A stretch of DNA of 64,000 bases from positions 1-64,000 of the forward strand of contig JANPJS010000140.1 in the NCBI GenBank assembly GCA_031425655.1. The letters run 5' to 3'. This document shows, piece after piece, positions 1 through 64,000 of the stretch. Origin of the DNA: Abditibacteriaceae bacterium (GTDB lineage Bacteria; Armatimonadota; Abditibacteriia; Abditibacteriales; Abditibacteriaceae). Position 1 is the stretch's first letter, and every line of letters begins with the position of its first letter. Made by a program: the position numbers and the translations under genes. The notes under the pieces were generated by a model that saw only the letters and a list, made by a program, of their open reading frames with translations, did not search any database and was not told the DNA's origin.

Positions 1-2
1 TT

Positions 3-314
3 TGGGGCGGCGAATTCGGGCGCAGCGTTTATTCGCAAGGGCAACTCACCGAGACCACTTACGGGCGCGATCATCACCCGCGCTGCTTTTCGGTCTGGCT
101 CACCGGCGGCGGGATAAAGCGCGGCACCATCATCGGCGAAACGGACGACTTTTCCTACAACGTCGTAAGCGACCCGGTGCATATTCATGACCTCAACGCC
201 ACCGCGCTGCATCTGCTGGGTTTCGACCACACGCGGCTCACCGTTCGCCACCAAGGCCGCGACTACCGACTGACCGATGTCCACGGAAAAGTGGTGAAAC
301 AAATCCTCGCGTGA
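3..314 (+). CDS. DUF1501 family protein, C-terminal part (5' end outside window)
   Basis: Frame from nt 3 reads [37 protein letters not shown]...VVKQILA*, closely matching the C-terminus of 5156-6622. Not in the ORF track. Confidence 0.9.
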
Positions 315-320
315 AAAATT

Positions 321-385
321 GTGACGGGCCCATTCCTGTCCCCGCAGGACAACATTTCCCACGGAGACAAGAATGTCCCCGTCAC
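321..385. repeat. Imperfect inverted repeat, REP-doublet-like
   Basis: gtgacgggcccattcctgtccccg (321-344) matches the reverse complement of 362-385 at 20/24; intergenic. Confidence 0.65.
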
Positions 386-391
386 CCAACC

Positions 392-2800
392 ATGAAACCA
401 CATATGAAAAACCGCGCCATCAGCCGCCTTGCGGCCGGTTTTGCTACGGTTGCTCTGGTGACCTGCCTGCCGGTGGCGCGTGGTGCGGAAGTTACGCAGT
501 GGGAGGTGTTCGAAACCTCCTGCCAAAGCGCGAAAGCCTACCCGAACGCATTCACTGACGTGGAGGTGGATGTCGTCTTTAAGCAAGGCGACAAACTTTG
601 GAAGGTTCCGGCATTTTGGGCAGGCGGCAAGAAGTGGACGGTTCGATTCGCGCCTCCGGCTCTGGGGAAATACACCTACCGCGTCGAATGCACTGACAAG
701 GCGAATCCCGGCCTAAACGGAAAAGAACAGACACTCTCAGTCACGGCCTATACGGGAAGCAACCCGCTGCTCAAGCACGGGCCGTTGCGTGTTTCCACGA
801 ACAAGCGCCACTTCGAACACGCCGACGGCACGCCATTTTTCTGGCTGGGCGACACGTGGTGGAAAGGACTCTGCAGGCGCCTGCCGTGGGAAGGTTTTCA
901 GGAACTAACCTCTGACCGCAAGAAGAAGGGATTCTCGGTCGTGCAGATTGTCTGCGGAACCTACCCGGACGAACCGGGCCTCATGAAGCCAAGCTGGGAG
1001 AACGAAGGGGGGATGCCCTACCTGAAACAGGGTTTCAGCGAAATGAATCCTGAGTATTTCAATTACGCCGACCGCCGCTTTAAACATCTGGTCGAGGCTG
1101 GCATCGTTCCCGCCATCGTTAGCGGTTGGGGTCGTGCCGTGAATCTAAACGCCGTGGGGCTACCGGGCTACAAGCGCCATTTTCGCAACCTGATTGCGCG
1201 CTACGGTGCCTATCCGGTGATTTGGATTCTGGGTGGTGAAACCGATAAAACGCAAGGGCCGTGGCATGAGCTGGCAAAGTATGTCGAAGCCACCGACCCA
1301 TACGACCGCCTGCTGTGCAACCACACGTCTCACTTGCGCGGAGCGCTGGAAGGCTCCGCCATGTTCGATTTCGACATGGACGCGACCGGGCACAATTCCT
1401 GGAATACGGTGAATGACGTTCTTGGGAAGACCAGACAGTCGTTGAAATACGCCCCACTCAAGCCGTTCGTGAGCGGCGAATCCTGTTACGAACTGCACAT
1501 GCAGGAAAACCCCGCCTATCTCCAGCGTTACCAGTTCTGGGCGCTGATGCTGGCCGGGGCGGCCGGGCACACCTACGGCGCGGCGGGCATCTGGCATATG
1601 GCGACGCCCGAAGCGCATGGCAACTGGGGCGGGTGGGGCGGTCAGCCCTATGACCTGACGACTTGGAACGAAGGCATGAATTTTCCCGGTTCGGCCCAAC
1701 TGGGACGCGGCAAGGCACTTCTTTCCACGCTGCCCTGGCAACAGTTCGAGGAACATCCCGAATGGGTGGAGAAAGACCGCTTTGCTGCTGGCATTCCCGG
1801 CAAAGTCTGGGTGGTCTACCAACCGGGTCGCGGCGTTTATAACTGGGATGGAATCACGGTGAACCAAATCGAGCCGGGAACCTATTCCGCTTTCTATTTC
1901 GACCCGGTATCGGGACGTCGCTACGACCTTGGTCTGCACACGTTGTCTGGCACATGGAAGTCGCCGAACGTGCCATCCCCGCAGGACTGGGTGCTGGTGA
2001 TGCAGGCGCAGAAACCGGGTAAAACGGTCGCGCTCGCCCAGATCAAGGTCGGCGAACCGTGTTCCGGGAAACTGGAACCCGCCGGAGCGACGTTCACCCA
2101 AAAAAGCGGCCCGGAGTGGCTCACGATTAGTTCAGAGGGCCGCTACTCCGGCACCCCGCAGGACATTCATGCTGGTCGGAATTCGTTCCTGCTATCGGTC
2201 AAAAAGCCGGACAATGATGAGACGCTGCTTGAAGTGAGGATAAATGTCCTCGGCATCAATGGTGAAGTGTTCGTTGAATCTTTTAACGGTTACAGGGGAA
2301 CCCAAAACGAGAAGCAGGCCGATACCGCCTTGAACGTCGCCTATGGAGGCAAGGTGTCGGGTTGGGCCTATTCAGGCAGTGGTGCCATCCATGCCGTAGA
2401 CCGCTCCTTCAAAGGTGGCGAAGTCACGCCGTCCGACTGGGCCATCATGATCTTCGAGGACAATGTCATCACGTCCGACAAGATCGAGGCGAACGTCGCC
2501 GAAAAAAGCTATCAGGTTTCTTTTCAGGCGAGTCCGGCGGTCTATGCCCAAAGGTTTCAGGCCACGCAGGCCGGTGACGCTCTGCTCATCGAGGTGCTGC
2601 GTAAAGACGGCACGGTTCTGAAAAATTTCGAGCACGCGCCGGGCGCATGGAATGGCAAAGCTGAGTTCGGTGCCGCTGCCTTCGACTATCAAGGCGACGG
2701 CTCCGGTGCGCTCCAGCTTCGGATTGGCCCGGCCAAAACAATGAAAAGCGGGCGCTTCCACGGGGCAATTGACAATATCATCGTGAGGGAGAGGAATTGA
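392..2800 (+). CDS. Secreted DUF5060/DUF4038 (apiosidase-like) putative glycoside hydrolase with Ig-like and C-terminal beta-sandwich domains
   Basis: Signal peptide; motifs WEVFE, PAFWAGG..WTVRFAP, HADGTPFFWLGDTWW, ARYGAYPVIW..GGE and ESCYE; GPEWLTI..GTP Ig-like segment. Start at ATG 392 or 404. Confidence 0.75.
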   Translation: MKPHMKNRAISRLAAGFATVALVTCLPVARGAEVTQWEVFETSCQSAKAYPNAFTDVEVDVVFKQGDKLWKVPAFWAGGKKWTVRFAPPALGKYTYRVECTDKANPGLNGKEQTLSVTAYTGSNPLLKHGPLRVSTNKRHFEHADGTPFFWLGDTWWKGLCRRLPWEGFQELTSDRKKKGFSVVQIVCGTYPDEPGLMKPSWENEGGMPYLKQGFSEMNPEYFNYADRRFKHLVEAGIVPAIVSGWGRAVNLNAVGLPGYKRHFRNLIARYGAYPVIWILGGETDKTQGPWHELAKYVEATDPYDRLLCNHTSHLRGALEGSAMFDFDMDATGHNSWNTVNDVLGKTRQSLKYAPLKPFVSGESCYELHMQENPAYLQRYQFWALMLAGAAGHTYGAAGIWHMATPEAHGNWGGWGGQPYDLTTWNEGMNFPGSAQLGRGKALLSTLPWQQFEEHPEWVEKDRFAAGIPGKVWVVYQPGRGVYNWDGITVNQIEPGTYSAFYFDPVSGRRYDLGLHTLSGTWKSPNVPSPQDWVLVMQAQKPGKTVALAQIKVGEPCSGKLEPAGATFTQKSGPEWLTISSEGRYSGTPQDIHAGRNSFLLSVKKPDNDETLLEVRINVLGINGEVFVESFNGYRGTQNEKQADTALNVAYGGKVSGWAYSGSGAIHAVDRSFKGGEVTPSDWAIMIFEDNVITSDKIEANVAEKSYQVSFQASPAVYAQRFQATQAGDALLIEVLRKDGTVLKNFEHAPGAWNGKAEFGAAAFDYQGDGSGALQLRIGPAKTMKSGRFHGAIDNIIVRERN

Positions 2801-2808
2801 AGTTGCTC

Positions 2809-2900
2809 ATGAATCAAGCTCGGATAACTTACGACGCCATTATCGTCGGCGGCGGGCACAACGGCTTGGTGGCGGCGAGTTATTTGGGCAAGGCGGGAAA
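2809..2900 (+). pseudogene. 5' remnant of the FAD oxidoreductase gene, fused in frame to the next CDS
   Basis: MNQARITYDAIIVGGGHNGLVAASYLGKAG duplicates the N-terminus of 6661-8217. Confidence 0.85.
2829..2900 (+). repeat. Direct repeat DR1, copy a (copy b at 6681-6752)
   Basis: 72 bp, 69/72 identical by manual alignment. Confidence 0.95.
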
Positions 2901-2910
2901 CACACTCCGC

Positions 2911-5142
2911 ATGGCCCGCTTGCTCCTGGCACTTTTTGCCATCCATTTATTCGCTGCCTCTGCCCAAGGCTTGGAGCCGAACTTCAATCGAGACATCCGT
3001 CCCATTCTCTCGGAAAACTGTTTCGCGTGCCACGGCCCGGACGAGAAGCATCGCAAGGCGGGGTTGCGACTGGATACGAAGGAAGGCGCTTTTGGAAAGT
3101 CCAAGAGTGGAGCCATGGCGATTGTGCCCGGCAACTTGAAGAAAAGCGAGATGTGGGCGCGACTTATCACGACCGATAAAGACGAGGTGATGCCGCCGCC
3201 GGACTCACACAAGACGCTCACTGTCGTGGAAAAAGAACGCGTCCGAAAATGGATCGAGTCCGGTGCAGCATACGAAAAACACTGGGCATTTGTGCCGCCG
3301 CAGCGCCCGCCGGTGCCGGTTGGTGCGGCGAAAAATGCGATTGACGCATTTATCATTGAACGATTGAAACGTGAGGGACTCGCGCGCTCACCGGAGGCGG
3401 AGAAAGAACGGCTGCTGCGACGGGTGACATTGGATCTGACCGGCTTGCCGCCGACGCCAGAGGAGTTGGACGCGTTTCTTGCGGAAAAAACACCCGGTGC
3501 ATACGAGAGGCAAGTGGACCGCCTTCTGGTGTCGCCGCGTTTCGGCGAGCGTATGGCCGTTCGCTGGCTGGATTTGGCGCGCTATGGCGATACGAACGGA
3601 TATCTGCACGACCATCGGCGCACCAGTTGGCCCTGGCGTGACTGGGTAATCAAAGCCTTCAACGACGACATGCCTTTTGATCGCTTCGTCATCGAGCAGC
3701 TTGCGGGCGATCTTCTTCCCGGTGCCACCCCGGAGCAGGTGCTGGCCACGGCCTTCTCCCGGAATCATCTCATCACCACGGAGGGCGGCACCATTGCCGC
3801 AGAATATCTCAATGAATACGCTGCCGACCGTGTGCAAACGGTGGGCACTGCCTTCATGGGGCTGACTTTCAACTGCAACCGCTGTCACGATCACAAATTC
3901 GATCCGCTGCCGCAGGACGATTTTTATGGCATGCAGGCGTATTTCAATTCCATCACCGAAAAGCACGAAGAGAATAACAAGGCCGTGGCCTATCCGCCCA
4001 TGATTACTGTGCCTTCGCCCTTGGCACCCCTGGGGCCTAAAGCACAGGTCATGGTGATGCAGGAGGCGGCCACTGCGACTCCCACCTTTGTGCTGGCACG
4101 CGGTCAATACGATCAACCCGACAAAGCCCGCCCGGCACTGCGCCGCCCGCCCCAGGTGCTCGGTGCTGCTTTGGAGGATGCGCCAAAGAACCGGCTCGGT
4201 CTCGCGCAATGGATGGTGTCGTCGCGGAATCCACTGCTCGCACGCGTGACGGTGAACCGGCTCTGGCAGCAACTCTTTGGGACGGGGCTGGTGAAGACGG
4301 TGGATGATTTCGGGATGCAAGGCGAATATCCATCGCACCCGGAACTGCTCGACTGGCTCGCGGTGGAGTTTCGCGAAGGCCCGAAACCGTGGAGCGTGCG
4401 CCACATCATGCGCCAGATGGTGACGAGTGCGACTTATCGCCAGTCATCGCGAATCAACCCCAGAACAACCGCCAAAGATCCGGAAAACCGCTTGTTCACA
4501 CACTTTCCACGGCAGCGGCTCACAGCCGAAGAAATTCGTGATCAGGCCCTGTTCATAGCCGGCTTGTTGTCGGAGGAACTGGGTGGAGAACCGGTGTTTC
4601 CCTATCAACCGCCAGGGCTTTGGGAGGAACGTTCCAACGGAAGCAGTAACACAAAAACATACAAACGCAGCACAGGCCCGGCGCTCCACCGCCGCAGCTT
4701 ATATACGTTCGTAAAACGCACGTCGCCTCCCGCGCTGATGGCCATTTTTGATGCGCCTGATCGCACAGCCTGCAGCGTTCGACGGACGCCGACGAACACG
4801 CCGCTCCAAGCGCTCGCCGCGCTCAACGACGAACAATTCCTCGAATGTGCGAAGCTGCTCGCCGCCCGCACGCTGAAAGAAAACGGCAACACGCCCACCC
4901 GCCTCACGCGGCTTTACCGCCGCGCCACCGGGAGGACTCCGTCCGAGGCCGATCTTAAAACGCTGGGCAAAGGACTCGATGGCCTCCTCGTTCGCTATCG
5001 CGCCGCGCCGGAGGATGCTGCCGCGCTGCTCCAGCAAGGCGTGACTCCCGCTCCGGCGGATATCGAAAAACCAGAGCTTGCCGCTTGGATGCTTATCGCC
5101 AACACCGTGCTCAACTTGGACGCGACTCTCGTGCGCGACTGA
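2911..5142 (+). CDS. Planctomycete cytochrome c / DUF1549 / DUF1553 protein
   Basis: Signal peptide MARLLLALF..AQG; FNRDIRPILSENCFACHGPD; RRVTLDLTGLPP; WLDLARYGDT; CNRCHDHKFDP; PSHPELLDWLA; TNTPLQAL. Confidence 0.92.
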   Translation: MARLLLALFAIHLFAASAQGLEPNFNRDIRPILSENCFACHGPDEKHRKAGLRLDTKEGAFGKSKSGAMAIVPGNLKKSEMWARLITTDKDEVMPPPDSHKTLTVVEKERVRKWIESGAAYEKHWAFVPPQRPPVPVGAAKNAIDAFIIERLKREGLARSPEAEKERLLRRVTLDLTGLPPTPEELDAFLAEKTPGAYERQVDRLLVSPRFGERMAVRWLDLARYGDTNGYLHDHRRTSWPWRDWVIKAFNDDMPFDRFVIEQLAGDLLPGATPEQVLATAFSRNHLITTEGGTIAAEYLNEYAADRVQTVGTAFMGLTFNCNRCHDHKFDPLPQDDFYGMQAYFNSITEKHEENNKAVAYPPMITVPSPLAPLGPKAQVMVMQEAATATPTFVLARGQYDQPDKARPALRRPPQVLGAALEDAPKNRLGLAQWMVSSRNPLLARVTVNRLWQQLFGTGLVKTVDDFGMQGEYPSHPELLDWLAVEFREGPKPWSVRHIMRQMVTSATYRQSSRINPRTTAKDPENRLFTHFPRQRLTAEEIRDQALFIAGLLSEELGGEPVFPYQPPGLWEERSNGSSNTKTYKRSTGPALHRRSLYTFVKRTSPPALMAIFDAPDRTACSVRRTPTNTPLQALAALNDEQFLECAKLLAARTLKENGNTPTRLTRLYRRATGRTPSEADLKTLGKGLDGLLVRYRAAPEDAAALLQQGVTPAPADIEKPELAAWMLIANTVLNLDATLVRD

Positions 5143-5155
5143 CCGCAAAACGACA

Positions 5156-6622
5156 ATGCACCCACTTCACGATCAATTTTTCAACATCAACCGCCGACAG
5201 ATGCTCAAAGGCGCGGCGGCAGGCGGACTTGCTTTTCTGGGCGGCCCGGCCCTTTCGCAATTGCTCGGCACAGACGCCGCCGCCGCACCCGGTCAGAAAG
5301 CAGGGCTTCCCGGTTTCCCCAACTTTGCACCCAAAGCCAAGCGCGTGATTCATCTCTACATGGAGGGCGCTCCGTCGCAGCTCGACACGTTCGACCACAA
5401 GCCCGGCTTGCAGGAGATGTTCGATAAAGACCTGCCGCCCTCGGTGCGCGGCTCGCAGCGGCTCACCGGCATGACCTCCGGGCAGGCGCGCTTTCCCATT
5501 GCCCCTTCGATCTTCGGATTCAGCAAACACGCGAATCAGCAGGATGGCCTGTGGGTTTCCGATCTTCTCAAACAAACGGGTGGAATGGCAAAAGAGATTT
5601 GCGTGGTCAAGTCCATGATGACCGAGCAGATCAACCACGGCCCCGGCGTGACCTTCATGCAGACCGGCCACCAACTGCCGGGCAGGCCGTCCATCGGCGC
5701 GTGGCTCTCGTATGGGCTGGGCAGTGCCAATGCCGATCTGCCGACGTTTGTGGTCATGATCAGTCAGGGGCGAGGACAAATGCAGGCGCTGTTTTCGCAC
5801 CTGTGGGGCGCGGGTTTTCTGCCGGGCGAACATCAGGGAGTGCAGTTCCGTGCCGGGAGCGACCCGGTGCTTTTTCTCAATGACCCCAAAGGCATGCGCC
5901 GCGAAGACCGCCGATGGGTTCTCGACATGATCGCCGACCTGAACCACCGCGAGGCGGAGAAAAACGGCGACAGCGAGGTGCTCGCGCGCATCGCACAATA
6001 CGAAATGGCCTTCCGGATGCAAGCCAGCGTGCCCGATCTGACCGATTTTAAGAGTGAAACCGAAGCCACGCTCAACATGTATGGCCCGGACGTGCGCAAG
6101 CCCGGCAGCTACGCCTACAACTGCCTCATGGCCCGGCGTATGGCAGAACGTGGCGTGCGGTTTATTCAGCTCTACCATCGCGGCTGGGATCATCACGGCA
6201 GCGTGGTCAAGGATCTGCCACTGCAATGCCAAGACGTGGATCAGCCGCAGGCGGCGCTGCTCCAAGACTTGCGCCAGCGCGGCCTGCTCGATGAGACGCT
6301 GGTGGTTTGGGGCGGCGAGTTTGGCCGCACCGTTTACGGACAGGGCCAACTGACCAAAACCCAATATGGCCGCGATCATCATCCGCGTTGCTTCTCGATG
6401 TGGCTCGCCGGAGGCGGCATCAAAGGCGGTATTTCCTACGGCCAGACCGACGAATTTTCCTACAATATCGCAGAAAACCCCGTCTCCGCGCACGACTTGC
6501 ACGCCACCATGCTGCACTGTCTGGGCATAGATCACGAACGATTTACCTACAAAACACAGGGGCTCGACATGAAGCTCACGGGAGTCGAACCCGCCCGCGT
6601 CGTCAAAGAGATTCTGAATTGA
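5156..6622 (+). CDS. DUF1501 family protein (Tat signal)
   Basis: NRRQMLK twin-arginine motif; FAPKAKRVIHLYMEGAPSQLDTFD; GWDHH; WGGEFGRT; GRDHHP. Confidence 0.92.
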   Translation: MHPLHDQFFNINRRQMLKGAAAGGLAFLGGPALSQLLGTDAAAAPGQKAGLPGFPNFAPKAKRVIHLYMEGAPSQLDTFDHKPGLQEMFDKDLPPSVRGSQRLTGMTSGQARFPIAPSIFGFSKHANQQDGLWVSDLLKQTGGMAKEICVVKSMMTEQINHGPGVTFMQTGHQLPGRPSIGAWLSYGLGSANADLPTFVVMISQGRGQMQALFSHLWGAGFLPGEHQGVQFRAGSDPVLFLNDPKGMRREDRRWVLDMIADLNHREAEKNGDSEVLARIAQYEMAFRMQASVPDLTDFKSETEATLNMYGPDVRKPGSYAYNCLMARRMAERGVRFIQLYHRGWDHHGSVVKDLPLQCQDVDQPQAALLQDLRQRGLLDETLVVWGGEFGRTVYGQGQLTKTQYGRDHHPRCFSMWLAGGGIKGGISYGQTDEFSYNIAENPVSAHDLHATMLHCLGIDHERFTYKTQGLDMKLTGVEPARVVKEILN

Positions 6623-6660
6623 TCAACAGCGCGGACTACTCCATCACCAGAAACATGCAC

Positions 6661-8217
6661 ATGAAACAAAATCAGTCGAATTACGACGCCATCGTTGTCG
6701 GCGGCGGGCACAACGGCTTGGTGGCGGCGAGTTATTTGGGCAAGGCGGGAAAATCGGTGCTGTTGCTGGAAGCAGAGGGCGAACTGGGCGGGGCCACGAG
6801 CAGCGCGCGGCCTTGGCCCGAATACGAGGCGCGGCTTTCGCGCTACGCCTATTTGGTGTCGCTGCTGCCCGATAAAATCGTGGCGGAGTTGGGCATCAAT
6901 TTTAAGACGCTTGAGCGCAAAGTCGCCTCTTACACGCCGTATCAGCGGGATGGCCGCGACGATGGTCTGCTGATTTCCACGGAGTGGGACGAAGCGAGCG
7001 CGAGCAGCTTCCGGCGGCTGACCGGCTCGGAGCGCGAAGGCACCGCATGGCGCGAGTTCTACGCGGAAATCGGCAAACTGGCGCAGCACTTCGCGCCGAG
7101 CTTGTTGCAGCCGCTCAAAAGCGCGGCGCAGCTCCAAGCCGAAATCGGCTTGCCGCGACTGTGGCGCGAATTAATGGAAGTGCCGATTGGCGAAGTCATT
7201 CGCCAGCGATTCGGCGATGACTTGGTGCGCGGCGTGGCGCTGACGGATGCGCTGATTGGAACTTTCGTTTGTGCCGACGATTTGCAGGCCAATCGTTGTT
7301 TTCTCTATCACCTGATTGGCAACGGCACCGGCCAGTGGCGCGTGCCGCAGGGCGGCATGGGCGCTCTGGTCAAAGAACTGCATCGCATCGCCGCCTTGCA
7401 CGGCGTGGAAATCAAGCTCCACGCCAAAGTTGCCGCGCTGGAAAGCGGCCCGCCGGGTGTTCGCATCCAAACGGAATCAGGCGAAAGCTACGCTGCCAAG
7501 GACCTGCTTTTTGCCGCTGCACCGCAACATCTGGCGCGTTTGCGCGGGCAAGAGGTGGCGCAGTCGTTAGAGGGTTCGCAACTGAAAATCAATATGCTGC
7601 TAACGCGCCTGCCGCGCCTCAAGTCGGGCGTGGACGCGCGACTCGCTTTTGCGGGCACGTTTCATGTCAATGAAAGCTATTCCCAACTGGAAGCCGCTTA
7701 CACCGGCGCTCGCGCTGGCGAGATGCCGCTGCCGCTGCCACTTGAACTGTATTGCCACACGCTGACCGATTCCAGCATTCTTTCGGCAGAGTTGAACGTG
7801 CAAGGCTTTCAAACGCTCACGCTGTTTGGATTGCACACGCCCGCGCAGCTCTTCGATGCGAACCCCGAACGGGCCAAGTCACTGGCCACAGAGCGCGCCC
7901 TTGCGAGTTTGAATCAGTATTTGCTCGACCCCATCGAATCCGTCCTCGCGCCCTGCCGCGATGGCTCGCAGGCCATCGAAGTGAAAACGCCACTTGATTT
8001 GGAAAAGGACATCGCTTTGCCGCGCGGCAATATTTTCCATCGCGACCTGGATTTTCCTTTCCTTGATGACGAAGCGGCGGGCGCAGAGCGGCCAATCTGG
8101 GGCGCAGAAACCGACGACGCGCATATTTATCTCGCCGGTGCGGGCGCACGGCGCGGCGGCGGCGTCAGCGGCATCGCCGGTCATAACGCCGCGATGGCGT
8201 TGCTGTCCAAGGATTAG
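6661..8217 (+). CDS. Phytoene-desaturase-like FAD/NAD(P)-dependent oxidoreductase
   Basis: YDAIVVGGGHNGLVAASYL Rossmann motif; LGGA; GGMGAL; GNIFH; GGGVSGIAGHNAA. Start at 6655 or 6661. Confidence 0.88.
   Translation: MKQNQSNYDAIVVGGGHNGLVAASYLGKAGKSVLLLEAEGELGGATSSARPWPEYEARLSRYAYLVSLLPDKIVAELGINFKTLERKVASYTPYQRDGRDDGLLISTEWDEASASSFRRLTGSEREGTAWREFYAEIGKLAQHFAPSLLQPLKSAAQLQAEIGLPRLWRELMEVPIGEVIRQRFGDDLVRGVALTDALIGTFVCADDLQANRCFLYHLIGNGTGQWRVPQGGMGALVKELHRIAALHGVEIKLHAKVAALESGPPGVRIQTESGESYAAKDLLFAAAPQHLARLRGQEVAQSLEGSQLKINMLLTRLPRLKSGVDARLAFAGTFHVNESYSQLEAAYTGARAGEMPLPLPLELYCHTLTDSSILSAELNVQGFQTLTLFGLHTPAQLFDANPERAKSLATERALASLNQYLLDPIESVLAPCRDGSQAIEVKTPLDLEKDIALPRGNIFHRDLDFPFLDDEAAGAERPIWGAETDDAHIYLAGAGARRGGGVSGIAGHNAAMALLSKD
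6681..6752 (+). repeat. Direct repeat DR1, copy b
   Basis: Matches 2829-2900 at 69/72. Confidence 0.95.
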
Positions 8218-8226
8218 ACTTTTCCC

Positions 8227-8961
8227 ATGAAATTTGCAATGCTTCTCGTAGTTTTGTTCTGCTTCCCCGCGTTCGCGGCAAAAGCCCCGCTGCCCACGGC
8301 TCACACCACGCGCGACATCGAAGGTTGGAAAATTCGCGTGGACGACCGACTGCTGCAAGGCGACGGCGCGGCGCAGGGCGAACGAGCCTTGAAACTGCTC
8401 GCGTCGCGGCTCGTCGCCATCACCATCGTGGTGCCGGAAAAATCGCTGGCCAAGCTGCGCGCCATCACCATCCAGCTCGATTTGAACCATGGCGGTCTGC
8501 GCGCGATGCAATATCACCCCTCTGCCGGCTGGCTGAAGAACAACGGCTACAGCGAGGCGCTGGCTAAGTGCGTCCACATTCCGGAGGTGAGCGATTTCCT
8601 CAACCCGTCGGAGAATCTCCGAATGCCGTGGGTCGTGCTGCATGAACTGGCGCACGGGTTTCATGATCAGGCCATCGGATTCGATGACGCCCGCGTGACC
8701 GCCGCCTGGAAAAAGTTTTGCGACAGCGGGAAATACAAATCCGTCCTCACCAGCCTTGGCCGTATGCGCGAACACTACGGGCTGACCGACCAAAAGGAGT
8801 TTTTCGCCGAAATGACCGAGAGCTATTTCGGCTCGAACGATTTCTTCCCCTTCGTTACCGGCGAGTTGAAGCAGGCCGAGCCGGAGATTTTCGCGCTGCT
8901 GGCTGAAATCTGGGGGCCGCTTCCCGGTTTCGCACCACCAAAACCCAAGGACAAGCCATGA
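8227..8961 (+). CDS. Secreted zinc metallopeptidase-like protein (HExxH)
   Basis: Signal peptide; VVLHELAHGFH with downstream EFFAE third-ligand-like motif. Confidence 0.75.
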   Translation: MKFAMLLVVLFCFPAFAAKAPLPTAHTTRDIEGWKIRVDDRLLQGDGAAQGERALKLLASRLVAITIVVPEKSLAKLRAITIQLDLNHGGLRAMQYHPSAGWLKNNGYSEALAKCVHIPEVSDFLNPSENLRMPWVVLHELAHGFHDQAIGFDDARVTAAWKKFCDSGKYKSVLTSLGRMREHYGLTDQKEFFAEMTESYFGSNDFFPFVTGELKQAEPEIFALLAEIWGPLPGFAPPKPKDKP

Positions 8962-9016
8962 AGCGCATTCTCATTTCCATAATCGCCTTAGCTGCGACGA
9001 ATTGCGGCAACGCGGC
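8916..9016 (+). repeat. Direct repeat DR2, copy a (copy b at 17112-17212)
   Basis: 101 bp, 95/101 identical; spans a stop/start overlap (PLPGFAPPKPKDKP* / MKRILI.IIALAATNCG.AA). Confidence 0.95.
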
Positions 9017-11960
9017 GGAACTCGCCATTCCCCAGCCGGTGCAAAAGGTGCTGGGCAGCTATTGCTACGACTGCCACGACGCAGACACGCAAAAGGGCGA
9101 GGTGCGCCTCGATAATCTGAAAAACCTCACGCTGGAGGCGCGGCTCGACCTTTTGAATCGCGTGCAGGAACAGGTGTATTTCGGCGAGATGCCGCCCAAG
9201 AAGAAGGCGCAGCCCACCGAGGCTGAGCGCGGCTTGCTCACGGAGTGGCTGGGGAAAGAGCTGCGGGCGCATGGCGCTTCGAATCTCGAAGAAAAGCTGC
9301 GAAAACCGGAGTTCGGCAACGTGGTGGACCACGGGAAATTGTTCTCCGGGAAATACAAAGACCTGCCCGGCTCCACGCCCGACCGGCGCTGGCTCATCAG
9401 CGAGTTTATTTTCGATGCGAAAATGAACCGGCTGCTGGAATACACCCCGCAGCGGGACATAGACCGCAAGCGCCAGCGGGTCATCGGCGATAACAACAGG
9501 GGTGGAATTCTCACCAATCCCTTTCTCCTGCCGAACCACAGTGGCGTCCGCTACTACGACACCACGCCACTGGATGGCGGGCATCTGCTTACGATGCTCT
9601 CCAACGCGAGGGAGGTTTCGAGGTTCATGATCGAGCGATCAAGAACCTCGCCGTATCTCCCGGCGCTCACGAAAATCATGGCAGCGGAGTGGGGGCACGA
9701 AAAAGTCCTCGCTGCGCGCGAGACCTATCTCAAAGCCAGCATCGACTCTCTGCTGCGTGAGCTTTACCAAGAGAAACACGACGAACTGCTGCCAAAGTTC
9801 GTCCCGACCACGCTTGAGCTGCCCAAGGAAGCTGCGCGGGCCGATGGCAAGAAAGTGAGTTTGCAGGATTTTGACAGCGCCGCCCCCAAGGGCGATTTGC
9901 CGGAAATCTGGGCTGCTATACGGAGAAATGAAGCAAACGAACAGAGCGACGCGGCGCTCATCGCGAAATGCGAGCGGGATTGGTTCATCTTCGGCATCAA
10001 TGACCGGCATATTCAGCTCCGCCTGAATTTCATGCACTTTTACTTGGATGAACTGCGGAAGCGTATGCCGAAGGACGTTCCCGCACCTCCAAAACCTCCA
10101 GCCGAGCCGGAACTGGCCATCCTCAAGGCGGCGCTTCTGAAGCATCGCAAGGCTGGGGACACTTACAGTGTTATCATTGCCAAGTGCATGGCCGAATGGA
10201 CGGAGCAGTTCAAACAAGAGCGCCTGAAGGCGGGCGGGATAAGCGAAGAGGCGACGGGAAATCTCGTGGACCAGCTGTTCTCCAAAATTTTTGAGCGCCT
10301 GCCTTCGTCGCAGGAAAAAGCCGAATACGTCGCGCTGGCGTATTACCCGGAGTTGGGCCATGAGAAGGCCATCAGGAAACTGGTGGAGACGATGCTGCTG
10401 CGGACGGATTTTGTGTATCGTCAGGAGTTCGGCGAAGGACAGGCGGACGAACATGGGCGCAGGATGCTCTCGCCGCGTGACGCCAGTTATGCCCTCGCCT
10501 ACGCGCTCACCGACAGCTCGCCGGACAAGCAACTGACGGCGGCTGCGGCCACCGGAAAATTGATCACGCGGGAAGATTACCGCCGTGAAGTCGAGCGGAT
10601 GCTCAAAGAGCGCGACCAGTTTTACATCGTGGAGGAGGCAGTGGAACGGGGCGGGGCCGACAGCTTCACCAATCTGCCGATTAGGAAGCTCCGCTTTTTT
10701 CGCGAGTTTTTCGGCTACCCCGGAATGCTCACCATTTTTAAGGACATCAAGCGCTTCGGCGGCAATTTCGGAGCAACGGCTGCACCGCTGGTGAGCGAGG
10801 CGGACAAACTGGTGGAGCACATCCTCTTGCAGGACCGGAATGTCTTTGAGCGGCTCCTGACCACGGAGGAGTTTTATGTCTATCATTCCGGGGACAACAA
10901 GGTGATGGCGGCTGCGTCCGAGAATATTCGCAAACACTACGAGTATTTCAAAGACAAGGACTGGCAGAATTTCGATGTGGCAAAATTTAAGGAACACGCG
11001 GCATTTCTCAAAGAGACGCCAATGCGCGGAATGCACAAATACAACCTCGATACCGATAGCGGGCTTCAGAATTTATTGCCAGGCTTCAAAACAAACATGA
11101 AGAGCTACTCGATCCGTCTGGATAAAGGTCAGACTGCCGCCGTTCCCTTCCCTGCATTCTCCTCCCACGACGCGACTGAGGCGATGACTCGCTCAGGGAA
11201 GGCGATGTATGGAGTCGAAGCGGCTAAGTCCTTCAATATCGACATCTCAAACTGGAATTACCCGGTCGAACAACCAGCTAAAGTGGAGCATCGCAGAGGC
11301 ATCCTCACCCACCCGGCGTGGCTGATTGCCTTCGCCAAAAATTCCGAAACAGACCCCGTTCATCGTGGCAAATGGGTGCGGGAGAAGCTGCTCGCAGGCA
11401 CCGTGCCGGATGTCCCTATCACCGTGGATGCCAAAATCCCCGAAGACCACACCAACACGCTCCGTAGCCGCCTCGCTAAGGCGACCGAAGTCGAATCCTG
11501 CTGGAAATGCCACGAGCTCATGAACCCGCTCGGAAACAGCTTTGAGATGTATGACGACTTCGGGCGTTTCCGCACCGAGGAGTCCCTCGAACACCCGGAT
11601 AACTTGGTCAAAAAAATGCCTGAAAAAGGCCCAGTCCAGGACGATTTGCGGGATATTTACAAGACGCTGCCAGTGGATACCAAAGGCAAACTCGCTGGAA
11701 GCGGCGACCCGCTGCTCGACGGCGAAGTCCGCGATGCCATTGACCTCGCCGTGCGCCTCTCCAAGGCCGCCACGGTTCGCCAGTCCATCATTCGCCACGC
11801 CTTCCGTTACTTCATGGGGCGCAACGAGTTCCTCTCGGACTCGAAGACCCTGATGGACGCCGACGAAGCTTACGTCAAAAGCGGCGGCAGCTTTGACGCG
11901 GTCATCGTCTCGCTCCTGACTTCCGATTCATTCATTTACCGCAAGCCCAACACCGGATGA
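8958..11960 (+). CDS. Di-haem DUF1588/DUF1592-type planctomycete cytochrome c protein
   Basis: CYDCH and CWKCH; GEMPP; RGILTHPAWL; TDPVHRGKWVREKLL; IRHAFRYFMGRNE; SDSFIYRK. Confidence 0.85.
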   Translation: MKRILISIIALAATNCGNAAELAIPQPVQKVLGSYCYDCHDADTQKGEVRLDNLKNLTLEARLDLLNRVQEQVYFGEMPPKKKAQPTEAERGLLTEWLGKELRAHGASNLEEKLRKPEFGNVVDHGKLFSGKYKDLPGSTPDRRWLISEFIFDAKMNRLLEYTPQRDIDRKRQRVIGDNNRGGILTNPFLLPNHSGVRYYDTTPLDGGHLLTMLSNAREVSRFMIERSRTSPYLPALTKIMAAEWGHEKVLAARETYLKASIDSLLRELYQEKHDELLPKFVPTTLELPKEAARADGKKVSLQDFDSAAPKGDLPEIWAAIRRNEANEQSDAALIAKCERDWFIFGINDRHIQLRLNFMHFYLDELRKRMPKDVPAPPKPPAEPELAILKAALLKHRKAGDTYSVIIAKCMAEWTEQFKQERLKAGGISEEATGNLVDQLFSKIFERLPSSQEKAEYVALAYYPELGHEKAIRKLVETMLLRTDFVYRQEFGEGQADEHGRRMLSPRDASYALAYALTDSSPDKQLTAAAATGKLITREDYRREVERMLKERDQFYIVEEAVERGGADSFTNLPIRKLRFFREFFGYPGMLTIFKDIKRFGGNFGATAAPLVSEADKLVEHILLQDRNVFERLLTTEEFYVYHSGDNKVMAAASENIRKHYEYFKDKDWQNFDVAKFKEHAAFLKETPMRGMHKYNLDTDSGLQNLLPGFKTNMKSYSIRLDKGQTAAVPFPAFSSHDATEAMTRSGKAMYGVEAAKSFNIDISNWNYPVEQPAKVEHRRGILTHPAWLIAFAKNSETDPVHRGKWVREKLLAGTVPDVPITVDAKIPEDHTNTLRSRLAKATEVESCWKCHELMNPLGNSFEMYDDFGRFRTEESLEHPDNLVKKMPEKGPVQDDLRDIYKTLPVDTKGKLAGSGDPLLDGEVRDAIDLAVRLSKAATVRQSIIRHAFRYFMGRNEFLSDSKTLMDADEAYVKSGGSFDAVIVSLLTSDSFIYRKPNTG

Positions 11961-11979
11961 AAACCCAAAAGGACACACA

Positions 11980-13374
11980 ATGAACACCAGAAGAGAATTT
12001 CTCAAATCAACAATCGTGGGTGCCGGAGCACTCTCGCTCACGCCGTGCCTCAAGGCATTTGGTGCCGAGCCTGCGGCCAATGGATTCCCCAAGCGCTTTA
12101 TCTTCATTCGCAAATCCAACGGCGAGCGACCGAACGAAGTAGCGCCGGTCAATTTCAGTGCGAAGGACAAAGCTCTCGATCTCAAGAAGCAGCCGCTCGA
12201 AGTGGACATCCGCGACCTTGAACTTCCGGTCTATCTGCGCGCCCTCGACAAGCACAAGGCGGACATGTGCATCCTCCAAGGCCTCTCCTCCAAGATGAGT
12301 GAGAACGGCCATTATTCTTACTCCTCTGTGATGGGCGCTTTCCATTCGAACCGCAACTCACTCAGCGGCATCAAGCGCGCCACCATTGATTTCGAACTTG
12401 CGAAGCTCTTTCCCTCGCCCTTCGGCCACGTCGAGTTGTCCCTCACGGGTGATTACAACGGCTACCGCACCGGCATCGCGTCCGGCTACTCCGCATCCGG
12501 CCCGCACCAGCGGAACTACTGCTACGCCGACCCGGAGACTGCCCATAACGAACTCTTTCGCGCCGTGACCAATCCCATCGCGGTGAACTCCGACAACAAG
12601 ATGCTCAACTTCCTCGAAAAAGACGAGTCCTTCAAGGAGCGTATCCTCGAAGGCTACGAGAAGCAGAAACTCAGCAGCCACATCAGCTCTATCGAAGGCA
12701 TCCGCGAGCGCAACTTGAAGCTCTCAAAGATGGCTGGCTCGATGGAAAAACACATCCCGCAACTTGCGAAGGCCCATGCCAACGGAGGGCCGACCGCCAA
12801 CGCGGTGGAAAAAATGAATGCCATGACGGACATCCTTTGTGCCGCGCTCATCACTGGCCTGACAAACGTGGTGACCTACGCCATTGACGACCTCGGTTCG
12901 CCGATCACAGGCCTGCCCGGCATTGAGACCGAGCGCCTCAATCTCCACTCCATCGGGCACGGTTCAGGAGTCCGCACCTTCACTGCCGACGAAGTCCGTG
13001 AAAAAATCCGCATCGCGCAAATACACCAAATCTTCCGTATCGTCGAGCGGCTCAAAGCCACGCCCGAAGGTAAAGGCACCATGTTCGACAACACTATGAT
13101 CATGTATTTCCCCGAAGGCGGCGAAACGCATCACTCCACTGGCGTCGAGGCACCCTTCGTCGTCATGGCGGGAAACAACTGCAAGTTGAACATGACAGGC
13201 CGCTACATTCGCCTGCCCTACCACGGCAGCGAAGGCCACAAAACCATCGGCAATTGGTATACGACCCTGCTCAACGCCCACGGCAATCCCATCAAGCACT
13301 ACGGCGACCTCGATCTCGAAATGTCGCGTTTGAAGCTGGATCAACTCGGCGCGATTAAACAGTTTCTCGCCTGA
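11980..13374 (+). CDS. DUF1552 family protein (Tat signal)
   Basis: TRREFLK; PKRFIFI; LKATPEGKGTMFDNT; directly follows a DUF1588-type gene. Confidence 0.85.
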   Translation: MNTRREFLKSTIVGAGALSLTPCLKAFGAEPAANGFPKRFIFIRKSNGERPNEVAPVNFSAKDKALDLKKQPLEVDIRDLELPVYLRALDKHKADMCILQGLSSKMSENGHYSYSSVMGAFHSNRNSLSGIKRATIDFELAKLFPSPFGHVELSLTGDYNGYRTGIASGYSASGPHQRNYCYADPETAHNELFRAVTNPIAVNSDNKMLNFLEKDESFKERILEGYEKQKLSSHISSIEGIRERNLKLSKMAGSMEKHIPQLAKAHANGGPTANAVEKMNAMTDILCAALITGLTNVVTYAIDDLGSPITGLPGIETERLNLHSIGHGSGVRTFTADEVREKIRIAQIHQIFRIVERLKATPEGKGTMFDNTMIMYFPEGGETHHSTGVEAPFVVMAGNNCKLNMTGRYIRLPYHGSEGHKTIGNWYTTLLNAHGNPIKHYGDLDLEMSRLKLDQLGAIKQFLA

Positions 13375-13559
13375 TTCAAAATAGAGCCTGCGTTGAACTC
13401 AAGCGTGGGCGGTATGTGGATTCACGACCATGCTCATCACGCTTTCGAGCGCAAAAGCCCAGTTGGCTGCGGAAAATCCCGCTGCCGGAGGGGGAAAAGC
13501 AGCCAGCATCTGCAATGCGACACGTTAATTCGACCGAACGGACGGACGGGAAAGCTGAA

Positions 13560-15998
13560 ATGATTCATTTTGTGAAAAACCTCTCAACGCTGCTTGCGAT
13601 GACTCTGGCCCTGCAGTGCCTGAGCGCAAGGGCCGTGGAAATCCCGGCCCAACTGCCCAAACCCGACGGCAAGCCGGGCGATGCAACCAGGCCGGTGAAG
13701 GTCTATATTCTCGCCGGGCAATCGAACATGGTGGGCATGGGCGATATCAGCGGGGCGCGTCCGCTTTTTCCGAGTGTGTTTCTTTCAGCCGATCCGGCGA
13801 TTGTCCCAGGGGCGATGCCCATCGGCGGGGGCGGTCTTGCCGCGCACGGGGTCTATCAGTCCGCGAAGGCGAGTGCGGGCAAAGGCGCGCAGGTGGCTGT
13901 ATATGCGGGTGCCTACGACGCAAAGGCGGACTACGCAAAGCGGACTCCTGCGAAGTCCGGCACGGTGGCTTTGGGGAGCGTCGCGGAGAAACTGCCCGCG
14001 ATGGATGGGCCGCACACGGTCGTGGTCAGCGCATTCCTCGATGTGCCGGCGAGCGGGAGCTACACGGTTCATGCGGGTTTTGAAGACAGCACCTGCAATG
14101 TCGTCACGCTCGATGGCAGGGAGGTGTATCGCAAGGATGTGGGCGGCAAGCCGGTAATCACCAAGGTCACGCTTGGAACAGGCAAACGCTACCCCGTGCA
14201 AATCACCTACTTCAAAGGCGGTTCCGCCGCGTTCTGGCTGGAGCAGGTGGACATCGAGGGCAAGGGCGATTTGAAGACGCTGACGACGAAGGACGGGAAG
14301 TTTCCGTATCTGGTGGACGACGCGGGCAAGTGGACGGTGCGCAACGATGTCACCTACACGGACCCACGGCTGTTCCCCATGCGGGCCAGCTCGCCGCTTT
14401 CCGCCATGTCGAACAACGGCGGCACCATCGGGCCGGAAGTGGGCTTTGGTTTCGTGATGGGGACATTTCACGATGAGCAGGTGTTGCTGATCAAAACGTC
14501 CAACGGCAACCGCTCGCTGAACTTTGATTTTCGTCCACCTTCCAGTGGCAAGTCCGATCAGAAAGGTGCTGAGCAATATGAAGGACTGGAATACCGGCTG
14601 ATGATCGAGGGTGTGCGAAAGACGCTCGGCGAGCTTGATAAAGTCGTGCCCGGCTACAAAGGACAGGGCTATGAGGTAGCGGGATTCGGCTGGTTCCAGG
14701 GCCACAAAGACAGTGGCTCGACCAAGCAGGAATACGAGAAGCACCTCGGTAATTTGATCAACGACCTGCGCAAGGAATTCAAGACACCGAAGATGCCGGC
14801 GGTGGTGGCGACGGTCGGCTTTAACGGCTACCAGATCGTGAAGGGACCGTGGCAGGGAGTCTGGGAGGCGCAGATGGCGGTCGGTGATGCCAGGCAGCAC
14901 CCGGACTTTGCGGGCACGGTGGCGTCGGTGGATACGCGGGATTTCTGGCGCGAGATCGAGGAATCGCCGAGGAGTCAGGACTACCACTACCATCGCAATC
15001 CGGAGACGTATCTGCTGGTCGGCGAAGCGATGGGCCGCGCAATGGTGCGCATGCACGGCGGCACGGCGGCGGAGATTCCGAAGTCGGACCGCGAAGCGCG
15101 GACGGACGGCCGCGTGGCGGCGGAAGCCGCCGCCGCCGCGAAACCAGCGCCAACCGCAGAGCAAAAAGCCGCATCGGCAGTCGCGCTCAAACCGCTGATC
15201 CTTGACGGCGCGCTGGCGTCATTTGTGAGCAGTCCGCGCTATCAGCCAGCGTTGCAGGCCGCGCTCAAAGCCGCAACGCCCGCAAAAGCGCCAGCGTCTC
15301 TGGATGACGCGCTGGATGAAGCCGCCGACTACTTTCGCGCCGCCGGTATTTCGGATTACGACTGGAAGCCGTTCGGCGGCGAAATCAAAGACGCCACTTG
15401 GGATTACCTCAACTTCGATCTGCCGGCTGGCCACGACAAGGCCAAAGGAATCACCGACCTCAAAATGACCAGTCCTGCCGGGATGGAAAATTGGTTCACG
15501 CCGGACTTCGATGCGAAGAAGGCAGGTTGGAAGAGCGGCGCAGCTCCGTTTGGAGTGGAAAAAGACCCTCTCGCTTATCCGGAATGGTTCGGGCCCAGCA
15601 AACGCGTTCCTCCGAAAACGGTGTGCGAGAGCGATGTGTTGCTGCTGCGCCGGGCATTCGATTTCCCGCCATTAAAGGACGGCCACCGCTACCGCATCAG
15701 GGTCAATGGCAGCGTCCACGCCAATTCCGGCGAGGGTTATGCAATCTTCGTCAACGGGAAGCTGCTGGCCGAGTCGAAATCCGGCGTGGTCGCTTGGCGC
15801 AGAGAGGGCGGCAAGCCCCGCGGCGGCCATGTCAGGGCCGATTTTCGCAATGAGTTCAAAGGCGGCAAAGTGACCATCGCAATCAGCAACTTTCCGATGA
15901 ACAACCGGACGGGCGATGGTTTTCTTCCGGCCTCCCGCGATTCCTTGAGTGTCTGGCTGGAAGAGATGAAAATTCCGCCGGTCGGGGCGATGGATTAA
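13560..15998 (+). CDS. Secreted sialate O-acetylesterase-like (SGNH/SASA) protein with an inserted beta-sandwich domain and a C-terminal domain
   Basis: VKVYILAGQSNMVG; IGPEVGFG; GFGWFQG; DYHY; signal peptide. Confidence 0.8.
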   Translation: MIHFVKNLSTLLAMTLALQCLSARAVEIPAQLPKPDGKPGDATRPVKVYILAGQSNMVGMGDISGARPLFPSVFLSADPAIVPGAMPIGGGGLAAHGVYQSAKASAGKGAQVAVYAGAYDAKADYAKRTPAKSGTVALGSVAEKLPAMDGPHTVVVSAFLDVPASGSYTVHAGFEDSTCNVVTLDGREVYRKDVGGKPVITKVTLGTGKRYPVQITYFKGGSAAFWLEQVDIEGKGDLKTLTTKDGKFPYLVDDAGKWTVRNDVTYTDPRLFPMRASSPLSAMSNNGGTIGPEVGFGFVMGTFHDEQVLLIKTSNGNRSLNFDFRPPSSGKSDQKGAEQYEGLEYRLMIEGVRKTLGELDKVVPGYKGQGYEVAGFGWFQGHKDSGSTKQEYEKHLGNLINDLRKEFKTPKMPAVVATVGFNGYQIVKGPWQGVWEAQMAVGDARQHPDFAGTVASVDTRDFWREIEESPRSQDYHYHRNPETYLLVGEAMGRAMVRMHGGTAAEIPKSDREARTDGRVAAEAAAAAKPAPTAEQKAASAVALKPLILDGALASFVSSPRYQPALQAALKAATPAKAPASLDDALDEAADYFRAAGISDYDWKPFGGEIKDATWDYLNFDLPAGHDKAKGITDLKMTSPAGMENWFTPDFDAKKAGWKSGAAPFGVEKDPLAYPEWFGPSKRVPPKTVCESDVLLLRRAFDFPPLKDGHRYRIRVNGSVHANSGEGYAIFVNGKLLAESKSGVVAWRREGGKPRGGHVRADFRNEFKGGKVTIAISNFPMNNRTGDGFLPASRDSLSVWLEEMKIPPVGAMD

Positions 15999-16180
15999 TT
16001 GCAACACTCCAATCCGCCAAACAACAATCGGATGACAAAGGCATTCTTATGATAGGCATCAAAAAGGACAACAAGGTGGTCTATCGCTTGGTTCTTGCGA
16101 GAGTTCACAAGGCGATTGTTAGCGCGAACCAGAACAACTCTCTCTCCAGTTTTGGTCCTACGTCCAGCCCCGTCCAGAAA

Positions 16181-17157
16181 ATGCAAATGATGGGACCGCT
16201 TAAAGTCGCCTGCGTGGTTGTGCCACTGGTCGCCATGATGGGAATGAGCGGTTTGACCGGTGAACCGGCCCAACTCAGTGACCATCCCCGCACGGACAAA
16301 GGCGGATTCATTGATGAACATGTTCACTTTGATGATCGCCACGCTGGCGATTTGGACAAGGTCGCCGAATGGATGAAGTCCAACAACGTGCAGCGATGCA
16401 TCAATCATCCTCTGGCTCAAATCCGAACGCGGAACGAAGACGAACGTAAACAGATGCTTGAGAATTATGCGAAATACAAGGGACGCATTGATCGCTTCTG
16501 TATCATTTTTCCCGATGAAGTGAACAGCGTGGAAGAAGCCGTCAAGATTCTGACCAAAGAAAAGCAGGATGGGGCCATCGGCTTCGGTGAACACTATGGC
16601 GTAGGGCTGAAGTTCGACGATCCCAAGAATCTGCGGCTGTATGAGGCCTGCCAAAAGGTGGGCTGCCGGTGATGTTTCACATTGACCAGAACAAAAACAT
16701 GGATGAAAAAGGTCTCCCGCGCGTTGAGCACGTCCTGAAAACCTTCCCCAACGTCATACTTATTGCTCACTCGTTCTGGTGGAAACACCTTTCCGACGGG
16801 ACTTGTGACCGGCTTCTTAAAACCTATCCGAATTTGTATGCCGATATCTCGGCCACGGTTAGGATGAGCCTCATCGGCCGCGACAAGGATTTTGCGAGAG
16901 CGTTTTTCATTCGCAATGCCGACAAGTTGATTTTTGGCTCCGACAGTGGCTGGTGGTCATTAGGCAAAGATAAGGACGGGCAGGACAAGAAACCAGCTCC
17001 GGAGTTTGCGCTGATTGATGAACTCAATCTTCCGTCCGACGTGGCAGACAAGATCTGCCGGGGCAATGCCGAACGGTTGTTTTGGGGAGGCAAACCGACC
17101 GATTCCACTCCGCCGCTTCCCGGTTTCGCACCGCCAAAACCCAAGGACAAGCCATGA
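16181..17157 (+). pseudogene. Amidohydrolase-family protein with a 1-nt frameshift near 16660
   Basis: FIDEHVH and GAIGFGE in the first frame; LPVMFHID, LIAH, NLYADIS, LIFGSD and NAERL in the second. Start uncertain. Confidence 0.8.
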
Positions 17158-17212
17158 AGCGCATTCTCATTTTCATAATCGCCCTTGCCGCGACGAATTG
17201 CGGCCACGCGGC
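17112..17212 (+). repeat. Direct repeat DR2, copy b
   Basis: Matches 8916-9016 at 95/101. Confidence 0.95.
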
Positions 17213-19610
17213 TGAAGTTGTCGTGCCCCAGCCGGTGCAGGGCGCGCTGCGCAGCTATTGCATTAGCTGCCACAACGACAAAAAGAGCAAGGGCGAGGTG
17301 CGTCTCGACAACTACGCGACCGTGGATGCCAAATCGCGGCTCGATTTGCTGAACCGGCTGCAGGAGCAGTTGCACTTCAACGCGATGCCGCCGGAAGATG
17401 TCAAGCAGCCGTCCGTCGCCGAGAAAAAGCTGCTCACCGATTGGGTGCGCGGCGAATTGACCAAGTCGAACGCGCCGTTGATTGAAGACAAGCTGCGTTA
17501 TCCCGACTACGGCAACGCGGTTGACCACGAGCGTCTGTTTAGCGGCGAAATCAAAGAAAAACCCTTCGGCCCGGCGCGGCGCTGGCTGGTGAGTCCGCAG
17601 ATTTTCACGGGCCGGGTCATTGATATTTTCCGTCCGGTGGGAGCGCCTTACGACAAATATCTGCGCTGGCCCGTTAGCTTTTACGGCGTGACCAACCCGT
17701 TTATTCTGCCCGACCGCGCGGGGATTCGCGATTACGCTATCACACCGCTCGACGGCGGGCACTTGCTGGTGATGCTGGGCAACGCGCAGTGGATTTCGCA
17801 CAAGCAAATCCGCGAGGCGCGCGTCAAAAAGGGCGATTTCAAAGCCGACTTTTTTGAAAACCGTTCCGACAAATTTACCTCGCCCACGCCGCCGGCCTTC
17901 GAGAAGATCATCCTCAGCGCGGCCAAACCCAGCGACGACGCGCTCATCGCTGCCATTCAGGCCCAGTTTGGGCTGGTGCTGCAACGCACGGCCAACGAAA
18001 AGGAACTGGAAAAATATCTTGAATTGACCCGCTCTTCGATTGACTTAGCCGGCAACACCGAAGGCCTGCGCCAGATGCTGGTTGCGGTTTTGCTGGAATC
18101 GGAGTTTCTCTATCGCCTCGAATTCGGTGCCGGCGCGCCCGACGAATTCGGCAGAAAGCAGCTTTCGCCGCGCGAGGCCAGCTATGCGATTTCGTATGCG
18201 CTGGGCGACTGGAATCCCGACCCGGCGCTGGTCAAAGCCGCCGCCGAAGGTCGCCTGAACAGCAAAGACGATTACCAGCGCGAAGTGCGGCGATTACTGG
18301 CCGACCAAACCTATTTCAAGGGCCAGATTGACCCATCCATCAACAATTCCGATGTCACCACGCACCCGAAAATCCTGCGGTTTTTCCGCGAGTTTTTCGG
18401 CTACCCCAATGCGGTGAAGGTGTTCAAGGATAAAAACCGCAGCGGTGGCTACTACGACAATCCGGGGCGCGGCAGCAGCGGAACACCGGGCAGCCTGGTG
18501 CGGGAAGCGGACAAAATTGTTGACCTCGTGGTCAGGCAGGACAAACAGGTGCTGGAAAAGCTGCTGACCACCGACGAGTATTTTCTTTATCAACACGTTG
18601 ACAACGAAAAAGGCCAGAAAATCATCGCCGGCTGGCGCGAACTTTACGACGCGCTCAAAGACACCGACTGGCGCAAAAACCCCGACAAAGTCGCCGCCGA
18701 ACATCTGGATTTGCTGAAAAAACACCAGGTTGACCTTGTTTCGACAGGGCGCGGCGCGCATTCCAACACCCTGCCGCGCATGATGGAGCATTTTTCTTAC
18801 ACATTTGGCCAGGGCCGGACGCCGTTCACGATTTTGCCGTGGGCGCACGGCAATAATTATCGCTACTCGCAATCCTACAGCCTGCCCGCCACGCCGGGCT
18901 TAAGCGGGCAATATGGCGGCGACGACAAGCTGGATTATCCGATAGCGCAGCCGTTCAAGATCGCCAACCGCAAAGGCATTCTCAGCCATCCGGCGTGGCT
19001 CATCGCCCACGCCTCCAATTTTCACACCGACCCGATTCGGCGCGGGCGCTGGATCCGCGAAAAGCTGCTGGCCGGGCGCGTGCCGGATGTGCCAATTACG
19101 GTGGACGCCAAAGTGCCCGAAGACCCGCACATGACCTTGCGCGAGCGCGTGGAAAGCGTGACCGCGAAGCCAGCCTGCGCCAACTGCCATTCGCAGATGA
19201 ACCCTCTGGGCTATGCATTTGAAAAGTTCGACGACTTCGGACGATTTCGCGCCGACGAGCCTTTGGAATATCCGGAAAACCTGATCGAAAAAGCCAAAGG
19301 CAAATACGACGCCGACACCTACAAAACCAAGCCAGTGGACACTTCCGGCTTCTTGACCGGCACCGGCGACGCCAAGCTGGATGGCCCGGTGCGCGACGCC
19401 TTCGACCTGATTGACCGGCTCGCCAAATCCGAACGCGCCCGCCAGTCCATCATCCGCCACGCGTTTCGTTTTTTCATGGGCCGCAACGAAACGCTGGCCG
19501 ATTCGCAAACGCTGATTGAGGCCGACAAGGCCTATCTCGCCAGCGAAGGCAGTTTCAACGCGGTCATCGTGTCGCTGCTCAGTTCCGATTCGTTCATGTA
19601 TCGCAAGTGA
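17154..19610 (+). CDS. Di-haem DUF1588/DUF1592-type protein, paralogue of 8958-11960
   Basis: CISCH and CANCH; KGILSHPAWL; TDPIRRGRWIREKLL; SDSFMYRK. ATG overlaps the upstream TGA. Confidence 0.85.
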   Translation: MKRILIFIIALAATNCGHAAEVVVPQPVQGALRSYCISCHNDKKSKGEVRLDNYATVDAKSRLDLLNRLQEQLHFNAMPPEDVKQPSVAEKKLLTDWVRGELTKSNAPLIEDKLRYPDYGNAVDHERLFSGEIKEKPFGPARRWLVSPQIFTGRVIDIFRPVGAPYDKYLRWPVSFYGVTNPFILPDRAGIRDYAITPLDGGHLLVMLGNAQWISHKQIREARVKKGDFKADFFENRSDKFTSPTPPAFEKIILSAAKPSDDALIAAIQAQFGLVLQRTANEKELEKYLELTRSSIDLAGNTEGLRQMLVAVLLESEFLYRLEFGAGAPDEFGRKQLSPREASYAISYALGDWNPDPALVKAAAEGRLNSKDDYQREVRRLLADQTYFKGQIDPSINNSDVTTHPKILRFFREFFGYPNAVKVFKDKNRSGGYYDNPGRGSSGTPGSLVREADKIVDLVVRQDKQVLEKLLTTDEYFLYQHVDNEKGQKIIAGWRELYDALKDTDWRKNPDKVAAEHLDLLKKHQVDLVSTGRGAHSNTLPRMMEHFSYTFGQGRTPFTILPWAHGNNYRYSQSYSLPATPGLSGQYGGDDKLDYPIAQPFKIANRKGILSHPAWLIAHASNFHTDPIRRGRWIREKLLAGRVPDVPITVDAKVPEDPHMTLRERVESVTAKPACANCHSQMNPLGYAFEKFDDFGRFRADEPLEYPENLIEKAKGKYDADTYKTKPVDTSGFLTGTGDAKLDGPVRDAFDLIDRLAKSERARQSIIRHAFRFFMGRNETLADSQTLIEADKAYLASEGSFNAVIVSLLSSDSFMYRK

Positions 19611-19624
19611 ACTGTTCTAAAGTC

Positions 19625-22201
19625 ATGGCAACCCGAAAAGAACTCACCAAATCACAGGGCGCACGTCGCTGGCCGGCGCGTGTTTTGGTCGTCGCCACAA
19701 TTGCGGCTGGCGGCGGCGCGCTGACTGCCGCGATTCCAGCCGGGCAGCCGGGATTCAAGACAAAAGTGGCACCGTTTTTCAAGGACAATTGCATCAGTTG
19801 TCATGGGCCGGAGAAAAGCAAAGGCAACATCACCTTGCACACGTTGGACGGCACGTTTGCCAAAAGCGAAGACGTGGAACGCTGGGAAAAAATACGCGAA
19901 GTGCTGGAAAAAGGCGAAATGCCGCCGGAGGACAGACCCCAGCCAGCGTTGGCCGACCGCGAAGCGGTCACGCGGTGGATTAACGACGCCGTGCGCGGCC
20001 ACGTGCAGAAAACCGCCGAGGTCAACGTGGTTCCGACCACGCGCAGGCTGACCAATTTCGAATACGAAAACACCATGCGCGACCTGCTGGGCTTTCGCTT
20101 GAAGCTCTCCGAAAACCTGCCCGAAGACCCGGTGGTGCCCTACAGTTTCAACAACTCCGCCGAATTCATGCGCCTGGGCATGGAGCAGATGGACAGGTAT
20201 TTGGAGAACGCGCGGCGGGCGATGGCTTCGGCGATTGTTGACCCCGGCAAGCCGCTGATTCACAAGTCGGAGCGCAAGTGGCAGGTTAACGCGGCGGACG
20301 TGGGGCTGGCGTCCAACGAAGTCGGCGTCTACGGCAACCGGCGCAACACGCCGGCCACCGGCATGGGGCTGAAAAGCTGGCCGACGACGGGCGAATATCG
20401 CATCCGCGTGAAAGCCTCGGCCAACCTGCCGCCGGGCGTTCCAGAACTGCCACTGCGCCTGGTGATGGGTTACGGTCTCAACGAAAACCTCGCCATGCTG
20501 CAATACGAGCCGGTCGGCACGGTGCAACTTCGCAACGACCCCGGCAACCCGCAGGTTTTCGAGTTTCGCGGGCGCATTGAAAACCATCCGGCCCGCCCCG
20601 GCGACACGACCAAAGACGGGCAGAAACCGCCGTCCATGACCATCACGCCGCAGAATCTCTACGATAACGGCACGCTGAACGATGAAAACGGCTTTCAAAA
20701 GCCGCGCAATCTGACCCTGCCGCGCGCGGTGATTGAGTCCATCGAATTCGAAGCGCCCGTCGCCGATGTCTGGCCGCCGGAGCATCACACGCGGATATTG
20801 TTTGAATCCACGCTGCGCGAAACCGACCCCAGCGCCTATGTGCGCGAGGTTTTGAAGCGTTTTATGACGCGCGCCTATCGTCGGCCTCCGGCGGCGGGCG
20901 AAATCGAGCGGTTCGAGAAGATTTACCAAACCATGGCGGCGGAAATTGGCACCTTCGAGGGCGCTATGCGCGAAACGCTGGCGATGGTGCTGGTCTCGTC
21001 GCCGTTTTTGTATCACGCGGAAAGCGCGGACGGCGGCGCCAATCGGCACTATGAACTGGCCTCGAAGCTCTCGTATTTTCTTTGGGGCAGTATGCCGGAC
21101 GACGAGCTGTTCGATTTGGCCGCGCGGGGCAAGCTCGACGATGCCAAAGTCATCGAAGGGCAGGTGCGGCGATTACTTGGCGATGCGCGTTCGCGCGATT
21201 TCGTGAACAACTTCACCACGCAATGGCTGAGCATCGCCAAGATGAAAGCCGTAAAAATCAACACGAAGCTGTTTCCGCGTTTCCTCTATCTCGTCCCGCT
21301 GGGCGAACGGGCGGGCACCGAGGAACCTTATCGGCCAACCATCCGCGATTTCATGCACGAAGAGTCGGTGGCCTTTGTCGCCGAGCTCATCCGACGCAAT
21401 GCCAGCGTGCTGAACGTCGTAGATTCCGATTTCGCCATGTTAAACGAGCCTCTGGCAGCGCATTACGGCGTGGAAGGCGTGCGCGGCCACGAACTGCGCC
21501 CGGTGGCGATTAAGCCGGAACACCATTTGGGCGGCCTGCTGACGCACGGTTCGGTGTTGGTCGGCAACGGCACGGGCACTGCGCCGCATCCGATTTACCG
21601 CGCGGTGTGGCTGCGCGAGGCGATTTTAGGAGACGAAGTGGCGCCGCCCCCGGCGGATGTGCCCGCGCTGGTGGATTCCGCCGGTTCGGCTGCCGAAAAG
21701 GCGCTTTCCATCAAAGATTTACTGGTCAAACATCGCCAGAAGGAAAGCTGCAACTCGTGCCACGCGCGCCTCGATCCGTGGGGCGTTCCTTTCGAGCGTT
21801 ACAATGCCGTCGGCAAATACCAGGATTTGGTGCCCAAAGACGGCGTCACGGTGCGGGGTTTTCAGAAGGCGGTTGACAAAGACTTGGATGGCTACACGGC
21901 TTATCTGAAAACCGTCAACACCGTCGCGGTTCAGGCGGATGCGCGGCTGCCTCATGGCCCGGAGGTCAACGGCATGGAGGAGTTGAAGGCGTATCTGCTG
22001 AAATCCCGCAAGGCCGAAATCGTCGAAAACGTGGTGCGCCGCCTGCTCAGTTATGGAATTGGGCGCAAACTCACCTATCGCGACCGCTTTGCGGTCAAAG
22101 AATTGGTGGAACGGGCGGGCAAGAACGACAACAAGCTGCAAGACATCATCGTGATGATTTGTCAGAGCGAAACATTTCGCAAAGGAGCAAAAACCAAGTG
22201 A
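19625..22201 (+). CDS. Di-haem DUF1587/1595/1592/1588/1585 protein
   Basis: CISCH and CNSCH; RRLTNFEYENTMRDLLG; ELASKLSYFLWGSMPDDEL; PIYRAVWL. Confidence 0.87.
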   Translation: MATRKELTKSQGARRWPARVLVVATIAAGGGALTAAIPAGQPGFKTKVAPFFKDNCISCHGPEKSKGNITLHTLDGTFAKSEDVERWEKIREVLEKGEMPPEDRPQPALADREAVTRWINDAVRGHVQKTAEVNVVPTTRRLTNFEYENTMRDLLGFRLKLSENLPEDPVVPYSFNNSAEFMRLGMEQMDRYLENARRAMASAIVDPGKPLIHKSERKWQVNAADVGLASNEVGVYGNRRNTPATGMGLKSWPTTGEYRIRVKASANLPPGVPELPLRLVMGYGLNENLAMLQYEPVGTVQLRNDPGNPQVFEFRGRIENHPARPGDTTKDGQKPPSMTITPQNLYDNGTLNDENGFQKPRNLTLPRAVIESIEFEAPVADVWPPEHHTRILFESTLRETDPSAYVREVLKRFMTRAYRRPPAAGEIERFEKIYQTMAAEIGTFEGAMRETLAMVLVSSPFLYHAESADGGANRHYELASKLSYFLWGSMPDDELFDLAARGKLDDAKVIEGQVRRLLGDARSRDFVNNFTTQWLSIAKMKAVKINTKLFPRFLYLVPLGERAGTEEPYRPTIRDFMHEESVAFVAELIRRNASVLNVVDSDFAMLNEPLAAHYGVEGVRGHELRPVAIKPEHHLGGLLTHGSVLVGNGTGTAPHPIYRAVWLREAILGDEVAPPPADVPALVDSAGSAAEKALSIKDLLVKHRQKESCNSCHARLDPWGVPFERYNAVGKYQDLVPKDGVTVRGFQKAVDKDLDGYTAYLKTVNTVAVQADARLPHGPEVNGMEELKAYLLKSRKAEIVENVVRRLLSYGIGRKLTYRDRFAVKELVERAGKNDNKLQDIIVMICQSETFRKGAKTK

Positions 22202-23538
22202 CGCAAAAATCGTGGCATCTGAATCGGCGGGAGTTTCTGCGGGGCAGCAGCATGGCGCTGGCGCTGCCGTTCCTCGACAGCATGTGCTGGGGCCAGACGG
22301 CGACCGCCAAAGAATTGCCCAAGCGCATGGTGGTTTGCTACTTCTCGTATGGCGCTTACATGCCCGTCGGCGTGGGCGGCGCGCACCACGATTGGAACTG
22401 GTGGCCGTGCGCCAACGCCGGGCCGCTCAGCTTCAACAAGTCGGCGGCGCCCTTCGAGCCGCTCAAAGACCAGATCAGCTACCTGCGCGGGCTGGATCAT
22501 GCCGGAGGCTGGAGTTTGGGCGGCCACAGCAGCGGAGACGTTTTCGCCACCGGCGCCGATATGGTCAACCGCGAGAAGACCAACAGTATTTCGCTCGACC
22601 AAGTCGCGGCCAAAGCGATTGGCCACAAAACGCGCTATGCCTCGCTGGTGCTGGGCACCGAAGGCGGCACGGGTTCTTATGGCAACTGCCGGACTCTGTC
22701 GCACTACGGCCCCGGTCGGCCCATTCCCTCGCTGCACAAGCCGCAGGAGATTTTTAATCGGCTTTTCAAGCCGTATTCCGGCAAAAGCGTGGAACAGGTG
22801 CGCGCCGAATTGAAGCGCGAGGCGAGCGTCCTCGACCTGATGCTGGAACAAAGCAAAAGCATGAAAAACCGGCTGGGCCGCGAAGATCAAGCCAAGATGG
22901 ACGAATATCTGGAATCGGTGCGCGCCTTAGAGCAGCGCATTGAGCGCACCAGCAAGTGGACGCACGAGCCGCTGCCGGAAATCAACACCAAGGGCCTGAA
23001 CCTCGATGTGCATTATCAAAATCCGCTGGAATATACGCGCTGCATGTATGACCTGCTTTATCTGGCCCTGCAAACCGACTCGACGCGCTTGGCGACGTTT
23101 ATGCTGGAAAGCGAGCAGTCAACCTCCAACGAGGTCGGAAAATTCGCCACGCACGTTCTGGGCTACGGCGGGCAAACGCACGACATCGCCCACAAGCGTC
23201 CCACGGAGTCGGGGCTGTGGGACAAATGGCGCGCCGAACAGCACGCCTACTTCCTGACCCGCCTGCGCGATACCAAAGAGGGCGACAGCAATATGCTTGA
23301 CCGCACCGTCGTTTTGTGGGGTTCGGCCCATCCGCACAACTCACACGACACCCGCAACTATCCAATTCATTTGGCTGGCGGCAATGCGCTGGGTTTCAAA
23401 CACGGCAAGCTGCACGCCTTCGAGGGGCAGAAAAAAGTGCCGCTGGCCAACCTTTTTGTTTCGATGCTCAACTCGGTTGGCGCACCGACCGAAAAATTCG
23501 CCGACAGCACCGGCGAGATGACAGAAATTTTGGCCTGA
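22198..23538 (+). CDS. DUF1552 family protein (Tat signal)
   Basis: GTG start overlapping the upstream TGA; LNRREFLRG..LALPFLDSM; SISLDQVAA; SVLDL; EYLESVR; LANLFVSML; FADSTG. Confidence 0.88.
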   Translation: MTQKSWHLNRREFLRGSSMALALPFLDSMCWGQTATAKELPKRMVVCYFSYGAYMPVGVGGAHHDWNWWPCANAGPLSFNKSAAPFEPLKDQISYLRGLDHAGGWSLGGHSSGDVFATGADMVNREKTNSISLDQVAAKAIGHKTRYASLVLGTEGGTGSYGNCRTLSHYGPGRPIPSLHKPQEIFNRLFKPYSGKSVEQVRAELKREASVLDLMLEQSKSMKNRLGREDQAKMDEYLESVRALEQRIERTSKWTHEPLPEINTKGLNLDVHYQNPLEYTRCMYDLLYLALQTDSTRLATFMLESEQSTSNEVGKFATHVLGYGGQTHDIAHKRPTESGLWDKWRAEQHAYFLTRLRDTKEGDSNMLDRTVVLWGSAHPHNSHDTRNYPIHLAGGNALGFKHGKLHAFEGQKKVPLANLFVSMLNSVGAPTEKFADSTGEMTEILA

Positions 23539-23584
23539 CGAGCCGGGATAATCTCCCAATCCGTCCACTGCTGAGGCAACCACT

Positions 23585-25003
23585 ATGGCAACCAGAAGAG
23601 ACTTTTTGAAAACATCGGCGATGGGTGCGGGCGCGCTTATGCTGCCGCCCTCCGTGTTCAACGCATTCGCCGCGCCCGCATCGTCAGCCACCGGCAAGCC
23701 GCCGATGCGCTTTATTTTCATGCACAAAGGCAACGGCCTGTTTCCCAGCGTAATGGTGCCGCCCAGTCTGGGCGCGGCGGAAAAAGCCAAAGAAGACAAA
23801 AAAGAAGCCTTCGAGGTTGACCTCGCCAAGCACGAACTGCCCGCTTGGATGAGCGCGCTCAATGCCCACAAAAAACACCTGACGATTTTGCAAGGGTTAT
23901 CGGGCCGGATGTGCACCAACGGGCATCACTCGTGGCAGTCGTGTCTGGGCGTTTACGCGGCCACCGAGCGGCTGAGTTCCATCAAATGGGCGACTGCTGA
24001 CTTTGAGCTGGCCCGGATGTTTCCTTCGCCGCTCGAACACATCGAGCTGGCCTGCTTCCCTGCTGACGGCGGCAACGCGCGCGGCAACATCAACGGCATC
24101 GAAAAGGGCTTTTCGGCGCGCGGCCCGCAGCAGCCTAACTACGCCTTCGGCTCGCCCAAAGTCGCCATTGACGAACTGTTCAAATCGGTGGCCAACGACC
24201 AGACCGCGCGCACGCGCTACGAACTGGAGCGCAAGATGCTGGAGTTCGTGGGCGCCAACCAAGCCGGGCTTAGCCCGGAACTGGCCGGTTTGGAACGGGC
24301 GAAAATCCAAAACTACGCCGAAGCAGTCGAAGACATTCGCAAGCGCAATGGAAAACTCGAAGCGATGGGCGATATTATTGGCCGCAACCTGCCCAAGCTC
24401 GACAAAAAATACTTGGCCGACGACATTTCGACCATTGACCGCCAGCTCGGCCATGTCGAGGTGCTGCTTTCGGCGCTCATTTCCGGCATGACCAACGTCG
24501 TCACGTTTACCGTGGACGAACTGGGCACGCTTTATACGGGCGTTCCCGAACTGGAAACCGAAAAAATCAACCTGCACGATGTCGGACACGGCAAATCGGT
24601 CGGCAAGCTCGAAGCCAACGACGTGCGCCGCAACATCCGCAACTGCCACGTCAACTTGATTGACATCATCGTGCGCCGCCTGAAAAGCGTCCCGGAGGGC
24701 AAGGGCACCATGTTCGACAACACCATGCTGTTCTATTTCCCCGACAACGGCGAAACGCACCACAGCATCGGCATCGAATGGCCGTATCTGGTTTTGGCGG
24801 GCGACAACGCCAAGCTCAACATCGCCGGGCGCTACATTCGCTTGCCGTTTTGGGGCACCGAAGGGCACAAAACCATCGGCAACTGGTTCACCACGGTTCT
24901 CAACGCTTACGGCAACCCGATTAAACACTTCGGCGACCTCGATTTGGGCCTAAACAAATTCGTCGCCGACCAAACCGGGCCAATTAAGCAGTTTTTGGCG
25001 TGA
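23585..25003 (+). CDS. DUF1552 family protein, paralogue of 11980-13374
   Basis: TRRDFLK; shares GETHHS, GRYIRLP, GHKTIGNW and GNPIKH.GDLD with the 11980 protein. Confidence 0.85.
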   Translation: MATRRDFLKTSAMGAGALMLPPSVFNAFAAPASSATGKPPMRFIFMHKGNGLFPSVMVPPSLGAAEKAKEDKKEAFEVDLAKHELPAWMSALNAHKKHLTILQGLSGRMCTNGHHSWQSCLGVYAATERLSSIKWATADFELARMFPSPLEHIELACFPADGGNARGNINGIEKGFSARGPQQPNYAFGSPKVAIDELFKSVANDQTARTRYELERKMLEFVGANQAGLSPELAGLERAKIQNYAEAVEDIRKRNGKLEAMGDIIGRNLPKLDKKYLADDISTIDRQLGHVEVLLSALISGMTNVVTFTVDELGTLYTGVPELETEKINLHDVGHGKSVGKLEANDVRRNIRNCHVNLIDIIVRRLKSVPEGKGTMFDNTMLFYFPDNGETHHSIGIEWPYLVLAGDNAKLNIAGRYIRLPFWGTEGHKTIGNWFTTVLNAYGNPIKHFGDLDLGLNKFVADQTGPIKQFLA

Positions 25004-25046
25004 AGAGTTTGGCGTTGCGACTGGGACAATAAAACGCAACTGAGCC

Positions 25047-25907
25047 ATGAAACGATATTTCGTCTCTTCTGCGATTCTGACGTTGACTGTAGCTGTGTCA
25101 ACTGCCACGCTGCGCGCCGCTGATACGGTAACGGCACCGGTAACGGCACCGGTAACGGCACCGCCGAAACCACTTTTCACCGAAACCGGCACGGATTCGA
25201 CGTTTGAGATTCTTGTGGCGGAAGGCAAACTGCCCGCAGGGAAAAATACCACGGCTGGCGTGACCGGATCAAAGGTTCTGGTCAACAAAGAGTTGGTGAA
25301 AACCACCCCGGAGGCCAAACGGCCCATCATCCAATCAATCAAGCTCCACACCTTGCTCCATAGCGCCATCCCGCGCAAAGATTTCCCCAGGTGGTCGCGG
25401 TGGTATCAGGAGGACGGCAACACCCAGATTTTCCGATTGTTCAAAGGCGAGATGAACCGCCGTAACAACCGCCCACTCTCCGCACGCTCTGAAACCTTTA
25501 CCAACAAGAACTGGAAGGAGGCGGACGGCCAGTGGCATGAATGGAGCGGCGTTATCACAGCCATCAAACCGTGCGGCTCGATTTTGCAGGTGAAAAGCAA
25601 CATCGAAGGCCCCGCCGTCATGATTCTCATGTCCGAAAACGGCACCGTCACTCTCAACCGCCGCCGGGGCAAGGATGAAATCATCGCTCAGGACATGATT
25701 GGCAAACCGTTTCTCCTGCGCGTGCGCGATAACGGACGGAATTACGAAGTCTTCATCAACGATAAAAAAGCCGGTGACGGTTCTTACGACCGCCCCAAAG
25801 GTGCCACCTCATTCCGCTGGGGCATGTATGTCGGAGAGCATCCGGTGAATTACGATGCCATGCTTTTTGTTTCCGGCGCCACCGTGGATGGCAAAGCTGC
25901 AAAGTAA
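25047..25907 (+). CDS. Secreted protein, possibly polysaccharide lyase (PL7-like jelly-roll)
   Basis: Signal peptide; VTAP x3 linker; ARSE, ILQVK and FRWGMY resemble PL7 conserved blocks. Function tentative. Confidence 0.5.
   Translation: MKRYFVSSAILTLTVAVSTATLRAADTVTAPVTAPVTAPPKPLFTETGTDSTFEILVAEGKLPAGKNTTAGVTGSKVLVNKELVKTTPEAKRPIIQSIKLHTLLHSAIPRKDFPRWSRWYQEDGNTQIFRLFKGEMNRRNNRPLSARSETFTNKNWKEADGQWHEWSGVITAIKPCGSILQVKSNIEGPAVMILMSENGTVTLNRRRGKDEIIAQDMIGKPFLLRVRDNGRNYEVFINDKKAGDGSYDRPKGATSFRWGMYVGEHPVNYDAMLFVSGATVDGKAAK
25126..25163 (+). repeat. In-frame 12-bp tandem repeat x3
   Basis: (cggtaacggcac)3 encoding VTAP repeats. Confidence 0.95.
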
Positions 25908-26163
25908 CGGATTGATGCCGTTCAACCTCATTCCATTCACCCCGATGTCCGCACGATTTTCAAGTGGAGAACATGATCGTTATTTCGGCATTAAATCTCT
26001 CTGGCTTCGCGAACACCTGACCAGAAATGGCCGAAATCTGCATTCGACAACACCTCCTGTGGCTCTACAAATGGCTCTACAAAAGGCGCTGTTTGTCTGG
26101 AAAATGGCGAGTTTTTGAAGAAAACACTGGCAAGGAATCGGCGCAGCGTTAAGGAAAACAACC

Positions 26164-27681
26164 CTGAAACTAATCCTCACACTTTTCGCCGCCCTGCTGC
26201 TTTTCATCGTTGCGCCTTCGCACGCGGCAGACCTCAAACTCGCGGGCGTCTTCAGCGACCACATGGTTATTCAGCGCGGGCAAATGGTGCCGGTTTGGGG
26301 TTGGGCCAATCCCGGCGAGGCCGTCACGGTCGAATTTGCCGGACAAAAGAAAACCGAAAAGGCGGACGCGAATGGCCAATGGCTGGTGAAGCTCGACCCG
26401 ATGGCGGCCAGCGCCGAGCCGCGTGAATTGAAGGCGGGCGACCGCGTCCTGAAAAACGTGGTGGTCGGCGAGGTTTGGCTGTGTTCGGGCCAGTCGAACA
26501 TGCACTTTCGCATGAATGGCGTGCAGAACGCGCTAAGCGAAATCGCCGCCGCAAACCATCCCTCCCTGCGGTTTTTTACCGTGGAACATCAGTTTGCCCA
26601 ACGCCCCGCGCCCGACGCCAAAGGCGCATGGAAGCCGATTTCGCCCGCCACGGCGGCCACCTGTTCGGCGGTGGCCTATTACTTCGGCAGAGACCTGCAT
26701 CGCAAACTCGGCGTGCCGATTGGCTTGTTAATCAGTTCAATCGGCGGCACGCGCATCGAAACGTGGATGCGCCCCGAAACGCTGGCAGCGACTGGCGAAT
26801 CAAGCTCGCTGATCGAAAAATGGAAGCCGGTTTCACCCGAAGAATTCGAGAACATCGCCACCGCTTATCGCGCTTATCAGCATCAGCGCGACCATGTGCA
26901 TCCGCAGGCTGTCAAAGCGGCCAAAGCGCAAGGCGCGCCCGTGCCGCCCGCACCTCAAATGCCCAAACTGCGCTGCCACGACTGCCCCAGCGCCCTGCAC
27001 AACGGCATGATCGCGCCGCTGCAACCGTTCGCAATTCGCGGTGCGATTTGGTATCAGGGCGAATCGAACTCCGGGCAGCCCGCCCCTTATGAGAAATTGC
27101 TCCCGGCGATGATCGCGGATTGGCGGCGGGTGTGGGGAAGCGAGTTGCCGTTTTTGTTCGTGCAACTGGCACCGCACCGGAACACGCATCCGGCTTTTCG
27201 CGAAGCGCAGCATCGCATCTGGCAAAAAAACCCGCGCACCGCGATGGTCGTCACCACGGACGTGGGCGACGCCGATGACATTCATCCGACCCGCAAGCGT
27301 CCGGTGGGCGAGCGCCTGGCCCTGGCCGCCCGTGCGCTGAGCTACGGCGAGACGTTGGAGTATTCCGGCCCCGTTTTCAAAAGCATGAGCGTCGAGGGCG
27401 CTCGCGCCGTGATTTCGTTCACGCACACGGGGGCGGGGCTTATAGGAAAAGAGAACGCGCTCAAAGGCTTCACCATGGCGGGCGCGGATGGGAAGTTCCT
27501 TCCCGCCCGTGCCGAGATAAATGGTTCGACCGTGGTCGTCACCGCCGAAAAGGTCACAAAACCTGTCGCCGTCCGCTACGGCTGGGCCATGGTGCCGGAC
27601 GGGAACTTGTTCAATCGCGAAGGCTTGCCCGCCGCGCCTTTTCGCACCGATTCGCCCGCTGACCAAACGCGCGCCCCGTAG
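26164..27681 (+). CDS. Sialate O-acetylesterase (SASA), probable CTG start
   Basis: VFSDHMVIQR; GEVWLCSGQSNM; GGTRIETW; IRGAIWYQGESN; DIHP. A signal peptide lies upstream of the first ATG. Confidence 0.88.
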   Translation: MKLILTLFAALLLFIVAPSHAADLKLAGVFSDHMVIQRGQMVPVWGWANPGEAVTVEFAGQKKTEKADANGQWLVKLDPMAASAEPRELKAGDRVLKNVVVGEVWLCSGQSNMHFRMNGVQNALSEIAAANHPSLRFFTVEHQFAQRPAPDAKGAWKPISPATAATCSAVAYYFGRDLHRKLGVPIGLLISSIGGTRIETWMRPETLAATGESSSLIEKWKPVSPEEFENIATAYRAYQHQRDHVHPQAVKAAKAQGAPVPPAPQMPKLRCHDCPSALHNGMIAPLQPFAIRGAIWYQGESNSGQPAPYEKLLPAMIADWRRVWGSELPFLFVQLAPHRNTHPAFREAQHRIWQKNPRTAMVVTTDVGDADDIHPTRKRPVGERLALAARALSYGETLEYSGPVFKSMSVEGARAVISFTHTGAGLIGKENALKGFTMAGADGKFLPARAEINGSTVVVTAEKVTKPVAVRYGWAMVPDGNLFNREGLPAAPFRTDSPADQTRAP

Positions 27682-27726
27682 AACAGACAAAGAACGTGAG
27701 GCGGCAAAACAAACTGTGTGCAGACC

Positions 27727-30597
27727 ATGAATAAGTTCGTTTTTTCAACCCTGATGCTTCTTTCGAATGTTGTCGCTGCACCTGCCGCGCCGCCGGCGAA
27801 CACAATCCCTCTGGCCGGAACGTGGCGTTTTCGACTTGACCCTGAGAACGCCGGCGTGACAAAGAAATGGTTCACCGAAAAGTTGGAAGACTCGGTGACG
27901 CTACCCGGCACGACCGACACCAACCAAAAAGGCGTGCTCAAGGACGAGCGTGAGGTGGATCGGCTTTCGCGGGTTTGGTTTTGGAAAGGCCCCGCCTGGT
28001 ATCAGCGCGTCGTCGAGATTCCCGATTCATGGCGCGGCAAGCGCATCACCTTGCTGCTGGAACGCACCAAAAACACGCGGGTGTGGGTTGACGACAAGGA
28101 CGGCGGTGCCGACGACACCCTCAGCGCCCCGCAACTGTTCGACCTGTCCCGCTCGCTGACGCCGGGCCGTCATGTCATCACCGTTTTGGTGGACAATGCC
28201 AAGCTGCCTCCCGTCGGCCCGGCGCACGCCGTGGACGAGCGCACCCAGACGAATTGGAACGGCATCATCGGTCGTCTGGAATTGCACGCCACCGACCCGG
28301 TGTGGATTGAAGACGCGCAGGTTTATCCCGACGCGGCCACAAAGCAGGCCCGCGTCCGCTTGGTGGTAGGCAACATCACGGGGCAGCCGGCGAAGGGAAA
28401 ATTAGTCGTCGGTTGCCGCAGTTACAACGTGGCCAAGCCTGCGAATTTCGCCGCGCAATCGGTCGAAGTGAACGCTTCGGAGGCGCGTAGCAGCGTCGAG
28501 TTCATCTATCGTCCGGGCGCGACAGTGCCGCTGTGGGACGAGTTTGGGCCGGCCATGCTGCGGCTGAATTTGCAGTTGGCCACCGCCGTCGGAAAGCAGG
28601 CATTCGCCGACGAGCGGGCCGTAAGCTTTGGAATGCGCGATTTCAAGCGCGACGGGCAACGCCTTGCCATCAATGGCCGCACGGTGTTTCTGCGCGGTCG
28701 CCTGGACTGCGCCAACTATCCGCTGACCGGCTTTGCGCCGATGGACAAGGCCGGTTGGCTGCGGGTGCTGGGAATCCTCAAGGAATGGGGGCTTAATCAT
28801 GTGCGCTTTCACTCGTGGTGCCCGCCCCAAGCGGCGTTCTTAGCAGCCGATGAACTGGGGATGTATTTGCAGGTCGAGATTCCGAACAAGCGCAGTGCGT
28901 TCAAGGCCCCGGAGAGCACCGACGCGCCGAAGCGCAACATTGATTATCTCGATGTCCCCGGCGCCGACCCGAACGCTTCGCTTTACGATTACGCGCTGCG
29001 CGAAGCCGAGTTGATTTTTCGGCATTTTGGCAATCATCCGTCGTTTGTCATGTTCACGCTCGGCAACGAACTTGGTCGCAACCCGGCGATGTATGAGCTG
29101 GTGGCCCGCTTTCAAAAACGTGATCCGCGCCACCTTCATGCGCAAGGCGCGAACAACATGCACTGGCAGCCGAGTTATGCCGAAGGCGACGACTTTTGGG
29201 TGACGGGCAAAACCGGCAAAGACCTGCCGGTGCGCGGCTCGTTCTTCGCGGGCGATTTTCCGGGCGGCGGCTACATCTACAGCCAAGCGCCTTCGACGCT
29301 GGTTGATTTTCGCGATTCCATCAAAGACGTGCCGGTGCCCGTAATCGGCCACGAAACGGCCCAGTTCGCAGTAACGCCCGACTTTCGTGAAATTCCCAAA
29401 TACACCGGAGTGCTAAAAGCTCGGAATCTCGAAATTTTCCGGCAGCGCCTTCAGGACGCCAAGATGCTTGATCTCTCGCACGATTTCATGCGCGCTTCGG
29501 GCGCACTCGCCGCCATCTGCCAGCGCGAAGAAATCGAAGCCGCCTTGCGCACACCCGGTTTCGGCGGTTTTCACCTGCTCGATTTGCAGGATTTTCCCGG
29601 TCAGGGAACCGCCCTCGTGGGAATGCTAAACGCGTTCATGGAGTCCAAAGGCATTATCACGCCGGAGGAAAGGCGGCAGTATTGCTCCGAAACCGTGCCG
29701 CTGCTCTTGATGAAAAAATACGCCTGGACAACGGACGAAACCTTCGCCGGAGAAATAAAAATCGCCCACTACGGCGCGGAGGATTTGCGAAACGTCCGCG
29801 TGAACTGGTCGCTGCTCGACGGCAAAACGCCCGTCGCATCGGGAACGCTGGGGCCGCTGACCATCAAACAGGGCGCTCTATCGTCCGCCGGGCAGCTTCG
29901 CGTCCCTTTGGCAAAAGTCAAAGCACCTCGCCAGATTAAATTCACGGTCGCCATTGCGGGCACCAAATATCGCAACACCTACGACCTGTGGGTTTATCCG
30001 CCGTTGGCAGAGACCAAAGTTCCCGCAGGCGTTTTGGTGGCCAAACAGCTCCATGCGGCGGCGCTGAAAACGCTGGCTGAGGGCGGCAAAGTCGTGCTGT
30101 TTTCGCAGGACACCGACCCCAAGCGCACCGTGGGCGGAGCCTTCCCGACCGATTTCTGGTGCTGGCCGATGTTTGCCAAAGCCTCCATCGCGCAAAAAAT
30201 CGAGCCGGCGCCGGGCACGCAGGGTTTTATCTGCGACCCGAAGCACCCGGCGTTAGCCGAGTTCCCCACGCAGTTCCACAGCAATTGGCAGTGGTGGCCC
30301 ATCGTCAAAAATTCGCGGCCAATCATCTTAGACGAAACCCTGGCGAATTACCGTCCCATCATCCATGTGATTGATAACTTTGCCCGCAATCACAAATTGG
30401 GGCTGCTTTTCGAGTTCAAAGTGGGGCAGGGCAAGCTGCTGGTCTGTGCCAGCGATTTGCCCGCGCTTGCGGCCCATCCTGAGGCGCGTCAACTGCTGCA
30501 CAGTTTGATGCGCTACGCGGAGTCGCCAGCCTTCGCTCCGCAAACAGAAATCGAAGACGCATTACTCAAGAAACTGCTGCCAAGCGCAACGCCGTGA
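27727..30597 (+). CDS. Glycoside hydrolase family 2-like protein
   Basis: LAGTWRFRLD; NWNGIIG; NHVRFHSWCPP; NHPSFVMFTLGNE; PVIGHE. Confidence 0.82.
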   Translation: MNKFVFSTLMLLSNVVAAPAAPPANTIPLAGTWRFRLDPENAGVTKKWFTEKLEDSVTLPGTTDTNQKGVLKDEREVDRLSRVWFWKGPAWYQRVVEIPDSWRGKRITLLLERTKNTRVWVDDKDGGADDTLSAPQLFDLSRSLTPGRHVITVLVDNAKLPPVGPAHAVDERTQTNWNGIIGRLELHATDPVWIEDAQVYPDAATKQARVRLVVGNITGQPAKGKLVVGCRSYNVAKPANFAAQSVEVNASEARSSVEFIYRPGATVPLWDEFGPAMLRLNLQLATAVGKQAFADERAVSFGMRDFKRDGQRLAINGRTVFLRGRLDCANYPLTGFAPMDKAGWLRVLGILKEWGLNHVRFHSWCPPQAAFLAADELGMYLQVEIPNKRSAFKAPESTDAPKRNIDYLDVPGADPNASLYDYALREAELIFRHFGNHPSFVMFTLGNELGRNPAMYELVARFQKRDPRHLHAQGANNMHWQPSYAEGDDFWVTGKTGKDLPVRGSFFAGDFPGGGYIYSQAPSTLVDFRDSIKDVPVPVIGHETAQFAVTPDFREIPKYTGVLKARNLEIFRQRLQDAKMLDLSHDFMRASGALAAICQREEIEAALRTPGFGGFHLLDLQDFPGQGTALVGMLNAFMESKGIITPEERRQYCSETVPLLLMKKYAWTTDETFAGEIKIAHYGAEDLRNVRVNWSLLDGKTPVASGTLGPLTIKQGALSSAGQLRVPLAKVKAPRQIKFTVAIAGTKYRNTYDLWVYPPLAETKVPAGVLVAKQLHAAALKTLAEGGKVVLFSQDTDPKRTVGGAFPTDFWCWPMFAKASIAQKIEPAPGTQGFICDPKHPALAEFPTQFHSNWQWWPIVKNSRPIILDETLANYRPIIHVIDNFARNHKLGLLFEFKVGQGKLLVCASDLPALAAHPEARQLLHSLMRYAESPAFAPQTEIEDALLKKLLPSATP

Positions 30598-30636
30598 AAC
30601 GACGCCGGTGGAACGAAAATGAAGTCCTCACTGACC

Positions 30637-32010
30637 ATGAAACCTATCCTCACACTCCTCACCGCCGTTTTACTCGCGCCGCTGGCCATTCTGCACGCCG
30701 CCGATTCGGGGAAGCAGCAGCCGAACATCGTCTTCATCATTTCGGACGATCAGGGGTCCGGGGACTATGGCTTCATGGGGCATCGTCAAATTCAAACGCC
30801 GCATCTCGACAAACTCGCCGCGCAGAGCCTCGCCTTTCCGCGCGGGTTTGTTCCCACCAGCGTTTGTTCCCCCAGTCTGGCGACCATTATCACCGGGCTG
30901 TATCCGCATCAGCACAAGGTCACCGCCAATGATCCGCCGCTTTCTTCGGGTTCCAAAGACAAGGGCGGACGCGGCTCGTCCGCAGAGTTGACCGCGCAGT
31001 GGAATGGCATGCTCGACCGGGTGCCCACGCTGCCGCGGTTGCTCGCGGGTGCTGGTTATCGCAGCTTGCAGACGGGCAAATGGTGGCATGGCGACTTTTC
31101 GCGCGGCGGCTTTACGCACGGCATGACGCAGGGCAGCCGTCACGGCGATGCGGGCCTCACCATTGGCCGCCAGGGCCTGCAGCCGGTCTATGATTTCATC
31201 GCCGAATCGCGTCGTCAGCAAAAGCCCTTCCTCGTGTGGTATGCGCCGTTCATGCCGCACACGCCGCACACGCCGCCAGAGCGATTGTTCCAAAAATACG
31301 CGGCGAAAACCGACTCACCGCACGTGGCGCGCTACTGGGCCATGTGTGAGTGGTTCGACGAAACCTGCGGTGAACTGTTGGGGCACCTCGACCGCGAGAA
31401 ACTCGCCGAGAATACCATCGTGATCTACGTGACGGACAACGGCTGGATTCAATCGCCAACGACGGCGACGTTTGCGCCCAAGAACAAAACCACGCCTTTC
31501 GACGCTGGACATCGCACGCCCATTTTAGTGAGGTGGCCCGGACGCGTTGCGCCAGCCAAATCCGCCTCAATGGCATCGTCCATCGACATCGTGCCCACAG
31601 TGCTCGCCGCGCTTGGATTACCAGCGCCGCAGGGACTCAAGGGCATCAATCTGCTCGACTCCAAAGCCGTGCAGTCGCGCCAGCATGTCTTTGGCGAGGA
31701 CTTCACGATCCGTTCGCAAACCCTGGATGATCCGGCTGCTAATATCCTGTGGCGATGGGTCACCGATGGCCGCTGGCGACTCATTCTCCCGCGCACCTTT
31801 GAAGCGGAAGGCGCACTGAAGACGATCCTGGACGACAAATATCTGGGGCCCGACCTCAGGGCCACACTCCAATTCGCGCAGCCGATGCTCTACGACCTGC
31901 AGGCCGATCCGCATGAGGAGAGCAACATCGCCGGTGCGAACCCCGAAATTGTTGCCGCTCTCCGCGCGAAACTCGATGCTCATTGGACTCCCAAAATCAC
32001 CACGCCATGA
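30637..32010 (+). CDS. Sulfatase (S1-like) with variant CSPSL motif
   Basis: PNIVFIISDDQ; TPHLDKLA; CSPSLATIITG; GKWW; TDNG; LYDLQADPHE. Confidence 0.88.
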   Translation: MKPILTLLTAVLLAPLAILHAADSGKQQPNIVFIISDDQGSGDYGFMGHRQIQTPHLDKLAAQSLAFPRGFVPTSVCSPSLATIITGLYPHQHKVTANDPPLSSGSKDKGGRGSSAELTAQWNGMLDRVPTLPRLLAGAGYRSLQTGKWWHGDFSRGGFTHGMTQGSRHGDAGLTIGRQGLQPVYDFIAESRRQQKPFLVWYAPFMPHTPHTPPERLFQKYAAKTDSPHVARYWAMCEWFDETCGELLGHLDREKLAENTIVIYVTDNGWIQSPTTATFAPKNKTTPFDAGHRTPILVRWPGRVAPAKSASMASSIDIVPTVLAALGLPAPQGLKGINLLDSKAVQSRQHVFGEDFTIRSQTLDDPAANILWRWVTDGRWRLILPRTFEAEGALKTILDDKYLGPDLRATLQFAQPMLYDLQADPHEESNIAGANPEIVAALRAKLDAHWTPKITTP

Positions 32011-33506
32011 ACAAAATCATCTCTCTCGTCCTCGCCTTCGCTTTCATCTTATCCGACCCTTCCCACGGCGCGGATAAGCGCAGGCCGAATATTCTCTTCA
32101 TCCTCGCCGATGACCAGGCCCCATTCGACTTCAAATTCCACAACCCGCAATCCACCTTGGATTCTCCGAATATCGACCGCCTTGCGTCCAGCGGGATGAT
32201 CATCGACTCCGCCCATCACATGGGTTCCTTCGTCGGCGCGGTCTGCACGCCCTCGCGCCACATGATCATGAGCGGCCGCACCGTTTGGCACCTGCCAATC
32301 GGTCCCGGTGCGGAGAAGTGCCCGGCCAAACTTGAAGACAACACCATCGGACCCGTCTTCACCCGCGCCGGATACGCCACCATGCGCACCTGCAAAAAAG
32401 GCAACAGCTATACCTCTGCCGACAAGCTTTTTGACGTTGTGCACGACGCCACCAAACGCGGCGGCACCGCCGAAACCGGCAGCGCCTGGCACGCCGAACG
32501 CGTGCTTGATTATCTCGGCGAACGAAAGGCGAAAAAGGACGAACGCCCCTTCTTCATCTATCTGGGCTTTTCTCATCCCCACGACGAGCGTGATGGCACG
32601 CCGGAACTGCTCGCGAAATACGGAGCCACCAACCACAGAGATCCATCAACCGCCCCACCCGCTCATCCCAAGCAACCGCCCCTTCCGCCGAACTGGCTGC
32701 CCGCCCATCCCTTCGACAACACCGAAATGAACGTGCGCGATGAAGTGGCAGCCAGCGGCGTGTGGAAACGCCGCGACGAAGCGACCATCCGCAACGAGAT
32801 CGGCCGCGAATACGCCTGCTCGGAAAACATCGACATCCAGATCGGCCGCGTCCTTGCGCGGCTGGAGGAAATGGGCGAACTCGAAAACACCTACATCTTT
32901 TACACCGCCGACCACGGCATCGCCATCGGACGTCACGGCTTGCAGGGAAAACAAAATCTCTACGAACACAGTTGGCGCGTTCCGATGATCGTCAAAGGCC
33001 CCGGCATCAAGCCCGGCGTCCGCGCTCCAGGAAACATTTACCTCAGCGACCTACTCGCCACTTTTTGCGACCTCACCGGCATCACTCCTCCGGATACCAG
33101 CGAAGGCACCAGCTTCAAGCCCGTGCTTTTCGGCGAAAAACAAACCATTCGCGACACTCTCTACGGCGTCTATCACGGCGAGGCGAAACCCGGAATGCGC
33201 AGCGTAAAACACGGCGATTGGAAACTCATCGAATACGCATCCAGGACCAAGGACGTCCCGGTAACTCAGCTTTTCAACCTTAAGGAGAATCCTTACGAAT
33301 TCCTGAGCGAACACCACGAACCCAAAGTCGCTGCGATCTCCGGAGCAGCACCCACGATGAATCAGGTGAATCTCGCCAAGAATCCCCAACACGCCGCCAA
33401 ACTCGCGGAAATGCGCGCACTGCTCCTCGCCGAGATGCGCCGCCTCGACGACCCTTGGCGTTTTTCCAACCAACCCAACGACGGCTTGACTTTCCCCAAG
33501 CGATGA
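32007..33506 (+). CDS. Sulfatase (S1)
   Basis: PNILFILADDQ; CTPSR; ADHG; GKQNLYE. Confidence 0.9.
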   Translation: MNKIISLVLAFAFILSDPSHGADKRRPNILFILADDQAPFDFKFHNPQSTLDSPNIDRLASSGMIIDSAHHMGSFVGAVCTPSRHMIMSGRTVWHLPIGPGAEKCPAKLEDNTIGPVFTRAGYATMRTCKKGNSYTSADKLFDVVHDATKRGGTAETGSAWHAERVLDYLGERKAKKDERPFFIYLGFSHPHDERDGTPELLAKYGATNHRDPSTAPPAHPKQPPLPPNWLPAHPFDNTEMNVRDEVAASGVWKRRDEATIRNEIGREYACSENIDIQIGRVLARLEEMGELENTYIFYTADHGIAIGRHGLQGKQNLYEHSWRVPMIVKGPGIKPGVRAPGNIYLSDLLATFCDLTGITPPDTSEGTSFKPVLFGEKQTIRDTLYGVYHGEAKPGMRSVKHGDWKLIEYASRTKDVPVTQLFNLKENPYEFLSEHHEPKVAAISGAAPTMNQVNLAKNPQHAAKLAEMRALLLAEMRRLDDPWRFSNQPNDGLTFPKR

Positions 33507-33602
33507 CAAGCCACGCAAAGAAAAATAGCCCGCCAAACCCGCTCGATATCACATGAAGTAGCTACCATCATCCGCCATGGCTGTATCGCTCACCCACACA
33601 CC

Positions 33603-35087
33603 ATGAAACATCTCATCCTCCTTACCGCCCTGCTGCTTTTACCTCTGACCTCGCTGCGCGCCGCTGACGCGCGAGCCAAACAGCCTAATGTGCTGTTCAT
33701 CGCCGTGGACGATCTCAATCACTGGGTCGGACACCTTGGCCGCAACAAACAGACGAAAACGCCGAACCTCGACCGGCTCGCAAAGCTGGGCGTGAGCTTT
33801 GCCAACGCCCACTGCGCCGCGCCGGTTTGCAATCCTTCGCGCGCCGCATTGCTCAGCGGCAAGCGTCCGTCGGTCACGGGCGTTTACGACAACGGGCAGC
33901 CGTATGAAGCGGCCATCAAAGCCGGCGATTCGCTGGTGATGCAGTTCAAAAACGCGGGCTACGAAACGCTTGGCATGGGCAAGCTGTGGCACGGCGGGCT
34001 GGGTTTTGCCGAGCAATGGACGGCGACCGGCGGCAGGGAGCGCGGCGGCGACCACGGCGCCGCGAAAGTGAACGACCGCAGCATCGGTGGCATTCGTTTT
34101 GGCGCCATCGAAGGCGGCGATGAGGCGGTGCCCGACACGCAAATCGCCGACTACGGCATCGCGCAGCTTCGCGCAAACCACGACCGGCCCTTTTTTCTTA
34201 CGCTCGGTTTTCACAAGCCGCATATGCCGTGGAACGTGCCGCAGAAGTATTTCGATATGCACCCGCTGGCTGGCATCGAGCTGCCGCCAGTGAAGGCGGA
34301 CGATTTGGCCGACATTCCGGCGGCGGGCCTGAAAATGGCGAAGGCTGCCGGCGACCACGCGGCGGTCATCGAGTCGGGCCGCTGGAAAGAAGCGGTGCAG
34401 GCGTATCTCGCGGCGATTTCCTATCTCGATGGTCAAGTGGGCCGCGTGCTGGATGCTCTCGAAAAATCACCGCACCGCAACAACACCATCATCTGCCTGT
34501 GGGGCGACCACGGCTGGCACCTCGGCGAAAAAGAGCACTGGCGGAAATTTGCGCTGTGGGAGGAAGCCACGCGCGCCCCGCTCATCTGGGTCGTGCCGGG
34601 CGTCACGAAAGCGGGCGGCGTGTGCAAAGCGCCGGTGGATTTTATGAGTGTCTACCCGACGCTGTGCGACCTTGCCGGCATCGCCAAACCCGCGCACGTC
34701 ACCGGCCAGAACATTCGCCCGCTGCTCGCCGACCCCGCCGCCGCGTGGCCGCACGCGGCGCTCACCACCTTCGGACGTGGCAACCACGCCGTGCGCACCG
34801 ACCGCTGGCGTTATATCCGCTACGCCGACGGCAGCGAGGAACTCTACGACCACAACGCCGACCCGCTCGAATGGACCAACTTGGCCGCGAAACCGGAACA
34901 CGCGGAATTGAAAACCGCGCTGGCGAAACATTTCCCCGCCGCGAATGCGGAAGCGCCCGACCGGAAGAAGGGTGCGCGACGAGGCGCAAAGCAGGCCGAG
35001 CAGAAACCCCGATTGAAATCGGGGTCTACAAATACAAAGCCGACCTTCGTCGGCTGGAGATTTAGTCCGCGAAGGCGGACTTCGTAA
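33603..35087 (+). CDS. Sulfatase (S1, iduronate/choline-sulfatase-like)
   Basis: PNVLFIAVDDLN; CNPSRAALLSG; GFHKPHMPW; WGDHGWHLGEK. The 3' end runs into a REP element. Confidence 0.9.
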   Translation: MKHLILLTALLLLPLTSLRAADARAKQPNVLFIAVDDLNHWVGHLGRNKQTKTPNLDRLAKLGVSFANAHCAAPVCNPSRAALLSGKRPSVTGVYDNGQPYEAAIKAGDSLVMQFKNAGYETLGMGKLWHGGLGFAEQWTATGGRERGGDHGAAKVNDRSIGGIRFGAIEGGDEAVPDTQIADYGIAQLRANHDRPFFLTLGFHKPHMPWNVPQKYFDMHPLAGIELPPVKADDLADIPAAGLKMAKAAGDHAAVIESGRWKEAVQAYLAAISYLDGQVGRVLDALEKSPHRNNTIICLWGDHGWHLGEKEHWRKFALWEEATRAPLIWVVPGVTKAGGVCKAPVDFMSVYPTLCDLAGIAKPAHVTGQNIRPLLADPAAAWPHAALTTFGRGNHAVRTDRWRYIRYADGSEELYDHNADPLEWTNLAAKPEHAELKTALAKHFPAANAEAPDRKKGARRGAKQAEQKPRLKSGSTNTKPTFVGWRFSPRRRTS

Positions 35088-35113
35088 CGGTAGACCCCGA
35101 TTTCAATCGGGGT
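35006..35113. repeat. GTAG-type REP doublet (REPIN-like)
   Basis: Perfect 24-bp inverted repeat accccgattgaaatcggggtctac / gtagaccccgatttcaatcggggt; each arm is palindromic, with two internal hairpins between them. Confidence 0.88.
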
Positions 35114-35187
35114 CACGCACGTTCATGGCCCCAGATTCAGAAACGCTACTCATGGCGGCTGTCAATCGGCAGAGACAAGAAAACCCG

Positions 35188-35259
35188 CCACAATTTAACG
35201 ACATGAAAAACTTCAAACACCCCGCCGCCAGAACCACTATCGCTCTGGCCATCGGCAGC
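35188..35259 (+). repeat. Degenerate direct repeat DR4, copy a (copy b at 36426-36497)
   Basis: Shared leader ccacaattt...gacATGaaa; first 19 codons 40/57 identical without gaps. Confidence 0.65.
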
Positions 35260-36360
35260 ATCGCTTTGCTGGCGAGTGCCGTCCGCAGCCAGCCGGTGGC
35301 CAACAAGACGCCCCGGCTACAACTGGAATTGGTGAAGACCGAACCTGTCCCGGTCATCGGGGCCAATCATCCCGACGTCAAGGACATACCTGCCGGATTT
35401 GAGGCGGGCACCACCGTAAAAGCCACGATTGACGGCAAAACTGCCTACCACATGGTCTCCACGACAATGGAAACTTTCGGCGCCACGCGCTGGGCGGATA
35501 TGCGGGCAGAACACTGGATATCCGAAGACGGAACCACATGGAAAAGGCACAAGATTTTGTTCCGTCCGGGCAAGAATCCAGAGACGGGAATGTGGGAGTT
35601 GACCGGCAGCCCGTTTTTCTATTTCGATGAAAAAGCCGACCGCTGGTTTGTCTATTTCAATTTCATGGCCTACGAGCGCCGCAGCCCTTGGAACACCCCA
35701 ACGCTGCTGCGCCGCGCCGGAGCCAAAGCCAAAGGACTGGCCGGAATCTACGGCGAGTTCGACTACCCCGGCGAGATCGTCGCGCCCAGTGGCATCGCCC
35801 ATCCGACCGATGCTGCAGCATCCAGCATCAGCCCGCCGTTTCAGGCCGCCGACGGGAAATGGTATGCGTTTTTAGGCGGCGGCCCCAAGCCCTTCAATGA
35901 CAAATCGGGACGTTGGTGGGTGTTAATCGTCAAGGCAAAAGGGCCAGAAGGGCCGTTCATTTATATGCCGGAGCACGCCCCAGAGCCGTTTATGAATCCG
36001 ACGGGTTTCGTGGAAAATCCGTTGATAACCAAAATCAAAGGGCCCGTCACCGGCAAAGAATACTGGACAATAGCCTTCAACTACCTCAAGCCCGAAGTGA
36101 CAACCAACAAGAACTCGCTGATTGGCTTTAGCTGTTCATTGGACGGCTTGAAGTGGCCTGTCGAAAACGCCCAGCTTATAGACATGGACAAAGGGCTGCC
36201 CGCCGGAACAACCCCGTGGTGGCGCTGCATCCGCGTGCCGCATCAACTCGCCGACGAGGGGAACGGGTTGTATACCTGTTTTTTCTCCGCGTATGACAAA
36301 CAGGGCGAGTTTCAAAGCATCGGCAAAGCCACCTTCCGGGTAAAAGAGATCGTTGAATAA
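35203..36360 (+). CDS. Secreted protein, possibly beta-propeller glycoside hydrolase
   Basis: Signal peptide; SEDGTTW and SLDGLKW Asp-box-like motifs; GPEGPF; ENP. Function tentative. Confidence 0.5.
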   Translation: MKNFKHPAARTTIALAIGSIALLASAVRSQPVANKTPRLQLELVKTEPVPVIGANHPDVKDIPAGFEAGTTVKATIDGKTAYHMVSTTMETFGATRWADMRAEHWISEDGTTWKRHKILFRPGKNPETGMWELTGSPFFYFDEKADRWFVYFNFMAYERRSPWNTPTLLRRAGAKAKGLAGIYGEFDYPGEIVAPSGIAHPTDAAASSISPPFQAADGKWYAFLGGGPKPFNDKSGRWWVLIVKAKGPEGPFIYMPEHAPEPFMNPTGFVENPLITKIKGPVTGKEYWTIAFNYLKPEVTTNKNSLIGFSCSLDGLKWPVENAQLIDMDKGLPAGTTPWWRCIRVPHQLADEGNGLYTCFFSAYDKQGEFQSIGKATFRVKEIVE

Positions 36361-36440
36361 CCCGGAAGCGACGCGCTGAATCGCGTGCAACAGGCCGAGT
36401 GACCTCGTCGGCAAAAACCGGAAAACCACAATTTTTTGAC

Positions 36441-38147
36441 ATGAAACACCTCACACAACGAGCCGCCGGAGCGACGTTAGCTCTTGGCCTATGCAGCTTC
36501 ACCATGTTTACAAACCATGCCAACGCTCAAGCAGCAACGCCCGTTTTACACGATGTCGTGGTTTATGGCGATTCGTCCGGCGCGGTCATCGCCGCGATTG
36601 CGGCTCAGCGCGATGGGCGCTCGGTCGTCTTGATCAACCCCACCGGCTTCGCGGGCGGCATGAGTGCCAGCGGCCTCGGTGCGACCGATTTTCTGGGCCG
36701 ACAAAACACCTTTGGCGGCATCGCCAAGGAGTTTTACGCGGGCGTGGCGAAGGCTTACGGCACGGATTTCGTGCGCAGCTTCGAGCCGCACGTCGGCAAA
36801 AAAGTCTTCGAACAGATGCTGGCGGACGCCGGCGTCACGGTGGTTTACAACGAAAAACTCGACCGCAATCCCGGCAAAGGCGTGAGCATGGACGGCAAGC
36901 GCATCAAGGCCATTACCACGCAGAGCGGCAAAACCTACCACGGCAAAATGTTCATTGACGCCACCTACGTCGGCGATTTGATGGCGGCGGCGGGGGTGAG
37001 TTACACCGTCGGGCGCGAACCGGAAGCGCAATACGGCGAAGACATGGCCGGAGTGCGGCGCGGCGACACCAATCCGCGCGTGCACTATGGCCAAAAGGAC
37101 AAAGACCACTTCGTCAAAGACGTTGACCCTTTTATCAAGCCCGGCGACCCGGCCAGCGGACTGCTGCCGCACGTCTACAAAATCGAAGGCCTGAAAAACG
37201 GGCAGGGCGACAAAAAAATTCAGGCCTACAACTACCGCGTTTGCCTCACCTCCAACCCGGAAAACCGCATCCCCATCGAAAAACCGGCGGGCTATAAAGA
37301 GATTGACCACGAGCTGCTGCTGCGGAACTTTGACGCGGGCGATATGCGCCTGCCCGCGCTCGTCGAACCGCTGGCCGGAACAGGTTCAAAGGTGGACTGG
37401 AACAACATGCACGCCGTCGGCTCGGACTATGTCGGCGCGAACTGGGAGTATCCCGAAGCCAGCTACGAGCGCCGCCGCGAGATCGAAAAAGCGCACGAAA
37501 CCTACATTCGCGGCTTCCTGTGGACAATGTCGAACAACCCGCGCGTGCCCGAAGCCATTCGCCAGCGCACCGCGAGCTATGGGCTGCCCAAAGACGAATT
37601 CACCGACAACGGCGGCTGGCCGTGGATGATTTACATCCGCGAAGCGCGGCGCATGGTGGGCGATTATGTGATGACGCAGATTGATTGCATGGGAACGCGC
37701 AAAGCGCCCGACCCGGTCGGCCTCGGCTCCTTCGGCATGGATTCGCACTGCGTTCAGCACATCGTCACCGACAACGGCAAGGTGCAAAACGAAGGCGTCA
37801 TCTGGCGCGTGCCGCCCAGGCCGTATGGCATTTCTTATCGCGCCATCGTGCCGAAAAAGGGCGAATGCGAAAACCTTTTTTCGCCGATTTGCCTTTCCGC
37901 TTCGCACGTCGCGCACGGCTCCATTCGCATGGAACCGGTTTTTATGGCGCTCGGCCAAAGCGCCGCCATCGCCGCAGGCATGGCCATAGACAGCAAAGTC
38001 AGCGTGCAGGATTTGCCCTATGCGGCGTTACGCGAAAAGCTCGTCGCCGCCGGACAGATTGTGGATTTGTCGCAACTGCCCGCAGCCAAACCCAAAGCCG
38101 ACACCACTAACGAAGCCGCTTCGTTAGTGGCCGGGAAAGGGAAGTAA
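36441..38147 (+). CDS. Secreted FAD-dependent oxidoreductase (FAD_oxidored type, often annotated xanthan-lyase-like)
   Basis: DVVVYG...GGMSASGLG; FIDATYVGDLMA; QAYNYR; YIREARRM; DSH; SASHVAHGSIRMEP. Confidence 0.85.
   Translation: MKHLTQRAAGATLALGLCSFTMFTNHANAQAATPVLHDVVVYGDSSGAVIAAIAAQRDGRSVVLINPTGFAGGMSASGLGATDFLGRQNTFGGIAKEFYAGVAKAYGTDFVRSFEPHVGKKVFEQMLADAGVTVVYNEKLDRNPGKGVSMDGKRIKAITTQSGKTYHGKMFIDATYVGDLMAAAGVSYTVGREPEAQYGEDMAGVRRGDTNPRVHYGQKDKDHFVKDVDPFIKPGDPASGLLPHVYKIEGLKNGQGDKKIQAYNYRVCLTSNPENRIPIEKPAGYKEIDHELLLRNFDAGDMRLPALVEPLAGTGSKVDWNNMHAVGSDYVGANWEYPEASYERRREIEKAHETYIRGFLWTMSNNPRVPEAIRQRTASYGLPKDEFTDNGGWPWMIYIREARRMVGDYVMTQIDCMGTRKAPDPVGLGSFGMDSHCVQHIVTDNGKVQNEGVIWRVPPRPYGISYRAIVPKKGECENLFSPICLSASHVAHGSIRMEPVFMALGQSAAIAAGMAIDSKVSVQDLPYAALREKLVAAGQIVDLSQLPAAKPKADTTNEAASLVAGKGK
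38058..38100 (+). repeat. Direct repeat DR5, copy a (copy b at 41216-41258)
   Basis: 43 bp, 37/43 identical; both copies encode IVDLSQLPAAKPKA and all six mismatches are synonymous. Confidence 0.92.
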
Positions 38148-38538
38148 ATTTGCTATGCGAAAACAGGTGAGTATGTAGTAGGCCGCGCGGCTGAATTGCG
38201 CCAAAGCCTCTATCCAATGGCTGCGGGCCGAATGGCTCGGCCAAAACCGTGACACTGCGGGCACCGTCAAACTGCGATTCGCCGCCGTTGTCTCGACGGC
38301 AGTTTTAGGACAGCGTCTCCAGCCTTTGCGGGATTTAGTGACGAGTGTTAGCCTGCGGGAACCATTGTTATAGGCGTCTGGTAGAATTTCACACGTTGGC
38401 ACTTGAGGTAGTGCGGCGAACACCTGAAGTGAGGACAGATTGTCAAAATAAATCATCCCGCTGGGTCAATTCATGCACTTGTGTCGGCTCAATCTCCTGT
38501 TTTTCCCGAATCTGCAATCAGAACACAAGCCAACGCTT

Positions 38539-39498
38539 ATGAAAAAGTTAATGCATCCCTTTGAAATAGCGCTCATGGTGATGCGCGATGAACTTGAGTT
38601 TTCTCTCGAACACTTCGGGCCAGTGCCTTGGAGCAACTTCCTGCTCAACCCCCGTAAACTGCGGGGCAGCGATTTTCTCATGCGATGGTCGCAAGGTGTA
38701 TGGAGTGAACAGCAGCTCGTGCGCGCTGTGGATGCCGCTGGTGAATTCTTTGCTCTGCCTTACGGACCGAGTGGCGTCGCTCCAACGGAAGACGTTCGGG
38801 CTTATGAACTCTACTTCGAGCGCCTTGAACACGCTGGTCTCGCAGCCATCAAACGACCAGACTTGCTCATATTCCGCGTCAACGACCGCACTGCTGTCGA
38901 AAAACTCATCAAAGACCTTGGCGGTTTGACGGAACTCCCCTTCATTCGCGAGGATGATCCGACGATGGCGAAACTTATCAAATTTTCGGTCATCGCCGTT
39001 GAGTGTGAAAACAGCCTGTGGAAGGCGCAGCAAATGCCGGGGTATAATCAGCCTCTTCGTCCGCAAAAGCGTCTGGCGGGGAAACTCGGTCTCTCGAAAA
39101 GTGCCGTCCTGCCAACTGTAATCGTGAAGCACGAAGACCTTGATCGGTTGGTCAACTGGCAGGAGACTCACCAGCGACCGATTCACATTTGGCACGCGTT
39201 TTATGATATTGCGTTTGGCCTCTCGCTTGAGAAGGCGCAAAATCTGGTCACGCAGGGGCTGATTGAGGGCACTGTCCAACTTTTTCAAGCACCGGGCGGT
39301 GCCAGTTCCAGCAAGGTTATTTACAAGTTTTACTACCACTATGCCTACCCTCTCGCGACATCGACGGGTGAACCGAAACTCGTGGCAGACTCCATCACCG
39401 ACAAGAACGGGCACATTCTTCCGTTTGTTCGGTTTGAAGGCGGCGGGCGCAGGCTTACTCCCGAAGCAATGGAGGAACTTCGCAAAGCAGCCTCATGA
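38539..39498 (+). CDS. Type II restriction endonuclease, AccI-like family
   Basis: SDFLMRWSQGVWSE; KRPDLL...VECENSLW, a PD-(D/E)xK-like site; translationally coupled to a methyltransferase; lower GC than the flanks. Confidence 0.75.
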   Translation: MKKLMHPFEIALMVMRDELEFSLEHFGPVPWSNFLLNPRKLRGSDFLMRWSQGVWSEQQLVRAVDAAGEFFALPYGPSGVAPTEDVRAYELYFERLEHAGLAAIKRPDLLIFRVNDRTAVEKLIKDLGGLTELPFIREDDPTMAKLIKFSVIAVECENSLWKAQQMPGYNQPLRPQKRLAGKLGLSKSAVLPTVIVKHEDLDRLVNWQETHQRPIHIWHAFYDIAFGLSLEKAQNLVTQGLIEGTVQLFQAPGGASSSKVIYKFYYHYAYPLATSTGEPKLVADSITDKNGHILPFVRFEGGGRRLTPEAMEELRKAAS

Positions 39499-41042
39499 TG
39501 ATTGCTGAGAACAAACCAATCCTCACAGCCGATATGTTGATCCCTACCGGGGGAGCCAAACGTGAGGCTTTGCGTGTCAACGGGCAGTTCTGGACTCCGG
39601 ACTGGGTGGCAGACGCGATGGTGACCTATGCTCTCGATGGTAAGTCTGACACGCTGTTTGATCCTGGCGTTGGTGCCGGTGCGTTTCTTCGAGCGGGGAG
39701 GCGCCTGCGAGGCCCTAACTTGAAACTGCGGGGACGAGAGATTGATCCTGCGGCCCTAATAGCAGCGTCGGAGTCGGGTTTGACTGCAGAAGACATGGCC
39801 GGGGTGGAATTGCGGGATTTTGCTTTGCATCCTCCCCTCGAAAAATACAGTGCAGTCGTGGCCAACCCGCCGTATGTGCGTCATCATAGGCTTTCGGAGT
39901 CCGCGAAAGCCACTCTTCATACGTTTGCACACAAATTGATCGGTCGCCCGATAGATGGCCGAGCCGGACTTCACGTTTTCTTTCTTCTCCGTTGCCTGAC
40001 CACGCTCGCAGTAGGTGGCCGATTAGCTTTCATCGTTTCAGCCGATATTTGTGAAGGTGTTTATGCTAGGACGCTCTGGGCATGGATAGCTTCGAGATTC
40101 TGCTTAGATGCAGTCGTGACCTTTGCTCCCGATGCGACGCCATTCCCCGGCGTTGACACAAATGCTGTGCTTTTCCTTGTGCGGCACGCGGCACCCAAAA
40201 AGGACTTCGCTTGGGTGCGCGTTGTGGCTCCGGGAGGGGATTCGTTGACTCGGTGGATAAAGGCAGGCCTTTCACATATTTTAAGTTTTGAAGACTTAGA
40301 AATCAATTCGCGGACTGCTGAAGAGGGTTTCGCAACGGGGCTTTCCCGCGCTCCTAGCGAAACTGAATCCGCACAACACTGCCTCGGTGATTTCGCCCGT
40401 GTCATGCGGGGCATTGCCACAGGAAGGAACGAGTTCTTCTTCATGACTGCTAAACGAGCTGACGAACTTGAAATTCCGACGAGATACTTTGTTCCAGCTA
40501 TCGGACGGATGCGTGATGTGCAAACTGAGCCATTCACCACTGCTGATCTTCGAGAATTAGAAGCCGCAAATCGGCCAACGCGCCTGCTTTCCCTGGTTGA
40601 TGAGCCGTGGGAAAAACTCCCACCAGCACTTCAACGTTATCTTCAATCTGGGGAAGAGGCTAACATCCCGGCGTGCACTCTCATTGCTACTCGTAATCCA
40701 TGGTATCGGATGGAGCGAAGGACGCCGCCGCCATTCTTTTTTGCTTATTTGGGCCGACGTGAAGTTCGGTTTATTCGCAATCAGACCGATGCAGTTCCAC
40801 TGACGTGCTTGCTGTGCATTTATCCATTTGATTCAACTTCTGAGAATCTTGACCGGCTATGGAGAGCTTTTTCCGATTCTCGAACACTGGCAAACCTTCG
40901 ACTTGTTGGGAAATCCTATGGCGACGGAGCTATAAAAGTTGAACCCCGCTCACTTCAGCAATTGCAGATTCCCGACGAAGTCCTCGTAGAATCAGGATTA
41001 CTGTCAGGCGCGAAACCAAAGCAGCACAAGCTGTGTTTTTGA
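39495..41042 (+). CDS. N6-adenine DNA methyltransferase (gamma class)
   Basis: GQFWTP (motif X), FDPGVGAGAF (motif I) and NPPY (motif IV) in gamma order, followed by a C-terminal target-recognition region. Confidence 0.9.
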   Translation: MMIAENKPILTADMLIPTGGAKREALRVNGQFWTPDWVADAMVTYALDGKSDTLFDPGVGAGAFLRAGRRLRGPNLKLRGREIDPAALIAASESGLTAEDMAGVELRDFALHPPLEKYSAVVANPPYVRHHRLSESAKATLHTFAHKLIGRPIDGRAGLHVFFLLRCLTTLAVGGRLAFIVSADICEGVYARTLWAWIASRFCLDAVVTFAPDATPFPGVDTNAVLFLVRHAAPKKDFAWVRVVAPGGDSLTRWIKAGLSHILSFEDLEINSRTAEEGFATGLSRAPSETESAQHCLGDFARVMRGIATGRNEFFFMTAKRADELEIPTRYFVPAIGRMRDVQTEPFTTADLRELEAANRPTRLLSLVDEPWEKLPPALQRYLQSGEEANIPACTLIATRNPWYRMERRTPPPFFFAYLGRREVRFIRNQTDAVPLTCLLCIYPFDSTSENLDRLWRAFSDSRTLANLRLVGKSYGDGAIKVEPRSLQQLQIPDEVLVESGLLSGAKPKQHKLCF

Positions 41043-41155
41043 CTGGCTATCGTTGAGGCAAACTTGATGCGTTGTGGATGGTCATAAACCGGATTCCTCC
41101 TCGTGGGTCGCTTCGTGGAGGTCATCGATATCGCAGCATCGCGCTGTTACATCTC

Positions 41156-41281
41156 ATGCAATTCCCACCTCGCCTTGCTTCGCTCATCGCGCTCGTTGCG
41201 TTCCTGACGCCCTTCATCGTTGATTTGTCGCAATTGCCCGCTGCGAAACCCAAAGCGGCAAAAGCGATTCCCTCGCCATGA
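41156..41281 (+). pseudogene. Chimeric mini-ORF: signal-peptide remnant joined to the oxidoreductase C-terminal remnant
   Basis: MQFPPRLASLIALVAFLTPF|IVDLSQLPAAKPKAAKAIPSP*; its TGA overlaps the ATG at 41278. Confidence 0.7.
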
Positions 41282-43914
41282 GAACCCTCCTGTCCATTCT
41301 GCTCGGCGGTGCCGCGTGGCTCGCGCCGATTGCGCTGGCCGCAGAAGCTCCCCCGCCGCGTCTCAAAGCCTTCTACACGCGCCTGCCGTATGACGATCAC
41401 GGCTTCACCGGCAAATACGCGGACATCGTCGTCGAGTTACCGCAGCGCGGGCAGTTCATTTTCAGCCGCGAGTTCGGTTATCAACCGCGCTGGCAACCGC
41501 TCGGCGGCAAGCCGCACTCCGTTGCGCGGCTGATTCCGCGCAAGGGCGACGGCCCGGATGAACGCCCCGACAGACACAACATCGCGTGCAATGCCGCCAT
41601 CGTTGAGCAGACGGATTCAAGCGTCACCGTTCATTGGCGCTACGCCCCGGACATCACGAAGCAGTCGTTCACCGACTTCCGCGCGGCTTATAACGAGGTC
41701 GGCAACCCCGCGCCGTTCTACGCTGAATACGCAGACGAATACTTCACCATCCACGCCGACGGCAAAGTCGTGCGCACGGTGAAAAACGGCTGCCATCGCC
41801 TCGCCGACTGGAACGATCCGCTCAACCAAATCGAACAGAGTTTGCAACTCACGCCGGGCGGCATCCGCGAAACGGCGCTGCGCCCCGCGAAACTTTCCAA
41901 GACGCCCAATCGCGCCATCTCCGGCTCGCCGCTGAAATCGGGCCGCAGCCAAAATTTGATCGGCCACTGGCGCTTCGATGAAGGCGCGGGCCTTGCGACC
42001 GCCGAAAAGCAATCGGGCAAAGCCTGCACCATCGGCGGCGCACAGGCTTACTGGCGTGCGGGCGTGTCGGGAACGTGTCTTTCCTTCGATTCCTACAGCA
42101 CCGCCGTGACGCTGCCCGCGCCACAAGCCCCGCAGTTCAAAGGCGAGTTCACCGTGTCCGCGTGGGTCGCTATTCAGGAATATCCCTTTAATTTGGCCGC
42201 GCTCGTGGATCACTGGGACGGCAAAAAAGGTTATCTGCTCGGCGTCAACGCCAAGGGCCAAGTCGAATTTAAGCTCGGCAATGGCGAAGTGGTTCAGGCG
42301 GCGACCACGGAACGTCTTCCGCTTTACGAATGGGTGCATGTGGCCGCTGTCGCCAAGAACGGCACTAACGCGGTCATTTATCTCAACGGAAAACCCGCCG
42401 CGAACACGGCGGGCGTCGCCGACTTCGCCAGCGCTGCGAACAGCGAACTGTCCATCGGCATGACGCGGTCGCTGCGGCAGTTTCCGCAGTTCGCCGAACG
42501 TGCGGTGACCAAGGGGTTTCAAACGGCGATGGTGTTCAGCGGCCTGATTGACGAAGTGCAGTTGTTCGACAAGGCGCTGGGCGAAGCCGAAATCGGCGCG
42601 GAACACGCGGCGCTGAGGCCGTCGGGGGCGCGGCCATTAAAACCGTGGGTGCTGCCCGCCGGGCCGGAAGTGTCGCCGGGTTTTCGCGCCGCACACACCA
42701 AGCTGAAATACAGCCCCGAATGGGACGGACTCTGGCGCATGGGCGATTATGCCGACATCGTGGTGACCTTTGCCGACAAGCCGTGGCGCTATGTCTTTTG
42801 GCGTGGAACGCGCTATTTGCCTTCGCTGGTCACGGCGCCCGGCGCGGGCGGCATCTGGAGCAACGACCAAGGGCCGGAACGCTACGAAAAGCAATGCTTC
42901 GAGCATATGTCCGACATGATTTGCCGCTTTTCCAATGCGCGCCTAATTCATCGCAGCGACGCGCGCGTGGTGGTGCATTGGCGCAACGCTTCGGCTTCGA
43001 TTTCATACGAGTGGCCCGCCAAAGACGCCAACGGTTGGGGCATTTGGACGGATGAATATTGGACGATTTACCCCGACGGCGCTTCGATTCGCCATCAATT
43101 GGTGCATAACAACACCGACAAGCCGATTTCGGCGGAGCTGAACCAAAACGAGATTCTTTGCCACCCCGGCCAGGCCACCGAAGACGTGATTCACGACGAT
43201 GGCGTGATTCTGTTCAATCCGCTTGGCCAAACCAGAACCATCAGCCGCACTAGCCCGCCCGCCAAGAAGGGCGAGGGTGACTGGAATCTTCAGGTCATCA
43301 ATCTCAAGGGAGCGACCAAGCAGTTCGAAATCGGCGAAATCGGCGCCTATGGCGAGACGACTTTGCACCGCGACATCTGGTGGCGCGGCTGGAACCATTA
43401 TCCTGTGCAACTCATTCCCAGCGACGGCACGCGCATAGTCACCTACGACCGCCCGACTTCGATGTGCCCGTCCACCTTTCGTGAGCTGCGCCACACGGAT
43501 GGCAACAACATCGAGGCGATGGTGATGTATGGCCTGACCGACAAACAACCCGGCGCATTGACGGCCTTGAATCGCTCGTGGAACTTCGCGCCCGCCGCCA
43601 CCGACACCAGCGGCTGCACCTTCAGCGGCTACGAGAAGCGCGAACGCGCCTTCAAGTTTGTAAAAACCGCCGCGCGCGTCGGCTTCACGCTGCGCGCCAG
43701 CAAAGAACAGCCGCTGGAAAACCCCGCGCTGCTCATCGCCAACTGGGGCGGGCGGGACGCCAACGTGGTGCTGAAAATCAACGGCCAAACCAAAACGCGC
43801 GGCACCGACTTCCGCAGCGGCATCGAAGTGGAAACCGACGGCACTTACTCGCTTGTCATCTGGCTGCCGCTGTCGGCGACCGAACCGCTTTCGCTGGAAA
43901 TCGGCGGGAAATAA
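41278..43914 (+). CDS. Secreted LamG-domain protein with a duplicated unknown flanking domain
   Basis: GHWRFDEG; FTVSAWV; WVHVAAV; IYLNG; FSGLIDEVQLFDKAL. Confidence 0.78.
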   Translation: MRTLLSILLGGAAWLAPIALAAEAPPPRLKAFYTRLPYDDHGFTGKYADIVVELPQRGQFIFSREFGYQPRWQPLGGKPHSVARLIPRKGDGPDERPDRHNIACNAAIVEQTDSSVTVHWRYAPDITKQSFTDFRAAYNEVGNPAPFYAEYADEYFTIHADGKVVRTVKNGCHRLADWNDPLNQIEQSLQLTPGGIRETALRPAKLSKTPNRAISGSPLKSGRSQNLIGHWRFDEGAGLATAEKQSGKACTIGGAQAYWRAGVSGTCLSFDSYSTAVTLPAPQAPQFKGEFTVSAWVAIQEYPFNLAALVDHWDGKKGYLLGVNAKGQVEFKLGNGEVVQAATTERLPLYEWVHVAAVAKNGTNAVIYLNGKPAANTAGVADFASAANSELSIGMTRSLRQFPQFAERAVTKGFQTAMVFSGLIDEVQLFDKALGEAEIGAEHAALRPSGARPLKPWVLPAGPEVSPGFRAAHTKLKYSPEWDGLWRMGDYADIVVTFADKPWRYVFWRGTRYLPSLVTAPGAGGIWSNDQGPERYEKQCFEHMSDMICRFSNARLIHRSDARVVVHWRNASASISYEWPAKDANGWGIWTDEYWTIYPDGASIRHQLVHNNTDKPISAELNQNEILCHPGQATEDVIHDDGVILFNPLGQTRTISRTSPPAKKGEGDWNLQVINLKGATKQFEIGEIGAYGETTLHRDIWWRGWNHYPVQLIPSDGTRIVTYDRPTSMCPSTFRELRHTDGNNIEAMVMYGLTDKQPGALTALNRSWNFAPAATDTSGCTFSGYEKRERAFKFVKTAARVGFTLRASKEQPLENPALLIANWGGRDANVVLKINGQTKTRGTDFRSGIEVETDGTYSLVIWLPLSATEPLSLEIGGK

Positions 43915-43927
43915 TGAGTTTGCCTCG

Positions 43928-45238
43928 ATGAAAAAGCTTCGGAACTGGTTCTTCATCGCGCTGCTTGCGCTCGCCCTACCGGTGTTCGGCCAGAGTCAGG
44001 CGCGGCCCAACATCGTGCTGATCTTGGCCGACGACTTGGGCTATGGAACGCTGGGTTGTTACGGCAACAAGGAAGTCAAAACGCCGCACATTGATCGCCT
44101 CGCCGCCAGCGGCACGCGCTTCACCGACTTCCACAGCAACGGCGCGCTTTGCTCACCAACGCGCGCGGCGTTGCTGACCGGGCGTTACCAACAGCGCTGT
44201 GTCGAAGTCGCCGACGAGGAGCTTTCGCCGGCCTTTCGTGAGCAGCGCAAAGCGAACCCGGTGCAACGCTGGGCGTGGGGCATTTCCCCTGAGGAACTGA
44301 CCCTGCCCGCGCTGCTAAAAACAGCGGGATACCGCACCGCGCTGATTGGCAAGTGGCATCTCGGCTACGACGAAAAATTTCATCCGCTGAACTACGGCTT
44401 CGACGAATTCCGTGGATTCATAGGCGGCAACGTGGACTATCACTCGCATATCGCGGGCTATGGCACGCAACAGTTAGATTGGTGGAACAACCGCAAGATC
44501 GAAAACGAAACCGGCTACGCCACCGATTTGCTGACCAAATACGCCACGGATTTCATCGCGCGAAACAAGGACGCGCCGTTTTTCCTCTATCTGGCGCACG
44601 GCGCGCCGCACAATCCCTGGCAAGGGCGCGATTTGCTCAATAAAAAATCGCCGGTGGAGACCTACAAGGAGGTCATCGGCGTGTTGGACGACTCGGTCGG
44701 CGCCGTAATCGCAGAACTACGCAAGCACCAACTCGAATCCAATACGCTCGTGATTTTCGGCTCCGATAACGGCCCGGCGCCGCCGAATGGTTTCGCGGCG
44801 AACGGCAATTTGCGCGGCAAGAAAAACACGCTCTACGAAGGCGGCCACCGCGTGCCCTTCATCGCGGCGTGGCCGGGAAAAATCGCGGCGGCGACCACCT
44901 GCGACGAACCGCTGATGAGCATGGACTTGCTGCCGACTTTGGCGAAAATCGCCGGTGCACCGCTGCCTGCCGAACGAAAATTTGACGGCGTTGACATTTT
45001 GCCGCTGCTCAAAAGCGCGCGCACCGAGGCACCTCGCGTTTTGCACTGGCAATCCGGCGACGATTGGGCAGTTCGCCGTGGTGCGTGGAAGCTGATCGGG
45101 CAGGGCCTCAAGCCGCTCACGCTGGTGAATCTTCACAACGACATCGGCGAAACCGATAATCTTTTGGCCCGCGAACCAGCACTCGCCGAGGAACTGCGCA
45201 AGGCGCACACGCAGTGGGCCAAATCGCTGAAAAACTGA
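43928..45238 (+). CDS. Arylsulfatase (S1)
   Basis: PNIVLILADDLGYG; CSPTRAALLTG; GKWHLG; SDNG; LYEGGHRVP. Confidence 0.92.
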   Translation: MKKLRNWFFIALLALALPVFGQSQARPNIVLILADDLGYGTLGCYGNKEVKTPHIDRLAASGTRFTDFHSNGALCSPTRAALLTGRYQQRCVEVADEELSPAFREQRKANPVQRWAWGISPEELTLPALLKTAGYRTALIGKWHLGYDEKFHPLNYGFDEFRGFIGGNVDYHSHIAGYGTQQLDWWNNRKIENETGYATDLLTKYATDFIARNKDAPFFLYLAHGAPHNPWQGRDLLNKKSPVETYKEVIGVLDDSVGAVIAELRKHQLESNTLVIFGSDNGPAPPNGFAANGNLRGKKNTLYEGGHRVPFIAAWPGKIAAATTCDEPLMSMDLLPTLAKIAGAPLPAERKFDGVDILPLLKSARTEAPRVLHWQSGDDWAVRRGAWKLIGQGLKPLTLVNLHNDIGETDNLLAREPALAEELRKAHTQWAKSLKN

Positions 45239-45266
45239 AGGGAACGGGCAGTCCCCAAAGAGATTT

Positions 45267-47957
45267 ATGAAACGCACACTTCCCCAGTTGGGTGCCCTGC
45301 TTACCGCGCCGCTGCTGGCACTCATCGCTGTGGCGTTGGCGGCCAACACCACTTCGTCGGCACCGCCACCGCCACCGCCGCAGGCGGTTAAGGCCGGGAA
45401 AGTCAAAGATTTTTTCGCCAACTATTGCCTGCCGTGCCACAGTGCGGAAAAGCAAAGCGGTAAGTTTCGCGTTGATGACCTTCCGGTCGAGATCACCGAC
45501 AACCGCAATGCCGAGCGTTGGCAGAGGGTGCTTAATGCGCTGAATTCCGGCGAAATGCCACCGGAAGGCGCGAAGCCCGTGCCAGATGGCATTAAAGCGG
45601 ATTTTCTTGAAGATTTGGCCAAAACCATCGTGGTGGCGCGGCGAAATCTGGCGGACACCAGGGGCGTCGTCACCATGCGCCGCCTGAACCGACGGGAATA
45701 TGGAAACACCGTGCGCGATCTGCTGGGAGTGACCTTGGATGTCAGCGAACTGCCTGCCGACACCAACGCATCCGGCTTCGATACGGCGGGCACAAATCTC
45801 TTCATGTCGGGCGATCAGTTTGAGCAATATCTCGATCTCGGTCGTGAGGCGGTGGCAGATGCTTTCGAGCGGCATGATCGCGCGGGCTGGGTGAAGAAAG
45901 AACGCTTTGAAGCGGAAAAAGGCCTGCTGGAGCGGGTCAACAAATCTCTCAAGAAGCGCATTGAGTTCCGCCTGGCTTACAACAAATGGACGCGGGCGGT
46001 GGATAAAGCCGCAGCGCTGCCGGAAAATCACGCGGCGGCGGCGGAGATTCGCAAGAACAAAGGACAGCCCTTTTATTACTCGTGGGCAAAACTCAAAGGT
46101 GCGCCCTCTCCCGTGGCGTATGGTTTCACCGATGCCGTGAATGCCGTCCACGAAGCTGCGGACGGCAGTTGGAATCGGTATGTGCCGTATCAAGCCTGGT
46201 TCGTGGCCCAGCCGGAGAACCTGACCGGCGGGTGGCTCACCATCGGTGACAACTCGGTCAATTCTTACTTCTCTTTTAGCATCTACGGTTGGCCGGCGGG
46301 CGACTACGTGGTGCGCCTGCGGGTTGCGGCTTCGGAGAAAGTCACGCCGGAGCGGCGTTTCATCGAGTTTGGAATGGGCGGCGGCAATCCTTTCAAACAC
46401 GACAGCACTCGCATGGTGACCGGGACTTTGGCTGAGCCGCAAATCATCGAAATTCCACTCACGCTGACGGCCAAGGGGCCGCGCGTCTTTTTTGTGCGGG
46501 AACGTGGCACTCATGATGATGACAATCAGCCGAACCTGAAATTTAACGACGGCCTTGCCGAAAACGGTGTGGGGCCAGAGTTCGCTCTCTGGGTGGACTG
46601 GGCCGAAGTGGAGCGCCTGCCCGCTCAGCCTGCCGCGCCGGGCATGAAGGCGCTCGCCGCAGTGCTGGGCGATGCAAAAAGCAAGCTCCCGCCAGAGGAG
46701 CTTGCCAAGGCGCTGGAGGCGTTTTGCTTGGAAGCCTTTCGTGGGCACCAGCCTGCGCCCGGTTTTTTGAAGCGACTGGTGGCGGTCTACGAAGAACGCC
46801 GGGGACAGGGCGAAAACCATCGTCAGGCGCTCGCGGAAGTCGTCGCGATGATCTTGGCGTCGCCGCGCTTTTTGTATCTCAGCGAGTCGCTGGACGCCGT
46901 TTGGCAGACGCGCACTGGCGCGGCAACTCTCAGCGCCCGTGATTTCGCCACGCGGCTCTCGTATTTTCTCTGGAGCGCCCCGCCCGACCAAACGCTGCGC
47001 GACCTTGCGGGAAACGGCACGCTGCTGAAACCGGAGGTTCTGGCGGCGCAAACCACCCGACTGCTGGATGATCCGCGATCCAACGATTTCCTGCGCCCGT
47101 TTCTGCACCAATGGCTGCGGATGGATCGTCTCGATTTTTTTCGCTTCAGTAACGTGCTTTATCCCGATTTCGACGTGAGCGCCAAGGAGGCCGCGCGGAT
47201 GGAGGTCTACGAGACCTTCGCACACGTCCTGCGGCAGAATTACAGCCTTCGGCACCTGCTGAAGTCCGACTACGTGGTGGTGAATGGTCTGCTGGCGAAT
47301 TATTACAAGCTGCCGGGAGTGAAGGGCGATCAATTTCAGGCGGTGAAACTTCCGGCGGACTCGCCGCGCGGCGGCTTGCTGGGCATGGCGGCGATTCATG
47401 GCATGGGCAGCAACGGCGAGCACACCAGCCCCATCGAGCGCGGCGCGTGGGTCTTGCGCAAGCTGCTCAACGATCCGCCGCCGCCCGCTCCCGCGAATGT
47501 GCCGCAGCTAACGCGCTTGGAGGACAAATTGCTGACGACCCGCGAACGGTTGTCACTGCATCAGGAGCAGCCGCAGTGCGCCAGTTGCCATCGAAAGATT
47601 GATCCCATCGGCTATGGATTGGAAAACTTTGATGCCGTTGGCCAGTGGCGCACCGAAGACTTCTACCAGCGGCCCGGTTTGGGCCGGAAAACGTGGCCCG
47701 TGGATCCCGCCGGAGCTTTTCACAAAGGCCCGGCTTTCAAAAACTACTACGAGCTGCGTGATCTCATCCACGCCAAATCCGATGATTTTGCGCGAGGCTA
47801 CAGCATGGCACTCATTGAATACGCCGTGGGGCGCTCGGTTGGTATTCGCGATGAAGCTCTCGCTGAAAAAATGATTGCCGAGGCCAAACCGCAGGACTTC
47901 GCCCTGCGTTCCTTTATTCACACTTTGGTTCGCAGCGAGGAGTTCCGTTCCAAGTGA
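45267..47957 (+). CDS. Di-haem DUF1587/1595/1592/1588/1585 protein
   Basis: CLPCH and CASCH; RRLNRREYGNTVRDLLG; RLSYFLWSAPPD; TSPIERGAWV. Confidence 0.88.
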   Translation: MKRTLPQLGALLTAPLLALIAVALAANTTSSAPPPPPPQAVKAGKVKDFFANYCLPCHSAEKQSGKFRVDDLPVEITDNRNAERWQRVLNALNSGEMPPEGAKPVPDGIKADFLEDLAKTIVVARRNLADTRGVVTMRRLNRREYGNTVRDLLGVTLDVSELPADTNASGFDTAGTNLFMSGDQFEQYLDLGREAVADAFERHDRAGWVKKERFEAEKGLLERVNKSLKKRIEFRLAYNKWTRAVDKAAALPENHAAAAEIRKNKGQPFYYSWAKLKGAPSPVAYGFTDAVNAVHEAADGSWNRYVPYQAWFVAQPENLTGGWLTIGDNSVNSYFSFSIYGWPAGDYVVRLRVAASEKVTPERRFIEFGMGGGNPFKHDSTRMVTGTLAEPQIIEIPLTLTAKGPRVFFVRERGTHDDDNQPNLKFNDGLAENGVGPEFALWVDWAEVERLPAQPAAPGMKALAAVLGDAKSKLPPEELAKALEAFCLEAFRGHQPAPGFLKRLVAVYEERRGQGENHRQALAEVVAMILASPRFLYLSESLDAVWQTRTGAATLSARDFATRLSYFLWSAPPDQTLRDLAGNGTLLKPEVLAAQTTRLLDDPRSNDFLRPFLHQWLRMDRLDFFRFSNVLYPDFDVSAKEAARMEVYETFAHVLRQNYSLRHLLKSDYVVVNGLLANYYKLPGVKGDQFQAVKLPADSPRGGLLGMAAIHGMGSNGEHTSPIERGAWVLRKLLNDPPPPAPANVPQLTRLEDKLLTTRERLSLHQEQPQCASCHRKIDPIGYGLENFDAVGQWRTEDFYQRPGLGRKTWPVDPAGAFHKGPAFKNYYELRDLIHAKSDDFARGYSMALIEYAVGRSVGIRDEALAEKMIAEAKPQDFALRSFIHTLVRSEEFRSK

Positions 47958-47973
47958 ACTGCCGCACCACTCC

Positions 47974-49260
47974 ATGCCCATGATTAAACGCCGCCAATTC
48001 CTCCGTTCCAGCACCGCCACGCTGGCGCTGCCATTTCTTGAATCCGTCGGCTTTCGCCGCTTTGCAGCGGCAGCCGCGCCCGCCACACCGGCCAAGCGCA
48101 TGATTTTCATCGCCATGGGCTACGGAGTGACTCAGGAGACCTGGTTCCCTGACCGCAAGCAAACCGGCCCCGGCTTTGCCCTGCCGCCCGGACTCGCACC
48201 GCTCGCGCGTCACAAGGACGACGTCACCATCGTGCAGGGCCTTTCCAACCGCTACTCCGAGGACGCGCACGCCGGCAGCACCTTTTGGCTTACTGGGGCC
48301 AATCCGCACGAAGGCGGCGCGGCCTTCCGCAATGGCATCTCTGCCGATCAAGTCGCGGCAGCCGCTTTTGGCAAAGACACCCGTTTTGCCTCGCTTCAAC
48401 TCAATGGCAGCGACAAGGATATTTCCGGCCCCGGACACGGCCCCGGCCTGTCGCTGGCGTGGGACAACCGTGGCAAGCCTGTCGGCGGACAAAACTCGCC
48501 GTTTGCCGCTTTCAGTCGGCTTTTCTCCGCCGAAAACCTGCCCGTGGAACAGTTGCGGTTGCGTTTGGCGCAGAAGCGCAGCATGCTCGACACCGTTATG
48601 GAGGAAGCGCGCGACTTGCAGCGCGGCCTGGCCCGCAATGACGTGGACAAGCTCGACGAGTATTTTCAGGGCATCCGCGAAATCGAAACGCGCCTCTCGA
48701 AGGACGAGCAATGGCAGGCCGTGCCCAAGCCGAAGTCACCGCTCCAGCCGCCCCCGGAAGGCGCTTCAGGCCGTGAAGAAATTCGGCTCATGTATGACCT
48801 CATGGTGGCGGCGCTGCAAACCGATAGCACCCGCGTTCTGACCTATCGCCTGCCTATTGCCAATCTGCTCAGCAGCCTCGGCGTGGCGGTGGCCGCACAC
48901 GACATGAGCCACTACAGCCCCGGCGAGCGCATGGAGGCTTCGCAAAAGCGCGATGCCGCCAACAGCGATTTGCTCGCCGGTTTGCTCGACAAACTCAAAG
49001 CGGTGCCCGAAGCCAACGGCAGTCGCTTGTTCGACCACACCACCGTCGTGTTCGGCAGCAACATCAGCACCGTGCACAACCTCACCAACTGCCCCACGCT
49101 CATCACCGGCGGCGGCTCCGGCATCAAACGCGGTCATCATGTCGTCGCGTCAAAGGACACACCGCTTTGCAATGCCTGGCTCACGCTGCTCAAAGGTTCC
49201 GGCCTCAACCTCGAACGCCACGGCGATAGTTCGGGCGTGGTAAAAGAGTTGATCGCGTGA
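47974..49260 (+). CDS. DUF1552 family protein (Tat signal)
   Basis: KRRQFLR..LALPFLES; ISADQVAA; KLDEYFQGIREIE; HGDSSG. Start at 47974 or 47980. Confidence 0.88.
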   Translation: MPMIKRRQFLRSSTATLALPFLESVGFRRFAAAAAPATPAKRMIFIAMGYGVTQETWFPDRKQTGPGFALPPGLAPLARHKDDVTIVQGLSNRYSEDAHAGSTFWLTGANPHEGGAAFRNGISADQVAAAAFGKDTRFASLQLNGSDKDISGPGHGPGLSLAWDNRGKPVGGQNSPFAAFSRLFSAENLPVEQLRLRLAQKRSMLDTVMEEARDLQRGLARNDVDKLDEYFQGIREIETRLSKDEQWQAVPKPKSPLQPPPEGASGREEIRLMYDLMVAALQTDSTRVLTYRLPIANLLSSLGVAVAAHDMSHYSPGERMEASQKRDAANSDLLAGLLDKLKAVPEANGSRLFDHTTVVFGSNISTVHNLTNCPTLITGGGSGIKRGHHVVASKDTPLCNAWLTLLKGSGLNLERHGDSSGVVKELIA

Positions 49261-49299
49261 GGCAGCACGAAAACCCTCAGTGAAGTTTCGACCGGCTGC

Positions 49300-49412
49300 G
49301 GTTGTCATTCCGACCGGAACGGAGCGAGCTTGCGAGCGGAGTGGAGGAATCTTTCACTCCGATTTCCGGCGCGTCTACGTCGCACCAAGAATCTCCGGTC
49401 GGAATGACAACC
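49300..49412. repeat. Palindromic element, TGTC/CGTC-type REP-like
   Basis: Perfect 19-bp terminal inverted repeat ggttgtcattccgaccgga / tccggtcggaatgacaacc; intergenic. Confidence 0.85.
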
Positions 49413-49514
49413 TTCGGTGAGTCTCGAATTTTTAATGCAATTGCCCTGATCCTGCACCACAAACTAACCGCCTGTCGGCAGTCGTGAAAATAATCTGATG
49501 GAAAGTAGAAAACC

Positions 49515-50831
49515 GTGAACATCGGCATCCAACTCAAACACCGCATTCCCGCAGCGTGGGGCATTTTTTGCCTCTTCACCCTTGCTTCCGTTGCTTCCGC
49601 GAAACCCAACGTCCTTCTCGTCCTTGCCGACGATCTCGGCATCGAGTGCCTTTCAAGCTACGGTGGCAAATCGCACAAGACACCAAACCTCGACCGGCTG
49701 GCCAGGGAAGGCATGCGCTTCACGCATTGCTTCTCGAATCCCTTTTGCTCGCCCTCGCGCGGTCAGTTGCTGACCGGGCGTTATCCTTTTCAAAACGGGC
49801 TGAAAGTCGTGCTGCACAGCAAAAATCAGGAGAACATTTACCTGCGGCCTACGCAGCCGAGTTTCGTGCGCCAGCTCAAACAGCACGGCTACGCCACGCA
49901 GCTCGTCGGCAAGTGGCACGTGGGTTATGAGCACAAGCGCAACACCATCCGGGAATTCGGCTTCGATCACTACCAGACATGGCAAATCTTCGATGAAAAG
50001 GGCGAAAAATCCACGCGCTACTGGAATCCGTATCTCATGCGCGATGATCGCATCGTGGCCGATGAAATCAAGAACCGCTACGGCCCGGACGTGGATTTGG
50101 AGGTGTCTCTCGATTTCATCAAAGCCAGCGCCAAGAGCAAGACGCCGTTCCTCACTTATTACGCCACCTGCCTGCCGCATTTTCCCTGGGAACCCACGCC
50201 GGGCAGTAAAGAGCAGGGCTACCGCGCGCCGAACGCCGGTCACAAGGGCGACCCGAAATTCTTTCCAGAGATGCTCGCCTACCTCGACAAGCAAATCGGC
50301 ACGATGCTCCAGACCCTTGATGACCTCGGCATCGCCGACAACACCGTCGTCCTGTTTTTGGCCGACAACGGCACCGACCGCGACCTTGTCAATACTTGGG
50401 GCGACGGCAAAAAGGTTTCTGGCGGCAAAGGCACGATGACCGACCGCGGCACCCACGTCCCGCTTCTCGTGCGCTGGCCGGGGCGAATAATGGCCGGCGG
50501 CAAGTGCGATGACCTGATTGATCTCTCCGACATTTTCCCCACGCTCTGCGAACTCACCGGCGCCAAGCTGCCCGACGCGAAAATCCACGGTCGTTCATTT
50601 GCGCCGCAGCTTCTTGGAAAACCGGGCACTCCGCGCGAGTGGATTCACATTCAGAATGGCGAAGACCGCCAAGTCCGAAACCGCGAATTTATGCTGGACA
50701 ACAAAAACCAAATCCGCCGCGTCGTCGAACTGTCGGAATACCCGGCTAACCCCAACGAGAACCAAGACCCCGAAAAAGAAGCTGCCGCGCGCAAAGCATT
50801 GCAGGCTGTTTTCGCGGCCTTGGGAAATTGA
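49515..50831 (+). CDS. Sulfatase (S1)
   Basis: PNVLLVLADDLG; CSPSRGQLLTG; GKWH; ADNG. GTG start. Confidence 0.9.
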   Translation: MNIGIQLKHRIPAAWGIFCLFTLASVASAKPNVLLVLADDLGIECLSSYGGKSHKTPNLDRLAREGMRFTHCFSNPFCSPSRGQLLTGRYPFQNGLKVVLHSKNQENIYLRPTQPSFVRQLKQHGYATQLVGKWHVGYEHKRNTIREFGFDHYQTWQIFDEKGEKSTRYWNPYLMRDDRIVADEIKNRYGPDVDLEVSLDFIKASAKSKTPFLTYYATCLPHFPWEPTPGSKEQGYRAPNAGHKGDPKFFPEMLAYLDKQIGTMLQTLDDLGIADNTVVLFLADNGTDRDLVNTWGDGKKVSGGKGTMTDRGTHVPLLVRWPGRIMAGGKCDDLIDLSDIFPTLCELTGAKLPDAKIHGRSFAPQLLGKPGTPREWIHIQNGEDRQVRNREFMLDNKNQIRRVVELSEYPANPNENQDPEKEAAARKALQAVFAALGN

Positions 50832-50880
50832 GGCGTCCTGCTGAGTAATCTGTAATCGAAGTAGATTTTTGTGGGCCAAC

Positions 50881-50992
50881 AGAACCCTCCCCTAACCCCT
50901 CCCGTTGGAGGGGAACTTACGCCCTGTAAATTCACACTTGAGTTTAAAAAGCGTAAATTCCCCTCCAACGGGAGGGGTTAGGGGAGGGTTCT
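50881..50992. repeat. Long inverted repeat (C-rich and G-rich arms), REP/MITE-like
   Basis: 50881-50922 and 50951-50992 are reverse-complementary at 41/42. Confidence 0.88.
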
Positions 50993-51388
50993 CCGACCTG
51001 CCAATTAACACCAGAGGACTTCGATTACGGTCTTTCTGAGTTTGTCTTATGGATATATTCGCTGCCACACTCTTTTCTCTTCTGCTGCTAATCAGTGCGC
51101 CGCTCACAACACTGTAACTCACTTATTCGCACCCTGGGAAAGACTCCGATTCCATTATGCAACCAATTTTCACAATCTCAATCTAAGAGCACTTGCTGCG
51201 TCCGCGCTGGCCTTGTCGCTCGTGTCCGACCTCATATTGGACACTATCTGCCAAGAAAGCCAGATAGTGCCAGAAACACTCCAGATCAAGGTGATGGGCG
51301 ACTTTGCGCAGACGGCGCCAATCAACTGCCCCAAGACGGCGAAAGTCAACGGTGAGGCGTGCCAATTGATCATCAACCGCGACCAACA

Positions 51389-53683
51389 ATGATGCGAACC
51401 ATTCTGACAACTTGCTTGACGCTTTTGACTTTGGCCGTTGTGCCGCCGTGGCTCCAAGCCCAAACGCCGCCGGCCAGGGACGCGGTGATGCCGTTTCTGG
51501 AGGCGAACTGCTTGCGCTGCCATGGCGCAAAGAAGCAGAAAGGCAAGTTCTCGCTGCACAATGTGGCGTTTGATTTTGCCAATCCCGTGACGGCCGATCT
51601 GTGGCTTCGCATATCAAGACAGCTTGCGAGCAAGGAGATGCCACCGCCGGAGGAGGACGAGCAACCGTCCGCCTCGGAACGGGCACGGATTACGGATTGG
51701 ATTGAACAGCAGCTTGTGGCGGCGGGGCAAAGCAAGGCTTACTTCGAGAAGCTGCTCAATCCGGCCTATGGCAACTATGTGAGCCACGAGCGGCTTTTTT
51801 CGGGCGAAGTTAAGACGCTGCCGTATTCGCCCAGTCGCATTTGGCGATTCAGCCCGGAGCTGTTCAAAGGCAAATTCATTTCCGGGGCGCAAAGCCCGTT
51901 CAGTCAGATTACTTCGGAGACGGGAATTCGCGATTATTCGGCGACGGGCGGGGTGGATCAGAGCACGATTCAGACGATATTGATCAACACGGATCAGTAT
52001 CTGTATCTTCGCCGCGACGAGCCGGTGTTTCAGCTTTTCGCCAAGGACGAGCCGGTTCCCGATGACAAGTTGGCCCAGGCGGTGGGGGCGGAATTCAAAC
52101 GGGCACTCGGCAGGAACCCCGACGAGGCGGAGATTGCAAAGTATCTGGCGTTTTTGAAGAAAAACATTGCCGATGGCGGTCAGTTGGAGGGGCTGAAGAC
52201 GACGATCAAAGCGATGTTCCTCTGCAGCGAGTCCATCTTCCGCATGGAGTTCGGCTTGGGGAAAGTTGACGAACAGGGACGCCGCCATTTGTCGCCTGAT
52301 GAACTCGCTTACGCGGTTGCTTATGCGTTAACAGATCAAAGGCCAGAGAGAAATGACGTGATTCGCAAAGCGGTTCAAAAAGGCAAGCTGACGAACAAGG
52401 AAGAGGTCGCCGCAGTGGTTCGCGAAACGCTCGATCTCGGAATAAATCCGAGCAAAACGCCGCGAGTCATTCGGTTTTTTGAGGAGTATTTCGGCTACCA
52501 GCGAGCGAATGGTGTCTTCAAGGACATGAACCGGGTTGAAGCCGAGGGAATTCAACAGTGGAACACGAATCGGCTCACTTATGAAGCCCAGCAGTTGGTG
52601 GAATATTTTGTCAATCGCGATAAGGACGTGATTCAGGAGTTGCTGACCAGCAACCGCTTCTATATTGCACACCCCGGCGATAACAAATTGGCAAAAGCCT
52701 ACTACGACGAAGCGATTCGGGAGGATTACGTGGAGCTGAAAGTCCAGCAGTTGCTGGAACAATACAAGCTCCAGAAACGTGATCCGAACGCTGCACAAGA
52801 GCGCGAGGAAATTGAGAATACGAGAAAACAGGCCGAGGCGCGACAGAAGACGGTTCGCCAGGCGATCAAGGATGGGCTAACGCCGTTTCCCGGCTGGCCC
52901 TACAATCGCGAAATTCGCGGGCAAGGCGATTTGATTTACATTGATGTCTACAACTTGCCGGCCACCCATCAAACTCAGCGCCAGCAATGGAACTGGGTGA
53001 TTGATCAACCGATGGAGATGCCGCGGGAACAGCGAGCCGGGATTCTCACGCATCCGGCCTGGCTCGCGGCGCATTCGTTGAACGATGGCAACGATCCGGT
53101 TCGGCGCGGGCGTTGGGTTCAAGAGAAACTGTTGGCGGGCGTGATTTTGGACGTGCCGCCGGATGTGGATGCCAGCGTATCGCATGATCCGCGCAAGACT
53201 TTGCGCGAGCGCATGGAGCCACTGCGAGAGGCACAATGTTCGCGTTGCCACAACAAGATGAATCCGCTGGGCGAACCGTTTGAAATGTTCGACGACTGGG
53301 GCCGATTCCGCGCGGAGTTTTTCTTCGATGAAAAAGCCGAGATCGTGTTGCGCCGCGGCCCGGAGTTCGAAAAGCTGCTCGCTGCGGGAAAGATGACCCG
53401 TCGCGCCGTGGATGCTACCGGTGAAATCCGCGGCTCCGGTGATCCGACCGTTGATGGCAAGGTTCAAAACGCGGTCGAGATGATGCAGCGACTGGGCCGG
53501 TCAGAGCGCGCACGGCAAACGTTTATTCGATACCTGTTTCGCTATTTTATGGGCCGCAATGAAATGCTGAGCGATTCCCAAACGCTGATCGAAGCCGAAA
53601 AGGTCTACCTGCAAAATGGCGGAAGCTTCAAAGCACTTGTCGTCTCGCTGCTGAGTTCCGATTCGTTTCTTTACCGTAGATAA
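51389..53683 (+). CDS. Di-haem DUF1588/DUF1592-type protein
   Basis: CLRCH and CSRCH; RAGILTHPAWL; DPVRRGRWVQEKLL; SDSFLYRR. Confidence 0.85.
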   Translation: MMRTILTTCLTLLTLAVVPPWLQAQTPPARDAVMPFLEANCLRCHGAKKQKGKFSLHNVAFDFANPVTADLWLRISRQLASKEMPPPEEDEQPSASERARITDWIEQQLVAAGQSKAYFEKLLNPAYGNYVSHERLFSGEVKTLPYSPSRIWRFSPELFKGKFISGAQSPFSQITSETGIRDYSATGGVDQSTIQTILINTDQYLYLRRDEPVFQLFAKDEPVPDDKLAQAVGAEFKRALGRNPDEAEIAKYLAFLKKNIADGGQLEGLKTTIKAMFLCSESIFRMEFGLGKVDEQGRRHLSPDELAYAVAYALTDQRPERNDVIRKAVQKGKLTNKEEVAAVVRETLDLGINPSKTPRVIRFFEEYFGYQRANGVFKDMNRVEAEGIQQWNTNRLTYEAQQLVEYFVNRDKDVIQELLTSNRFYIAHPGDNKLAKAYYDEAIREDYVELKVQQLLEQYKLQKRDPNAAQEREEIENTRKQAEARQKTVRQAIKDGLTPFPGWPYNREIRGQGDLIYIDVYNLPATHQTQRQQWNWVIDQPMEMPREQRAGILTHPAWLAAHSLNDGNDPVRRGRWVQEKLLAGVILDVPPDVDASVSHDPRKTLRERMEPLREAQCSRCHNKMNPLGEPFEMFDDWGRFRAEFFFDEKAEIVLRRGPEFEKLLAAGKMTRRAVDATGEIRGSGDPTVDGKVQNAVEMMQRLGRSERARQTFIRYLFRYFMGRNEMLSDSQTLIEAEKVYLQNGGSFKALVVSLLSSDSFLYRR

Positions 53684-53702
53684 ATCCTCTCCCAAACACA
53701 CC

Positions 53703-55106
53703 ATGAAACCCACAATGTTCACCCGACGCGCCGCAATCAAAACCATCGCGAGTTCTCTCGCACTATCGCCCTTTTTGCGCAGCCTGGCTGCCCATGCCGA
53801 CGGCAACGAAGCGGCCCTGCCAAAGCGATTCGTTTTCGTGGTCAAATCGTCCGGCATTGACCGCGAGAATCTCGTGCCCGGCGGCATGGAGCCGGGTGCG
53901 TGGAAAATGGAGCGGGATCAATTCCGCGAACTCTCGTTGAGCAACCAGCAACTGCCGGAGCTTCTGGCGGAGTTTGAGGAGATCAAGAAGCACGTCACGA
54001 TCATTCAAGGGCTTTCCGGCAAGAACTTCGTAGGAAACCACACGGCGGGTTATGGTGCGCTTTCGTGCCATCATTCGGAACGCGTTGCGGTCGCGCCAAC
54101 TATAGATTGCATCCTCGGTCAGCACCTGTCGAGCGGCCCCTATCCGATGTATGGCATGGCGATGAATGGGGAATTGCTGGAGCAATACTACCGCGAGCCG
54201 GAGAACAGCTATTGCTACCCGAATTTGTCCGCCATGAAGCAGGGGACGCCGGTGGCCTATCAGGCCAGCCCGAAAAAGGCCTTCATGGAATTGTTCGGAT
54301 CGGCAGTGACTTCGCAGGAGCAACTGCAGCGGCAGGTGTCGCTGAACACGAACCTGATGGACTTCATGAAGGACGACGCGCGAAGAATCGAGCGCCAACT
54401 GAGTGCGGAGGACAAAGAGCGTTTCGCCAATTACACGGATGCGTTTGAGTCGCTACGCGTTCGCGAGCAAAAAAAGGTGCTCCTTGGTGGTCGTGTAAAG
54501 CAGTTTTCGCCGGAATTAACGAATCGGTATGAATCCAAGGTCATTTCGGATCGCATTGATCTCCATTTCGAGCTGGCGACCGCGGCGATGATCACGGGCT
54601 TGACCAACGTCATCACCTTGAGACCCGACACGCTGGGGGTGACCTATACGGAGCTTGGCGTCAATCAAGCGGTTCACTCGCTTGGTCACCTGGGGAAGAA
54701 CACCACGTCGAATGGCTGGGATGGCCCAAAAGCGCGGCGGGAAATAGACAAACTCCACCTCCGTTACGTGGCGAGGATGGCGAAAAAGTTCAACTCAATC
54801 CCCGAAGGGAACGGAACGATGCTGGACAACACCACCATCGTTTTCATGTCCTGTGCCGGAGGTGCCCACCACGACGGTCAGAAGGATTGGCCTTTCCTGC
54901 TGGTCGGCGGAATGGCGGGCAAGCTGAAAACCGGGCGTTATCTCGAATTCCCCAGCTACCAAAAACCCGGCCATCGCACGATTGGCAACCTTTACCTCAG
55001 CTTAATGCAGGCCGCAGGTTTGAGAACCGGCGAGCATTTTGGGCAATTGGATGCGCTGCTGAAAGATTTCGAACTGGCCGGCCCGTTAGCGCAGTTGATG
55101 GCGTAG
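53703..55106 (+). CDS. DUF1552 family protein (Tat-like signal)
   Basis: TRRAAIK; PKRFVFV; PEGNGTMLDNT; GHRTIGNLY. Confidence 0.83.
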   Translation: MKPTMFTRRAAIKTIASSLALSPFLRSLAAHADGNEAALPKRFVFVVKSSGIDRENLVPGGMEPGAWKMERDQFRELSLSNQQLPELLAEFEEIKKHVTIIQGLSGKNFVGNHTAGYGALSCHHSERVAVAPTIDCILGQHLSSGPYPMYGMAMNGELLEQYYREPENSYCYPNLSAMKQGTPVAYQASPKKAFMELFGSAVTSQEQLQRQVSLNTNLMDFMKDDARRIERQLSAEDKERFANYTDAFESLRVREQKKVLLGGRVKQFSPELTNRYESKVISDRIDLHFELATAAMITGLTNVITLRPDTLGVTYTELGVNQAVHSLGHLGKNTTSNGWDGPKARREIDKLHLRYVARMAKKFNSIPEGNGTMLDNTTIVFMSCAGGAHHDGQKDWPFLLVGGMAGKLKTGRYLEFPSYQKPGHRTIGNLYLSLMQAAGLRTGEHFGQLDALLKDFELAGPLAQLMA

Positions 55107-55194
55107 CTTTTTTATCTTCAAAGACATTCAAACGGCCTCACACCCCGTCGCCGCGCCAACTCCAACTCAAATTGCACTCGCAAGACGCAACACC

Positions 55195-56106
55195 ATGAAA
55201 CACATCTTCACTTTCCTCCTCGCCACACTCTTCGCCGCTGCCAGCGCCGACGCCAAGCCGCTCAAGGTATTCATCCTCGCCGGACAGTCGAACATGGAAG
55301 GCCAAGGCGTCGTATCCATGGATGGAGAGAGGGACTACAATGGCGGCAAGGGCAATCTGGTCTGGTCTATGCAGAACTCGAAGAGCGCCGAAAAGATGAA
55401 GCGCCTCAAAGACGAGAAGGGCGAATGGGTTGTGCGGGAGGATGTCCAGATATCGTTCAAAGTCCACGACAAGGTGCGCAAAGGAGGCTTGACCGTCGGT
55501 TATACCGGCTATGGCGGGAGCAGTCACATCGGACCAGAACTGGGGTTCGGGTTGGTCATGGGCGACCACTTCGAGGAACCGGTGCTGCTGATCAAGACGG
55601 CCTGGGGCGGCAAGAGCCTGTTCGTTGACTTCAGGCCGCCAAGTTCCGGTGGCCAGGTCGGGCCGTATTACACGAAAATGGTGGAAGAGGTGCGCGCTGC
55701 TTTGGCAGATCTCGGCGGCCAGAAATATGAAATAGCAGGTTTTTACTGGCAGCAGGGCTGGAACGACATGGTTACCCAGCCGGCTATTCCCGAATATGCG
55801 CGGAATCTCGTCAACTTGGTCAGCGATCTCCGCAAGGAGTTCAAATCGCCGAAAATGCCGGTGGTTGTGGGCGAACTTGGCAACGGCGGGCCGGTGACCA
55901 GCGGTGCCATGTTTGAATTCAGAAAAGCGCAGGAAGAAGGAACGAAGCAGATCAAAAATGCGCTGTTCATCAAGACCACCGACTTCGCACGTCCTGCAGA
56001 ACTCTCGCCCAATCCCACACACGGGCACCATTGGTTCGGCAATGCGGAAAGCTACTTTCTTATCGGCGAAGCGGCCGGTGAGGGAATGAAGAGCCTTTTG
56101 AAGTAA
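55195..56106 (+). CDS. Secreted SGNH/SASA acetylesterase
   Basis: KVFILAGQSNMEG; IGPELGFG; IKTAWGGKSL; WQQGWND; GHHWFGN. Confidence 0.88.
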   Translation: MKHIFTFLLATLFAAASADAKPLKVFILAGQSNMEGQGVVSMDGERDYNGGKGNLVWSMQNSKSAEKMKRLKDEKGEWVVREDVQISFKVHDKVRKGGLTVGYTGYGGSSHIGPELGFGLVMGDHFEEPVLLIKTAWGGKSLFVDFRPPSSGGQVGPYYTKMVEEVRAALADLGGQKYEIAGFYWQQGWNDMVTQPAIPEYARNLVNLVSDLRKEFKSPKMPVVVGELGNGGPVTSGAMFEFRKAQEEGTKQIKNALFIKTTDFARPAELSPNPTHGHHWFGNAESYFLIGEAAGEGMKSLLK

Positions 56107-56120
56107 TTCTTTTCCGTTAG
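56076..56120 (+). repeat. Direct repeat DR6, copy a (copy b at 58066-58110)
   Basis: 45 bp, 40/45 identical; covers GEGMKSLLK* plus 14 nt of downstream flank. Confidence 0.92.
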
Positions 56121-56188
56121 AACCTGTATCATCTCGCCAAGGCACGTCCCCACGGAACGTCCCCAACACCGCAGTATCAAAAATGACC

Positions 56189-57982
56189 ATGAAACCAACC
56201 GCAATCCTAACCGCAGCGCTGCTGTGCGTCCTCTCGTCGATCTCCTTCGCCAAGCCGCTCAAGGTCTTCATCATGTCGGGCCAGTCCAACATGGAGGGGC
56301 ATGCCGAAATCAGAACTTTTGACTATATCGGCAAGGATCCACTGACTGCCCCGATTCTCAAGGAGATGCGCAATCCCGATGGAACGCCACGGGTCTGTGA
56401 CAAGGTCTGGATGTCCTATTTGACCGGCCCTTATGACGGCAGTGCCAATGGCGAGGGGCTGGGAAAATTGACCGCCGGCTTTGGCGCACGTGGAAACCAA
56501 CCTACCAAGGATGGCGGAAAGATTGGGCCTGAGTTCACCTTCGGAATCTACATGGAGAAAGGGCTGAACGAGCCGATTCTGATTATCAAGACCGCGTGGG
56601 GAGGCAGGTCACTCAACACCGAATTCCGTCCGCCCAGTGCCGGGCAATACAAGCTGCCCAAGGAGATTCAGGAAGTGTGGGACACGTATCCCCAGGGCGC
56701 GCACGGGGTTCCCAAACTGGAGGACCGGAAAAAATGGCAGGATGATAAGGATGCCGCCTCCGGTGTGTTTTACCGAATGATGATTGACCATGTGAAAAAG
56801 GTGCTGGCAGACCCCAAGCGGGTCTGCCCCGCATACGATCCCAAGGAGGGATACGAACTGGCCGGTTTTGTCTGGCTTCAGGGTTTTAACGACTTGGTTG
56901 ATGGGACTACTTACCCCGGCCCCAACAAACCCGGAAAATACGATCTATATTCAGACCTGCTGGCCAAGTTCATTCGCGATGTTCGCAAAGACCTATCAGC
57001 CCCAAAGATGCCATTCGTGATCGGCGTGCTGGGAGTCGGCGGTGAAAACGAAAACGAGGTTTTCCGCAAAGCCATGGCCGCACCGGCCGATATGCCAGAG
57101 TTCAAGGGAAATGTGATTGCTGTTCCGACCGCTCCCTTCTGGGATCATGACATTGCCGCCGCAGAACCCAAGCAGGGCGCGTATAACAACATCGTTAATA
57201 TGGCTCACACCCTTAAAAAGGATGGCACTCTCGACAGCGAATGGAAATGGGAAAATTACTGGAAGCCGCTTGGCAAGCCTCTGCCAGAGGAACGGAGCTG
57301 GCGTTTCACTACGATTGATGCCACCGAAAAGAAGGACACGCTGGAAAAATACACCGATCGGCGGTTCCGCGACATCAAGCTGCCAGCCGGGACGGAGAAT
57401 TGGCACATGCCCGACTTCGATGACAGCAAATGGGCGGAAGGCAAGGCCCCCATTGGAAAGGGCGTCTGGAAACACAGCGGAATCACCTTGGACAAATTCC
57501 CCTCAAAATGGGGAGAGAGCGAATTTCTGCTGATGCGCACAACTTTTGAAGTCGAAGACCTCAACTACGATTCGTATCGCATTGCGGTTTTGGCAAGACA
57601 AGGATTCCATGTCTATTTGAACGGACACAAGATACACACCTACATCTGGTGGCAGGACAGGCCTCAATATGGTTCCATTGTCCTCGGAGCAGATCAGATC
57701 AAGCATTTGAAAAAGGGGAAGAACGTATTGGCGGTCTATGCCAATGACCAATATGACCTTAAATCCCCGGAACACTATGCAGCGATGGATGTGCGGATTG
57801 AGGGTATCACCAAAGCAGACCAAGGGAAGCTCGATCTCGCATTGGAGGAAGTCCTTTCGCCCAAAGACAGGGAGGCCCTCAAAGGCGCTTCCAATGGCGG
57901 TTACCACTATTTTGGCAGCGCCAAGATCTTCGCGCAGATGGGTAAGGCATTTGCCGAGGCCTTATTGCCTTTGCAGAAATAA
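56189..57982 (+). CDS. Secreted SGNH/SASA acetylesterase with an inserted domain
   Basis: KVFIMSGQSNMEG; IGPEFTFG; IKTAWGGRSL; WLQGFND; GYHYFGS. Confidence 0.85.
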   Translation: MKPTAILTAALLCVLSSISFAKPLKVFIMSGQSNMEGHAEIRTFDYIGKDPLTAPILKEMRNPDGTPRVCDKVWMSYLTGPYDGSANGEGLGKLTAGFGARGNQPTKDGGKIGPEFTFGIYMEKGLNEPILIIKTAWGGRSLNTEFRPPSAGQYKLPKEIQEVWDTYPQGAHGVPKLEDRKKWQDDKDAASGVFYRMMIDHVKKVLADPKRVCPAYDPKEGYELAGFVWLQGFNDLVDGTTYPGPNKPGKYDLYSDLLAKFIRDVRKDLSAPKMPFVIGVLGVGGENENEVFRKAMAAPADMPEFKGNVIAVPTAPFWDHDIAAAEPKQGAYNNIVNMAHTLKKDGTLDSEWKWENYWKPLGKPLPEERSWRFTTIDATEKKDTLEKYTDRRFRDIKLPAGTENWHMPDFDDSKWAEGKAPIGKGVWKHSGITLDKFPSKWGESEFLLMRTTFEVEDLNYDSYRIAVLARQGFHVYLNGHKIHTYIWWQDRPQYGSIVLGADQIKHLKKGKNVLAVYANDQYDLKSPEHYAAMDVRIEGITKADQGKLDLALEEVLSPKDREALKGASNGGYHYFGSAKIFAQMGKAFAEALLPLQK

Positions 57983-58065
57983 CCCCCTTTTGTCCCCCAC
58001 GCTAGTCTTCGTCCCGCCCTGCGGGATTAAGACAGACAAGCCGGTCCAGTCACCGGCTCTTTCAA

Positions 58066-58110
58066 CGGTGAGGGAATGAAGAGCCTGTTGAAATAATCCT
58101 TTTACGTGAG
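58066..58110 (+). repeat. Direct repeat DR6, copy b (orphan 3' end of 55195-56106)
   Basis: Matches 56076-56120 at 40/45. Confidence 0.92.
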
Positions 58111-58120
58111 GAGCTACGTC

Positions 58121-60628
58121 ATGAAAACATCGATCAAAACCATCGGCCTGCTGGCCGCACTCGCATTCGGCATTGCACACCCGCTTTTCGCGCAAGTCCC
58201 CGATCTCACCGCAGCCGGCGCCATCGCCGCGCTTAAAATCGATCCTGCTAGCTCGCCGGTTTACGGCGAAACCTACAACCTCGGTGCCACTGGCATGCGC
58301 GGCTGGATATACAACAAGATGGATAGCAATCACGAGAGGGCACAGGGCCGCACCACGCTGAACAGCCGCCAGATCCTGGTCACCCATGTGGGTGCCGCAT
58401 CACCTGCCGACGGAGTCGTGAAGGTGGACGATGTGATCCTCGGTGTGGAGGGGAAACGTTTCAATGATGAAGCGCGCAAGAGCTTGGCCCTCGCCATTCA
58501 AGCAGCGGAGACCGAAGCCAAAGGCGGAGTTCTGAAACTTACCGTTTCGCGCGGCGGAACCGTCCAGGAGCTTTCCATCAAACTCGCGGTAATGGGCACC
58601 TACAGCGACTCCGCGCCATGGAACTGCGAAAAATCCAAACGCATCCTCGATGGTGCCATCAAGGTGCTCGAAAAAGAAAAGCTGAAAGCAGATTGGGCTG
58701 GGCCGATTCAGGGTCTGGCTCTGCTCGCGACTGGTAAGCCTGAATATCTGCCAAAATTGCAGGACTTCGCGCGAATCCTGGCAGCCCTGCCAGTGGACCC
58801 AAACAAGAAACCCTCCGGACCTACCTGGGGCAATACATGGCCGATGGCTTATCAAAATCTCTTTCTCTGCGAGTATTACATGGTCACCCGCGACAAGGAG
58901 GTGCTGCCTTCCATCGAAAAAAACGCCCTCCTGCTGGCCCGCGGCCAAAGCATGTATGGGACCTTTGGACACGGCTTCGCCGCACTCACGAAAGACGGAA
59001 AATTCAACGGCTCCGTGCCGCCCTACGGTCCCGTGAACATGGCCGGGTTGCCGGCCAATCTCGCCATCGTGCTTGCCAAGAAATGCGGCGTGAATCACCC
59101 TGAAATCGATCAGGCCATTATCCGCGCCGCCGGGTTCTTCGGTTACTTCACCGACAAGGGGAGCATCCCCTACGGTGAACATGCACCAGGATGGTCCTAC
59201 CATGAGAACAACGGCATGAATGCCATCGCCGCAGTGCTATTTGCCGCGATGGGAGACAAGCCGAAGGATACGGAATACTTCGCCCGCATGGCCACGGCAG
59301 GTTATCCCAATCGCGAATTCGGTCACACCGGGCAGGGATTCAGCTATCTGTGGAGCGCCCTCGGTGCGGCCGTCGGCGGACCCGAAACGGCGGCTGCTTT
59401 CTTCGGCAAGTGCTCGTGGCACCTTGATCTGGTCCGCCGCTCGGACGGAGCGTTCACCTATGACGGCGGCGAACAATACGGAGCCGGGCGGACGCATGAC
59501 AATACCTACTATGGAAACAGTAGTTACAACGGGCTGAGTCCCGCCGCCACCTATGTGCTCACCTACTCGCTGCCACTGAAGAAACTCGTCATCACCGGCC
59601 GCCACGCGAATGCAAAGGGTTGGCTCACAAAGAAGGATGCTGCGGCCACCGTGGCGGCAGGCCATTTCGATCTCGATCGACGCGCGATGTCTCCTGCGGA
59701 ACTGGTCACCGCCTTCGGCAACTGGTCGCCGATCGTCCGTGGCTGGGCGGCGCAGGAACTGGCTACACGGCCAGAGTCCAAGGCAATGGTGCCCGAACTG
59801 ATCAAACTCGCCGGCAGCGGCCATCCGCATCAAATCCAGGCTGCCTGCGAGGCACTGGGGCTCATCAACACGGCGGAGGCACTGCCCGTCCTGGTCAAAC
59901 AACTCGCCCACCCGAATCGCTGTGCACGCTACAAGGCGGCTGAGGCGATTGGAAAAATGGGCGGGACCGCCAAGCCCGCTTTGGAAGGTATTCTCCAAGC
60001 GCTTGTTTCCACCGCAGAACCCTCGTGGCCGATCCGTTGGGAAGACCCCGTGCAGTTCGCACATGGCCAGCTCGCCGCTGCTGTTTTCAGTGGTCCACTC
60101 AAAGATGACGTCAATAAGATGGACGCCAAATTGCGCTATGCAGCCATCCGCTCGGTATCGAAAAACCCCGATGGCATGGCGCGCGCCCAGCTCCAGAATT
60201 TCTTTGAAAACCAGCTCAGCGAGCAGGATGTGATCGCCCTCGCGCCGGCGATCCTCGCTGCCGTCGAGATCCCAAGTCCGGCGGACACCATGTTCAACAA
60301 TGGGATCCGTATGGCCGGCCTCAAAGCGCTTACGAAGTATAATTTTAAGGAAGGCATCGCGGCGGCGGTCGGTCTGGCGAAAACCCAGGGCGGGCACGGC
60401 AGCGAAAGCCGCACCGGCGAGATCATGAAGCTGATCACCGGCTACGGATCCGCCTCCAAAGCGCAGATCCCGGCGCTGAGGAAGCTGATTGTCAGCCTCA
60501 ACGCCGAGGTCGAGAACAGGGAGTTTCCCGGCGATCTCAACAAGCTGCGTGTCGGCGCCGTGGAGGAAGCCATTAAGGCCATTGAGGCCGCCACCACACA
60601 GCCGGAGCTGCGCAGCATCCAAAAATAA
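58121..60628 (+). CDS. DUF6288-like protein with PDZ-like and HEAT-repeat regions
   Basis: YNLGATGMRGW; VTHVGAASPADG..DDVILGV (PDZ-like); IPYGEH; GHTGQGFSYLW; helical repeats in the C-terminal half. Confidence 0.7.
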   Translation: MKTSIKTIGLLAALAFGIAHPLFAQVPDLTAAGAIAALKIDPASSPVYGETYNLGATGMRGWIYNKMDSNHERAQGRTTLNSRQILVTHVGAASPADGVVKVDDVILGVEGKRFNDEARKSLALAIQAAETEAKGGVLKLTVSRGGTVQELSIKLAVMGTYSDSAPWNCEKSKRILDGAIKVLEKEKLKADWAGPIQGLALLATGKPEYLPKLQDFARILAALPVDPNKKPSGPTWGNTWPMAYQNLFLCEYYMVTRDKEVLPSIEKNALLLARGQSMYGTFGHGFAALTKDGKFNGSVPPYGPVNMAGLPANLAIVLAKKCGVNHPEIDQAIIRAAGFFGYFTDKGSIPYGEHAPGWSYHENNGMNAIAAVLFAAMGDKPKDTEYFARMATAGYPNREFGHTGQGFSYLWSALGAAVGGPETAAAFFGKCSWHLDLVRRSDGAFTYDGGEQYGAGRTHDNTYYGNSSYNGLSPAATYVLTYSLPLKKLVITGRHANAKGWLTKKDAAATVAAGHFDLDRRAMSPAELVTAFGNWSPIVRGWAAQELATRPESKAMVPELIKLAGSGHPHQIQAACEALGLINTAEALPVLVKQLAHPNRCARYKAAEAIGKMGGTAKPALEGILQALVSTAEPSWPIRWEDPVQFAHGQLAAAVFSGPLKDDVNKMDAKLRYAAIRSVSKNPDGMARAQLQNFFENQLSEQDVIALAPAILAAVEIPSPADTMFNNGIRMAGLKALTKYNFKEGIAAAVGLAKTQGGHGSESRTGEIMKLITGYGSASKAQIPALRKLIVSLNAEVENREFPGDLNKLRVGAVEEAIKAIEAATTQPELRSIQK

Positions 60629-60656
60629 GTGGTTGGACAACGCCGCTTGAGCCGCT

Positions 60657-63600
60657 ATGCAACATCTCTTTTTCATTTTCACCGTCTTCGCTACCTCCGT
60701 TGCGGCACAGTCGCCAACATTTGTTCAAGCAACCGATAAAGCGCTTGCGCCAGCTAAGCCGGTGGATTTTGAAAAAGAGATTCAGCCGATTTTCGCCGCC
60801 AAGTGCGTAAGCTGCCACGGCGCGGCCAAAAGCAAAGGCGATTTGCGGCTCGATTTAAAAGCCTTCGCGCTGCGCGGCGGCGATTCAGGCCCGGTTATCG
60901 TGCCGGGCAAAAGCAGCGAAAGCAAACTGATTCATCTGGTAGCCGGACTTGAAGCCGAAAATATCATGCCGCCGACGGGCGAAAAGCTGAGCGAGGCGCA
61001 AATTGGCCTGCTGCGCCGCTGGATTGACGACGGTGCGGCGTGGCCCGAAGAAGCGAAGCCCGCCGCGCATTGGTCACTGCAACCGCTGCGCGAGCCGGCG
61101 CTGCCCAAAACCAAAACTCCGGCCCCCGGCGCAATTGACAGTTTCGTTTGGGCGCGCCTTGACAAAGCCGGCTTGCGCCCCGCGCCAAGCGCCGACCGCG
61201 CCACATTAATTCGCCGCCTGAGCTTCGATTTAACCGGCCTGCCGCCGTCGTCCGCCGAAATCGCCGACTTCGTCAATAGCAAAGCGCCGCGCGCCTACGA
61301 AGAGTTAGTCGAGCGCCTTTTGGCCTCGCCGCATTATGGCGAACGCTGGGGGCGGCACTGGCTGGACGTGGCGCGCTACACCGAAAGCCAGGGCTTTGAA
61401 TACGACCGTCTGCGCGACAACGCCTGGCACTACCGCGACTACGTGGTGCAAAGTTTCAACGCCGACAAGCCTTACGACCGTTTTATGCGCGAGCAAATCG
61501 CGGGCGATGCCATGCAGCCCACGACACGCGAAGGCCTCATCGCCGCCAGCCTTTTGGTGTGCGGCCCGTGGGATCAGGCGGGCAGTTCGCAGGCGAATGC
61601 CACGCAGCGCGCCATCACGCGCGAAGACGAAATGGAAGACCTGATCGGCACTGTGGGGCAAGGTTTCCTCGGCCTCACGGTCAATTGCGCACGCTGCCAC
61701 GCCCACAAGTTCGACCCGATTTCGCACGCTGAATACTTCCGAGTCAAAGCCGTATTCGACGGTGTGAAACATGGCGAACGGCCTATCTCCGACCCGGAAG
61801 AGATAAAAACGCGCGAAGGGCGCCTTGCTGTGCTAACTCAGCAACTCGCCGCCGCGCAGGGCCAAGTCGCACGCCTCGAAAGCGCGGGCGAAAAACGCGC
61901 TTTGGCAGCGCGACCGGCTACGCAAGCGCCGGTTGGCCCTGCCGCTCTGGTGCGTTGGGACTTTGCAGGTGAGGCTGCGCCGCCCGGCGAACTCAAAGGC
62001 GGCGCGGCGCTGATGGGCGGCGCTTTGCAACTGCCCAAAGAGGGCGCGTTTTTCCAGTCGGCACCCATCGCGCAGGACATCCGCGAGAAGACTCTCGAAG
62101 CCTGGGTTTCACTGGCGACGCTGGAGCAGGGCGGCGGCGCGGTGATTTCGCTGGAAACCGAAGACGGCGCTGTGTTCGATGCGCTGACTTTTGGTGAACG
62201 ACAGCGCGCTAAATGGGCGGCGGGCAGCGAAAACTTTCGGCGCACGCGCGATTTGGAAGCGCCACCCGAAAGCAGCGCGCCCGGCACATGGCTGCACGTC
62301 GCCATCGTCTATCGCGCCGATGACAGCATCGCGCTGTTTCGCAACGGACAGCCTTATGGCCAAGCTTACACGCCGGGGCCGCTGCAACCTTTCGCGGCGG
62401 GCAAGGCGCACATCGTGCTGGGCCTGCGTCACAAAGGCGGCGGGCGCCCGTGGCTGACCGGCGCGATTAAACAAGCGGCGCTCTACGAACGCGCGCTGAG
62501 CAACGATGAAATCGCCGCCTCCTTTCGCGCGGAGGGGTTTTCGATTCCTCGTGAAGACATTCTCGCGGCGCTGAGCGACGAACAGCGCGCGGCGCGCGAA
62601 GCGGCGCTCTCCGAAGTGCAGCGCGCAAACCAAGCTATCACGGCGCTTAAAGCCACCAATGTCGCGGTTTCGTATGTCGGCACGCGCGTGCAGCCGCCGC
62701 CAACACGGCGCTTGAAACGCGGCGAAGTAACTTCGCCCGATGAAACCGTCACGCCCGGCGCGCTGTCGGCCATCGCCGAACTGAATCCTGATTTCGGCCT
62801 GAGCGCCGACGCGCCCGAAGCGCAGCGCCGCCTCAAATTCTCCGACTGGGTGGCCGATGCGCGCAATCCTCTCCCGGCGCGGGTGATGGCCAACCGCGTT
62901 TGGCACTATCATTTTGGGCAAGGTCTGGTGGTCACGCCCAATGATTTTGGGGTCAGCGGCGCGCGTCCAAGTCATCCCGAACTGCTCGATTATCTGGCCG
63001 CGAAGTTCATCGCGGGTGGCTGGAGCGTCAAGAATTTGCACCGGCTTATCGTCAACACTGCAACTTACAAACAAAGCTCGGCTTTCGATGCCAAAGCCGC
63101 CGCGTTGGATGCCGACAATCAGTTTCTCTGGCGCTTTGCACCGCGCCGCTTGGAGGCCGAGGCGCTGCGCGATGCGATGCTGAGCGTGAGCGGCCAACTG
63201 AATTTGCAAATGGGCGGGCCAAGTTTTCGCGCCTTCGACGCGCTCGGTTTTCCGGCCAACGTCTACGTTCCCACCGACAAAATTGGGCCGGAATTCAACC
63301 GTCGCACCGTTTATCGCATGAACGTCAACTCCGGCAAAGACCCGCTGCTGGACGCCTTCGATTGCCCCGATCCGTCGGTGAAAGCCCCGCGTCGTGGCGT
63401 GACGACCACGCCTTTGCAGGCGCTGGGCCTGATGAACAATTCTTTCGTGCAGCGCCAATCCAAGATTCTGGCCGAGCGCGCCCTCAAAGAAGCCAACAAC
63501 GACGTTTCCGGCGCGATTCAAATCGCCTATCGCCACGCCTTGGGCCGCGCCGCCACGCCCGCCGAAGCCGCGCGCGCCCTTGCGGCGGCGCAGGAACGCG

Positions 63601-63659
63601 GCCTGCCCGGCGTGTGCTGGGCGCTGCTTAATTCCACGGAGTTTGTTTATGTCCGATAA
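60657..63659 (+). CDS. Planctomycete cytochrome c / DUF1549 / LamG-like / DUF1553 protein
   Basis: CVSCH; HYGERWGRHWLDVARY; CARCHAHKFDP; KTLEAWV..WLHVAIVY (LamG-like insert); PSHPELLD; TTPLQAL. Confidence 0.9.
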   Translation: MQHLFFIFTVFATSVAAQSPTFVQATDKALAPAKPVDFEKEIQPIFAAKCVSCHGAAKSKGDLRLDLKAFALRGGDSGPVIVPGKSSESKLIHLVAGLEAENIMPPTGEKLSEAQIGLLRRWIDDGAAWPEEAKPAAHWSLQPLREPALPKTKTPAPGAIDSFVWARLDKAGLRPAPSADRATLIRRLSFDLTGLPPSSAEIADFVNSKAPRAYEELVERLLASPHYGERWGRHWLDVARYTESQGFEYDRLRDNAWHYRDYVVQSFNADKPYDRFMREQIAGDAMQPTTREGLIAASLLVCGPWDQAGSSQANATQRAITREDEMEDLIGTVGQGFLGLTVNCARCHAHKFDPISHAEYFRVKAVFDGVKHGERPISDPEEIKTREGRLAVLTQQLAAAQGQVARLESAGEKRALAARPATQAPVGPAALVRWDFAGEAAPPGELKGGAALMGGALQLPKEGAFFQSAPIAQDIREKTLEAWVSLATLEQGGGAVISLETEDGAVFDALTFGERQRAKWAAGSENFRRTRDLEAPPESSAPGTWLHVAIVYRADDSIALFRNGQPYGQAYTPGPLQPFAAGKAHIVLGLRHKGGGRPWLTGAIKQAALYERALSNDEIAASFRAEGFSIPREDILAALSDEQRAAREAALSEVQRANQAITALKATNVAVSYVGTRVQPPPTRRLKRGEVTSPDETVTPGALSAIAELNPDFGLSADAPEAQRRLKFSDWVADARNPLPARVMANRVWHYHFGQGLVVTPNDFGVSGARPSHPELLDYLAAKFIAGGWSVKNLHRLIVNTATYKQSSAFDAKAAALDADNQFLWRFAPRRLEAEALRDAMLSVSGQLNLQMGGPSFRAFDALGFPANVYVPTDKIGPEFNRRTVYRMNVNSGKDPLLDAFDCPDPSVKAPRRGVTTTPLQALGLMNNSFVQRQSKILAERALKEANNDVSGAIQIAYRHALGRAATPAEAARALAAAQERGLPGVCWALLNSTEFVYVR

Positions 63660-64000
63660 TTTCACGCCGCTGCTTTCGCGCCGCCATTTTCTTTCCAACG
63701 CCGCTGGCGGCCTCGGCGGCGTGGCGCTGGCGTGGTTGATGGCGCGCGAAAACGCCAAAGCAGCGCCCGCTTCATCAGCGAAGCAGCCACACTTCGCGCC
63801 GAAGGCCAAGCGCGTGGTGCAGATTTTCTGCTGCGGCGGCGTGAGCCATCTCGATACTTTCGATTACAAGCCCGAACTCGCGAAGCTACACGGCAAAACT
63901 TTGGAGGGCAAAGGCGAGAATTTGGGCTTTTTCGGGCAGCCCGGCAAGGTGATGCAAAGCGTTTACGAGTTCAAACAGCACGGGCAAAGCGGCGCGTGGG
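63649..64000 (+). CDS. DUF1501 family protein, N-terminal part (runs off window)
   Basis: MSDNFTPLLSRRHFL...HFAPKAKRVVQIFCCGGVSHLDTFDYKP. Confidence 0.9.
   Translation, partial: MSDNFTPLLSRRHFLSNAAGGLGGVALAWLMARENAKAAPASSAKQPHFAPKAKRVVQIFCCGGVSHLDTFDYKPELAKLHGKTLEGKGENLGFFGQPGKVMQSVYEFKQHGQSGAW

Follow-up and report, generated by a model that had tools for sequence, protein, structure and literature searches.

Gene ends repeated along the locus

The window analysed here comprises positions 1-64,000 (64,000 nucleotides, forward strand) of contig JANPJS010000140.1 (C140) in assembly GCA_031425655.1 of an Abditibacteriaceae bacterium (327 contigs, 5.98 Mb). Six direct repeats (R1 to R6), each enclosing a block of DNA, were verified in this window with the identities given in a preliminary description of the same DNA (69/72, 95/101, 15/17, 40/57, 37/43 and 40/45). 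Their copy-to-copy spacings are 3852, 8196, 3960, 1238, 3158 and 1990 bp, and the six blocks sum to 35.0% of the window, in line with the earlier figure of about 35%. The repeat copies, the genes to which they belong (anchors) and the enclosed genes (cargo) are listed below; G002 is a genome of the same genus, used as the empty-site comparison.

404..2800, + strand: apiosidase-like gene (Pfam); an additional block that G002 lacks and that itself carries no terminal repeat
2829..2900, + strand: R1 upstream copy (69/72), orphan 5' end of a FAD-dependent oxidoreductase gene with its own ATG at 2809
2901..6680, + strand: block 1 cargo, a PSCyt1/PSCyt2/PSD1 gene and a DUF1501 gene (Pfam), plus a new oxidoreductase leader
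6655..8217, + strand: block 1 anchor, intact FAD-dependent oxidoreductase (Pfam), containing the R1 downstream copy (6681-6752)
8227..8961, + strand: block 2 anchor, Peptidase_M90-like gene (Pfam)
8916..9016, + strand: R2 upstream copy (95/101), incoming allele of the M90 end and of a PSCyt3 gene start
9017..17111, + strand: block 2 cargo, remainder of PSCyt3 gene A, DUF1552 gene A, SASA esterase and frameshifted amidohydrolase (Pfam)
17112..17212, + strand: R2 downstream copy, displaced resident M90 end and start of resident PSCyt3 gene B (17154-19610)
19625..19641, + strand: R3 upstream copy (15/17), a 17-nt DUF1552-type start in frame with PSCyt3 gene C
19642..23584, + strand: block 3 cargo, PSCyt3/PSD gene C and DUF1552 gene C (Pfam); missing in G002
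23585..25003, + strand: DUF1552 gene B, resident partner of PSCyt3 B, containing the R3 downstream copy
35203..35259, + strand: R4 upstream copy (40/57), signal-peptide start of an intact 385-aa gene without Pfam family
36441..38147, + strand: FAD-dependent oxidoreductase (Pfam), containing the R4 downstream copy (36441-36497) and the R5 upstream copy (38058-38100); block 5 anchor
38101..41215, + strand: block 5 cargo, AccI-like endonuclease and N6 methyltransferase (Pfam); GC 0.53
41216..41258, + strand: R5 downstream copy (37/43), orphan FAD oxidoreductase 3' end running into a LamG-domain gene
56076..56120, + strand: R6 upstream copy, 3' end of the SASA gene 55195-56106, anchor of block 6
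56121..58065, + strand: block 6 cargo, a second SASA esterase gene (Pfam); GC 0.54
58066..58110, + strand: R6 downstream copy (40/45), orphan SASA 3' end preceding a DUF6288 gene

All six repeats lie at gene termini, as had been proposed. R1, R2, R5 and R6 are clear pairs, R3 is credible by position alone, and R4 is an old signal-peptide-start pair. For R1, R2 and R6, no comparable third copy was found in the 5.98-Mb genome; genome searches gave one weaker third match for R4 (47 nt at 83%) and one for R5 (40 nt at 82%). The partner copy of R3 was not retrieved by BLAST at E<=0.05 and is within chance on sequence alone. Exact runs inside these repeats reach at most 56 nt. The mismatches, previously described as largely synonymous in the younger pairs, are so in R1 (2/3), R2 (4/6), R5 (6/6, of which two may lie in another gene) and R6 (2/2 coding), and are mostly non-synonymous in R4.

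The R1 upstream copy is fused in frame to the following PSCyt gene, with a sharp right edge at 2900, the amidohydrolase of block 2 is frameshifted near 16660, and at the R5 joint the block 5 cargo closes with the truncated start of a signal-peptide gene.

As reported earlier, no recombinase is visible in the window (0 among the 36/36 proteins scanned with Pfam); the 6 PF00589 matches (on six contigs) and 6 PF00239 matches of the genome all lie on contigs other than C140. The proposed functional analogy with an integron does not hold, with six separate insertion sites in the window, no IntI, no attC and no cassette boundary or motif; cargo may moreover terminate within a broken gene, as at the R5 joint. 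A repeat of the source genome that we label attC-like from its form has no match on C140.

Empty sites in a congener and scars across the genome

Contig C329 of G002 is colinear with source contig C122 and the window, and lacks five blocks, including the repeat-bracketed blocks 1 to 3, whose flanking genes are adjacent there; the empty-site alleles expected in relatives thus exist for these three blocks, and the locus is larger than in G002 by ~24 kb in five steps. Because two of the five extra blocks carry no terminal repeat, scarred insertions represent only the visible subset. C122 also carries a 64-nt internal PSCyt fragment.

At the block 1 site of G002, DUF1501A directly adjoins the oxidoreductase, and the cargo is missing. 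The block 2 cargo is missing as well: the R2 downstream copy agrees with G002 at 6/6 diagnostic sites, one of them just 21 nt into the repeat, and the upstream copy differs from G002 at all six. The 3' part of the M90 gene (8500-8900) is 96.8% identical to G002 and resident-like up to the repeat; within the M90 part of R2 the two copies differ at 1/46 nt, so that donor and resident are indistinguishable there. The R3 upstream copy sits 14 nt past the PSCyt3 B stop, and in G002 the DUF1552 start follows an identical 14-nt spacer; DUF1552 gene B is 87.7% identical to its G002 counterpart, which PSCyt3 B directly precedes. Segments of the locus share 92-98% identity with G002, against 80-83% for housekeeping genes, a contrast that points to recent exchange between the lineages, as judged from these sequence identities.

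Removal of a block had been said to restore a tidy operon, which is borne out for blocks 1 to 3 only. Block 4, with its 385-aa gene, is also present in G002 (contig C328), and the R4 pair is old and common to both genomes. No empty site or orthologous locus was found for blocks 5 and 6 among 27 genomes; SASA-DUF6288 adjacency occurs in 2/80 distant metagenomic loci. The donor-type arrangement also foreseen in relatives (anchor and cargo with a single repeat copy) was found in no genome.

Genome-wide, 158 local repeats are direct and 9 inverted, and orphan gene ends lie on the predicted side in 50/54 cases (3' ends downstream, 37/38; 5' ends upstream, 13/16; p=4e-11). About 47 unrelated anchor genes, housekeeping genes among them, are involved in this one genome and both gene ends are used; serial orphans behind a single anchor were found for 3/47 anchors. 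The repeats have one sharp edge, on the cargo side. Scars have a median length of 67 nt (2/50 above 130 nt), and very short remnants (scores 13-17) were not detectably in excess. On contig C267, a 5' remnant is fused to a 3' remnant across a 4-nt overlap; microhomology at the illegitimate joint is 4 nt and exact there and ~5 nt and imperfect at R5, these being the two assessable joints; 0-10 nt would be expected for homology-facilitated illegitimate recombination.

Differences between copies are mostly synonymous (pN/pS = 0.20): the synonymous share is 156/258 in 43 ungapped pairs, against 37% expected under fresh duplication, and 18/33 among orphan-branch changes in the 12 pairs that have outgroups (p=9e-5 against 0.23 and 0.003 against 0.30). 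This excess, orphan branch included, indicates that the copies were not identical at insertion. Derivation of both copies from one target sequence does not agree with the synonymous excess and the R2 polarity, which indicate two alleles. In 13/43 pairs no run free of synonymous differences reaches 25 nt (12 nt at most in R5, 9 nt in R3), the median of the longest runs being 32 nt, and the longest perfect runs (26.7 against a shuffled expectation of 25.3; 45 pairs) reveal no homogenised stretch.

Cargo across the genome is mostly unrelated to its own anchor and lower in GC (median 0.52 vs 0.567), with NotI-like and methyltransferase genes among its members elsewhere in the genome. No PF00589 or PF00239 match falls inside any of the 50 enclosed segments, and 1/42 scanned cargo proteins is a DDE transposase fragment. 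The joints have no shared motif, no hairpin and no cassette boundary, and the adjoining DNA does not exceed controls in structure (p=0.27, 0.19). Growth had been called orientation-preserving, which is not a rule: cargo is co-oriented with its anchor in 54/71 cases, equal to the background (3086/4086).

Route of insertion and alternative explanations

Additive insertion with displacement of the resident gene end is supported by the G002 empty sites, the 6/6 polarity of R2, the genome-wide polarity and the allele-type divergence. We regard this outcome as very probable, whether reached by a linear route of homology-facilitated illegitimate recombination (HFIR) or by crossover of a circle. The mechanism first put forward is thus supported as to the additive gain of relatives' DNA at a shared anchor, and its linear HFIR route is one candidate. 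Our best reading, which we hold with evenly balanced confidence, is that a relative's DNA was added through one homologous anchor and an illegitimate joint inside the resident gene end.

Linear chromosomal DNA of a related strain or species would enter the cell, probably by natural transformation, carrying an allele of a recipient gene with genes lacking in the recipient after or before it. The shared gene body would be paired by host recombination, presumably dependent on RecA, and the foreign end joined to the resident chromosome by a microhomology-type illegitimate joint 20-190 bp inside the end of the same gene. The anchor would then persist with a donor end, the cargo would be gained, and the resident end would stay on the far side as an orphan and decay. 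A joint falling past the gene end would remove resident DNA without leaving a scar; long remnants were probably lost by later recombination, which would make short terminal scars the visible survivors. In the window, donors may often have borne, at the same spot, a divergent version of the resident module (PSCyt-DUF1501, PSCyt-DUF1552, SASA), whose alleles would be stacked as tandem paralogues. ComEC and DprA are present in the source genome and likewise in 10/14 control genomes, and are therefore no proof of competence.

Consistent with this linear route, the homologous anchor is on one side only, as in an HFIR product (the 50/54 polarity and the single cargo-facing edge), cargo ends are ragged (the truncated start at R5, the double remnant of C267), and in 13/43 pairs the runs free of synonymous differences leave little room for a crossover inside the repeat. 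Against it, experimental HFIR usually deletes ~1 kb of recipient DNA (PMC3240628), and no long donor tract is visible in the M90 body. Runs X3 and X5 contain near-identical pieces of the block 2 cargo, and every contig from them over position 8846 differs in base from the window; these contigs are unlinked and shallow, and hint that the donor tract begins near the repeat. The missing excess of very short remnants, the failure to find a donor-type arrangement and the lack of an empty-site relative for blocks 5 and 6 also count against it. A strong rival, which we consider less probable, is that a donor gene end with its cargo was trimmed, closed into a small circle by an illegitimate joint, and integrated by one crossover in the 30-190 bp that it has in common with the resident gene end, a Campbell-type insertion-duplication. 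The geometry would be identical, yet both copies would be hybrid and the anchor body resident. The resident-like M90 body fits this expectation, the C267 double remnant resembles a circle joint, and the median run of 32 nt also speaks for it. In E. coli, partial anchor-end duplications arose in 56/60 clones by way of a trimmed, recircularised molecule and one crossover, against 4 HFIR clones; they measured 109-950 bp in 14 sequenced clones, and the frequency was given as ten times that of HFIR (PMC3240628). A circular intermediate has been proposed for rhs tip displacement (PMC2935791), and short transfers reportedly may deviate from proposed MEPS limits (PMC13344027). The displaced R2 copy, however, would need a crossover within the first 21 of 101 nt, and R3 (17 nt) and R5 (longest run 12 nt) are very short for a lone crossover. 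Single crossovers favour long repeats, contrary to the scar lengths seen, the copies are not homogenised, and Ku is absent in 4/4 genomes of the genus.

Long target duplications produced afresh, of the restriction-modification (RM) type, or decayed integrase islands whose attP bore a replacement gene end, appear improbable. Islands replacing gene ends are established, as with phage 21 and e14 in icd, and NotI-like and methyltransferase genes occur in other cargo. Blocks 1, 2, 5 and 6 fit the size criteria of an insertion with long target duplication (<20 kb, repeat >30 bp, no mobile-element genes), and R3 falls below the repeat length; block 5, the only one of six with both R and M genes, places its RM pair within a single-locus gene-end repeat of >30 bp, which agrees with the size criteria of PMC2853133. 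This explanation is countered by the synonymous excess, which indicates that the copies already differed at insertion, by ~47 unrelated anchors with both gene ends used, by the near absence of recombinase and transposase genes from the segments, and by joints without motif and cargo that is mostly non-RM. A local origin of the blocks, in which paralogous modules duplicated in tandem and then underwent divergence and deletion, while recombination between repeats removed blocks from G002, is very improbable. It would accommodate the paralogy of the cargo of blocks 1, 2, 3 and 6 to neighbouring genes (66-75% nucleotide identity), the two intact secreted-protein starts joined by R4, and the C122 fragment, which could be what is left of a long duplicate. 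Identity of 94-96% limited to 70-100 nt beside bodies that are ~70% identical or unrelated misfits one duplication, as does the genome-wide cargo, unrelated to its anchors and lower in GC; deletion in G002 should have yielded a hybrid repeat, and G002 equals one copy at 6/6 sites. A strain-chimeric assembly is scarcely credible. The assembly is in 327 contigs, the read sets contain related strains, and among the contigs listed none spans the whole stretch. Contigs of run X1, possibly the source sample and hence not independent, match with 0 differences at depth 11-16 over both anchors and cargo; one reaches from within R1 into the cargo, another crosses the R3 joint with >500 nt on each side, and the R2 downstream joint lies outside the pieces listed from the runs. 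Exact runs within repeats (<=56 nt) are short beside the 141-nt overlap between the contig and its neighbour, which suggests long k-mers. Chimerism is incapable of making remnant-to-cargo joints, nor are polarity and synonymous bias what assembly errors produce.

Significance and comparison with known systems

It is conceivable, on a somewhat less than even footing, that gene-end-anchored additive recombination is a main route by which this lineage gains genes throughout its genome, free of mobile elements and active at any gene end, building the large PSCyt/DUF1501/DUF1552/SASA paralogue clusters by stacking relatives' divergent alleles. If so, the scars would record each acquisition in a datable and polarised way, and would explain first gene gain at recombinase-free hotspots of horizontal transfer. 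Natural footprints of one-sided recombination have so far been argued mostly from single loci (rhs, T6SS, RM); here, a countable, polarised scar is found at ~47 anchor genes of one genome, ordinary genes included. Any assembly can be scored for this signature, and the donor-tract length in the anchor is a prediction separating HFIR from circle integration.

The systems below are compared as described in the cited papers. RM long target duplications share cargo of <20 kb, the absence of mobile-element genes and a single-locus direct repeat of >30 bp, sometimes overlapping a gene 3' end, and occur mostly in naturally competent species (PMC2853133). Block 5 fits this class; the class itself is RM-defined and read as target duplication, whereas most cargo here is non-RM and the copies are two coding alleles. 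In T6SS arrays of Vibrio cholerae, HFIR from a conserved anchor was proposed to add an effector-immunity module, shifting resident DNA, including the effector 3' end, downstream, and those authors also compare the process with integrons (PMC5361080). That work concerns T6SS clusters with one anchor each; here there are many unrelated anchors, including housekeeping genes, 5' and 3' ends, and scars of 30-190 bp. Displacement of rhs C-termini similarly pushes the resident end downstream and leaves strings of fragments, but the new tip is non-homologous and is itself the functional cargo (PMC2935791), unlike the near-synonymous allele end and separate cargo genes here. In E. coli, one-sided homology also gave insertion with partial anchor-end duplication, in that case with an engineered plasmid and identical homology, the 109-950 bp duplications being ascribed to circles and not to HFIR (PMC3240628). 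The S. aureus lpl cluster resembles R2 in that a 3' end and the next 5' start move together as one unit within a cluster of tandem paralogues; one conserved region is common to all its paralogues, whereas every repeat here is unique (PMC2568036). The scar is a variant of two known phenomena, long target duplication and C-terminal displacement; it is no analogue of the integron and implies no new machinery. About a quarter of bacterial transfer hotspots lack integrase or transposase; like the present locus they are gene-rich, hypervariable and integrase-free, with raised recombination of flanking genes, and the explanation given for them is double homologous recombination, by which content is replaced or spread but which does not account for the first joining of a gene (PMC5635113). 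It is this initial joining step of a new gene that the scars described here record.

Repeat pairs of the window and the corresponding locus in a congeneric genome

The G000 assembly comprises 5.98 Mb in 327 contigs, and all 38 genes called on the window contig (C140) lie on the + strand, the longest single-strand run of the genome. The window proteins are mostly secreted and, in a Pfam scan of 36 of them, included PSCyt/PSD modules with DUF1501 or DUF1552 partners, five sulfatases, four SASA esterases, glycosidases and one restriction-modification pair. Two secreted proteins (25047-25907 and 35203-36360) have neither a Pfam nor a PHROGs family; the PHROGs search of 7 window proteins added nothing. 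Two multicopy palindromic elements (35003-35115 and 50880-50995) gave 142 and 38 BLAST rows across the genome on both strands, and the former lengthened the reading frame of sulfatase 33603 compared with G002, a genome of the same genus.

The identities and spacings claimed in the preliminary description for six imperfect direct repeat pairs were reproduced, as was the share of the window that they enclose (about 35% claimed, 35.0% measured). Every repeat is a gene terminus, as had been proposed, and the window repeats are not genome-wide multicopy elements.

Repeat pairs R1 to R6 (start positions of both copies; blocks 1 to 6 are the DNA between them)
R1, 2829/6681: gene start, additional copy on the upstream side
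R2, 8916/17112: end of one gene and start of the next
R3, 19625/23585: gene start, additional copy on the upstream side
R4, 35203/36441: gene start, additional copy on the upstream side
R5, 38058/41216: gene end, additional copy on the downstream side
R6, 56076/58066: gene end, additional copy on the downstream side

R3 by itself has no statistical significance, and R4 pairs two intact signal-peptide starts. In block 2, a frameshift near 16660 divides the amidohydrolase gene (16049-17157), a sign of either a pseudogene or an assembly error; the displaced M90 tail forms the end of the gene's second part.

Among 61 genomes searched, the locus was found in G002 only, whose housekeeping genes are 80-83% identical to those of G000. 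Contig C329 of G002 carries, in 11 kb, the order SASA, PSCyt, DUF1501A, oxidoreductase, M90, PSCyt3 B, DUF1552 B. The same genes occupy about 35 kb in G000 (window and upstream contig C122), the difference being due to five further blocks, namely one of 5.3 kb on C122, one consisting of the apiosidase gene, and blocks 1-3. Three of the five are bounded by terminal repeats and two are not. The expected empty sites were thus recovered for blocks 1-3, whose flanking genes are adjacent in G002, but not for block 4, which is present there; of the next oxidoreductase gene in G002 (contig C328, locus L011, 3900-4200), an FAD oxidoreductase, a 5' stump of 50 codons is left, which continues in frame into an unrelated tail; a different glycosidase gene comes next. 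No locus orthologous to blocks 5 and 6 was found in 27 genomes of the family.

At the 6 sites distinguishing the two copies of R2 (101 nt), G002 agrees with the downstream copy in all cases; the downstream copy is therefore resident and the cargo-attached copy new. DUF1552 B of G002 begins 14 nt past the stop codon of PSCyt3 B, precisely the place that the 17-nt upstream copy of R3 occupies in the window, and this spacing supports R3 as a genuine pair; the G002 spacer resembles the leader of the downstream copy, which blurs the polarity of R3. G002 carries a third allele at R1, so it does not polarise this pair. Taken block by block, the feature is real and has good support at blocks 1-3; it is plausible at blocks 5-6 and old or ambiguous at block 4.

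On C122 (reverse strand, 7908-7971), the contig upstream of the window, a fragment of 64 nt from the interior of a PSCyt gene precedes the start of the same gene; it shares 83% identity with the intact copy and 89% with G002, and is possibly the stump of a formerly long duplicate. Inside single PSCyt genes (17112-19610 and 60777-64000 of the window), the similarity to G002 varies from about 55% to 98% identity per 60-nt step, which is a fine recombination mosaic.

Assembly support was sought in Logan contigs of sequencing runs, leaving aside runs with small word shares. Contigs of X1, which may be the source sample, showed 0 differences at a depth of 11-16 over anchors (the intact genes whose ends are repeated) and cargo alike. 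They cover the remnant-to-cargo joint of R1 and bridge the R3 joint; they end where the two copies of R1, and likewise those of R2, match exactly, leaving these two pairs unphased, and among the matches listed the downstream joint of R2 is absent from the X1 pieces. In X3 and X5, from another study, block-2 cargo pieces differ at 2-5 positions in 385-1265 nt and oxidoreductase pieces are about 87% identical to the window; these unlinked, shallow contigs hint that block-2 cargo is also present in another lineage. No exact block-skipping joint was found in the Logan contigs of four runs (15 listed of 120). The donor and empty-site alleles anticipated in metagenomes did not appear among 80 loci retrieved by the M90 protein (identity at most 82%); in one of these loci a PSCyt3 gene comes after M90.

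Gene-end scars across the genome

Each contig was scanned for repeats confined to one locus, up to 260 nt long and separated by 0.3-20 kb; G000 yielded 158 direct pairs and 9 inverted ones. After removal of 48 direct pairs flanked by colinear paralogues, 110 were left, of which 58 touch a gene terminus. In 54 cases one copy is intact and the other is an orphan, that is, a displaced gene end; 3' orphans lie downstream in 37/38 and 5' orphans upstream in 13/16. The expected side accounts for 50 rows, which come from 47 anchor genes and contain at least one tandem paralogue (on C104). Anchor termini were recognised from their peptides as presumably those of LepA, GlmS, GlnA, CarB, PyrG, ArgG, AhcY, DapB, PpdK and a release factor. 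The repeats have a median length of 67 nt, and the enclosed DNA a median of 1.0 kb and a GC content of 0.52.

In an independent test of the terminal 45 nt of 1687 genes, strong 3' matches numbered 23 on the expected side versus 1 and 3 in two controls. The excess begins at a score of 18; very short remnants (scores 13-17) were not significant, with 41 on the expected 3' side versus 37 and 37 in controls. The window holds four clear cases in 64 kb versus about 8 per Mb in the genome and is a hotspot for scars (p=0.002, though it was picked for this feature). Two consecutive orphan 3' ends stand behind one anchor on C267, C108 and C45 (a glnA-like gene and two further ones), so each of these gene ends has taken an insertion more than once. 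Relatives also have scars of their own, behind glnA in G001 (66 nt, 95%) and behind DUF1552 B in G002 (80 nt, 86%); in 200-kb samples, G003 had 0 and G009 had 2 of the type expected, numbers too small for a rate.

The two copies were compared as alleles in 43 pairs that align without gaps, the 7 rows with gaps being excluded. Synonymous changes made up 156/258 differences (59, 41 and 158 at codon positions 1, 2 and 3), and the pN/pS of 0.20 fits two coding alleles. The claim that mismatches in the younger pairs are largely synonymous agrees with this; in R4 they are mainly non-synonymous. A fresh duplication is improbable, since with one copy conserved and the other decaying neutrally the synonymous share should be about 37%. 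In 12 pairs with an outgroup, 18 synonymous and 15 non-synonymous changes fell on the orphan branch versus 16 and 5 on the anchor branch, with 8 ties, the outgroups being only about 80% identical and individual assignments therefore noisy. From the orphan-branch changes (p=9e-5 to 0.003), we infer that the orphan was coding sequence prior to its decay.

Joints, cargo and possible routes of insertion

No recombinase was found within or next to the blocks, as the preliminary description had noted. Of 86 cargo proteins listed (duplicates included), 42 were scanned; matches include PIN, HNH, a NotI-like endonuclease, methyltransferases, TerC, a bicarbonate transporter and a rhamnosidase, with a DDE fragment in 1/42 and an integrase in none. 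Cargo ends are ragged: block 5 stops in a broken signal-peptide start similar to a gene on C37, and at the C267 joint one gene's start is joined to its neighbour's end across 4 nt. The supposed preservation of orientation was not supported, the cargo showing no orientation bias in excess of background. A junction motif was rejected (no position-specific bias over 50 joints), as were hairpins, significant against shuffled DNA (p=3e-4) yet not in excess of cargo or intergenic controls. In-frame fusion, seen in 4/5 window remnants (R1, R2, R3, R5), is not the rule genome-wide (15/49, p=0.71). ComEC and DprA, which occur in most bacteria, were found in G000; Ku was not found in the genus genomes searched.

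The scar-making product can arise by either of two routes. By homology-facilitated illegitimate recombination (HFIR) of linear DNA, to which we give about an even chance, anchor bodies would pair and the foreign end would be joined just inside the resident gene's end. Alternatively, a fragment would be trimmed, closed into a circle and integrated via one crossover in the shared gene end, a somewhat less probable course here, though favoured by its being the main E. coli outcome with one-sided homology (56/60 clones, PMC3240628) and by the lack of a visible donor tract in M90. The linear route is preferred because the R2 orphan is fully resident, the R3 and R5 repeats are short and repeat lengths are short overall, all of which also speak against the circle; no homogenised crossover stretch was found in the repeat pairs.

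Relation to known systems

The suggested likeness to an integron was not borne out: with no recombinase at the blocks and no joint motif, the scars are neither integron nor integrase island. G000 probably has a true integron away from the window, an attC-like repeat being present on C103 (4922-9848) and about 27 other contigs, with a tyrosine recombinase gene adjoining several copies; a similar array occurs in G003 (locus L196). At C24:14051 an attC-like repeat is truncated at a gene-end scar joint. A contrast case is the 14-kb segment of C30 (3111-17370), a conventional integrative element with 40-nt direct repeats (97.5%) at its edges and three resolvase-family matches inside.

Long target duplication insertion (PMC2853133), displacement of rhs C-termini (PMC2935791) and the growth of T6SS arrays through proposed HFIR (PMC5361080) have the same anatomy as the window scars, which are a variation on this already known insertion anatomy, without dedicated machinery. 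No genome-wide description of such gene-end scars was found in the literature searched, most subscription journals lying outside its scope. Compared with these three systems, the window and genome differ in breadth (dozens of unrelated anchors, at both gene ends), in having an allele signature that was measured, and in that divergent versions of one module are stacked to form paralogue arrays.
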